A stretch of 64,000 nucleotides of DNA from Eledone cirrhosa. Its lineage: Eukaryota. Positions 1 through 64,000 of the stretch are shown piece by piece; within the stretch, counting starts at the first letter, position 1; each line of letters starts with the position of its first letter. The translations under genes and the position numbers were made by a program. The stretch is from positions 8,308,001 through 8,372,000 of the forward strand of contig OZ024740.1 of NCBI GenBank assembly GCA_964016885.1, in the 5' to 3' direction. Below the pieces are notes generated by a model, which saw only the letters and a program-made list of their open reading frames with translations, did no database searches and was not told the DNA's origin.

Positions 1-675
1 GGCCGGTGTTCTGGTGCAATAAGTAGCAGCAAGTGCCCACACAATACTAGCTCTTTCAATTGCGCAGAGGGTTCTATAGAAATAGTGGACAGCTTCCGTT
101 ACCTGGGCGATAAAATCAGCAGTGGGGGAGGGTGCTCTGAAAGTACTGTAGCTAGAGTCAGAACTGGTTGGAAAAAGTTCAGAGAGCTTATACCACTATT
201 AGCTGCTAAAGGGTTCTCCCTAAAAATGAAAGGCAGGTTGTACGATGCCTGCATACGAACAGCAATGTTGCATGGTAGTGAGACCTGGGCATTGTGTGCA
301 GAGGATATACGCAGACTAGAGAGGAACGAAGCTTGCATGCTCCGCTGGATGTGTAACAGTAATATACGTGAACGGCAAAGCATAAACGAACTAAGGAAAA
401 AATTAGAGATAAGAGGGATCAGATGTTGTTTACTCGAGAGAAGGCTACGTTGGTATGGACACGTGATGCGCATGAAAGTCGATAGCTGTATAACAAAGTG
501 CAGGGCAATAAAGATAGACGGTAGCCACGGAATAGGCAGACCTAGAAAAACCTGGGACGAGCTGATAAACTCCGACCTCACACACTTACACCTCTCCAAG
601 ACAATGTCACTGGACCGAGACCTTTGGCGGTACTCAGTAACAGAGAAGACCCGCCTTGCCAGTAGGCATCTCTAA
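1..675 (+). CDS. RTE ORF2 C-terminal fragment (5'-partial; last Cys of the PHD-type finger, RT YLG motif, C-terminal domain)
   Basis: Frame is open from base 1 (GRCSGAISSS...) through track ORF 85..675. It is uninterrupted at the position where the 58-62 kb copy is frameshifted. Confidence 0.88.
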   Translation, partial: GRCSGAISSSKCPHNTSSFNCAEGSIEIVDSFRYLGDKISSGGGCSESTVARVRTGWKKFRELIPLLAAKGFSLKMKGRLYDACIRTAMLHGSETWALCAEDIRRLERNEACMLRWMCNSNIRERQSINELRKKLEIRGIRCCLLERRLRWYGHVMRMKVDSCITKCRAIKIDGSHGIGRPRKTWDELINSDLTHLHLSKTMSLDRDLWRYSVTEKTRLASRHL

Positions 676-1033
676 CAAAATACACCCCGTCCCACCACCA
701 CCACCCCCACCCCATCCACACCACCCCGTCCTATGTAAAGTTATGTTGGTGCCGCGCCATCCGGGCCGAAACAAATGAGATCGTGTAGGTGTCACGACAA
801 AAAAACACACAGTCCACGCTGTAATGTGGCCGTGTAGGCAACACGGTAAAAACCTCCCAGACCCACACTGTAAATGTGGTTGGTGTTAGGAAGGGCATCC
901 AACTGTAGAAAACCTGCCAGACAGTCCTATGCGAGCAAGACAATCACTCTTGCCTCAAGTGGGACTACCCCCGTCCAAACCCATGCAAGCGTGGAACACG
1001 GACGTTAAACGTTGATGATGATGATGATGATGA
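1..1033 (+). mobile_element. RTE-clade LINE, 3' part (runs off the left edge of the window); ORF2 C-terminus, structured 3' UTR and (TGA)7 tail
   Basis: Near-identical to 61304-62473. Encodes ...DSFRYLG...LHGSETW...RRLRWYGHVMR...GRPRKTW, the typical RTE post-RT C-terminus. Ends in a (TGA)n tail at 1013-1033 abutting satellite. Confidence 0.93.
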
Positions 1034-4000
1034 CGTCAGTTTTGATTGCTATATCAGTTTCAATTGGGATGTCAGTTTCGATTGGTATGTCAGTTTCGAT
1101 TGGTTTATCAGTTCCGATTGGTATGTAAGTTTTGATTGGTATGTCAGTTTCGATTGGTATATCTGTTTCGATTGGTATATCAGTTTCTATTGGTATGTCA
1201 GTTTCTATTGGTATGTCAGTTTCTATTGGTATATCAGTTTCGATTGGTATATCAGTTTCCATTGATATATCAGTTTCGAATAGTATGTCAGTTTCTACTG
1301 GTATGTCAGTTTCGATTAGTATATCAGTTTCTATTGGTATGTCAGTTTCGATTGGTATATCAGTTTCGATTTGTATATCAGTTCCTATTGCTATATCAGT
1401 TTCTATTGGTATGTCAGTTTCAATTGGTATGTAAGTTTCGATTGATATATCAGTTTCGATTGGTATGTCAGTTTCGATTGGTATATCAGTTTCGATTGGT
1501 ATGTCAATTTCAATTAGTATATCAGTTTCTATTGGTATATCAGTCTAGATTGGTAGGTCAGTTTCGATTAGTATATCAATCTCTATAGGTATGTCAATTT
1601 CTATTGGTATATCTGTTTCGATTGGTATATCAGTTTCGATTAGTATGTCAGTTTCTATTGGTATGTCAGTTTCTACTAGTATGTCAGTTTCTACTAGTAT
1701 GTCAGTTTCGATTAGTATATCAGTTTCTATTGGTATGTCAGTTTCTATTGGTATATCAGTTTCGATTGGTATATCAGTTTCGATTAGTATGTCAGTTTCT
1801 ATTGGTATGTTAGTTTCGATTAGTATATCAGTTTCTATTGGTATGTCAGTTTCGATCGGTATGTCAGTTCCTATTGATATATCAGTTTCGATTGGTATAT
1901 CAGTTTCGATTGGTATGTCAGTTTCTATTGGTATATCATTTTCTATTGGTATGTCAGTTTTGATTGGTATATCAGTTTCGATTTGTATCTCAGTTTCGAT
2001 TGGTATGTCAGTTTCGATTGGTATATCAGTTCCAATTGGTATGTCAGTTTCGATTGGTATGTCAGTTTCGATTGGTATATCAGTTTCGATTGGTATGTCA
2101 GTTTCGATTGGCATGTCAATTTCAATTGGTATATCAGTTTCTATTGGTATGTCAGTTTCCAGTGGTATGTCAGTTTCTATTGGTATATCAGTGTCGATTG
2201 ATATATCAGTTTCGATTAGTATGTCAGTTTCTACTGGTATGTCAGTTTCGATTAGTATATCAGTTTCTATTGGTATGTCAGTTTCGATAGGTATATCAGT
2301 TTCGATTTGTATATCAGTTCCTATTGCTATATCAGTTTCTATTGGTATGTCTGTTTCAATTGGTATATCAGTTTCTATTGGTATGTCAGTTTCTAATGGT
2401 ATGTCAGTTTCTATTGGTATATCAGCTTCGATTGGTATATCACTTTCGATTAGTATGTCAGTTTCTATTGGTATGTCAGTTTTGATTGGTATATCAGTTT
2501 CAAATGGTATGTCAGTTTCGATTGGTATATCAGTTCCTATTGCTATATCAGTTTCTATTGGTATGTCAGTTTCTATTGGTATGTCAGTTTCAATTGGTAT
2601 GTAAGTTTCGATTGATATATCAGTTTCGATTGGTATGTCAGTTTCGATTGGTATATCAGTTTCGATTGGTATGTCAATTTCAATTTGTATGTCAGTTTCT
2701 ACTGGTATGTCAGTTTCGATTATTATATCAGTTTCTAATGGTATGTCAGTTTCTATTCGTATATCAGATTCGATTGGTATATCACTTTCGATTAGTATGT
2801 CAGTTTCTATTGGTATGTCAGTTTTGATTGGTATATCAGTTTCAATTGGTATGTCAGTTTTGATTGGTATGTCAGTTTCGATTGGTTTATCAGTTCCGAT
2901 TGGTATGTAAGTTTTGATTGGTATGTCAGTTTCGATTGGTATATCAGTTTCGATTGGGATGTCAGTTTCGATTGGTATATCAATTTCTATTTGTATACCG
3001 GTTCCTATTGCTATATCAGTTTCTATTGGTATGTCAGTTTCGATTGGTCTATCAGTTTGGATTGGTATGTCAGTTTCAATTGGTATGTAAGTTTCGATTG
3101 GTATATCAGTTTCGATTGGTATGTCAGTTTCGATTGGTATATCAGTTTCGATTGGTATGTCAATTTCAATTAGTATGTCAGTTTCGATTGGTATATCAGT
3201 TTCTATTGGGATGTCAGTTTCGATTAGTATATCAGTTTCTATTGGTATGTCAGTTTCGATTGGTATATCAATTTCGATTTGTATATCAGTTCCTATTGCT
3301 ATATCAGTTTCGATTGGTATGTCAGTTTCGATTGGTATATCAGTTTCGATTGGTATGTCAATTTCAATTAGTATGTCAGTTTCTATTGGTATATCAGTTG
3401 CAATTGGTATGTCATTTTCGATTAGTATATCAGTTTCTATAGGTATGTCAGTTTCTATTGTTATATCAGTTTCGATTGCCATATCTGTTTCGATGGTATG
3501 TCAGTTTCGATTGGTATATCAGTTTCTATTGGTATATCAGTTTCGATTAATATATCAGTTTCGATTAGTATGTCAGTTTCTACTGGTATGTCAGTTTCGA
3601 TTAGTATATCAGTTTCTATTGGTATGTCAGTTTCGATTGGTATGTCAGTTTCTATTGGTATGTCAGTTTCGATTGGTATGTCAGTTTCTATTGGTATGTC
3701 AATTTCGATTGGTATATAAGTTTAGATTAGTATGTCAGTTTCTATTGGTATATCAGTTTCGATTGGTATATTAGTTTCGATTAGTAAATCAGTTTCTATA
3801 GGTATGTTAGTTTCTATTGGTATATCAGTTTCGACTGGTATATTAGTTTCGATTAGAATGTCAGTTTTGATTGTTATGTCAGTTTCGATTTGCATATCAG
3901 TTCCGATTGGAAAGTCAGTTTCGATTGGTATGTCAGTTTCGATTGGTATATCAGCTTCGATTGGTATATCACTTTCGATTAGTATGTCAGTTTCTATTGG

Positions 4001-7000
4001 TATGTCAGTTTTGATTGGTATATCAGTTTCAATTGGTATGTCAGTTTCGTTTGGTATGTCAGTTTTGATTGGTATGTCAGTTTCGATTGGTATATCAGTT
4101 TCGATTGGTATATCAGTTTCTATTGGTATATCAGTTTCTATTGGTATGTCAGTTTCTATTGGTATATCAGTTTTGATTGGTATATCAGTTTCGATTGATA
4201 TATCACTTTCGAATAGTATGTCAGTTTCTACTGGTATGTCAGTTTCAATTGATATATCAGTTTCTATTGGTATGTCAGTTTCTAATGGTATGTCAGTTTC
4301 TATTGGTATATCAGCTTCGATTGGTATATCACTTTCGATTAGTATGTCAGTTTCTATTGGTATGTCAGTTTTGATTGGTATATCAGTTTCAAATGGTATG
4401 TCAGTTTCGATTGGTATATCAGTTCCTATTGCTATATCAGTTTCTATTGGTATGTCAGTTTCTATTGGTATGTCAGTTTCAATTGGTATGTAAGTTTCGA
4501 TTGATATATCAGTTTCGATTGGTATGTCAGTTTCGATTTGTATATCAGTTTCGATTGGTATGTCAATTTCAATTTGTATGTCAGTTTCTACTGGTATGTC
4601 AGTTTCGATTAGTATATCAGTTTCTAATGGTATGTCAGTTTCTATTGGTATATCAGATTCGATTGGTATATCACTTTCGATTAGTATGTCAGTTTCGATT
4701 GGTATGTCAGTTTTGATTGTTATATCAGTTTCAATTGGTATGTCAGTTTTGATTGGTATGTCAGTTTCGATTGGTTTATCAGTTCCGATCGGTATGTAAG
4801 TTTTGATTGGTATGTCAGTTTCGATTGGTATATCAGTTTCGATTGGGATGTCAGTTTCGATTGGTATATCAATTTCGATTTGTATACCGGTTCCTATTGC
4901 TATATCAGTTTCTATTGGTATGTCAGTTTCAATTGTTATGTAAGTTTCGATTGGTATATCAGTTTCGATTGGTATGTCAGTTTCGATTGGTATATCAGTT
5001 TCGATTGGTATGTCAATTTCAATTAGTATGTCAGTTTCGATTGGTATATCCGTTTCTATTGGGATGTCAGTTTCGATTAGTATATCAATTTCTATTGGTA
5101 TGTCAGTTTCGATTGGTATATCAATTTCGACTTGTATATCAGTTCCTATTGCTATATCAGTTTCGATTGGTATGTCAGTTTCGATTGGTATATCAGTTTC
5201 GATTGGTATGTCAATTTCAATTAGTATGTCAGTTTCTATTGATATATCAGTTTCGATTGGTATGTCATTTTCGATTAGTATATCAGTTTCTATAGGTATG
5301 TCAGTTTCTATTGTTATATCAGTTTCGATTGCCAAATCTGTTTCGATGGTATGTCAGTTTTGATTGGTATATCAGTTTCAATTGGTATGTCATTTTCCTT
5401 TGGTATGTCAGTTTTGATTGGTATGTCAGTTTCGATTGGTATATCAGTTTCGATTGGTATATCAGTTTCTATTGGTATATCAGTTTCTATTGGTATGTCA
5501 GTTTCTATTGGTATATCAGTTTTGATTGGTATATCAGTTTCGATTGATATATCACTTTCGAATAGTATGTCAGTTTCTACTGGTATGTCAGTTTCAATTG
5601 ATATATCAGTTTCTATTGGTATGTCAGTTTCTAATGGTATGTCAGTTTCTATTGGTATATCAGCTTCGATTGGTATATCACTTTCGATTAGTATGTCAGT
5701 TTCTATTGGTATGTCAGTTTTGATTGGTATATCAGTTTCAAATGGTATGTCAGTTTCGATTGGTATATCAGTTCCTATTGCTATATCAGTTTCTATTGGT
5801 ATGTCAGTTTCTATTGGTATGTCAGTTTCAATTGGTATGTAAGTTTCGATTGATATATCAGTTTCGATTGGTATGTCAGTTTCGATTTGTATATCAGTTT
5901 CGATTGGTATGTCAATTTCAATTTGTATGTCAGTTTCTACTGGTATGTCAGTTTCGATTAGTATATCAGTTTCTAATGGTATGTCAGTTTCTATTGGTAT
6001 AGCAGATTCGATTGGTATATCACTTTCGATTAGTATGTCAGTTTCGATTGGTATGTCAGTTTTGATTGTTATATCAGTTTCAATTGGTATGTCAGTTTTG
6101 ATTGGTATGTCAGTTTCGATTGGTTTATCAGTTCCGATTGGTATGTAAGTTTTGATTGGTATGTCAGTTTCGATTGGTATATCAGTTTCGATTGGGATGT
6201 CAGTTTCGATTGGTATATCAATTTCGATTTGTATACCGGTTCCTATTGCTATATCAGTTTCTATTGGTATGTCAGTTTCAATTGTTATGTAAGTTTCGAT
6301 TGGTATATCAGTTTCGATTGGTATGTCAGTTTCGATTGGTATATCAGTTTCGATTGGTATGTCAATTTCAATTAGTATGTCAGTTTCGATTGGTATATCC
6401 GTTTCTATTGGGATGTCAGTTTCGATTAGTATATCAATTTCTATTGGTATGTCAGTTTCGATTGGTATATCAATTTCGACTTGTATATCAGTTCCTATTG
6501 CTATATCAGTTTCGATTGGTATGTCAGTTTCGATTGGTATATCAATTTCGATTGGTATGTCAATTTCAATTAGTATGTCAGTTTCTATTGATATATCAGT
6601 TTCGATTGGTATGTCATTTTCGATTAGTATATCAGTTTCTATAGGTATGTCAGTTTCTATTGTTATATCAGTTTCGATTGCCAAATCTGTTTCGATGGTA
6701 TGTCAGTTTCGATTGGTATATCAGTTTCTATTGGTATATCAGTTTCGATTAATATATCACTTTCGATTAGTATGTCAGTTTCTACTGGTATGTCAGTTTC
6801 GATTAGTATATCAGTTTCTATTGATATGTCAGTTTCGATTGGTATGTCAGTTTCTATTGGTATGTCAGTTTCGATTGGTATGTCAGTTTCTATTGGTATG
6901 TCAATTTCGATTGGTATATAAGTTTAGATTAGTATGTCAGTTTCTATTGGTATATCAGTTTCGATTGGTATATTAGTTTCGATTAGTAAATCAGTTTCTA

Positions 7001-10000
7001 TAGGTATGTTAGTTTCTATTGGTATATCAGTTTCGACTGGTATATTAGTTTTTCGATTAGAATGTCAGTTTTGATCGTTATGTCAGTTTCGATTTGCATA
7101 TCAGTTCCGATTGGAAAGTCAGTTTCGATTGGTATGTCAGTTTCGATTGGTATATCAGTTTCGATTTGTATATCAGTTCCTATTGCTATATCAGTTTCTA
7201 TTGGTATGTCAGTTTCAATTGGTATATCAGTTTCTATTGGTATGTCAGTTTCTAATGGTATGTCAGTTTCTATTGGTATATCAGCTTCGATTGGTATATC
7301 ACTTTCGATTAGTATGTCAGTTTCTATTGGTATGTCAGTTTTGATTGGTATATCAGTTTCAATTGGTGTGTCAGTTTCTATTGCTATGTCAGTTTTGATT
7401 GGTATGTCAGTTTCGATTGGTATATCAGTTTCGATTGGTATATCAGTTTCTATTGGTATATCAGTTTCTATTGGTATGTCAGTTTCTATTGGTATATCAG
7501 TTTCGATTGGTATATCAGTTTCGATTCATATATCACTTTCGAATAGTATGTCAGTTTCTACTGGTATGTCAGTTCCGATTAGTATATCAGTTTCTATTGG
7601 TATGTCAGTTTCGATTGGTATATCAGTTTCGATTTGTATATCAGTTCCTATTGCTATATCAGCTTCTATTGGTATGTCAGTTTCTATTGGTATGTCAGTT
7701 TCAATTTGTATGTAAGTTTCGATTGATATATCAGTTTCGACTGGTATGTCAGTTTCGATTGGTATATCAGTTTCGATTGGTATGTCAATTTCAATTAGTA
7801 TATCAGTTTCTATTGGTATATCAGTTTCGATTGGTATGTCAGTTTCGATTAGTATATCAGTTTCTATAGGTATGTCAATTTCTATTGGTATATCTGTTTC
7901 GATTGGTATATCAGTTTCTATTGGTATATCAGTTTCGATTGATATATCAGTTTCTATTGGTATGTCAGTATCTATTGGTATGTCAGTTTCTATTGGTATA
8001 TCAGTTTCGATTGATATATCAGTTTCGATTGATATATCAGTTTCAAATAGTATGTCAGTTTCTACTGGTATGTCAGTTTCGATTAGTATATCAGTTTCTA
8101 TTGGTATGTCAGTTTCTAATGGTATGTCAGTTTCTATTGGTATATCAGCTTCGATTGGTATATCACTTTCGATTAGTATGTCAGTTTCTATTTGTACGTC
8201 AGTTTTGATTGCTATATCAGTTTCAATTGGTATGTCAGTTTTGATTGGTATGTCAGTTTCGATTGGTATATCAGTTTCGATTGGTATATCAGTTTCTATT
8301 GGTATGTCAGTTTCTATTGGTATGTCAGTTTCTATTGGTATATCAGTTTCGATTGGTATATCAGTTTCAATTGATATATCAGTTTCGAATAGTATGTCAG
8401 TTTCTACTGGTATGTCAGTTTCGATTGGTATATCAGTTTCGATTTGTATATCAGTTCCTATTGCTATATCAGTTTCTATTGGTATGTCAGTTTCAATTGG
8501 TATATCAGTTTCGATTGATATATCACTTTCGAATAGTATGTCAGTTTCTACTGGTATGTCAGTTTCAATTGGTATATCAGTTTCTATTGGTATGTCAGTT
8601 TCTAATGGTATGTCAGTTTCTATTGGTATATCAGCTTCGATTGGTATATCACTTTCGATTAGTATGTCAGTTTCTATTGGTATGTCAGTTTTGATTGGTA
8701 TATCAGTTTCAAATGGTATGTCAGTTTCGATTGGTATATCAGTTCCTATTGCTATATCAGTTTCTATTGGTATGTCAGTTTCTATTGGTATGTCAGTTTC
8801 AATTGGTATGTAAGTTTCGATTGATATATCAGTTTCGATTGGTATGTCAGTTTCGACTGGTATATCAGTTTCGATTGGTATGTCAATTTCAATTTGTATG
8901 TCAGTTTCTACTGGTATGTCAGTTTCGATTAGTATATCAGTTTCTAATGGTATGTCAGTTTCTATTGGTATATCAGATTCGATTGGTATATCTCTTTCGA
9001 TTAGTATGTCAGTTTCTATTGGTATGTCAGTTTTGATTGGTATATCAGTTTCAATTGGTATGTCAGTTTTGATTGGTATGTCAGTTTCGATTGGTTTATC
9101 AGTTCCGATTGGTATGTAAGTTTTGATTGGTATGTCAGTTTCGATTGGTATATCAGTTTCGAATGGTATGTCAGTTTCGATTGGTATATCAGTTTCGATT
9201 GGTATATCAATTTCGATTTGTATACCGGTTCCTATTGCTATATCAGTTTCTATTGGTATGTCAGTTTCAATTGGTATGTAAGTTTTGATTGGTATATCAG
9301 TTTCGATTGGTATGTCAGTTTCGATTGGTATATCAGTTTCGATTGGTATGTCAATTTCAATTAGTATGTCAGTTTCGATTGGTATATCAGTTTCTATTGG
9401 GATGTCAGTTTCGATTAGTATATCAGTTTCTATTGGTATGTCAGTTTCGATTGGTATATCAATTTCGATTTGTATATCAGTTCCTATTGCTATATCAGTT
9501 TCGATTGGTATGTCAGTTTCGATTGGTATATCAGTTTCGATTGGTATGTCAATTTCAATTAGTATGTCAGTTTCTATTGGTATATCAGTTTCGATTGGTA
9601 TGTCATTTTCGATTAGTATATCAGTTTCTATAGGTATGTCAGTTTCTATTGTTATATCAGTTTCGATTGCCAAATCTGTTTCGATGGTATGTCAGTTTCG
9701 ATTGGTATGTCAGTTTCTATTGGTATATCAGTTTCTATTGGTATATCAGTTTCGATTAATATATCAGTTTCGATTAGTATGTCAGTTTCTACTGGTATGT
9801 CAGTTTCGATTAGTACATCAGTTTCTATTGGTATGTCAGTTTCGATTGGTATGTCAGTTTCTATTGGTATGTCAGTTTCGATTGGTATGTCAATTTCGAT
9901 TGGTATATAAGTTTAGATTAGTATGTCAGTTTCTATTGGTATATCAGTTTCGATTGGTATATTAGTTTCGATTAGTAAATCAGTTTCTATAGGTATGTTA

Positions 10001-13000
10001 GTTTCTATTGGTATATCAGTTTCGACTGGTATATTAGTTTCGATTAGAATGTCAGTTTTGATTGTTATGTCAGTTTCGATTTGCATATCAGTTCCGATTG
10101 GAAAGTCAGTTTCGATTGGTATGTCAGTTTCGATTGGTATATCAGTTTCGATTTGTATATCAGTTCCTATTGCTATATCAGTTTCTATTGGTATGTCAGT
10201 TTCAATTGGTATATCAGTTTCTATTGGTATGTCAGTTTCTAATGGTATGTCAGTTTCTATTGGTATATCAGCTTCGATTGGTATATCACTTTCGATTAGT
10301 ATGTCAGTTTCTATTGGTATGTCAGTGTTGATTGGTATATCAGTTTCAATTGGTATGTCAGTTTCTATTGGTATGTCAGTTTTGATTGGTATGTCAGTTT
10401 CGATTGGTATATCAGTTTCGATTGGTATATCAGTTTCTATTGGTATCTCAGTTTCTAATGGTATGTCAGTTTCTATTGGTATATCAGCTTCGATTGGTAT
10501 ATCACTTTCGATTAGTATGTCAGTTTCTATTGGTATGTCAGTTTTGATTGGTATATCAGTTTCAAATGGTATGTCAGTTTCGATTGGTATATCAGTTCCT
10601 ATTGCTATATCAGTTTCTATTGGTATGTCAGTTTCTATTGGTATGTCAGTTTCAATTGGTATGTAAGTTTCGATTGATATATCAGTTTCGATTGGTATGT
10701 CAGTTTCGATTGGTATATCAGTTTCGATTGGTATGTCACTTTCGATTAGTATGTCAGTTTCTATTGGTATGTCAGTTTTGATTGGTATATCAGTTCCGAT
10801 TGGTATGTAAGTTTTGATTGGTATGTCAGTTTCGATTGGTATATCAGTTTCGATTGGGATGTCAGTTTCGATTGGTATATCAATTTCGATTTGTATACCG
10901 GTTCCTATTGCTATATCAGTTTCTATTGGTATGTCAGTTTCAATTGGTATGTAAGTTTCGATTGGTATATCAGTTTCGATTGGTATGTCAGTTTCGATTG
11001 GTATATCAGTTTCGATTGGTATGTCAATTTCAATTAGTATGTCAGTTTCGATTGGTATATCAGTTTCTATTGGGATGTCAGTTTCGATTAGTATATCAGT
11101 TTCTATTGGTATGTTAGTTTCGATTGGTATATCAATTTCGATTTGTATATCAGTTCCTATTGCTATATCAGTTTCGATTGGTATGTCAGTTTCGATTGGT
11201 ATATCAGTTTCGATTGGTATGTCAATTTCAATTAGTATGTCAGTTTCTATTGGTATATCAGTTTCGATTGGTATGTCATTTTCGATTAGTATATCAGTTT
11301 CTATAGGTATGTCAGTTTCTATTGTTATATCAGTTTCGATTGCCAAATCTGTTTCGATGGTATGTCAGTTTCGATTGGTATATCAGTTTCTATTGGTATA
11401 TCAGTTTCGATTAATATATCAGTTTCGATTAGTATGTCAGTTTCTACTGGTATGTCAGTTTCGATTAGTATATCAGTTTCTATTGGTATGTCAGTTTCGA
11501 TTGGTATGTCAGTTTCTATTGGTATGTCAGTTTCGATTGGTATGTCAGTTTCTATTGGTATGTCAATTTCGATTGGTATACAAGTTTAGATTAGTATGTC
11601 AGTTTCTATTGGTATATCAGTTTCGATTGGTATATTAGTTTCGATTAGTAAATCAGTTTCTATAGGTATGTTAGTTTCTATTGGTATATCAGTTTCGACT
11701 GGTATATTAGATTCGATTAGAATGTCAGTTTTGATTGTTATGTCAGTTTCGATTTGCATATCAGTTCCGATTGGAAAGTCAGTTTCGATTGGTATGTCAG
11801 TTTCGATTGGTATATCAGTTTCGATTTGTATATCAGTTCCTATTGCTATATCAGTTTCTATTGGTATGTCAGTTTCAATTGGTATATCAGTTTCTATTGG
11901 TATGTCAGTTTCTAATGGTATGTCAGTTTCTATTGGTAAATCAGCTCCGATTGGTATATCACTTTCGATTAGTATGTCAGTTTCTATTGGTATGTCAGTT
12001 TTGATTGGTATATCAGTTTCAATTGGTATGTCAGTTTCTATTGGTATGTCAGTTTTGATTGGTATGTCAGTTTCGATTGGTATATCAGTTTCGATTGGTA
12101 TATCAGTTTCTATTGGTATATCAGTTTCTATTGGTATGTCAGTTTCTATTGGTATATCAGTTTCGATTGGTATATCAGTTTTGATTGATATATCACTTTC
12201 GAATAGTATGTCAGTTTCTACTGGTATGTCAGTTTTGATTAGTATATCAGTTTCTATTGGTATGTCAGTTTCGATTGGTATATCAGTTTCGATTTGTATA
12301 TCAGTTCCTATTGCTATATCAGTTTCTATTGGTATGTCAGTTTCTAATGGTATGTCAGTTTCTATTGGTATATCAGCTTCGATTGGTATATCACTTTCGA
12401 TTAGTATGTCAGTTTCTATTGGTATGTCAGTTTTGATTGGTATATCAGTTTCAATTGGTATGTCAGTTTCTATTGGTATGTCAGTTTTGATTGGTATGTC
12501 AGTTTCGATTGGTATATCAGTTTCGATTGGTATATCAGTTTCTATTGGTATATCAGTTTCGATTGGTATATCAGTTTCGATTGATATATCACTTTCGAAT
12601 AGTATGTCAGTTTCTACTGGTATGTCAGTTTTGATTAGTATATCAGTTTCTATTGGTATGTCAGTTTCGATTGGTATATCAGTTTCGATTTGTATATCAG
12701 TTCCTATTGCTATATCAGTTTCTATTGGTATGTCAGTTTCTATTGGTATGTCAGTTTCAATTGGTATGTAAGTTTCGATTGATATATCAGTTTCGATTGG
12801 TATGTCAGTTTCGATTGGTATATCAGTTTCGATTGGTATGTCAATTTCAATTAGTATATCAGTTTCTATTGGTATATCAGTTTCGATTGGTATGTCAGTT
12901 TCGATTAGTATATCAGTTTCTATAGGTATGTCAATTTCTATTGGTATATCTGTTTCGATTGGTATATCAGTTTCTATTGGTATATCAGTTTCGATTGATA

Positions 13001-13086
13001 TATCAGTTTCGATTTGTATGTCAGTTTCTACTGGTATGTCAGTTTCGATTATTATATCAGTTTCTATTGGTATGTCAGTTTCTATC
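1034..13086. repeat. 18-bp satellite array, heterogeneous domain with irregular 1.3-3 kb higher-order units
   Basis: Tandem TCAGTTTCKATTGGTATR monomers. A diagnostic 17-bp deletion monomer (TCTGTTTCGATGGTATG) recurs near 3485, 5338, 6687, 9676 and 11349. Confidence 0.98.
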
Positions 13087-13247
13087 GGAACTCAGCACAA
13101 GATGAAAGTTTCAGTCTGTGTGATGATGGGCAGATCTGGAGGTTTGTCAAGGCTGGTGAAACGTGGAAGAGAGATACCAGCTGGTCTGAGTGTGATCTAC
13201 CCACAATAACTGGCAATGTAAAAACTGCTACAACTCTGGGAAACTAA
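13087..13247 (+). pseudogene. Probable C-terminal remnant of CR1 ORF1 (…NSAQDESFSLCDDGQIWRF…TTLGN*)
   Basis: Non-satellite open frame from the insertion junction to TAA at 13245-13247, overlapping the ORF2 frame. Its position matches an ORF1 end; no recognisable domain is visible. Confidence 0.55.
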
Positions 13248-16069
13248 ACCAGAACAACCTGCCACCCTCTACACACCATCATAAACTGCGAGCAGGGTAC
13301 AAATTGTTGTCCTTAAATGCTCGCAGTTTATGCAACAAGATACATCTGTTCGAATCCTACGTCAGAAGCATCGACCCTGACTTCATCACAGTCACGGAAA
13401 CATGGGCACATTCCTTACTCTGTGATGGGGTTTTCACCATTACTGGGTACAACCTTTTCCGCAAGGACCGCATTAACCGCCGTGGTGGTGGTGTGATGGT
13501 CTACGTTCGTTCAAACTTTTCGGTAATTCCTTGCGTTGATTTGAACGAATCACAGGAAGAAGTTTTTTTCTGTGACATACGTATGACCATGTCAACACTT
13601 CTGCTTGGTGTTGTTTATCGCCCCCCAAACTACCATCAGGACACACAGCTTTGCGATATCCTCAGAGTTGCTGCCAAGGAAACAGCCACTTATGTGTTTA
13701 TTGCAGGTGACTTCAATCATCCTGAGATCGATTGGGAAACCTTTCGTTGGCCACAGGGTGCAAACGATTTCCTTGAACTAGTGCTGGACTCAAACTGGTC
13801 ACATGTAGTCACCTCTCCAACAAGAGGTGACAACACTTTGGACCTGATCTTCACCACTACTCCTGAAGTGGTTATCAGTTGTACTACTGAGGAACCTCTA
13901 GGCGACTCTGATCATGCTATGATCATTGCCAATCTGGTACTTGAGGGCAGCAACAAAAACCAGGGCCATCTCCAATCTGCTTGCTTTGATTGGAAGAGGG
14001 CGGATTGGAACTTGTACTGCACTGAGCTACAGCGCCCAAACTGGCATGAGATGTATAACTCTGGAGATGTGAACTCTATACTCCAGAACATCCTGGACTC
14101 AATATGGATAGCATGTGCAGCATCAGTGCCACGGAAGCGGAAAAATAACCACCCCAAAAGTGCAATCTGGGAAACTTCAGCGGTCCGACTTGCCAGGAAA
14201 GAACGTCGGAACGCTGAACGGGAATATAAACTGCATAGATCAGATGCCAACTAAAAAAAGCGGAATAAATCTTCTAACCATCTCAAGCAAGTGACAAAGA
14301 AGGCAGTGCTTGAATTTGAACAGTGCATCGCAACCAATCCTGACAGTAAGGTGTTCTGGAAATATGTTCATTCAAAGCAGAGACCTCACTCTCCAGTTGG
14401 TCCTCTTCGCAATCCCCACACAAGCCAGATCACTGACGATCCCAAGGAATGCGCAGAACTCATTGCTGAGTGCTATGCAAGTATTTTTACTGTTGAAAAC
14501 CAGAATGTACCATCTCCACCATCTCTAACATCAAATTCCATAACAACTATGGAATTTACACCTGCAATGTTGCGACGTCACCTTAAGAATAAGCGCAACT
14601 ATGCCTCCCCTGGTCTTGATGGTGTGACATACCTGCTTCTCAAACGTGGCGGGGATTTCCTTTTGCGCCAGCTTTCTTTTTTCTTTCAATACTGTCTCAG
14701 CAATGGTGCTACTCCGGAGCAGTGGAAAACTGCCAGTGTCATTCCCCTGTTCAAAAAGGGCAACCGCATGTCACCTGTCAACTATCGTCCAGTCAGTCTT
14801 ACTAGCTGTATGGCCAAACTGATGGAATCCTGTGTCAGAGAAACACTTTGGAACTTCTGGAGCTCTCACAGCCTCATCCGGCCCTCACAGTTTGGATTTA
14901 TCCCTAACTCCAGCTGCTGTGATCAGCTTATCGAGTTCCTTGAGGACATCACCCGGATCACTGACAGCGGCTCATGGGTGGATGTTGTTTACCTTGACTT
15001 TGCTAAGGCTTTTAATTCTGTGCCACACAAAAGACTTATGGCAAAACTCTCTGTAATGGGTGTGAGGGATGATCTTTTCGACTGGCTGAAATCCTTCATT
15101 CTCAGCCGAAAGGAAGTAGTCACGGTTCTAGGACAGCATTCTTCACCATATGAGATGTCATCTGGTGTACCACAGGGATCTGTTCTTGGTCCTCTTTTGT
15201 TTGTGGCATATATTAATGACATAGATTCCAACTTACAGAATGCCACGGTACTAAAATATGCAGATGACATCAAGCTGTACCTTGAAATCAAAAGGACTGA
15301 TACTGAAATTTACAACTCTTTCCAACAATCAGACCTGGACACAATGCAGCAATGGATCACAGACTGGCAACTGAAGCTGGCTGTGGACAAGTGTACCACC
15401 ATGCATTTTGGAAGGAAAAATCCAGCGTCGACATACTCCCTCCACAACACTGACATCAAAAAGTCCTCTTGTGAACGTGACCTGGGCATTACTGTCAGCA
15501 ACGATTTGCGTTGGACAAAGCATGTCTCTAAGATTGTCAAGAAGGCCGAGGGTGTCTTGGCATCACTCAGCAAGACCTTTGTTAGCCGCTCTCCAGCCAT
15601 CTATTTAAAACTGTATACAGCTATGGTGCGACCACACTTGGAATTCGCATCATCAGTCTGGAACCCCTATCTTGCTCGGAACATTGACCTCGTGGAAACT
15701 GTTCAGAGACGTGCAACCAAGCGCATACCCTCCATCAGACACCTACCATACTCTGAACGCCTTGCTTCCCTGGGCATGGATTCATTGAAGCTCCGACGTC
15801 TGGCAATGGACTTGGTGAATACCCACAAAGTTTTTAACCATCTCGCCAACTGCAACCCTGAGCGCCTCTTTGATCTCCATGTGTCTAACACACATGGACA
15901 TGCCTACAAGATAAGAAAACAGCACAGCTCCCATGACTTTCGCAGACATTTTTTCACGCTCAGAGTTGCTGAAGCATGGAACAAACTGCCTGCGTCAATT
16001 GTTAGCTGCCGAGACACTGCATCCTTTAAGACACTCATGCTTCCCGAAATACGCCAAAAATACACCTGA
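13238..16069 (+). pseudogene. CR1 ORF2 (endonuclease + reverse transcriptase) with one in-frame premature stop
   Basis: Track ORFs 13304..14254 and 14291..16069 are in the same frame, separated only by TAA at 14252-14254 (…AAC TAA AAA AAG CGG…). The RT motif reads AFNSV where AFDSV is usual. Confidence 0.9.
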
Positions 16070-16102
16070 TGTACCCCTTCCATACACATGCACACATGTG
16101 TG

Positions 16103-16366
16103 TATCATGACTCGTGCACTGTTCATTTTACTGATGTTTGTGCATTGCACTATGTACTGTACATGTACTTTTTTTGATGAGTTGTGGTGCACCTGGGCAC
16201 TGTACACAATATTTCATTATTGTTATTGTTATTATATCATGACTCATACACTGTTTATTTTCCTGACATTTGTACATTATTCTATGTACTATACATGCAC
16301 CTTTGATGAGTTGTAGTGCACCTGAGCACTGTACACAATAATTTCATTATTATTATTATTATTATT
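16103..16366 (+). repeat. Tandem duplication (~132 bp) of the CR1 3' terminus, each copy with its own hairpin and ATT-type tail
   Basis: TATCATGACTC…GTGCACCTGRGCACTGTACACAATA…TTTCATTATT starts at 16103 and again at 16235. Confidence 0.9.
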
Positions 16367-19300
16367 GGTATATCAGTTTCGATTGGTATATCAGTTTCGA
16401 TTAGTATGTCAGTTTCTATTGGTATGTTAGTTTCGATTAGTATATCAGTTTCTATTGGTATGTCAGTTTCGATCGGTATGTCAGTTTCTATTGATATATC
16501 AGTTTCGATTGGTATATCAGTTTCGATTGGTATGTCAGTTTCGATTAGTATATCAGTTTCTAATGGTATATCAGTTTCTATTGGTATATCAGATTCGATT
16601 GGTATATCACTTTCGATTAGTATGTCAGTTTTGATTGGTATGTCAGTTTTGATTGGTATATCAGTTTCAATTGGTATGTCAGTTTCGATTGGTATGTCAG
16701 TTTCGATTGGTATATCAGTTCCGATTGGTATGTAAGTTTTGATTAGTATGGCAGTTTCGATTGGTATATCAGTTTCGATTGGTATGTCAATTTCAATTAG
16801 TATGTCAGTTTCTATTGGTATATCAGTTTCGATTGGTATGTCAGTTTCGATTAGTATATCAGTTTCTATAGGTATGTCAGTTTCTATTGTTATATCAGTT
16901 TTGATTGGCATATCTGTTTCGATGGTATGTCAGTTTCGATTGGTATATCAGTTTCTATTGGTGTATCAGTTTCGATTAATATATCAGTTTCGATTAGTAT
17001 GTCAGTTTCTACTGGTATGTCAGTTTCGATTAGTATATCAGTTTCTATTGGTATGTCAGTTTCGATTGGTTTGTCAGTTTCTATTGGTATGTCAGTTTCG
17101 ATTGGTATGTCAGTTTCTATTGGTATGTCAATTTCGATTGGTATATAAGTTTAGATTAGTATGTCAGTTTCTATTGGTATATCAGTTTCGATTGGTATAT
17201 TAGTTTCGATTAGTATATCAGTTTCTATAGTTATGTTAGTTTCTATTGGTATATCAGTTTCGACTGGTATATTAGTTTCGATTAGAATGTCAGTTTTGAT
17301 TGTTATGTCAGTTTCGATTTGCATATCAGTTCCGATTGGTATGTCAGTTTCGATTGGTATGTCAGTTTCGATTGGTATATCAGTTTCGATTGGTATGTCA
17401 GTTTCGATTGGTATGTCAATTTCGATTGGTATATCAGTTTCTATAGGTATGTCAGTTTCGATTGTTATGTCAGGTTCTATTGGTATACCAGTTTCGATTG
17501 GTATTTCAGCTTCGATTAGTATATCAATTTCTATTGGTATGTCAGTTTCGATTAGTATATCAGTTTCTATTGGTATGTCAGTTTCTATTGGTATATCAGC
17601 TTCGATTGGTATATCAGTTTCGATTAGTATGTCAGTTACTAATGGTATGTCAGTTTCGATTACTATATCAGTTTATATTGGTATATCAGTTTCGATTGGT
17701 ATGTCAGTTTCTACTGGTATGTCAGTTTCGATTAGTATATTAGTTTCTATTGGTATGTCAGTTTCGATTGGTATATCAGTTTCGATTTGTATATCAGTTC
17801 GTATTGCTATATCAGTTTCTATTGGTATGTCAGTTTCTAATGGTATGTCAGTTTCTACTGGTATATCAGCTTCGATTGGTATATCACTTTCGATTAGTAT
17901 GTCAGTTTCGATTGCTATGTCAGTTTTGATTGGTATATCAGTTTCAATTGGTATGTCAGTTTCGATTGGAATGTCAGTTTCGATTGGTTTATCAGTTCCA
18001 ATTGGTATGTAAGTTTTGATTTGTATGTCAGTTTCGATTGGTATATCAGTTTTGATTGGCATATCAGTTTCTATTGGTATGTCAGTTTCTACTGGTATGT
18101 CAGTTTCTATTGGTATATCAGTTTCGATTGGTATATCAGTTTCGATTGATATATCAGTTTCGAATAGTATGTCAGTTTCTACTGGTATGTCAGTTTCGAT
18201 TAGTATATCAGTTTCTATTGGTATGTCAGTTTCGATTGGTATATCAGTTTCGATTTGTATATCAGTTCCTATTGCTATATCAGTTTCTATTGGTATGTCA
18301 GTTTCAATTGGTATGTAAGTTTCGATGGATATATCAGTTTCGATTGGTATGTCAGTTTCGATTGGTATATCAGTTTCGATTGGTATGTCAGTTTCGATTA
18401 GTATATCAGTTTCTATAGGTATGTCAATTTCTATTGGTATGTCTGTTTCGATTGGTATATCAGTTTCTATTTGTATATCAGTTTCGATTGATATATCAGT
18501 TTCGATTTGTATGTCAGTATCTACTGGTATGTCAGTTTCGATTAGTATATCAGTTTCTATTGGTATGTCAGTTTCTATTGGTATATCAGCTTCGATTGGT
18601 ATATCAGTTTCGATTAGTATGTCAGTTTCTATTGGTATGTTAGTTTTGATTAGTATATCAGTTTCTATTGGTATGTCAGTTTTGATCGGTATGTCAGTTT
18701 CTATTGATATATCCGTTTCGATTGGTCTATCAGTTTTGATTGGTATATCAGTTTCGATTGCTATGTAAGTTTCTATTGGTATATCATTTTCTATTGGTAT
18801 GTCAGTTTTGATTGGTATATCAGTTTCGATTGGTATGTCAGTTTCGATTAGTATGTCAGTTTCGATTGGTATATCAGTTCCGATTGGTATGTCAGTTTCG
18901 ATTGGTATGTCAGTTTCGATTGGTATATCAGTTTCGATTGGTATGTCAGTTTCGATTGGTATGTCAATTTCAATTGGTATATCAGTTTCTATTGGTATGT
19001 CAGTTTTGAGTGGTATGTCAGTTTCTATTGGTATATCAGTTTAGATTGATATATCAGTTTCGATTAGTATGTCAGTTTCTACTGGTATGTCAGTTTCGAT
19101 TAGTATATCAGTTTCTATTGGTATGTCAGTTTCGATTGGTATATCAGTTTCGATTTGTATATCAGTTTCTATTGCTATATCAGTTTCTATTGGTATGTCA
19201 GTTTCAATTGGTATATCAGTTACTATTGGTATGTCAGTTTCTAATGGTATGTCAATTTCTATTGGTATATCAGCTTCGATTGGTATATCACTTTCGATTA

Positions 19301-22300
19301 GTATGTCAGTTTCTATTGGTATGTCTGTTTTGATTGGTATATCAGTTTCAATTGGCATGTCAGTTTCGATTGGTATGTCAGTTTCGATTGGTTTATCAGT
19401 TCCGATTGGTATGTAAGTTTTGATTGGTATGTCAGTTTCGATTGGTATATCAGTTTCGATTGGTATATCAGTTTCTATTGGTATGTCAGTTTCTATTGGT
19501 ATGTCAGTTTCTATTGGTATATCAGTTTCGATTGATATATCAGTTTCGAATAGTATGTCAGTTTCTACTGGTATGTCAGTTTCGATTAGTATATCAGTTT
19601 CTATTGGTATATCAGTTTCTATTGGTATGTCAGTTTTGATTGGTACATCAGTTTCGATTGGTATATCAGTTCGTATTGCTATATCAGTTTCTATTGGTAT
19701 GTCAGTTTCTAATGGTATGTCAGTTTCTACTGGTATATCAGCTTCGATTGGTATATCACTTTCGATTAGTATGTCAGTTTCGATTGCTATGTCAGTTTTG
19801 ATTGGTATATCAGTTTCAATTGGTATGTCAGTTTCGATTGGAATGTCAGTTTCGATTGGTTTATCAGTTCCAATTGGTATGTAAGTTTTGATTTGTATGT
19901 CAGTTTCGATTGGTATATCAGTTTTGATTGGCATATCAGTTTCTATTGGTATGTCAGTTTCTACTGGTATGTCAGTTTCTATTGGTATATCAGTTTCGAT
20001 TGGTATATCAGTTTCGATTGATATATCAGTTTCGAATAGTATGTCAGTTTCTACTGGTATGTCAGTTTCGATTAGTATATCAGTTTCTATTGGTATGTCA
20101 GTTTCGATTGGTATATCAGTTTCGATTTGTATATCAGTTCCTATTGCTATATCAGTTTCTATTGGTATGTCAGTTTCAATTGGTATGTAAGTTTCGATGG
20201 ATATATCAGTTTCGATTGGTATGTCAGTTTCGATTGGTATATCAGTTTCGATTGGTATGTCAGTTTCGATTAGTATATCAGTTTCTATAGGTATGTCAAT
20301 TTCTATTGGTATGTCTGTTTCGATTGGTATATCAGTTTCTATTTGTATATCAGTTTCGATTGATATATCAGTTTCGATTTGTATGTCAGTATCTACTGGT
20401 ATGTCAGTTTCGATTAGTATATCAGTTTCTATTGGTATGTCAGTTTCTATTGGTATATCAGCTTCGATTGGTATATCAGTTTCGATTAGTATGTCAGTTT
20501 CTATTGGTATGTTAGTTTTGATTAGTATATCAGTTTCTATTGGTATGTCAGTTTTGATCGGTATGTCAGTTTCTATTGATATATCCGTTTCGATTGGTCT
20601 ATCAGTTTTGATTGGTATATCAGTTTCGATTGCTATGTAAGTTTCTATTGGTATATCATTTTCTATTGGTATGTCAGTTTTGATTGGTATATCAGTTTCG
20701 ATTGGTATGTCAGTTTCGATTAGTATGTCAGTTTCGATTGGTATATCAGTTCCGATTGGTATGTCAGTTTCGATTGGTATGTCAGTTTCGATTGGTATAT
20801 CAGTTTCGATTGGTATGTCAGTTTCGATTGGTATGTCAATTTCAATTGGTATATCAGTTTCTATTGGTATGTCAGTTTTGAGTGGTATGTCAGTTTCTAT
20901 TGGTATATCAGTTTAGATTGATATATCAGTTTCGATTAGTATGTCAGTTTCTACTGGTATGTCAGTTTCGATTAGTATATCAGTTTCTATTGGTATGTCA
21001 GTTTCGATTGGTATATCAGTTTCGATTTGTATATCAGTTTCTATTGCTATATCAGTTTCTATTGGTATGTCAGTTTCAATTGGTATATCAGTTACTATTG
21101 GTATGTCAGTTTCTAATGGTATGTCAATTTCTATTGGTATATCAGCTTCGATTGGTATATCACTTTCGATTAGTATGTCAGTTTCTATTGGTATGTCTGT
21201 TTTGATTGGTATATCAGTTTCAATTGGCATGTCAGTTTCGATTGGTATGTCAGTTTCGATTGGTTTATCAGTTCCGATTGGTATGTAAGTTTTGATTGGT
21301 ATGTCAGTTTCGATTGGTATATCAGTTTCGATTGGTATATCAGTTTCTATTGGTATGTCAGTTTCTATTGGTATGTCAGTTTCTATTGGTATATCAGTTT
21401 CGATTGATATATCAGTTTCGAATAGTATGTCAGTTTCTACTGGTATGTCAGTTTCGATTAGTATATCAGTTTCTATTGGTATATCAGTTTCTATTGGTAT
21501 GTCAGTTTTGATTGGTACATCAGTTTCGATTGGTATATCAGTTTCGATTGGTATCTCAGTTTCTAATGTTATGTCATTTTCTATTGGTATATCAGCTTCG
21601 ATTGGTATATCACTTTCGATTAGTACGTCAGTTTCTATTGGTATGTCAGTTTTGATTGGTATATCAGTTTCAATTGGTATGTCAGTTTCGATTGTTATGT
21701 CAGTTTCGATTGGTTTATCAGTTCCGATTGGTATATCAGTTTCGATGGGTATGTCTGTTTCGATTGGTATATCAGTTTCCACTGGTACGTCAGTTTCGAT
21801 TGGTATGTCATTTTCAATTAGTATATTAGTTTCTATTGGTATGTCAGTTTCGATTGGTATATCAGTTTCGATTTGTATATCAGTTCGTATTGCTATATCA
21901 GTTTCTATTGGTATGTCAGTTTCTAATGGTATGTCAGTTTCTACTGGTATATCAGCTTCGATTGGTATATCACTTTCGATTAGTATGTCAGTTTCGATTG
22001 CTATGTCAGTTTTGATTGGTATATCAGTTTCAATTGGTATGTCAGTTTCGATTGGAATGTCAGTTTCGATTGGTTTATCAGTTCCAATTGGTATGTAAGT
22101 TTTGATTTGTATGTCAGTTTCGATTGGTATATCAGTTTTGATTGGCATATCAGTTTCTATTGGTATGTCAGTTTCTACTGGTATGTCAGTTTCTATTGGT
22201 ATATCAGTTTCGATTGGTATATCAGTTTCGATTGATATATCAGTTTCGAATAGTATGTCAGTTTCTACTGGTATGTCAGTTTCGATTAGTATATCAGTTT

Positions 22301-25300
22301 CTATTGGTATGTCAGTTTCGATTGGTATATCAGTTTCGATTTGTATATCAGTTCCTATTGCTATATCAGTTTCTATTGGTATGTCAGTTTCAATTGGTAT
22401 GTAAGTTTCGATGGATATATCAGTTTCGATTGGTATGTCAGTTTCGATTGGTATATCAGTTTCGATTGGTATGTCAGTTTCGATTAGTATATCAGTTTCT
22501 ATAGGTATGTCAATTTCTATTGGTATGTCTGTTTCGATTGGTATATCAGTTTCTATTTGTATATCAGTTTCGATTGATATATCAGTTTCGATTTGTATGT
22601 CAGTATCTACTGGTATGTCAGTTTCGATTAGTATATCAGTTTCTATTGGTATGTCAGTTTCTATTGGTATATCAGCTTCGATTGGTATATCAGTTTCGAT
22701 TAGTATGTCAGTTTCTATTGGTATGTTAGTTTTGATTAGTATATCAGTTTCTATTGGTATGTCAGTTTTGATCGGTATGTCAGTTTCTATTGATATATCC
22801 GTTTCGATTGGTCTATCAGTTTTGATTGGTATATCAGTTTCGATTGCTATGTAAGTTTCTATTGGTATATCATTTTCTATTGGTATGTCAGTTTTGATTG
22901 GTATATCAGTTTCGATTGGTATGTCAGTTTCGATTAGTATGTCAGTTTCGATTGGTATATCAGTTCCGATTGGTATGTCAGTTTCGATTGGTATGTCAGT
23001 TTCGATTGGTATATCAGTTTCGATTGGTATGTCAGTTTCGATTGGTATGTCAATTTCAATTGGTATATCAGTTTCTATTGGTATGTCAGTTTTGAGTGGT
23101 ATGTCAGTTTCTATTGGTATATCAGTTTAGATTGATATATCAGTTTCGATTAGTATGTCAGTTTCTACTGGTATGTCAGTTTCGATTAGTATATCAGTTT
23201 CTATTGGTATGTCAGTTTCGATTGGTATATCAGTTTCGATTTGTATATCAGTTTCTATTGCTATATCAGTTTCTATTGGTATGTCAGTTTCAATTGGTAT
23301 ATCAGTTACTATTGGTATGTCAGTTTCTAATGGTATGTCAATTTCTATTGGTATATCAGCTTCGATTGGTATATCACTTTCGATTAGTATGTCAGTTTCT
23401 ATTGGTATGTCTGTTTTGATTGGTATATCAGTTTCAATTGGCATGTCAGTTTCGATTGGTATGTCAGTTTCGATTGGTTTATCAGTTCCGATTGGTATGT
23501 AAGTTTTGATTGGTATGTCAGTTTCGATTGGTATATCAGTTTCGATTGGTATATCAGTTTCTATTGGTATGTCAGTTTCTATTGGTATGTCAGTTTCTAT
23601 TGGTATATCAGTTTCGATTGATATATCAGTTTCGAATAGTATGTCAGTTTCTACTGGTATGTCAGTTTCGATTAGTATATCAGTTTCTATTGGTATATCA
23701 GTTTCTATTGGTATGTCAGTTTTGATTGGTACATCAGTTTCGATTGGTATATCAGTTTCGATTGGTATCTCAGTTTCTAATGTTATGTCATTTTCTATTG
23801 GTATATCAGCTTCGATTGGTATATCACTTTCGATTAGTACGTCAGTTTCTATTGGTATGTCAGTTTTGATTGGTATATCAGTTTCAATTGGTATGTCAGT
23901 TTCGATTGTTATGTCAGTTTCGATTGGTTTATCAGTTCCGATTGGTATATCAGTTTCGATGGGTATGTCTGTTTCGATTGGTATATCAGTTTCCACTGGT
24001 ACGTCAGTTTCGATTGGTATGTCATTTTCAATTAGTATATTAGTTTCTATTGGTATATCAGTTTCGATTGGTATATCAGTTTCGATTAGTATATCAGTTT
24101 CTATAGGTATGTCAATTTCTATTGGTATGTCTGTTTCGATTGGTATATCAGTTTCTATTGTTATATCAGTTTCGATTGATATATCAGTTTCGATTAGTAT
24201 GTCAGTTTCTACTGGTATGTCAGTTTCGATTAGGATATCAGTTTCTATTGGTATGTCAGTTTCTATTGGTATATCAGTTTCGATTGGTATATCAGTTTCC
24301 ATTGGTATATCAGTTTCGATTGGTATATCAGTTTCGGTTGGCATGTCAGTTTCAATTGGTATATCAGTTTCGATTGGTATGTCAGTTTCGATTGGAATAT
24401 CAGTTTCGATTGGTATGTCAGTTTCGATTGGTATGTCAGTTTCTATTGGTATGTCAGTTTCCATTGGTATGTCAGTTTCGATTGGTTTATCAGTTCCGAT
24501 TGGTATGTAAGTTTTGATGTGTATGTCTGTTTCGATTGGTATATCAGTTTTGATTGGTATATCAGTTTCTATTGGTATGTCAGTTTCCATTGGTATGTCA
24601 GTTTCTATTGGTATACCAGTTTCGATTGGTATATCAGTTTCGATTGATATATCAGTTTCGAATAGTATGTCAGTTTCTACTGGTATGTCAGTTTCGATTA
24701 GTATATCAGTTTCTATTGGTATGTCAGTTTCGATTGGTATATCAGTTTCGATTTGTATATCAGTTACTATTGCTATATCAGTTTCTATTGGTATGTCAGT
24801 TTCAATTGGTATATCAGTTTCTATTGGTATGTCAGTTTCTAATGGTATGTCAATTTCTATTGGTATATCAGCTTCGATTGGTATATCACTTTCGATTAGT
24901 ATGTCAGTTTCTATTGGTATGTCTGTTTTGATTGGTATATCAGTTTCAATTGGCATGTCAGTTTCGATTGGTATGTCAGTTTCGATTGGTTTATCAGTTC
25001 CGATTGGTATGTAAGTTTTGATTGGTATGTCAGTTTCGATTGGTATATCAGTTTCGATTGGTATATCAGTTTCTATTGGTATGTCAGTTTCTATTGGTAT
25101 GTCAGTTTCTATTGGTATATCAGTTTCGATTGATATATCAGTTGCGAATAGTATGTCAGTTTCTACTGGTATGTCAGTTTCGATTAGTATATCAGTTTCT
25201 ATTGGTATATCAGTTTCTATTGGTATGTCAGTTTTGATTGGTACATCAGTTTCGATTGGTATATCAGTTTCGATTGGTATCTCAGTTTCTAATGTTATGT

Positions 25301-26432
25301 CATTTTCTATTGGTATATCAGCTTCGATTGGTATATCACTTTCGATTAGTACGTCAGTTTCTATTGGTATGTCAGTTTTGATTGGTATATCAGTTTCAAT
25401 TGGTATGTCAGTTTCGATTGTTATGTCAGTTTCGATTGGTTAATCAGTTCCGATTGGTATATCAGTTTCGATGGGTATGTCTGTTTCGATTGGTATATCA
25501 GTTTCCACTGGTACGTCAGTTTCGATTGGTATGTCATTTTCAATTAGTATATTAGTTTCTATTGGTATATCAGTTTCGATTGGTATATCAGTTTCGATTA
25601 GTATATCAGTTTCTATAGGTATGTCAATTTCTATTGGTATGTCTGTTTCGATTGGTATATCAGTTTCTATTGTTATATCAGTTTCAATTGATATATCAGT
25701 TTCGATTAGTATGTCAGTTTCTACTGGTATGTCAGTTTCGATTAGGATATCAGTTTCTATTGGTATGTCAGTTTCTATTGGTATATCAGTTTCGATTGGT
25801 ATATCAGTTTCCATTGGTATATCAGTTTCGATTGGTATATCAGTTTCGGTTGGCATGTCAGTTTCAATTGGTATATCAGTTTCGATTGGTATGTCAGTTT
25901 CGATTGGAATATCAGTTTCGACTGGTATGTCAGTTTCGATTGGTATGTCAGTTTCTATTGGTATGTCAGTTTCCATTGGTATGTCAGTTTCGATTGGTTT
26001 ATCAGTTCCGATTGGTATGTAAGTTTTGATGTGTATGTCTGTTTCGATTGGTATATCAGTTTTGATTGGTATATCAGTTTCTATTGGTATGTCAGTTTCC
26101 ATTGGTATGTCAGTTTCTATTGGTATACCAGTTTCGATTGGTATATCAGTTTCGATTGATATATCAGTTTCGAATAGTATGTTAGTTTCTACTGGTATGT
26201 CAGTTTCGATTAGTATATCAGTTTCTATTTGTATGTCAGTTTCGATTGGTATATCAGTTTCGATTTGTATATCAGTTCCTATTGCTATATCAGTTTCTAT
26301 TGGTATGTCAGATTCAATTGGTATGTAAGTTTCGATTGTCATATCAGTTTCTATAGGTATGTCAATTTCTATTGGTATATCAGTATCGAATTTTATATCA
26401 GTTCCTATTGCTATATCAGTTTCTATCGGTAT
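16367..26432. repeat. 18-bp satellite array with 1872/2214/1512-bp higher-order units
   Basis: Matching track ORFs recur at 18016, 19888 and 22102 (spacings 1872 = 104 monomers and 2214 = 123 monomers) and at 23506/25018 (1512 = 84 monomers). Confidence 0.96.
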
Positions 26433-26778
26433 GGAGGCACATGGCTTAGTGGTTAGAGCATTGGCCTTGCAATCGAAAGGTTGTGAGTTCAATTCTCAGA
26501 CCGGGTGATGTGTTGTTTCCTTGAGCAAGACACTTTATTTCACATTGCTCCAGTTTACTCAGCTGTAGAAATGAGATGATAGGGACTGAGGTCTTTATCA
26601 TTCCACTGTAAAGTGGTCGTGCAGGTGCCACGGCAAAAAAGCACCCAGCACTCACTGTAAATGAGGTTGGTGTTAGGAAGGGCATCCAGCTGTAGAAATC
26701 GAGCCAGCATCAGTTCCCGTCCTACCCTTGCAAGCAGGGAAAAAGTGGACGTAAAATGAAATGATGATGATGATGATG
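26433..26778 (+). mobile_element. tRNA-derived CORE-type SINE with RTE-derived 3' tail and (TGA)n end
   Basis: Pol III A box TGGCTTAGTGG (26442-26452) and B box AGTTCAATTCT (26486-26496). The central CCTTGAGCAAGACACTT…CAGTTTACTCAGCTGTAGAAATG resembles the CORE domain. The 3' part shares CACTGTAAATG-GGTTGGTGTTAGGAAGGGCATCCA-CTGTAGAAA with the RTE 3' UTR. Confidence 0.92.
26442..26496 (+). promoter_or_regulatory. Internal RNA polymerase III promoter (A and B boxes) of the SINE
   Basis: TGGCnnAGTGG and GTTCRAnnC-type boxes with tRNA-like spacing. Confidence 0.8.
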
Positions 26779-29700
26779 ATATCAGTTTCTATTGGTATGT
26801 CAGTTTTGATTGGTATATCAGTTTCGATTGGTATGTCAGTTTCGATTGGTATGTCAGTTTCGATTGGTATATCAGTTCGGATTGGTATGTCAGTTTCGAT
26901 TGGTATGTCAGTTTCGATTGGTATATCAGTTTCGATTGGTATGTCAGTTTCGATTGGTATGTCAATTTCGATTGGTATATCAGTTTCTATTGGTATGTCA
27001 GTTTCGAGTGGTATGTCAGTTTCTATTGGTATATCAGTTTCGATTGATATATCAGTTTCGATTAGTATGTCAGTTTCTACTGGTATGTCAGTTTCGATTA
27101 GTATATCAGTTTCTAATGGTATGTCAGTTTCTATTGGTATATCAGATTCGATTGGTATATCACTTTCGATTAGTATGTCAGTTTCTATTGGTATGTCAGT
27201 TTCGATTGCTTTATCAGTTCCGATTGGTATGTAAGTTTTGATTGGTATGTCAGTATCGATTGGTATATCAGTTTCGATTGGGATGTCAGTTTCGATTAGT
27301 ATATCAGTTTCTATTGGTATGTCAGTTTCGATTGGTATATCACTTTCGATTTGTACATCAGTTTCTATTGCTATATCAGTTTCTATTGGTATGTCAGTTT
27401 CAATTGGTATGAACGTTTCGATTGGTATATCAGTTTCGATTGGTATGTCAGTTTCGATTGGTATATCATTTTCGATTGGTATGTCAATTTCAATTAGTTT
27501 GTCAGTTTCTATTGGTATATCAGTTTCGATTGGTATGTCAGTTTCGATTAGTATATCAGTTTCTATATGTATGTCAGATTCTATTGTTATATCAGTTTCG
27601 ATTGGTATATCAGTTTCGATTAATATATCAGTTTCGATTACTATGTCAGTTTCTACTAGTATGTCAGTTTCGATTAGTATATCAGTTTCTATTGGTATGT
27701 CAGTTTCGATTGGTATGTCAGTTTCTATTGGTATGTCAGTTTCGATTGGTATGTCAGTTTCTATTGGTATGTCAATTTCGATTGGTATATAAGTTTAGAT
27801 TAGTATGTCAGTTTCTATTGGTATATCAGTTTCGATTGGTATATTAGTTTCGACTAGTATATCAGTTTCTATAGGTATGTTAGTTTCTATTAGTATATCA
27901 GTTTCGACTGGTATATCAGTTTCGATTAGAATGTCAGTTTCGATTTTTATGTCAGTTTCGATTTGTATATCAGTTCCGATTGGTATGTCAGTTTCTATTG
28001 GTATGTCAGTTTCGATTGGTATATCAGTTTCGATTTGTATATCAGTTCCTATTGGTATGTCAGTTTCTATTGGTATGTCAGTTTCGATTTGTATATCAGT
28101 TCCGATTCGTATATCAGTTTCTATTGGTATGTCAGTTTCAATTGGTATGTAAGTTTCGATTGTCATATCAGGTTCTATTGGTATGTCAGTTTCAATTGGT
28201 ATATCAGTTTCGATTGGTATGTCATTTTCAATTAGTATATCAGTTTCTATTGGTATGTCAGTTTCTATTGGTATATCACGTCCGATTGGTATGTCAATTT
28301 CGATTGGTATATCAGTTTCTATTGGTATGTCAGTTTCGATTGGTATGTCAGTTTCTATTGGTATATCAGTTTCGATTGATATATCAGTTTCGATTAGTAT
28401 ATCAGTTTCTACTGGTATGTCAGTTTCGATTAGTATATCAGTTTCTATTGGTATGTCAGTTTCGATTGGTATATCAGTTTCGATTCGTATATCAGTTCCT
28501 ATTGCTATATCAGTTTCTATTGGTATGTCATTTCCAATTGGTATGTAAGTTTCGATTGATTTATCAGTTTCGATTGGTATGTCAGTTTCTATTGGTATAT
28601 CAGTTTCTATTGGTATGTCAGTTTCGATTGATATATCAGTTTCGAATAGTATGTCAGTTTCTACTGGTATGTCAGTTTCGATTAGTATATCAGTTTCTAT
28701 TGGTATGTCAGTTTCGATTGGTATATCAGTTTCGATTTGTATATCAGTTCCTATTGCTATATCAGTTTCTATTGGTATGTCAGTTTCAATTGGTATGTAA
28801 GTTTCGATTGTCATATCAGTTTCTATAGGTATGTCAATTTCTATTGGTATATCTGTTTCTATTTGTATATCAGTTTCTATTGTTATATCAGTTTCGATTG
28901 GTATATCAGTTTCGATTGGTATATCAGTTTCGATTGGTATATCAGTTTCGGTTGGTATGTCAGTTTCAATTGGTATATCAGTTTCTATTGGTATGTCAGT
29001 TTTGATTGTTATATCAGTTTCGATTGGTATGTCAGTTTCGATTGGTATGTCAGTTTCGATTGGTATATCAGTTCGGATTGGTATGTCAGTTTCGATTGGT
29101 ATGTCAGTTTCGATTGGTATATCAGTTTCGATTGGTATGTCAGTTTCGATTGGTATGTCAATTTCGATTGGTATATCAGTTTCTATTGGTATGTCAGTTT
29201 CGAGTGGTATGTCAGTTTCTATTGGTATATCAGTTTCGATTGATATATCAGTTTCGATTAGTATGTCAGTTTCTACTGGTATGTCAGTTTCGATTAGTAT
29301 ATCAGTTTCTAATGGTATGTCAGTTTCTATTGGTATATCAGATTCGATTGGTATATCACTTTCGATTAGTATGTAAGTTTTGATTGGTATGTCAGTTTCG
29401 ATTGGTATATCAGTTTCGATTGGGAAGTCAGTTTCGATTAGTATATCAGTTTCTATTGGTATGTCAGTTTCGATTGGTATATCACTTTCGATTTGTATAT
29501 CAGTTTCTATTGCTATATCAGTTTCTATTGGTATGTCAGTTTCAATTGGTATGAACGTTTCGATTGGTATATCAGTTTCGATTGGTATGTCACTTTCGAT
29601 TGGTATATCATTTTCGATTGGTATGTCAATTTCAATTAGTTTGTCAGTTTCTATTGGTATATCAGTTTCGATTGGTATGTCAGTTTCGATTAGTATATCA

Positions 29701-32700
29701 GTTTCTATATGTATGTCAGTTTCTATTGTTATATCAGTTTCGATTGGTATATCAGTTTCGATTAATATATCAGTTTGGATTACTATGTCAGTTTCTACTA
29801 GTATGTCAGTTTCGATTAGTATATCAGTTTCTATTGGTATGTCAGTTTCGATTGGTATGTCAGTTTCTATTGGTATGTCAGTTTCGATTGGTATGTCAGT
29901 TTCTATTGGTATGTCAATTTCGATTGGTATATAAGTTTAGATTAGTATGTCAGTTTCTATTGGTATATCAGTTTCGATTGGTATATTAGTTTCGACTAGT
30001 ATATCAGTTTCTATAGGTATGTTAGTTTCTATTAGTATATCAGTTTCGACTGGTATATCAGTTTCGATTAGAATGTCAGTTTCGATTGTTATGTCAGTTT
30101 CGATTTGTATATCAGTTCCGATTGGTATGTCAGTTTCTATTGGTATGTCAGTTTCGATTGGTATATCAGTTTCGATTTGTATATCAGTTCCTATTGGTAT
30201 GTCAGTTTCTATTGGTATGTCAGTTTCGATTTGTATATCAGTTCCGATTGGTATATCAGTTTCTATTGGTATGTCAGTTTCAATTGGTATGTAAGTTTCG
30301 ATTGTCATATCAGGTTCTATTGGTATGTCAGTTTCAATTGGTATATCAGTTTCGATTGGTATGTCATTTTCAATTAGTATATCAGTTTCTATTGGTATGT
30401 CAGTTTCTATTGGTATATCACGTCCGATTGGTATGTCAATTTCGATTGGTATATCAGTTTCTATTGGTATGTCAGTTTCGATTGGTATGTCAGTTTCTAT
30501 TGGTATATCAGTTTCGATTGATATATCAGTTTCGATTAGTATATCAGTTTCTACTGGTATGTCAGTTTCGATTAGTATATCAGTTTCTATTGGTATGTCA
30601 GTTTCGATTGGTATATCAGTTTCGATTCGTATATCAGTTCCTATTGCTATATCAGTTTCTATTGGTATGTCAGTTTCAATTGGTATGTAAGTTTCGATTG
30701 GTTTATCAGTTTCGATTGGTATGTCAGTTTCTATTGGTATATCAGTTTCTATTGGTATGTCAGTTTCGATTGATATATCAGTTTCGAATAGTATGTCAGT
30801 TTCTACTGGTATGTCAGTTTCGATTAGTATATCAGTTTCTATTGGTATGTCAGTTTCGATTGGTATATCAGTTTCGATTTGTATATCAGTTCCTATTGCT
30901 ATATCAGTTTCTATTGGTATGTCAGTTTCAATTGGTATGTAAGTTTCGATTGTCATATCAGTTTCTATAGGTATGTCAATTTCTATTGGTATATCTGTTT
31001 CTATTTGTATATCAGTTTCTATTGTTATATCAGTTTCGATTGATATATCAGTTTCGATTAGTATGTCAGTTTCTACTGGTATGTCAGTTTCGATTAGTAT
31101 ATCAGTTTCTATTGGTATGTCAGTTTCTATTGGTATATCAGTTTCGATTGGTATATCAGTTTCGATTGGTATATCAGTTTCGATTGGTATATCAGTTTCG
31201 GTTGGTATGTCAGTTTCAATTGGTATATCAGTTTCTATTGGTATGTCAGTTTTGATTGGTATATCAGTTTCGATTGGTATGTCAGTTTCGATTGGTATGT
31301 CAGTTTCGATTGGTATATCAGTTCGGATTGGTATGTCAGTTTCGATTGGTATGTCAGTTTCTATTGGTATGTTAGTTTTGATTAGTATATCAGTTTCTAT
31401 TGGTATGTCAGTTTTGATCGGTATGTCAGTTTCTATTGATATATCCGTTTCGATTGGTCTATCAGTTTTGATTGGTATATCAGTTTCGATTGCTATGTAA
31501 GTTTCTATTGGTATATCATTTTCTATTGGTATGTCAGTTTTGATTGGTATATCAGTTTCGATTGGTATGTCAGTTTCGATTAGTATGTCAGTTTCGATTG
31601 GTATATCAGTTCCGATTGGTATGTCAGTTTCGATTGGTATGTCAGTTTCGATTGGTATATCAGTTTCGATTGGTATGTCAGTTTCGATTGGTATGTCAAT
31701 TTCAATTGGTATATCAGTTTCTATTGGTATGTCAGTTTTGAGTGGTATGTCAGTTTCTATTGGTATATCAGTTTAGATTGATATATCAGTTTCGATTAGT
31801 ATGTCAGTTTCTACTGGTATGTCAGTTTCGATTAGTATATCAGTTTCTATTGGTATGTCAGTTTCGATTGGTATATCAGTTTCGATTTGTATATCAGTTT
31901 CTATTGCTATATCAGTTTCTATTGGTATGTCAGTTTCAATTGGTATATCAGTTACTATTGGTATGTCAGTTTCTAATGGTATGTCAATTTCTATTGGTAT
32001 ATCAGCTTCGATTGGTATATCACTTTCGATTAGTATGTCAGTTTCTATTGGTATGTCTGTTTTGATTGGTATATCAGTTTCAATTGGCATGTCAGTTTCG
32101 ATTGGTATGTCAGTTTCGATTGGTTTATCAGTTCCGATTGGTATGTAAGTTTTGATTGGTATGTCAGTTTCGATTGGTATATCAGTTTCGATTGGTATAT
32201 CAGTTTCTATTGGTATGTCAGTTTCTATTGGTATGTCAGTTTCTATTGGTATATCAGTTTCGATTGATATATCAGTTTCGAATAGTATGTCAGTTTCTAC
32301 TGGTATGTCAGTTTCGATTAGTATATCAGTTTCTATTGGTATATCAGTTTCTATTGGTATGTCAGTTTTGATTGGTACATCAGTTTCGATTGGTATATCA
32401 GTTTCGATTGGTATCTCAGTTTCTAATGTTATGTCATTTTCTATTGGTATATCAGCTTCGATTGGTATATCACTTTCGATTAGTACGTCAGTTTCTATTG
32501 GTATGTCAGTTTTGATTGGTATATCAGTTTCAATTGGTATGTCAGTTTCGATTGTTATGTCAGTTTCGATTGGTTTATCAGTTCCGATTGGTATATCAGT
32601 TTCGATGGGTATGTCTGTTTCGATTGGTATATCAGTTTCCACTGGTACGTCAGTTTCGATTGGTATGTCATTTTCAATTAGTATATTAGTTTCTATTGGT

Positions 32701-35700
32701 ATATCAGTTTCGATTGGTATATCAGTTTCGATTAGTATATCAGTTTCTATAGGTATGTCAATTTCTATTGGTATGTCTGTTTCGATTGGTATATCAGTTT
32801 CTATTGTTATATCAGTTTCGATTGATATATCAGTTTCGATTAGTATGTCAGTTTCTACTGGTATGTCAGTTTCGATTAGGATATCAGTTTCTATTGGTAT
32901 GTCAGTTTCTATTGGTATATCAGTTTCGATTGGTATATCAGTTTCCATTGGTATATCAGTTTCGATTGGTATATCAGTTTCGGTTGGCATGTCAGTTTCA
33001 ATTGGTATATCAGTTTCGATTGGTATGTCAGTTTCGATTGGAATATCAGTTTCGATTGGTATGTCAGTTTCGATTGGTATGTCAGTTTCTATTGGTATGT
33101 CAGTTTCCATTGGTATGTCAGTTTCGATTGGTTTATCAGTTCCGATTGGTATGTAAGTTTTGATGTGTATGTCTGTTTCGATTGGTATATCAGTTTTGAT
33201 TGGTATATCAGTTTCTATTGGTATGTCAGTTTCCATTGGTATGTCAGTTTCTATTGGTATACCAGTTTCGATTGGTATATCAGTTTCGATTGATATATCA
33301 GTTTCGAATAGTATGTCAGTTTCTACTGGTATGTCAGTTTCGATTAGTATATCAGTTTCTATTGGTATGTCAGTTTCGATTGGTATATCAGTTTCGATTT
33401 GTATATCAGTTACTATTGCTATATCAGTTTCTATTGGTATGTCAGTTTCAATTGGTATATCAGTTTCTATTGGTATGTCAGTTTCTAATGGTATGTCAAT
33501 TTCTATTGGTATATCAGCTTCGATTGGTATATCACTTTCGATTAGTATGTCAGTTTCTATTGGTATGTCTGTTTTGATTGGTATATCAGTTTCAATTGGC
33601 ATGTCAGTTTCGATTGGTATGTCAGTTTCGATTGGTTTATCAGTTCCGATTGGTATGTAAGTTTTGATTGGTATGTCAGTTTCGATTGGTATATCAGTTT
33701 CGATTGGTATATCAGTTTCTATTGGTATGTCAGTTTCTATTGGTATGTCAGTTTCTATTGGTATATCAGTTTCGATTGATATATCAGTTGCGAATAGTAT
33801 GTCAGTTTCTACTGGTATGTCAGTTTCGATTAGTATATCAGTTTCTATTGGTATATCAGTTTCTATTGGTATGTCAGTTTTGATTGGTACATCAGTTTCG
33901 ATTGGTATATCAGTTTCGATTGGTATCTCAGTTTCTAATGTTATGTCATTTTCTATTGGTATATCAGCTTCGATTGGTATATCACTTTCGATTAGTACGT
34001 CAGTTTCTATTGGTATGTCAGTTTTGATTGGTATATCAGTTTCAATTGGTATGTCAGTTTCGATTGTTATGTCAGTTTCGATTGGTTAATCAGTTCCGAT
34101 TGGTATATCAGTTTCGATGGGTATGTCTGTTTCGATTGGTATATCAGTTTCCACTGGTACGTCAGTTTCGATTGGTATGTCATTTTCAATTAGTATATTA
34201 GTTTCTATTGGTATATCAGTTTCGATTGGTATATCAGTTTCGATTAGTATATCAGTTTCTATAGGTATGTCAATTTCTATTGGTATGTCTGTTTCGATTG
34301 GTATATCAGTTTCTATTGTTATATCAGTTTCAATTGATATATCAGTTTCGATTAGTATGTCAGTTTCTACTGGTATGTCAGTTTCGATTAGGATATCAGT
34401 TTCTATTGGTATGTCAGTTTCTATTGGTATATCAGTTTCGATTGGTATATCAGTTTCCATTGGTATATCAGTTTCGATTGGTATATCAGTTTCGGTTGGC
34501 ATGTCAGTTTCAATTGGTATATCAGTTTCGATTGGTATGTCAGTTTCGATTGGAATATCAGTTTCGACTGGTATGTCAGTTTCGATTGGTATGTCAGTTT
34601 CTATTGGTATGTCAGTTTCCATTGGTATGTCAGTTTCGATTGGTTTATCAGTTCCGATTGGTATGTAAGTTTTGATGTGTATGTCTGTTTCGATTGGTAT
34701 ATCAGTTTTGATTGGTATATCAGTTTCTATTGGTATGTCAGTTTCCATTGGTATGTCAGTTTCTATTGGTATACCAGTTTCGATTGGTATATCAGTTTCG
34801 ATTGATATATCAGTTTCGAATAGTATGTTAGTTTCTACTGGTATGTCAGTTTCGATTAGTATATCAGTTTCTATTGGTATGTCAGTTTCGATTGGTATAT
34901 CAGTTTCGATTTGTATATCAGTTCCTATTGCTATATCAGTTTCTATTGGTATGTCAGATTCAATTGGTATGTAAGTTTCGATTGTCATATCAGTTTCTAT
35001 AGGTATGTCAATTTCTATTGGTATATCTGTTTCTATTTGTATATCAGTTTCTATTGTTATATCAGTTTCGATTGATATATCAGTTTCGATTAGTATGTCA
35101 GTTTCTACTGGTATGTCAGTTTCGATTAGTATATCAGTTTCTATTGGTATGTCAGTTTCTATTGGTATATCAGTTTCGATTGGTATATCAGTTTCGATTG
35201 GTATATCAGTTTCGATTGGTATATCAGTTTCGGTTGGTATGTCAGTTTCAATTGGTATATCAGTTTCTATTGGTATGTCAGTTTTGATTGGTATATCAGT
35301 TTCGATTGGTATGTCAGTTTCGATTGGTATGTCAGTTTCGATTGGTATATCAGTTCGGATTGGTATGTCAGTTTCGATTGGTATGTCAGTTTCGATTGGT
35401 ATATCAGTTTCGATTGGTATGTCAGTTTCGATTGGTATGTCAATTTCGATTGGTATATCAGTTTCTATTGGTATGTCAGTTTCGAGTGGTATGTCAGTTT
35501 CTATTGGTATATCAGTTTCGATTGATATATCAGTTTCGATTAGTATGTCAGTTTCTACTGGTATGTCAGTTTCGATTAGTATATCAGTTTCTAATGGTAT
35601 GTCAGTTTCTATTGGTATATCAGATTCGATTGGTATATCACTTTCGATTAGTATGTCAGTTTCTATTGGTATGTCAGTTTCGATTGCTTTATCAGTTCCG

Positions 35701-38700
35701 ATTGGTATGTAAGTTTTGATTGGTATGTCAGTATCGATTGGTATATCAGTTTCGATTGGGATGTCAGTTTCGATTAGTATATCAGTTTCTATTGGTATGT
35801 CAGTTTCGATTGGTATATCACTTTCGATTTGTACATCAGTTTCTATTGCTATATCAGTTTCTATTGGTATGTCAGTTTCAATTGGTATGAACGTTTCGAT
35901 TGGTATATCAGTTTCGATTGGTATGTCAGTTTCGATTGGTATATCATTTTCGATTGGTATGTCAATTTCAATTAGTTTGTCAGTTTCTATTGGTATATCA
36001 GTTTCGATTGGTATGTCAGTTTCGATTAGTATATCAGTTTCTATATGTATGTCAGATTCTATTGTTATATCAGTTTCGATTGGTATATCAGTTTCGATTA
36101 ATATATCAGTTTCGATTACTATGTCAGTTTCTACTAGTATGTCAGTTTCGATTAGTATATCAGTTTCTATTGGTATGTCAGTTTCGATTGGTATGTCAGT
36201 TTCTATTGGTATGTCAGTTTCGATTGGTATGTCAGTTTCTATTGGTATGTCAATTTCGATTGGTATATAAGTTTAGATTAGTATGTCAGTTTCTATTGGT
36301 ATATCAGTTTCGATTGGTATATTAGTTTCGACTAGTATATCAGTTTCTATAGGTATGTTAGTTTCTATTAGTATATCAGTTTCGACTGGTATATCAGTTT
36401 CGATTAGAATGTCAGTTTCGATTTTTATGTCAGTTTCGATTTGTATATCAGTTCCGATTGGTATGTCAGTTTCTATTGGTATGTCAGTTTCGATTGGTAT
36501 ATCAGTTTCGATTTGTATATCAGTTCCTATTGGTATGTCAGTTTCTATTGGTATGTCAGTTTCGATTTGTATATCAGTTCCGATTCGTATATCAGTTTCT
36601 ATTGGTATGTCAGTTTCAATTGGTATGTAAGTTTCGATTGTCATATCAGGTTCTATTGGTATGTCAGTTTCAATTGGTATATCAGTTTCGATTGGTATGT
36701 CATTTTCAATTAGTATATCAGTTTCTATTGGTATGTCAGTTTCTATTGGTATATCACGTCCGATTGGTATGTCAATTTCGATTGGTATATCAGTTTCTAT
36801 TGGTATGTCAGTTTCGATTGGTATGTCAGTTTCTATTGGTATATCAGTTTCGATTGATATATCAGTTTCGATTAGTATATCAGTTTCTACTGGTATGTCA
36901 GTTTCGATTAGTATATCAGTTTCTATTGGTATGTCAGTTTCGATTGGTATATCAGTTTCGATTCGTATATCAGTTCCTATTGCTATATCAGTTTCTATTG
37001 GTATGTCATTTCCAATTGGTATGTAAGTTTCGATTGATTTATCAGTTTCGATTGGTATGTCAGTTTCTATTGGTATATCAGTTTCTATTGGTATGTCAGT
37101 TTCGATTGATATATCAGTTTCGAATAGTATGTCAGTTTCTACTGGTATGTCAGTTTCGATTAGTATATCAGTTTCTATTGGTATGTCAGTTTCGATTGGT
37201 ATATCAGTTTCGATTTGTATATCAGTTCCTATTGCTATATCAGTTTCTATTGGTATGTCAGTTTCAATTGGTATGTAAGTTTCGATTGTCATATCAGTTT
37301 CTATAGGTATGTCAATTTCGATTGGTATATCTGTTTCTATTTGTATATCAGTTTCTATTGTTATATCAGTTTCGATTGGTATATCAGTTTCGATTGGTAT
37401 ATCAGTTTCGATTGGTATATCAGTTTCGGTTGGTATGTCAGTTTCAATTGGTATATCAGTTTCTATTGGTATGTCAGTTTTGATTGTTATATCAGTTTCG
37501 ATTGGTATGTCAGTTTCGATTGGTATGTCAGTTTCGATTGGTATATCAGTTCGGATTGGTATGTCAGTTTCGATTGTTATGTCAGTTTCGATTGGTATAT
37601 CAGTTTCGATTGGTATGTCAGTTTCGATTGGTATGTCAATTTCGATTGGTATATCAGTTTCTATTGGTATGTCAGTTTCGAGTGGTATGTCAGTTTCTAT
37701 TGGTATATCAGTTTCGATTGATATATCAGTTTCGATTAGTATGTCAGTTTCTACTGGTATGTCAGTTTCGATTAGTATATCAGTTTCTAATGGTATGTCA
37801 GTTTCTATTGGTATATCAGATTCGATTGGTATATCACTTTCGATTAGTATGTAAGTTTTGATTGGTATGTCAGTTTCGATTGGTATATCAGTTTCGATTG
37901 GGAAGTCAGTTTCGATTAGTATATCAGTTTCTATTGGTATGTCAGTTTCGATTGGTATATCACTTTCGATTTGTATATCAGTTTCTATTGCTATATCAGT
38001 TTCTATTGGTATGTCAGTTTCAATTGGTATGAACGTTTCGATTGGTATATCAGTTTCGATTGGTATGTCACTTTCGATTGGTATATCATTTTCGATTGGT
38101 ATGTCAATTTCAATTAGTTTGTCAGTTTCTATTGGTATATCAGTTTCGATTGGTATGTCAGTTTCGATTAGTATATCAGTTTCTATATGTATGTCAGTTT
38201 CTATTGTTATATCAGTTTCGATTGGTATATCAGTTTCGATTAATATATCAGTTTGGATTACTATGTCAGTTTCTACTAGTATGTCAGTTTCGATTAGTAT
38301 ATCAGTTTCTATTGGTATGTCAGTTTCGATTGGTATGTCAGTTTCTATTGGTATGTCAGTTTCGATTGGTATGTCAGTTTCTATTGGTATGTCAATTTCG
38401 ATTGGTATATAAGTTTAGATTAGTATGTCAGTTTCTATTGGTATATCAGTTTCGATTGGTATATTAGTTTCGACTAGTATATCAGTTTCTATAGGTATGT
38501 TAGTTTCTATTAGTATATCAGTTTCGACTGGTATATCAGTTTCGATTAGAATGTCAGTTTCGATTGTTATGTCAGTTTCGATTTGTATATCAGTTCCGAT
38601 TGGTATGTCAGTTTCTATTGGTATGTCAGTTTCGATTGGTATATCAGTTTCGATTTGTATATCAGTTCCTATTGGTATGTCAGTTTCTATTGGTATGTCA

Positions 38701-41700
38701 GTTTCGATTTGTATATCAGTTCCGATTGGTATATCAGTTTCTATTGGTATGTCAGTTTCAATTGGTATGTAAGTTTCGATTGTCATATCAGGTTCTATTG
38801 GTATGTCAGTTTCAATTGGTATATCAGTTTCGATTGGTATGTCATTTTCAATTAGTATATCAGTTTCTATTGGTATGTCAGTTTCTATTGGTATATCACG
38901 TCCGATTGGTATGTCAATTTCGATTGGTATATCAGTTTCTATTGGTATGTCAGTTTCGATTGGTATGTCAGTTTCTATTGGTATATCAGTTTCGATTGAT
39001 ATATCAGTTTCGATTAGTATATCAGTTTCTACTGGTATGTCAGTTTCGATTAGTATATCAGTTTCTATTGGTATGTCAGTTTCGATTGGTATATCAGTTT
39101 CGATTCGTATATCAGTTCCTATTGCTATATCAGTTTCTATTGGTATGTCAGTTTCAATTGGTATGTAAGTTTCGATTGGTTTATCAGTTTCGATTGGTAT
39201 GTCAGTTTCTATTGGTATATCAGTTTCTATTGGTATGTCAGTTTCGATTGATATATCAGTTTCGAATAGTATGTCAGTTTCTACTGGTATGTCAGTTTCG
39301 ATTAGTATATCAGTTTCTATTGGTATGTCAGTTTCGATTGGTATATCAGTTTCGATTTGTATATCAGTTCCTATTGCTATATCAGTTTCTATTGGTATGT
39401 CAGTTTCAATTGGTATGTAAGTTTCGATTGTCATATCAGTTTCTATAGGTATGTCAATTTCTATTGGTATATCTGTTTCTATTTGTATATCAGTTTCTAT
39501 TGTTATATCAGTTTCGATTGATATATCAGTTTCGATTAGTATGTCAGTTTCTACTGGTATGTCAGTTTCGATTAGTATATCAGTTTCTATTGGTATGTCA
39601 GTTTCTATTGGTATATCAGTTTCGATTGGTATATCAGTTTCGATTGGTATATCAGTTTCGATTGGTATATCAGTTTCGGTTGGTATGTCAGTTTCAATTG
39701 GTATATCAGTTTCTATTGGTATGTCAGTTTTGATTGGTATATCAGTTTCGATTGGTATGTCAGTTTCGATTGGTATGTCAGTTTCGATTGGTATATCAGT
39801 TCGGATTGGTATGTCAGTTTCGATTGGTATGTCAGTTTCGATTGGTATATCAGTTTCGATTGGTATGTCAGTTTCGATTGGTATGTCAATTTCGATTGGT
39901 ATATCAGTTTCTATTGGTATGTCAGTTTCGAGTGGTATGTCAGTTTCTATTGGTATATCAGTTTCGATTGATATATCAGTTTCGATTAGTATGTCAGTTT
40001 CTACTGGTATGTCAGTTTCGATTAGTATATCAGTTTCTAATGGTATGTCAGTTTCTATTGGTATATCAGATTCGATTGGTATATCACTTTCGATTAGTAT
40101 GTCAGTTTCTATTGGTATGTCAGTTTCGATTGCTTTTTCAGTTTCGATTGCTTTTTCAGTTCCGATTGGTATGTAAGTTTTGATTGGTATGTCAGTTTCG
40201 ATTGGTATATCAGTTTCGATTGGGATGTCAGTTTCGATTAGTATATCAGTTTCTATTGGTATGTCAGTTTCGATTGGTATATCACTTTCGATTTGTATAT
40301 CAGTTTCTATTGCTATATCAGTTTCTATTGGTATGTCAGTTTCAATTGGTATGAACGTTTCGATTGGTATATCAGTTTCGATTGGTATGTCAGTTTCGAT
40401 TGGTATATCATTTTCGATTGGTATGTCAATTTAAATTAGTTTGTCAGTTTCTATTGGTATATCAGTTTCGATTGGTATGTCAGTTTCGATTAGTATATCA
40501 GTTTCTATATGTATGTCAGTTTCTATTGTTATATCAGTTTCGATTGGTATATCAGTTTCGATTAATATATCAGTTTCGATTACTATGTCAGTTTCTACTA
40601 GTATGTCAGTTTCGATTAGTATATCAGTTTCTATTGGTATGTCAGTTTCGATTGGTATGTCAGTTTCTATTGGTATGTCAGTTTCGATTGGTATGTCAGT
40701 TTCTATTGGTATGTCAATTTCGATTGGTATATAAGTTTAGATTAGTATGTCAGTTTCTATTGGTATATCAGTTTCGATTGGTATATTAGTTTCGACTAGT
40801 ATATCAGTTTCTATAGGTATGTTAGTTTCTATTAGTATATCAGTTTCGACTGGTATATCAGTTTCGATTAGAATGTCAGTTTCGATTGTTATGTCAGTTT
40901 CGATTCGTATATCAGTTCCGATTGGTATGTCAGTTTCTATTGGTATGTCAGTTTCGATTGGTATATCAGTTTCGATTTGTATATCAGTTCCTATTGGTAT
41001 GTCAGTTTCTATTGGTATGTCAGTTTCGATTTGTATATCAGTTCCGATTGGTATATCAGTTTCTATTGGTATGTCTGTTTCAATTGGTATGTAAGTTTCG
41101 ATTGTCATATCAGGTTCTATTGGTATGTCAGTTTCAATTGGTATATCAGTTTCGATTGGTATGTCATTTTCAATTAGTATATCAGTTTCTATTGGTATGT
41201 CAGTTTCTATTGGTATATCACGTCCGATTGGTATGTCAATTTCGATTGGTATATCAGTTTCTATTGGTATGTCAGTTTCGATTGGTATGTCAGTTTCTAT
41301 TGGTATATCAGTTTCGATTGATATATCAGTTTCGATTAGTATATCAGTTTCTACTGGTATGTCAGTTTCGATTAGTATATCAGTTTCTATTGGTATGTCA
41401 GTTTCGATTGGTATATCAGTTTCGATTCGTATATCAGTTCCTATTGCTATATCAGTTTCTATTGGTATGTCAGTTTCAATTGGTATGTAAGTTTCGATTG
41501 GTTTATCAGTTTCGATTGGTATGTCAGTTTCTATTGGTATATCAGTTTATATTGGTATGTCAGTTTCGATTGATATATCAGTTTCGAATAGTATGTCAGT
41601 TTCTACTGGTATGTCAGTTTCGATTAGTATATCAGTTTCTATTGGTATGTCAGTTTCAATTGGTATGTAAGTTTCGATTGTCATATCAGTTTCTATAGGT

Positions 41701-44700
41701 ATGTCAATTTCTATTGGTATATCTGTTTCTATTTGTATATCAGTTTCTATTGTTATATCAGTTTCGATTGATATATCAGTTTCGATTAGTATGTCAGTTT
41801 CTACTGGTATGTCAGTTTCGATTAGTATATCAGTTTCTATTCGTATGTCAGTTTCTATTGGTATATCAGTTTCGATTGGTATATCAGTTTCGATTGGTAT
41901 ATCAGTTTCGATTGGTATATCAGTTTCGGTTGGTATGTCAGTTTCAATTGGTATATCAGTTTCTATTGGTATGTCAGTTTTGATTGGTATATCAGTTTCG
42001 ATTGGTATGTCAGTTTCGATTGGTATGTCAGTTTCGATTGGTATATCAGTTCGGATTGGTATGTCAGTTTCGATTGGTATGTCAGTTTCGATTGGTATAT
42101 CAGTTTCGATTGGTATGTCAGTTTCGATTGGTATGTCAATTTCGATTGGTATATCAGACTCTATTGGTATGTCAGTTTCGAGTGGTATGTCAGTTTCTAT
42201 TGGTATATCAGTTTCGATTGATATATCAGTTTCGATTAGTATGTCAGTTTCTACTGGTATGTCAGTTTCGATTAGTATATCAGTTTCTAATGGTATGTCA
42301 GTTTCTATTGGTATATCAGATTCGATTGGTATATCACTTTCGATTAGTATGTCAGTTTCTATTGGTATGTCAGTTTCGATTGCTTTTTCAGTTCCGATTG
42401 GTATGTAAGTTTTGATTGGTATGTCAGTTTCGATTGGTATATCAGTTTCGATTGGGATGTCAGTTTCGATTAGTATATCAGTTTCTATTGGTATGTCAGT
42501 TTCGATTGGTATATCACTTTCGATTTGTATATCAGTTTCTATTGCTATATCAGTTTCTATTGGTATGTCAGTTTCAATTGGTATGAACGTTTCGATTGGT
42601 ATATCAGTTTCGATTGGTATGTCAGTTTCGATTGGTATATCATTTTCGATTGGTATGTCAATTTCAATTAGTTTGTCAGTTTCTATTGGTATATCAGTTT
42701 CGATTGGTATGTCAGTTTCGATTAGTATATCAGTTTCTATATGTATGTCAGTTTCTATTGTTATATCAGTTTCGATTGGTATATCAGTTTCGATTAATAT
42801 ATCAGTTTCGATTACTATGTCAGTTTCTACTAGTATGTCAGTTTCGATTAGTATATCAGTTTCTATTGGTATGTCAGTTTCGATTGGTATGTCAGTTTCT
42901 ATTGGTATGTCAGTTTCGATTGGTATGTCAGTTTCTATTGGTATGTCAATTTCGATTGGTATATAAGTTTAGATTAGTATGTCAGTTTCTATTGGTATAT
43001 CAGTTTCGATTGGTATATTAGTTTCGACTAGTATATCAGTTTCTATAGGTATGTTAGTTTCTATTAGTATATCAGTTTCGACTGGTATATCAGTTTCGAT
43101 TAGAATGTCAGTTTCGATTGTTATGTCAGTTTCGATTCGTATATCAGTTCCGATTGGTATGTCAGTTTCTATTGGTATGTCAGTTTCGATTGGTATATCA
43201 GTTTCGATTTGTATATCAGTTCCTATTGGTATGTCAGTTTCTATTGGTATGTCAGTTTCGATTTGTATATCAGTTCCGATTGGTATATCAGTTTCTATTG
43301 GTATGTCTGTTTCAATTGGTATATAAGTTTCGATTGTCATATCAGGTTCTATTGGTATGTCAGTTTCAATTGGTATATCAGTTTCGATTGGTATGTCATT
43401 TTCAATTAGTATATCAGTTTCTATTGGTATGTCAGTTTCTATTGGTATATCACGTCCGATTGGTATGTCAATTTCGATTGGTATATCAGTTTCTATTGGT
43501 ATGTCAGTTTCGATTGGTATGTCAGTTTCTATTGGTATATCAGTTTCGATTGATATATCAGTTTCGATTAGTATATCAGTTTCTACTGGTATGTCAGTTT
43601 CGATTAGTATATCAGTTTCTATTGGTATGTCAGTTTCGATTGGTATATCAGTTTCGATTCGTATATCAGTTCCTATTGCTATATCAGTTTCTATTGGTAT
43701 GTCAGTTTCAATTGGTATGTAAGTTTCGATTGGTTTATCAGTTTCGATTGGTATGTCAGTTTCTATTGGTATATCAGTTTCTATTGGTATGTCAGTTTCG
43801 ATTGATATATCAGTTTCGAATAGTATGTCAGTTTCTACTGGTATGTCAGTTTCGATTAGTATATCAGTTTCTATTGGTATGTCAGTTTCGATTGGTATAT
43901 CAGTTTCGATTTGTATATCAGTTCCTATTGCTATATCAGTTTCTATTGGTATGTCAGTTTCAATTGGTATGTAAGTTTCGATTGTCATATCAGTTTCTAT
44001 AGGTATGTCAATTTCTATTGGTATATCTGTTTCTATTTGTATATCAGTTTCTATTGTTATATCAGTTTCGATTGATATATCAGTTTCGATTAGTATGTCA
44101 GTTTCTACTGGTATGTCAGTTTCGATTAGTATATCAGTTTCTATTCGTATGTCAGTTTCTATTGGTATATCAGTTTCGATTGGTATATCAGTTTCGATTG
44201 GTATATCAGTTTCGATTGGTATATCAGTTTCGGTTGGTATGTCAGTTTCAATTGGTATATCAGTTTCTATTGGTATGTCAGTTTTGATTGGTATATCAGT
44301 TTCGATTGGTATGTCAGTTTCGATTGGTATGTCAGTTTCGATTGGTATATCAGTTCGGATTGGTATGTCAGTTTCGATTGGTATGTCAGTTTCGATTGGT
44401 ATATCAGTTTCGATTGGTATGTCAGTTTCGATTGGTATGTCAATTTCGATTGGTATATCAGTTTCTATTGGTATGTCAGTTTCGAGTGGTATGTCAGTTT
44501 CTATTGGTATATCAGTTTCGATTGATATATCAGTTTCGATTAGTATGTCAGTTTCTACTGGTATGTCAGTTTCGATTAGTATATCAGTTTCTAATGGTAT
44601 GTCAGTTTCTATTGGTATATCAGATTCGATTGGTATATCACTTTCGATTAGTATGTCAGTTTCTATTGGTATGTCAGTTTCGATTGCTTTTTCAGTTCCG

Positions 44701-46741
44701 ATTGGTATGTAAGTTTTGATTGGTATGTCAGTTTCGATTGGTATATCAGTTTCGATTGGGATGTCAGTTTCGATTAGTATATCAGTTTCTATTGGTATGT
44801 CAGTTTCGATTGGTATATCACTTTCGATTTGTATATCAGTTTCTATTGCTATATCAGTTTCTATTGGTATGTCAGTTTCAATTGGTATGAACGTTTCGAT
44901 TGGTATATCAGTTTCGATTGGTATGTCAGTTTCGATTGGTATATCATTTTCGATTGGTATGTCAATTTCAATTAGTTTGTCAGTTTCTATTGGTATATCA
45001 GTTTCGATTGGTATGTCAGTTTCGATTAGTATATCAGTTTCTATATGTATGTCAGTTTCTATTGTTATATCAGTTTCGATTGGTATATCAGTTTCGATTA
45101 ATATATCAGTTTCGATTACTATGTCAGTTTCTACTAGTATGTCAGTTTCGATTAGTATATCAGTTTCTATTGGTATGTCAGTTTCGATTGGTATGTCAGT
45201 TTCTATTGGTATGTCAGTTTCGATTGGTATGTCAGTTTCTATTGGTATGTCAATTTCGATTGGTATATAAGTTTAGATTAGTATGTCAGTTTCTATTGGT
45301 ATATCAGTTTCGATTGGTATATTAGTTTCGACTAGTATATCAGTTTCTATAGGTATGTTAGTTTCTATTAGTATATCAGTTTCGACTGGTATATCAGTTT
45401 CGATTAGAATGTCAGTTTCGATTGTTATGTCAGTTTCGATTCGTATATCAGTTCCGATTGGTATGTCAGTTTCTATTGGTATGTCAGTTTCGATTGGTAT
45501 ATCAGTTTCGATTTGTATATCAGTTCCTATTGGTATGTCAGTTTCTATTGGTATGTCAGTTTCGATTTGTATATCAGTTCCGATTGGTATATCAGTTTCT
45601 ATTGGTATGTCTGTTTCAATTGGTATGTAAGTTTCGATTGTCATATCAGGTTCTATTGGTATGTCAGTTTCAATTGGTATATCAGTTTCGATTGGTATGT
45701 CATTTTCAATTAGTATATCAGTTTCTATTGGTATGTAAGTTTCTATTGGTATATCACGTCCGATTGGTATGTCAATTTCGATTGGTATATCAGTTTCTAT
45801 TGGTATGTCAGTTTCGATTGGTATGTCAGTTTCTATTGGTATATCAGTTTCGATTGATATATCAGTTTCGATTAGTATATCAGTTTCTACTGGTATGTCA
45901 GTTTCGATTAGTATATCAGTTTCTATTGGTATGTCAGTTTCGATTGGTATATCAGTTTCGATTCGTATATCAGTTCCTATTGCTATATCAGTTTCTATTG
46001 GTATGTCAGTTTCAATTGGTATGTAAGTTTCGATTGGTTTATCAGTTTCGATTGGTATGTCAGTTTCTATTGGTATATCAGTTTCTATTGGTATGTCAGT
46101 TTCGATTGATATATCAGTTTCGAATAGTATGTCAGTTTCTACTGGTATGTCAGTTTCGATTAGTATATCAGTTTCTATTGGTATGTCAGTTTCGATTGGT
46201 ATATCAGTTTCGATTTGTATATCAGTTCCTATTGCTATATCAGTTTCTATTAGTATGTCAGTTTCAATTGGTATGTAAGTTTCGATTGTCATATCAGTTT
46301 CTATAGGTATGTCAATTTCTATTGGTATATCTGTTTCTATTTGTATATCAGTTTCTATTGTTATATCAGTTTCGATTGATATATCAGTTTCGATTAGTAT
46401 GTCAGTTTCTACTGGTATGTCAGTTTCGATTAGTATATCAGTTTCTATTCGTATGTCAGTTTCTATTGGTATATCAGTTTCGATTGGTATATCAGTTTCG
46501 ATTGGTATATCAGTTTCGATTGGTATATCAGTTTCGGTTGGTATGTCAGTTTCAATTGGTATATCAGTTTCTATTGGTATGTCAGTTTTGATTGGTATAT
46601 CAGTTTCGATTGGTATGTCAGTTTCGATTGGTATGTCAGTTTCGATTGGTATATCAGTTCGGATTGGTATGTCAGTTTCGATTGGTATGTCAGTTTCGAT
46701 TGGTATATCAGTTTCGATTGGTATGTCAGTTTCGATTGGTA
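26779..46741. repeat. 18-bp satellite array including the second copy of an ~8.5-kb duplication and the start of the 2304-bp HOR
   Basis: Track ORF pairs are offset by 8646 (23127/31773, 25440/34086) and 8478 (27238/35716, 27795/36273). Unit spacings run 2142, 2322, 2232, then 2304. Confidence 0.96.
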
Positions 46742-46992
46742 GATCGTGTAGGTGTCACGACAAAAAACACACAGTCCACGCTGTAATGTGGCCGTGTAGG
46801 CAACACGGTAAAAACCTCCCAGACCCACACTGTAAATGTGGTTGGTGTTAGGAAGGGCATCCAACTGTAGAAAACCTGCCAGACAGTCCTATGCGAGCAA
46901 GACAATCACTCTTGCCTCAAGTGGGACTACCCCCGTCCAAACCCATGCAAGCGTGGAACACGGACGTTAAACGCTGATGATGATGATGATGA
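46742..46992 (+). mobile_element. Severely 5'-truncated RTE copy (3' UTR plus (TGA)6 tail only)
   Basis: Nearly identical to ~779-1030; visible differences are an A-run length and one substitution before the tail. It adds exactly 251 bp to one HOR unit (2555 vs 2304). Confidence 0.95.
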
Positions 46993-49900
46993 TGTCAATT
47001 TCGATTGGTATATCAGTTTCTATTGGTATGTCAGTTTCGAGTGGTATGTCAGTTTCTATTGGTATATCAGTTTCGATTGATATATCAGTTTCGATTAGTA
47101 TGTCAGTTTCTACTGGTATGTCAGTTTCGATTAGTATATCAGTTTCTAATGGTATGTCAGTTTCTATTGGTATATCAGATTCGATTGGTATATCACTTTC
47201 GATTAGTATGTCAGTTTCTATTGGTATGTCAGTTTCGATTGCTTTTTCAGTTCCGATTGGTATGTAAGTTTTGATTGGTATGTCAGTTTCGATTGGTATA
47301 TCAGTTTCGATTGGGATGTCAGTTTCGATTAGTATATCAGTTTCTATTGGTATGTCAGTTTCGATTGGTATATCACTTTCGATTTGTATATCAGTTTCTA
47401 TTGCTATATCAGTTTCTATTGGTATGTCAGTTTCAATTGGTATGAACGTTTCGATTGGTATATCAGTTTCGATTGGTATGTCAGTTTCGATTGGTATATC
47501 ATTTTCGATTGGTATGTCAATTTCAATTAGTTTGTCAGTTTCTATTGGTATATCAGTTTCGATTGGTATGTCAGTTTCGATTAGTATATCAGTTTCTATA
47601 TGTATGTCAGTTTCTATTGTTATATCAGTTTCGATTGGTATATCAGTTTCGATTAATATATCAGTTTCGATTACTATGTCAGTTTCTACTAGTATGTCAG
47701 TTTCGATTAGTATATCAGTTTCTATTGGTATGTCAGTTTCGATTGGTATGTCAGTTTCTATTGGTATGTCAGTTTCGATTGGTATGTCAGTTTCTATTGG
47801 TATGTCAATTTCGATTGGTATATAAGTTTAGATTAGTATGTCAGTTTCTATTGGTATATCAGTTTCGATTGGTATATTAGTTTCGACTAGTATATCAGTT
47901 TCTATAGGTATGTTAGTTTCTATTAGTATATCAGTTTCGACTGGTATATCAGTTTCGATTAGAATGTCAGTTTCGATTGTTATGTCAGTTTCGATTCGTA
48001 TATCAGTTCCGATTGGTATGTCAGTTTCTATTGGTATGTCAGTTTCGATTGGTATATCAGTTTCGATTTGTATATCAGTTCCTATTGGTATGTCAGTTTC
48101 TATTGGTATGTCAGTTTCGATTTGTATATCAGTTCCGATTGGTATATCAGTTTCTATTGGTATGTCTGTTTCAATTGGTATGTAAGTTTCGATTGTCATA
48201 TCAGGTTCTATTGGTATGTCAGTTTCAATTGGTATATCAGTTTCGATTGGTATGTCATTTTCAATTAGTATATCAGTTTCTATTGGTATGTCAGTTTCTA
48301 TTGGTATATCACGTCCGATTGGTATGTCAATTTCGATTGGTATATCAGTTTCTATTGGTATGTCAGTTTCGATTGGTATGTCAGTTTCTATTGGTATATC
48401 AGTTTCGATTGATATATCAGTTTCGATTAGTATATCAGTTTCTACTGGTATGTCAGTTTCGATTAGTATATCAGTTTCTATTGGTATGTCAGTTTCGATT
48501 GGTATATCAGTTTCGATTCGTATATCAGTTCCTATTGCTATATCAGTTTCTATTGGTATGTCAGTTTCAATTGGTATGTAAGTTTCGATTGGTTTATCAG
48601 TTTCGATTGGTATGTCAGTTTCTATTGGTATATCAGTTTCTATTGGTATGTCAGTTTCGATTGATATATCAGTTTCGAATAGTATGTCAGTTTCTACTGG
48701 TATGTCAGTTTCGATTAGTATATCAGTTTCTATTGGTATGTCAGTTTCGATTGGTATATCAGTTTCGATTTGTATATCAGTTCCTATTGCTATATCAGTT
48801 TCTATTGGTATGTCAGTTTCAATTGGTATGTAAGTTTCGATTGTCATATCAGTTTCTATAGGTATGTCAATTTCTATTGGTATATCTGTTTCTATTTGTA
48901 TATCAATTTCTATTGTTATATCAGTTTCGATTGATATATCAGTTTCGATTAGTATGTCAGTTTCTACTGGTATGTCAGTTTCGATTAGTATATCAGTTTC
49001 TATTCGTATGTCAGTTTCTATTGGTATATCAGTTTCGATTGGTATATCAGTTTCGATTGGTATATCAGTTTCGATTGGTATATCAGTTTCGGTTGGTATG
49101 TCAGTTTCAATTGGTATATCAGTTTCTATTGGTATGTCAGTTTTGATTGGTATATCAGTTTCGATTGGTATGTCAGTTTCGATTGGTATGTCAGTTTCGA
49201 TTGGTATATCAGTTCGGATTGGTATGTCAGTTTCGATTGGTATGTCAGTTTCGATTGGTATATCAGTTTCGATTGGTATGTCAGTTTCGATTGGTATGTC
49301 AATTTCGATTGGTATATCAGTTTCTATTGGTATGTCAGTTTCGAGTGGTATGTCAGTTTCTATTGGTATATCAGTTTCGATTGATATATCAGTTTCGATT
49401 AGTATGTCAGTTTCTACTGGTATGTCAGTTTCGATTAGTATATCAGTTTCTAATGGTATGTCAGTTTCTATTGGTATATCAGATTCGATTGGTATATCAC
49501 TTTCGATTAGTATGTCAGTTTCTATTGGTATGTCAGTTTCGATTGCTTTTTCAGTTCCGATTGGTATGTAAGTTTTGATTGGTATGTCAGTTTCGATTGG
49601 TATATCAGTTTCGATTGGGATATCAGTTTCGATTAGTATATCAGTTTCTATTGGTATGTCAGTTTCGATTGGTATATCACTTTCGATTTGTATATCAGTT
49701 TCTATTGCTATATCAGTTTCTATTGGTATGTCAGTTTCAATTGGTATGAACGTTTCGATTGGTATATCAGTTTCGATTGGTATGTCAGTTTCGATTGGTA
49801 TATCATTTTCGATTGGTATGTCAATTTCAATTAGTTTGTCAGTTTCTATTGGTATATCAGTTTCGATTGGTATGTCAGTTTCGATTAGTATATCAGTTTC

Positions 49901-52900
49901 TATATGTATGTCAGTTTCTATTGTTATATCAGTTTCGATTGGTATATCAGTTTCGATTAATATATCAGTTTCGATTACTATGTCAGTTTCTACTAGTATG
50001 TCAGTTTCGATTAGTATATCAGTTTCTATTGGTATGTCAGTTTCGATTGGTATGTCAGTTTCTATTGGTATGTCAGTTTCGATTGGTATGTCAGTTTCTA
50101 TTGGTATGTCAATTTCGATTGGTATATAAGTTTAGATTAGTATGTCAGTTTCTATTGGTATATCAGTTTCGATTGGTATATTAGTTTCGACTAGTATATC
50201 AGTTTCTATAGGTATGTTAGTTTCTATTAGTATATCAGTTTCGACTGGTATATCAGTTTCGATTAGAATGTCAGTTTCGATTGTTATGTCAGTTTCGATT
50301 CGTATATCAGTTCCGATTGGTATGTCAGTTTCTATTGGTATGTCAGTTTCGATTGGTATATCAGTTTCGATTTGTATATCAGTTCCTATTGGTATGTCAG
50401 TTTCTATTGGTATGTCAGTTTCGATTTGTATATCAGTTCCAATTGGTATATCAGTTTCTATTGGTATGTCAGTTTCAATTGGTATGTAAGTTTCGATTGT
50501 CATATCAGGTTCTATTGGTATGTCAGTTTCAATTGGTATATCAGTTTCGATTGGTATGTCATTTTCAATTAGTATATCAGTTTCTATTGGTATGTCAGTT
50601 TCTATTGGTATATCACGTCCGATTGGTATGTCAATTTCGATTGGTATATCAGTTTCTATTGGTATGTCAGTTTCGATTGGTATGTCAGTTTCTATTGGTA
50701 TATCAGTTTCGATTGATATATCAGTTTCGATTAGTATATCAGTTTCTACTGGTATGTCAGTTTCGATTAGTATATCAGTTTCTATTGGTATGTCAGTTTC
50801 GATTGGTATATCAGTTTCGATTCGTATATCAGTTCCTATTGCTATATCAGTTTCTATTGGTATGTCAGTTTCAATTGGTATGTAAGTTTCGATTGGTTTA
50901 TCAGTTTCGATTGGTATGTCAGTTTCTATTGGTATATCAGTTTCTATTGGTATGTCAGTTTCGATTGATATATCAGTTTCGAATAGTATGTCAGTTTCTA
51001 CTGGTATGTCAGTTTCGATTAGTATATCAGTTTCTATTGGTATGTCAGTTTCGATTGGTATATCAGTTTCGATTTGTATATCAGTTCCTATTGCTATATC
51101 AGTTTCTATTGGTATGTCAGTTTCAATTGGTATGTAAGTTTCGATTGTCATATCAGTTTCTATAGGTATGTCAATTTCTATTGGTATATCTGTTTCTATT
51201 TGTATATCAGTTTCTATTGTTATATCAGTTTCGATTGATATATCAGTTTCGATTAGTATGTCAGTTTCTACTGGTATGTCAGTTTCGATTAGTATATCAG
51301 TTTCTATTCGTATGTCAGTTTCTATTGGTATATCAGTTTCGATTGGTATATCAGTTTCGATTGGTATATCAGTTTCGATTGGTATATCAGTTTCGGTTGG
51401 TATGTCAGTTTCAATTGGTATATCAGTTTCTATTGGTATGTCAGTTTTGATTGGTATATCAGTTTCGATTGGTATGTCAGTTTCGATTGGTATGTCAGTT
51501 TCGATTGGTATATCAGTTCGGATTGGTATGTCAGTTTCGATTGGTATGTCAGTTTCGATTGGTATATCAGTTTCGATTGGTATGTCAGTTTCGATTGGTA
51601 TGTCAATTTCGATTGGTATATCAGTTTCTATTGGTATGTCAGTTTCGAGTGGTATGTCAGTTTCTATTGGTATATCAGTTTCGATTGATATATCAGTTTC
51701 GATTAGTATGTCAGTTTCTACTGGTATGTCAGTTTCGATTAGTATATCAGTTTCTAATGGTATGTCAGTTTCTATTGGTATATCAGATTCGATTGGTATA
51801 TCACTTTCGATTAGTATGTCAGTTTCTATTGGTATGTCAGTTTCGATTGCTTTTTCAGTTCCGATTGGTATGTAAGTTTTGATTGGTATGTCAGTTTCGA
51901 TTGGTATATCAGTTTCGATTGGGATGTCAGTTTCGATTAGTATATCAGTTTCTATTGGTATGTCAGTTTCGATTGGTATATCACTTTCGATTTGTATATC
52001 AGTTTCTATTGCTATATCAGTTTCTATTGGTATGTCAGTTTCAATTGGTATGAACGTTTCGATTGGTATATCAGTTTCGATTGGTATGTCAGTTTCGATT
52101 GGTATATCATTTTCGATTGGTATGTCAATTTCAATTAGTTTGTCAGTTTCTATTGGTATATCAGTTTCGATTGGTATGTCAGTTTCGATTAGTATATCAG
52201 TTTCTATATGTATGTCAGTTTCTATTGTTATATCAGTTTCGATTGGTATATCAGTTTCGATTAATATATCAGTTTCGATTACTATGTCAGTTTCTACTAG
52301 TATGTCAGTTTCGATTAGTATATCAGTTTCTATTGGTATGTCAGTTTCGATTGGTATGTCAGTTTCTATTGGTATGTCAGTTTCGATTGGTATGTCAGTT
52401 TCTATTGGTATGTCAATTTCGATTGGTATATAAGTTTAGATTAGTATGTCAGTTTCTATTGGTATATCAGTTTCGATTGGTATATTAGTTTCGACTAGTA
52501 TATCAGTTTCTATAGGTATGTTAGTTTCTATTAGTATATCAGTTTCGACTGGTATATCAGTTTCGATTAGAATGTCAGTTTCGATTGTTATGTCAGTTTC
52601 GATTCGTATATCAGTTCCGATTGGTATGTCAGTTTCTATTGGTATGTCAGTTTCGATTGGTATATCAGTTTCGATTTGTATATCAGTTCCTATTGGTATG
52701 TCAGTTTCTATTGGTATGTCAGTTTCGATTTGTATATCAGTTCCGATTGGTATATCAGTTTCTATTGGTATGTCTGTTTCAATTGGTATGTAAGTTTCGA
52801 TTGTCATATCAGGTTCTATTGGTATGTCAGTTTCAATTGGTATATCAGTTTCGATTGGTATGTCATTTTCAATTAGTATATCAGTTTCTATTGGTATGTA

Positions 52901-55900
52901 AGTTTCTATTGGTATATCACGTCCGATTGGTATGTCAATTTCGATTGGTATATCAGTTTCTATTGGTATGTCAGTTTCGATTGGTATGTCAGTTTCTATT
53001 GGTATATCAGTTTCGATTGATATATCAGTTTCGATTAGTATATCAGTTTCTACTGGTATGTCAGTTTCGATTAGTATATCAGTTTCTATTGGTATGTCAG
53101 TTTCGATTGGTATATCAGTTTCGATTCGTATATCAGTTCCTATTGCTATATCAGTTTCTATTGGTATGTCAGTTTCAATTGGTATGTAAGTTTCGATTGG
53201 TTTATCAGTTTCGATTGGTATGTCAGTTTCTATTGGTATATCAGTTTCTATTGGTATGTCAGTTTCGATTGATATATCAGTTTCGAATAGTATGTCAGTT
53301 TCTACTGGTATGTCAGTTTCGATTAGTATATCAGTTTCTATTGGTATGTCAGTTTCGATTGGTATATCAGTTTCGATTTGTATATCAGTTCCTATTGCTA
53401 TATCAGTTTCTATTAGTATGTCAGTTTCAATTGGTATGTAAGTTTCGATTGTCATATCAGTTTCTATAGGTATGTCAATTTCTATTGGTATATCTGTTTC
53501 TATTTGTATATCAGTTTCTATTGTTATATCAGTTTCGATTGATATATCAGTTTCGATTAGTATGTCAGTTTCTACTGGTATGTCAGTTTCGATTAGTATA
53601 TCAGTTTCTATTCGTATGTCAGTTTCTATTGGTATATCAGTTTCGATTGGTATATCAGTTTCGATTGGTATATCAGTTTCGATTGGTATATCAGTTTCGG
53701 TTGGTATGTCAGTTTCAATTGGTATATCAGTTTCTATTGGTATGTCAGTTTTGATTGGTATATCAGTTTCGATTGGTATGTCAGTTTCGATTGGTATGTC
53801 AGTTTCGATTGGTATATCAGTTCGGATTGGTATGTCAGTTTCGATTGGTATGTCAGTTTCGATTGGTATATCAGTTTCGATTGGTATGTCAGTTTCGATT
53901 GGTATGTCAATTTCGATTGGTATATCAGTTTCTATTGGTATGTCAGTTTCGAGTGGTATGTCAGTTTCTATTGGTATATCAGTTTCGATTGATATATCAG
54001 TTTCGATTAGTATGTCAGTTTCTACTGGTATGTCAGTTTCGATTAGTATATCAGTTTCTAATGGTATGTCAGTTTCTATTGGTATATCAGATTCGATTGG
54101 TATATCACTTTCGATTAGTATGTCAGTTTCTATTGGTATGTCAGTTTCGATTGCTTTTTCAGTTCCGATTGGTATGTAAGTTTTGATTGGTATGTCAGTT
54201 TCGATTGGTATATCAGTTTCGATTGGGATGTCAGTTTCGATTAGTATATCAGTTTCTATTGGTATGTCAGTTTCGATTGGTATATCACTTTCGATTTGTA
54301 TATCAGTTTCTATTGCTATATCAGTTTCTATTGGTATGTCAGTTTCAATTGGTATGAACGTTTCGATTGGTATATCAGTTTCGATTGGTATGTCAGTTTC
54401 GATTGGTATATCATTTTCGATTGGTATGTCAATTTCAATTAGTTTGTCAGTTTCTATTGGTATATCAGTTTCGATTGGTATGTCAGTTTCGATTAGTATA
54501 TCAGTTTCTATATGTATGTCAGTTTCTATTGTTATATCAGTTTCGATTGGTATATCAGTTTCGATTAATATATCAGTTTCGATTACTATGTCAGTTTCTA
54601 CTAGTATGTCAGTTTCGATTAGTATATCAGTTTCTATTGGTATGTCAGTTTCGATTGGTATGTCAGTTTCTATTGGTATGTCAGTTTCGATTGGTATGTC
54701 AGTTTCTATTGGTATGTCAATTTCGATTGGTATATAAGTTTAGATTAGTATGTCAGTTTCTATTGGTATATCAGTTTCGATTGGTATATTAGTTTCGACT
54801 AGTATATCAGTTTCTATAGGTATGTTAGTTTCTATTAGTATATCAGTTTCGACTGGTATATCAGTTTCGATTAGAATGTCAGTTTCGATTGTTATGTCAG
54901 TTTCGATTCGTATATCAGTTCCGATTGGTATGTCAGTTTCTATTGGTATGTCAGTTTCGATTGGTATATCAGTTTCGATTTGTATATCAGTTCCTATTGG
55001 TATGTCAGTTTCTATTGGTATGTCAGTTTCGATTTGTATATCAGTTCCGATTGGTATATCAGTTTCTATTGGTATGTCTGTTTCAATTGGTATGTAAGTT
55101 TCGATTGTCATATCAGGTTCTATTGGTATGTCAGTTTCAATTGGTATATCAGTTTCGATTGGTATGTCATTTTCAATTAGTATATCAGTTTCTATTGGTA
55201 TGTCAGTTTCTATTGGTATATCACGTCCGATTGGTATGTCAATTTCGATTGGTATATCAGTTTCTATTGGTATGTCAGTTTCGATTGGTATGTCAGTTTC
55301 TATTGGTATATCAGTTTCGATTGATATATCAGTTTCGATTAGTATATCAGTTTCTACTGGTATGTCAGTTTCGATTAGTATATCAGTTTCTATTGGTATG
55401 TCAGTTTCGATTGGTATATCAGTTTCGATTCGTATATCAGTTCCTATTGCTATATCAGTTTCTATTGGTATGTCAGTTTCAATTGGTATGTAAGTTTCGA
55501 TTGGTTTATCAGTTTCGATTGGTATGTCAGTTTCTATTGGTATATCAGTTTCTATTGGTATGTCAGTTTCGATTGATATATCAGTTTCGAATAGTATGTC
55601 AGTTTCTACTGGTATGTCAGTTTCGATTAGTATATCAGTTTCTATTGGTATGTCAGTTTCGATTGGTATATCAGTTTCGATTTGTATATCAGTTCCTATT
55701 GCTATATCAGTTTCTATTGGTATGTCAGTTTCAATTGGTATGTAAGTTTCGATTGTCATATCAGTTTCTATAGGTATGTCAATTTCTATTGGTATATCTG
55801 TTTCTATTTGTATATCAATTTCTATTGTTATATCAGTTTCGATTGATATATCAGTTTCGATTAGTATGTCAGTTTCTACTGGTATGTCAGTTTCGATTAG

Positions 55901-58163
55901 TATATCAGTTTCTATTCGTATGTCAGTTTCTATTGGTATATCAGTTTCGATTGGTATATCAGTTTCGATTGGTATATCAGTTTCGATTGGTATATCAGTT
56001 TCGGTTGGTATGTCAGTTTCAATTGGTATATCAGTTTCTATTGGTATGTCAGTTTTGATTGGTATATCAGTTTCGATTGGTATGTCAGTTTCGATTGGTA
56101 TGTCAGTTTCGATTGGTATATCAGTTCGGATTGGTATGTCAGTTTCGATTGGTATGTCAGTTTCGATTGGTATATCAGTTTCGATTGGTATGTCAGTTTC
56201 GATTGGTATGTCAATTTCGATTGGTATATCAGTTTCTATTGGTATGTCAGTTTCGAGTGGTATGTCAGTTTCTATTGGTATATCAGTTTCGATTGATATA
56301 TCAGTTTCGATTAGTATGTCAGTTTCTACTGGTATGTCAGTTTCGATTAGTATATCAGTTTCTAATGGTATGTCAGTTTCTATTGGTATATCAGATTCGA
56401 TTGGTATATCACTTTCGATTAGTATGTCAGTTTCTATTGGTATGTCAGTTTCGATTGCTTTTTCAGTTCCGATTGGTATGTAAGTTTTGATTGGTATGTC
56501 AGTTTCGATTGGTATATCAGTTTCGATTGGGATGTCAGTTTCGATTAGTATATCAGTTTCTATTGGTATGTCAGTTTCGATTGGTATATCACTTTCGATT
56601 TGTATATCAGTTTCTATTGCTATATCAGTTTCTATTGGTATGTCAGTTTCAATTGGTATGAACGTTTCGATTGGTATATCAGTTTCGATTGGTATGTCAG
56701 TTTCGATTGGTATATCATTTTCGATTGGTATGTCAATTTCAATTAGTTTGTCAGTTTCTATTGGTATATCAGTTTCGATTGGTATGTCAGTTTCGATTAG
56801 TATATCAGTTTCTATATGTATGTCAGTTTCTATTGTTATATCAGTTTCGATTGGTATATCAGTTTCGATTAATATATCAGTTTCGATTACTATGTCAGTT
56901 TCTACTAGTATGTCAGTTTCGATTAGTATATCAGTTTCTATTTGTATGTCAGTTTCGATTGGTATGTCAGTTTCTATTGGTATGTCAGTTTCGATTGGTA
57001 TGTCAGTTTCTATTGGTATGTCAATTTCGATTGGTATATAAGTTTAGATTAGTATGTCAGTTTCTATTGGTATATCAGTTTCGATTGGTATATTAGTTTC
57101 GACTAGTATATCAGTTTCTATAGGTATGTTAGTTTCTATTAGTATATCAGTTTCGACTGGTATATCAGTTTCGATTAGAATGTCAGTTTCGATTGTTATG
57201 TCAGTTTCGATTCGTATATCAGTTCCGATTGGTATGTCAGTTTCTATTGGTATGTCAGTTTCGATTGGTATATCAGTTTCGATTTGTATATCAGTTCCTA
57301 TTGCTATGTCAGTTTCTATTGGTATGTCAGTTTCGATTTGTATATCAGTTCCAATTGGTATATCAGTTTCTATTGGTATGTCAGTTTCAATTGGTATGTA
57401 AGTTTCGATTGTCATATCAGGTTCTATTGGTATGTCAGTTTCAATTGGTATATCAGTTTCGATTGGTATGTCATTTTCAATTAGTATATCAGTTTCTATT
57501 GGTATGTCAGTTTCTATTGGTATATCACGTCCGATTGGTATGTCAATTTCGATTGGTATATCAGTTTCTATTGGTATGTCAGTTTCGATTGGTATGTCAG
57601 TTTCTATTGGTATATCAGTTTCGATTGATATATCAGTTTCGATTAGTATATCAGTTTCTACTGGTATGTCAGTTTCGATTAGTATATCAGTTTCTATTGG
57701 TATGTCAGTTTCGATTGGTATATCAGTTTCGATTCGTATATTAGTTCCTATTGCTATATCAGTTTCTATTGGTATGTCAGTTTCAACTGGTATGTAAGTT
57801 TCGATTGGTTTATCAGTTTCGATTGGTATGTCAGTTTCTATTGGTATATCAGTTTCTATTGGTATGTCAGTTTCGAGTGGTATGTCAGTTTCTATTGGTA
57901 TGTCAGTTTAAATTGGTATGTAAGTTTCGATTGTCATATCAGTTTCTATAGGTATGTCAATTTCTATCGGTATATCAGTTTCTATTGTTATATCAGTTTC
58001 GATTGATATATCAGTTTCGATTAGTATGTCAGTTTCTACTGGTATGTCAGTTTCGATTAGTATATTAGTTTCTATTGGTATGTCAGTTTCTATTGGTATA
58101 TCAGTTTCGATTGGTATATCAGTTTCGATTGGTATATCAGTTTCGATTGGTATATCAGTTTCG
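46993..58163. repeat. 18-bp satellite, homogeneous 2304-bp (128-mer) higher-order repeat
   Basis: Equivalent track ORF ends at 47828, 50132, 52436, 54740 and 57044, each 2304 bp apart. Confidence 0.97.
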
Positions 58164-58205
58164 GTTTTTCTGGGATGGCTGTTCCCTTCGGTATAAAGTA
58201 ACGTT

Positions 58206-58587
58206 CAAATTTTTCTCGATTCTTCTCTCCATTCGAACCCATTTATTCAATCACTTCTATGTCCTAATTTCACACTATATCATATTTTCACCATTCTATA
58301 TCATATCTTTTCTCTAAAAATCATATTTTCCCTATCACCGCATTTTCTCTATCGTAATTTCTTAAACAAAACAAATCTTGTATTTTCGTTTATTGTTAAA
58401 TTATGCCCAATTTTTTCTCGATTCTTCTCTCCATTCGAACCCATTCATTCAATCACTACTATGTCCTAATTTCACACTATATCGTATTTTCTCTAAAAAT
58501 CATATTTTCCCTATCACCGCATTTTCTCTATCGTATTTTCTTAAACAAAACAAATCTTGTATTTTCGTTTATTGTTAAATTATGCCC
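58206..58587 (+). repeat. Two tandem ~200/180-bp direct repeats in the RTE 5' UTR
   Basis: CAA(A/T)TTTTTCTCGATTCTTCTCTCCATTCGAACCC…TTGTTAAATTATGCC starts at 58206 and at 58408; the second copy lacks ~22 bp. Confidence 0.92.
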
Positions 58588-58730
58588 AAAATACGGCGAT
58601 CTTATCTTAAACCTTACATTCTCGCTAACAACCCATCATCCCTCCCTCCCGCCCCCACGCACCACCATTATTACGTGGACCAATCATAAGTCAGAGGCCC
58701 ATACTATCGCTTAACTGGTTGCTTTTCGAT

Positions 58731-58949
58731 ATGATGGATGGACTACAGAATTCTGGAGAGTTGAAGAGAGAAAAATGTGGACGCTCAGCGACAATGCCAA
58801 AGATAAAGCCAAATTCACCTCGTGGACGAGAATGCAAGCACTCCTCCTTGTTTCGGCCCAGGATGGCTAACATAACCCCCCCCCCCCCCCCGCGCCCCAC
58901 CGCTCCCACCCTCCAAACGCAATCCAAAACTTCAGAGTTGGTACCATGA
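58731..58949 (+). CDS. Short basic/Pro-rich upstream ORF of the RTE (or the out-of-frame N-terminus of ORF2)
   Basis: ATG at 58731. It crosses a C16 run (58876-58891), and its TGA overlaps the ATG at 58946 (ATGA). Confidence 0.45.
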   Translation: MMDGLQNSGELKREKCGRSATMPKIKPNSPRGRECKHSSLFRPRMANITPPPPPRPTAPTLQTQSKTSELVP

Positions 58950-61900
58950 ATGTAGGTACCTTAAAGGGTCGCTCTAACGAGGTTGTAGAAATGCTTGAAC
59001 GTAAGGAGGTCGATGTTTGTTGTATTCAAGAGACCAGGTGGAGGGGAGGGTCGGCTAGATTCATCGTGGGTAAAGAACGATGCTATAAGCTTTTCTGGGT
59101 GGGAAATGACAATGGGTTGGGTGGGGTAGGAATCATGGTAGCAGAAAAGTGGGCAGATAAGATAATAGACGTAAATAGAGTGAACGACAGAATAATTAAA
59201 ATAAGACTTGTCCTCAATAAAACTACGGTGACAGTAATATCTGCGTACGCACCCCAATCCGGACTGCCCCGCGCTATAAAAGACAAATTCTACGAGACAC
59301 TGATGCTCGCTACCTCCCAAATAACCGACAGTGACTATATAGTTATTGCAGGCGACCTAAATGGTCACGTTGGACAACATTGTGACGGCTATGACGGAAT
59401 CCATGGAGGCTATGGGTTCGGTACTAGAAATGAGGAAGGCTCCAGAATCCTGGAATTCTGCGACGCAAATAACTTAACTATCTGTAACACTAACTTCAAA
59501 AAACGAGACAATCACTTGATCACCTATAGATCGGGGGAACACACAAGCCAGGTAGATTATATCCTTACCAGAAGACGTGACAGAGTGTCTGTTGTTAACA
59601 CTAAATCCCACCCCCATGAAGAATTCACCTCCCAACATAGACTGATAATTAGCGACCTCATAGTCAGGACGAGACGTACTAGACAGCGGAAGAGGACTAT
59701 CCTCAGGAGAAAAATATGGAAGCTAAAGGACCCCATAGCCAGAAATAAATTTCAAAGCATATTACTTGACGCTTTCGACAGTAAGGAAGAGCAATTAGAG
59801 TCGTATAATATAGAGGAACAGTGGGAATTCCTGAGAGCAAACCTGCTGACGGCAGCAGACGAAGTCTGTGGCTGGAGCAGGCCTGTAGGTAGGAGGAGAG
59901 TAACATGGTGGTGGAACAGTAAGGTGGAGGAGTCAATTAAGGCCAAAAAGCAGGCTTGGAAAGTATGGCGGGATGGGGGAAGTAGAGAAGACTATCAAGT
60001 GGCCAGGAGGGAAGCTAGGAGACAAGTGTACTTCGCAAGAAGGGAAGCAGAGGAAAGAAAGTTCAAGCATGTTCTACAACGTGAGGACCAAAAACGTGAG
60101 GTGTTCAGGATTGCCAGGCAATGTGTCAAGGAAAACCGTGATATTGTCGGGGAGAAGTGTGTACTTAACGATGATGGCATACTTGCCATCACCGACGCTG
60201 ATAAGAAGGTAGCTTGGAAGTGTCACTACGAAAGGCTTCTAAATGAGGAGAACAAATGGGAGAAAGACAGTCTCCCCCAGATCGATCCAATAGAGGGACC
60301 AGCAGTGTTAGTTGAAGGTAGTATAATAAGTAAGGCAATCAAAGATATGAAGACGGGTAAGGCGGCTGGGCCTTCGGAAATAGTTGCTGAGATGCTGAAG
60401 GCATCTGGTTCGGTGGGACACACCATGGTCACCCGGATAGTTAACCAAGTCGTACAGAATGGGGTTGTTCCGAAGGAATGGCGTAGCAGCATCATCGTTA
60501 ACTGCTATAAGGGAAAAGGAGATGCCCTAGATAGGAGTAACTATAGAGGCATTAAATTAATCGACCAGGTCATGAAGGTCACGGAAAAAGTAATAGCGCA
60601 ACTAATCAGAGAGAGAATTGATCTAGATGAAATGCAGTTCGGGTTTGTGTCAGGCAAAAGTACCACAGACGCTCTTTTCATTGTACGACAACTACAGGAG
60701 AAGTACCTAGCTAAAAGTAAACCCCTATACTTAGCTTTCGTCGACTTGGAGAAAGCCTTCGACAGAGTCCCCCGTTCCATTATCTGGTGGTCTCTTAGAA
60801 AACTAGGTGTTGACGAATGGCTTGTGAGAGCTATACAAGCCATGTATAAAGAAACAGTCAGTAAGGTTAGAATTAACAACGAATATAGTGAAGAGTTTAG
60901 CGTAAAAGTTGGTGTCCATCAGGGCTCTGTTCTTAGCCCCCTACTATTTATTATTGCCCTTCAGGCTATAACAGAGGAGTTCAAGACCGGCTGCCCATGG
61001 GAACTCCTATACGCAGATGATCTAACGCTCATAGCTGAATCAATGACCGAACTAGAGAAGAAATTCCAAACGTGGAAGCACGGCCTAGAATCAAAAGGCC
61101 TTAAAATTAACCTGGCTAAGACTAAAGTTCTAGTTTGTAGGAAAGAAAATAAGGCGGCGGTCCCATCGGGGAAATGGCCATGCTCAGTGTGTAGGAAAGG
61201 CGTAGGTAGAAACTCCATTTTATGTCCCAAATGCAAAGTATGGGTGCATAAAAGATGTAGTGGGATCACAGGTAAGCTAACTAAGAACATAGATTTTACA
61301 TGTGGCCGGTGCTCTGGTGCAATAAGTAGCAGCAAGTGCCCACAAAATACTAGCTCCTTCAACTGCGCAGAGGGTTCTATAGAAATAGTGGACAGCTTCC
61401 GTTATCTGGGTGACAAAATCAGCAGTGGGGGAGGGTGCTCTGAAAGTACAGTAGCTAGAGTCAGAACTGGATGGAAAAAGTTCAGAGAGCTTATACCACT
61501 ATTAGCCGCTAGAGGTTCTCCCTAAAAATGAAAGGCAGGTTATACGATGCCTGCATACGAACAGCAATGCTGCATGGCAGTGAGACCTGGGCATTGTGTG
61601 CAGAGGATATACGCAGACTAGAGAGGAACGAAGCTTGCATGCTCCGCTGGATGTGCAATAGTAATATACGTGAACGGCAAAGCATAAACGAACTAAGGAA
61701 AAAATTAGAAATAAGAGGGATCAGATGTTGTTTACTCGAGAGAAGGCTACGTTGGTACGGTCACGTGATGCGCATGAAAGACGACAGCTGTATAACAAAG
61801 TGCAGGGCAATAAAGATAGACGGTAGCCACGGAGTAGGCAGACCCAGAAAAACATGGGACGAGCTGATAAATTCCGACCTCACACGCCTACACCTCTCCA

Positions 61901-61965
61901 AGACAATGTCACTGGACCGAGACTTTTGGTGGTACTCAGTAATAGAGAAGACCCGCCTTACCTAA
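58946..61965 (+). pseudogene. RTE ORF2 (APE endonuclease, reverse transcriptase with PHD-type insertion), one 1-bp frameshift near 61514
   Basis: Track ORFs 58946..61525 and 61528..61965. The intact copy reads AAA GGG TTC TCC CTA (KGFSL); this copy reads AGAGGTTCTCCCTA, one base shorter. Confidence 0.92.
61181..61312 (+). other. C4HC3 (PHD-type) zinc finger coding segment inside RTE ORF2
   Basis: CSVC-x10-CPKC-KVWV-H-KR-C-x14-CGRC, i.e. C-x2-C-x10-C-x2-C-x4-H-x2-C-x14-C-x2-C with the W-x-H signature. Confidence 0.85.
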
Positions 61966-62133
61966 ATACAAAGTAAAAACCTACTACAGTCAGTAGGCAT
62001 CTCTATCAAAACACACCCCCGTCCCACCACCTCCACCCCACCCACACCGGCCCTTTCAATGTAAAGTTATGTTGGTCCCACAACATCCAGGCCGAAACAA
62101 ATGAGATCGTGTAGGTGTCACGATAAAAAACAC

Positions 62134-62365
62134 ACAGTCCACGCTGTAAATGTGGCCGTGTAGGCAACACGGTAAAAACCTCCCAGCCCCACACTGTAAA
62201 TGTGGTTGGTGTTAGGAAGGGCATCCAGCTGTAGAAAACCCGCCAGACAGTCCACGCTGTAATGTGGCCGTGTAGGCAACACGGTAAAAACCTCCCATCC
62301 CCACACTGTAAATGTGGTTGGTGTTAGGAAGGGCATCCAACTGTAGAAAACCCGCCAGACAGTCC
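62134..62365 (+). repeat. 113/112-bp tandem duplication in the RTE 3' UTR bounded by ACAGTCC
   Basis: Units 62134-62246 and 62247-62358; ACAGTCC at 62134, 62247 and 62359. The other RTE tails have a single unit. Confidence 0.93.
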
Positions 62366-62473
62366 TATGCGAGCAAGACAACCACTCTTGCCTCAAGTGG
62401 GAAAACCCCCGTCCAAACCCATGCAAGCGTGGAACACGGACGCTAAACCTGATGATGATGATGATGATGATGA

Positions 62474-64000
62474 TATCAGTTTCGATTGGTATGTCAGTTT
62501 CGATTGGTATATCAGTTTCGATTGGTATGTCAATTTCAATTAGTATATCAGTTTCTATTGTTATATCAGTTTCGATTGGTATGTCAGTTTCGATTAGTAT
62601 ATCAGTTTCTTTAGGTATGTCAATTTCTATTGGTATATCTGTTTCGATTGGTATATCAGTTTCTATTGGTATATCAGTTTCCATTGACATATCAGTTTCG
62701 ATTAGTATGTCAGTTTCTACTGGTATGTCAGTTTCGATTAGTATATCAGTTTCTATTGGTGTGTCAGTTTCTATTGGTATATCAGTTTCGATTGGTATAT
62801 CAGTTTCGATTAGTATGTCAGTTTCTATTGGTATGTTAGTTTGGATTAGTATATCAGTTTCTATGGGTATATCAGTTTCGATTGGTATGTCAGTTTCAAT
62901 TGGTATATCAGTTTCTATTGGTATGTCAGTTTTGATTGGTATATCAGTTTCGATTGGTATGTCAGTTTCGATTGGTATGTCAGTTTCGATTGGTATATCA
63001 GTTCCGATTGGTATGTCAGTTTCGATTGGTATGTCAGTTTCGATTGGTATTTCAGTTTCGATTGGTATGTCAGTTTCGATTGGTATGTCAATTTCGATTG
63101 GTATATCAGTTTCTATTGGTATGTCAGTTTCGAGTGGTATGTCAGTTTCTATTGGTATATCAGTTTTGATTGATATATCAGTTTCGATTAGTATGTCAGT
63201 TTCTACTGGTATGTCAGTTTCGATTAGTATATCAGTTTCTAATGGTATGTCAGTTTCTATTAGTATATCAGATTCGATTGGTATATCACTTTCGATTAGT
63301 ATGTCAGTTTCTATTGGTATATCAGTTTCGATTGGTATGTCAGTTTCGATTAGTATATCAGTTTCTATAGGTATGTCAGTTTCTATTGTTATATCAGTTT
63401 CGATTGGTATATAAGTTTAGATTAGTATGTCAGTTTCTATTGGTATATCAGTTTCGATTGGTATATTAGTTTCGATTAGTATATCAGTTTCTATAGGTAT
63501 GTTAGTTTCTATTGGTATATCAGTTTCGACTGGTATATCAGTTTGGATTAGTATGTCAGTTTCGATTGTTATGTCAGTTTCGATTTGTATATCAGTTCCG
63601 ATTGGTATGTCAGTCTCGATTGGTATGTCAGTTTCGATTGGTATATCAGTTTTGATTGGTATGTCAGTTTCAATTGGTATGTCAATTTCGATTGGTATAT
63701 CAGTTTCTATAGGTATGTCAGTTTCGATTAGTATATCAATTTCTATTGGTATGTCAGTTTCGATTAGTATATCAGTTTCTATTGGTATGTCAGTTTCTAT
63801 TGGTATATCAGCTTCGATTGGTATATCAGTTTCGATTAGTATGTCAGTTTCTAATGGTATGTCAGTTTTGATTATTATATCAGTTTATATTGGTATATCA
63901 GTTTCAATTGGTATCTCAGTTTCTATTGTTATATCAGTTTCTATTGGTATGTCAGTTTCGATAGTTATGTCAGTTTCCATTGGTATATCAGTTTCGATTG
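62474..64000. repeat. 18-bp satellite array, heterogeneous type, continues beyond the window
   Basis: Same monomer. The variant order right after the LINE resembles ~1445-1620 and ~12785-12960 rather than the 2304-bp HOR. Confidence 0.97.

Follow-up and report, generated by a model that had tools for sequence, protein, structure and literature searches.

Why should retroelements of different kinds, each ending in a (TGA)n run, rejoin an 18-bp satellite at one and the same base? The question is raised by a window of 64,000 nucleotides (the whole stretch of DNA analysed here), which lies at C1:8,308,001-8,372,000 in a 3.0-Gb assembly and belongs to a satellite array that starts at about C1:7.23 Mb and extends at least to 9.59 Mb, where junctions are still found. 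Dimer counts put the satellite at about 2.1 Mb genome-wide, and between about 43 and 57 kb of the window it shows a higher-order period of 2,304 bp. Five insertions interrupt it in the window, four with (TGA)n ends and one with (ATT)n:

1 to 1033, + strand: 3' part of an RTE-like LINE of family A, 5'-truncated, about 1.25 kb, of which the first 230 bp or so precede the window; C-terminus of the ORF at 1-675, then the 3' UTR and a (TGA)7 tail at 1013-1033
1034 to 64000, + strand: 18-bp satellite TCAGTTTCKATTGGTATR, part of the array from near C1:7.23 Mb to at least 9.59 Mb
13087 to 16366, + strand: LINE with APE endonuclease and RT and an (ATT)n tail, unrelated to family A; joins the satellite at ATT|GGT and serves as an internal control
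26433 to 26779, + strand: SINE with a tRNA head, an RTE-like 3' end and a (TGA)6 tail
46742 to 46992, + strand: short, 5'-truncated copy of family A
58167 to 62473, + strand: near full-length LINE of family A, 4.3 kb, with a (TGA)8 tail at 62450-62473

The original prediction, made from the window alone, was that all (TGA)n-tailed insertions return to the satellite at the same base and strand. The four runs and their junctions are indeed present at 1013-1033 (TGA|CGTCAG), 26762-26779 (TGA|TATCAG), 46975-46992 (TGA|TGTCAA) and 62450-62473 (TGA|TATCAG), and the last AT of each tail overlies the AT of GGT-AT-R. The four thus share one base, but the fifth insertion, which had been passed over, joins elsewhere. 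A 98.5% identical copy of this (ATT)n LINE at C1:8847939-8853160 joins at TAT|ATC, each copy with 3 nt of tail homology; because the two differ in phase, their family is not phase-locked (n = 2). We take this element to be CR1/Jockey-like.

In the 4.3-kb LINE one ORF, at 58871-61965 and interrupted by a single frame break near 61520, encodes an APE endonuclease, an RT and a PHD finger. Family A displays the features by which the RTE clade is recognized, namely one long ORF with an N-terminal APE endonuclease and RT, and a microsatellite tail, (GAT)n; from architecture and motifs we assume that both it and a second family, B, which is 75% identical to A and equally common in the array, belong to that clade. 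Relatives are frequent at 42–54% identity, many of them with APE, RT and PHD domains; intact ones measure about 1,030–1,100 amino acids, and several have this 3' end in common, with GAT, GTT or TG tails. Metagenome relatives, inspected at 30 of 79 loci, are represented by one collapsed copy each. The PHD finger sits right behind the RT (residues 771–814; window 59,000-61,500) and is found again in many relatives, whose identity is about 50%. Direct comparison of the sequences shows that the SINE shares with the LINE a 3' UTR block and the terminal motif, while its head (26442-26499) matches the Rfam tRNA model with an E value of 0.001 and 28.1 bits, slightly below the 29-bit cut-off, and ARAGORN called no tRNA gene there. 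The 5' UTR of family A contains a duplication of about 190 bp (58200-58590) and its 3' UTR a 112-bp unit present once or twice (62134-62365), part of which is also found in the SINE.

A census of 1.464 Mb of contiguous array (C1:7608001-9072000, about 60% of the array span) returned 87 interruptions, of which 82 belong to A, B and the SINE, the families with (GAT)n tails, and 5 are other elements that were left out of the junction count. Two satellite blocks in this sample are inverted, at C1:7890979-7893748 (2.8 kb) and 8068435-8079114 (10.7 kb), and the first of them lies between an unrelated insert of 1.95 kb and the 5' end of a LINE copy. Grouping copies by a common 5' junction reduced the 82 copies to 64 events, 60 of which lie in the predicted register (binomial p ~2e-70 against 2 of 36 positions); for three of these the position was assigned by eye, the script having slid there, and merging three pairs with a common 3' flank gives a cautious count of 57 in 61. 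The tabulation by phase and orientation is therefore far from uniform, and the AT of GGT-AT-R stands as a fixed site in the monomer. The in-register events divide into 52 forward and 8 reversed, so that the predicted restriction to the + strand is true of the window and fails array-wide; the four remaining events comprise one at GAT|TGG, one shifted by a single base, one elsewhere and one tailless. All eight reversed events use the same AT as the forward ones, on its complement; this AT forms the middle of the quasi-palindrome GT-AT-RT / AY-AT-AC. Genome-wide pattern matching found 60 forward junctions with in-register spacing, every one in this array. Of reversed junctions it found 17 within the array, each of the form GAT|A(C/G), besides 2 unrelated matches on other contigs.

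Homology between tail and target is insufficient on its own to produce this register, as had been argued from the window. At the AT site that is used, the tail matches 2–3 nt, and other homologies are plentiful: GAT occurs in 28,763 monomers, opposite-strand TGAT in 27,908 and opposite-strand TGA in 26,524, and these sites received one, zero and zero of the 64 events. At the other end of the insertions, 5' junctions fall +1 to +6 from the AT in 36 of 59 cases (p 1e-5; the automated boundaries include chance matches). Exact empty-site comparisons for three insertions gave deletions of 2 and 3 bp and a duplication of 1 bp; for the insertion at 46742-46992, 10 exact empty-site copies in the array indicate a 1-bp duplication or a blunt insertion at GGT^ATGTCAA. 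This pattern fits target-primed reverse transcription with a second cut nearby, at about the spacing of roughly 5 bp that the available text of PMC4760211 describes for ZfL2-1. Junctions alone cannot fully part the nick from tail pairing.

The same motif is joined outside the array. In a sample confined to C1, taken mainly from the first 2 Mb and including a few copies from a second satellite, LINE 3' junctions read AT-R-Y in 48 of 66 cases (against a background of 27% RY dinucleotides) and ATAT in 37; all 66 can be read as beginning with A, partly by construction. Flanks of alternating purines and pyrimidines were found downstream in 31 of 66 and upstream in 54 of 106, where the background is 8%. 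An unrelated 42-mer array was entered at T^ATAG and C^ATAA, two Y^ATR steps, in about three events. Since the motif joined outside is this same one, mostly within (AT)n, the 18-mer appears to have been entered at its only miniature (AT)n. In the 42-bp satellite (C1 ~39.998-40.03 Mb), a truncated copy of family B forms part of a larger unit and has been amplified with it about 11 times.

We consider it probable (about 0.75) that two dispersed LINE families and a SINE join the satellite at one AT per 18 bp through a general Y^ATRY preference of the endonuclease, a single AT being used in each unit likely because the monomer holds a single palindromic Y^ATRY step. The phase lock would then likely be a general target preference made visible, not a satellite-specific system. 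The endonuclease is predicted to nick the bottom strand immediately 5' to the AT, in top-strand reading, at Y^ATRY steps genome-wide; the (GAU)n tail of the RNA would pair over 2–3 nt and prime reverse transcription, and the second strand would be cut a few bases off. A TTT at -11 to -9 may set the favoured orientation, a step that has been partly tested, and array duplication would later copy some insertions (82 copies from 64 events). The predicted fixed nick combined with short tail pairing is likely right. With 36 possible positions and about 100,000 repeats, the array amounts to a natural target-site assay, and it parts endonuclease preference from tail pairing better than dispersed (AT)n copies do, in that Y^ATRY beats longer homologies.

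The closest known systems are the RTE LINEs and SINEs with a Tn-TA target signature, known from plant RTEs and Bov-B and from the SINEs that go with them (PMC6007223, PMC13295347). As far as the available text of these sources describes them (Au SINEs, Bov-B, Sauria SINE), they resemble our families in having a single APE and RT ORF, a microsatellite tail, a partner SINE with a common 3' end and a target that starts from T^A with 1–3 nt of tail overlap, and the favoured satellite site has its TTT at -11 to -9. Our families differ in their strong preference for (AT)n or alternating purine-pyrimidine DNA, a T stretch that is weak genome-wide, duplications of a few bases or small deletions, and a PHD finger behind the RT. 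The 18-bp unit offers a precise substrate for the Tn-TA model of RTE integration, and the result points to an RTE lineage with an (AT)n preference and a PHD finger. APE LINEs that target microsatellites are also known, among them Waldo, Mino, Kibi, Koshi and Dong (PMC3812793), whose preference for simple repeats is likewise thought to be set by the endonuclease; the target here is loose and (AT)n-like and the copies run to tens of thousands, and the parts of that source available to us name neither an RTE element nor a LINE directed at (AT)n. Like the site-specific LINEs R1, Tx1, TRAS and SART, our families hold a fixed position in the repeat unit, yet they use both orientations and are not confined to the target repeat. 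The target pattern is absent from the available text of PMC5786205, PMC13708176, PMC9115989, PMC11203168 and PMC2887409, and the literature covered, which includes few subscription journals, describes no (AT)n-preferring RTE and no phase-locked independent LINE insertions in a satellite; given this limited coverage, the negative is weak evidence of novelty.

The ratio of forward to reversed in-register events, 52:8 (p 5e-9), most likely reflects a second sequence determinant. Position -1 of the forward site is T and position +1 is A, with a TTT at -11 to -9 that the reverse site lacks; accordingly read, the 52 forward targets start at T^AT and the 8 reversed ones at Y^AT. Two simpler sources were rejected: a preference for T over C at +4, where the 42:6 seen outside the array equals availability (5.2:1 in the background), and strict nicking at TpA, since C stands upstream in about half of the reversed events. 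The TTT of the forward site, in the manner of the Tn-TA signature, is the most likely cause of the bias, on partial testing: at 10–12 nt upstream of the SINE genome-wide, TTT outnumbers AAA 1603:815, a comparison that lacks a distance control and would involve at most about a tenth of SINEs. The bias may possibly come instead from chromosome context, that is from the direction of replication forks or transcription over the array, though we think this doubtful. In its favour, the T-stretch signal is weak outside the array, where 106 upstream flanks show no local T excess (TTT 12 against AAA 8 at -16 to -7, and 23 against 12 at -36 to -27), and the outside junctions have no T-over-C preference at +4 beyond availability. 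The genome-wide TTT excess weighs on the other side, as do two copies that lie inside inverted satellite blocks or at their edge and whose orientation follows the satellite strand and not the chromosome strand; with n = 2, and since they may predate the inversions or post-date them, these weakly favour a sequence cause.

Density bears on a different addition, in which the motif fixes the phase and the LINE protein is also drawn to array chromatin, for example through its PHD finger, making the array a preferred sink. Copies were counted genome-wide as exact-pattern anchors for each family, giving 18,077 (A), 12,240 (B) and 17,161 (SINE), with 30, 30 and 9 respectively in the 1.464 Mb examined; by extrapolation, about 0.2% of copies lie in an array that makes up about 0.07% of the genome. 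After de-duplication, density in the array is 2.9 times (A), 4.0 times (B) and 0.7 times (SINE) the genome mean, and 1.9, 1.8 and 1.0 times that of the distal 7.2 Mb of C1 (p 0.002 and 0.005 for the LINEs). RYATRY sites are merely 1.3 times as dense in the array as in the background, so the motif alone fails to account for the LINE excess. Of the array as a landing pad, all that remains is a LINE excess of 2–4 times; the SINE shows no enrichment. An attraction to chromatin would draw on this excess, on the recurrence of the PHD finger and on the similarly young age of array and outside copies (among exact-anchor copies no age difference was found), but the SINE is presumably cargo of the same protein, about 99.8% of copies lie outside the array, and weaker selection on long insertions in gene-free DNA would also predict an excess confined to LINEs; we hold it to be unlikely. 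More speculative still, and improbable in our view, is a scheme in which a PHD-bearing RTE lineage would read a split site, TTT-N8-T^ATR, together with heterochromatin; the satellite, offering a site every 18 bp, would be its preferred sink, and in-register, co-oriented insertions would seed recombination that keeps the satellite in phase. The homology-seed part of this scheme was suggested by copies that share one junction but not the other.

Could the register have been inherited instead of repeatedly chosen, a few founder insertions having been spread and trimmed by recombination within the array? A 5' junction in common with another copy was found for 18 of the 82 copies, three further pairs have a common 108-nt 3' flank where 0.4 pairs are expected, and bioRxiv 10.64898/2026.09.17.752431, in its available text, reports the same pattern for LINEs in a bird centromere, with same-strand satellite copies derived from one insertion. 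The centrophilic transposons described there also resemble our case in their Mb-scale satellite, their mostly shared orientation and the copying of some by recombination; they differ in that our events are mostly independent, with an enrichment of 2–4 times, in an array known from sequence alone and not as a centromere. Against a founder origin, three families and both orientations are involved, the 3' flanks of events differ by a median of 17 mismatches in 108, the same as random array positions, the R at the junctions is A or G in a ratio of 33:29 against 27,908:26,524 in the array, and three insertions have exact empty sites. Founder spread, which we regard as very improbable, is on this sequence evidence refuted as the main cause and would account for roughly one copy in four at most; the four window insertions are correspondingly best read as the separate events originally proposed, descent from one insertion by array recombination not being borne out. 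A strict satellite-targeting LINE/SINE system, as originally predicted, has just as little probability and is refuted by the genome-wide counts, barring an array-specific subfamily that the anchors fail to separate: 60 of 64 phase-locked events with a strong strand bias speak for it, but only 69 of 47,478 exact anchors lie in the 1.464 Mb of array, and the identical motif is used outside it.

Recombination has nonetheless probably touched individual copies. In two cases of a shared 5' junction the 3' flanks of the partners differ, and the window SINE at 26433 is one of them: its 5' junction, a 67-bp flank and its 5' part match two SINE copies that lie a little upstream of the window, while its body and 3' flank differ. 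Because the 5' junction and flank are shared, only its 3' end counts as independent, and the copy is likely a recombinant, or converted, between in-register copies. A mobile SINE with a satellite leader was rejected as the source of the shared flank; genome-wide the junction occurs three times, always inside one 45-kb section of this array. The LINE at 58167-62473 has a left flank resembling the 2,304-bp higher-order repeat type and a right flank that matches the array type found at 7736 and 12792 of the window, and these unlike flanks suggest that the satellite was rearranged at or near it. Across C1:7608001-9072000, the 5' truncation points of several independent copies coincide to within a few bases (for example at about 1,026, 2,050, 2,300 and 370 nt), which hints at truncation hot spots or conversion.
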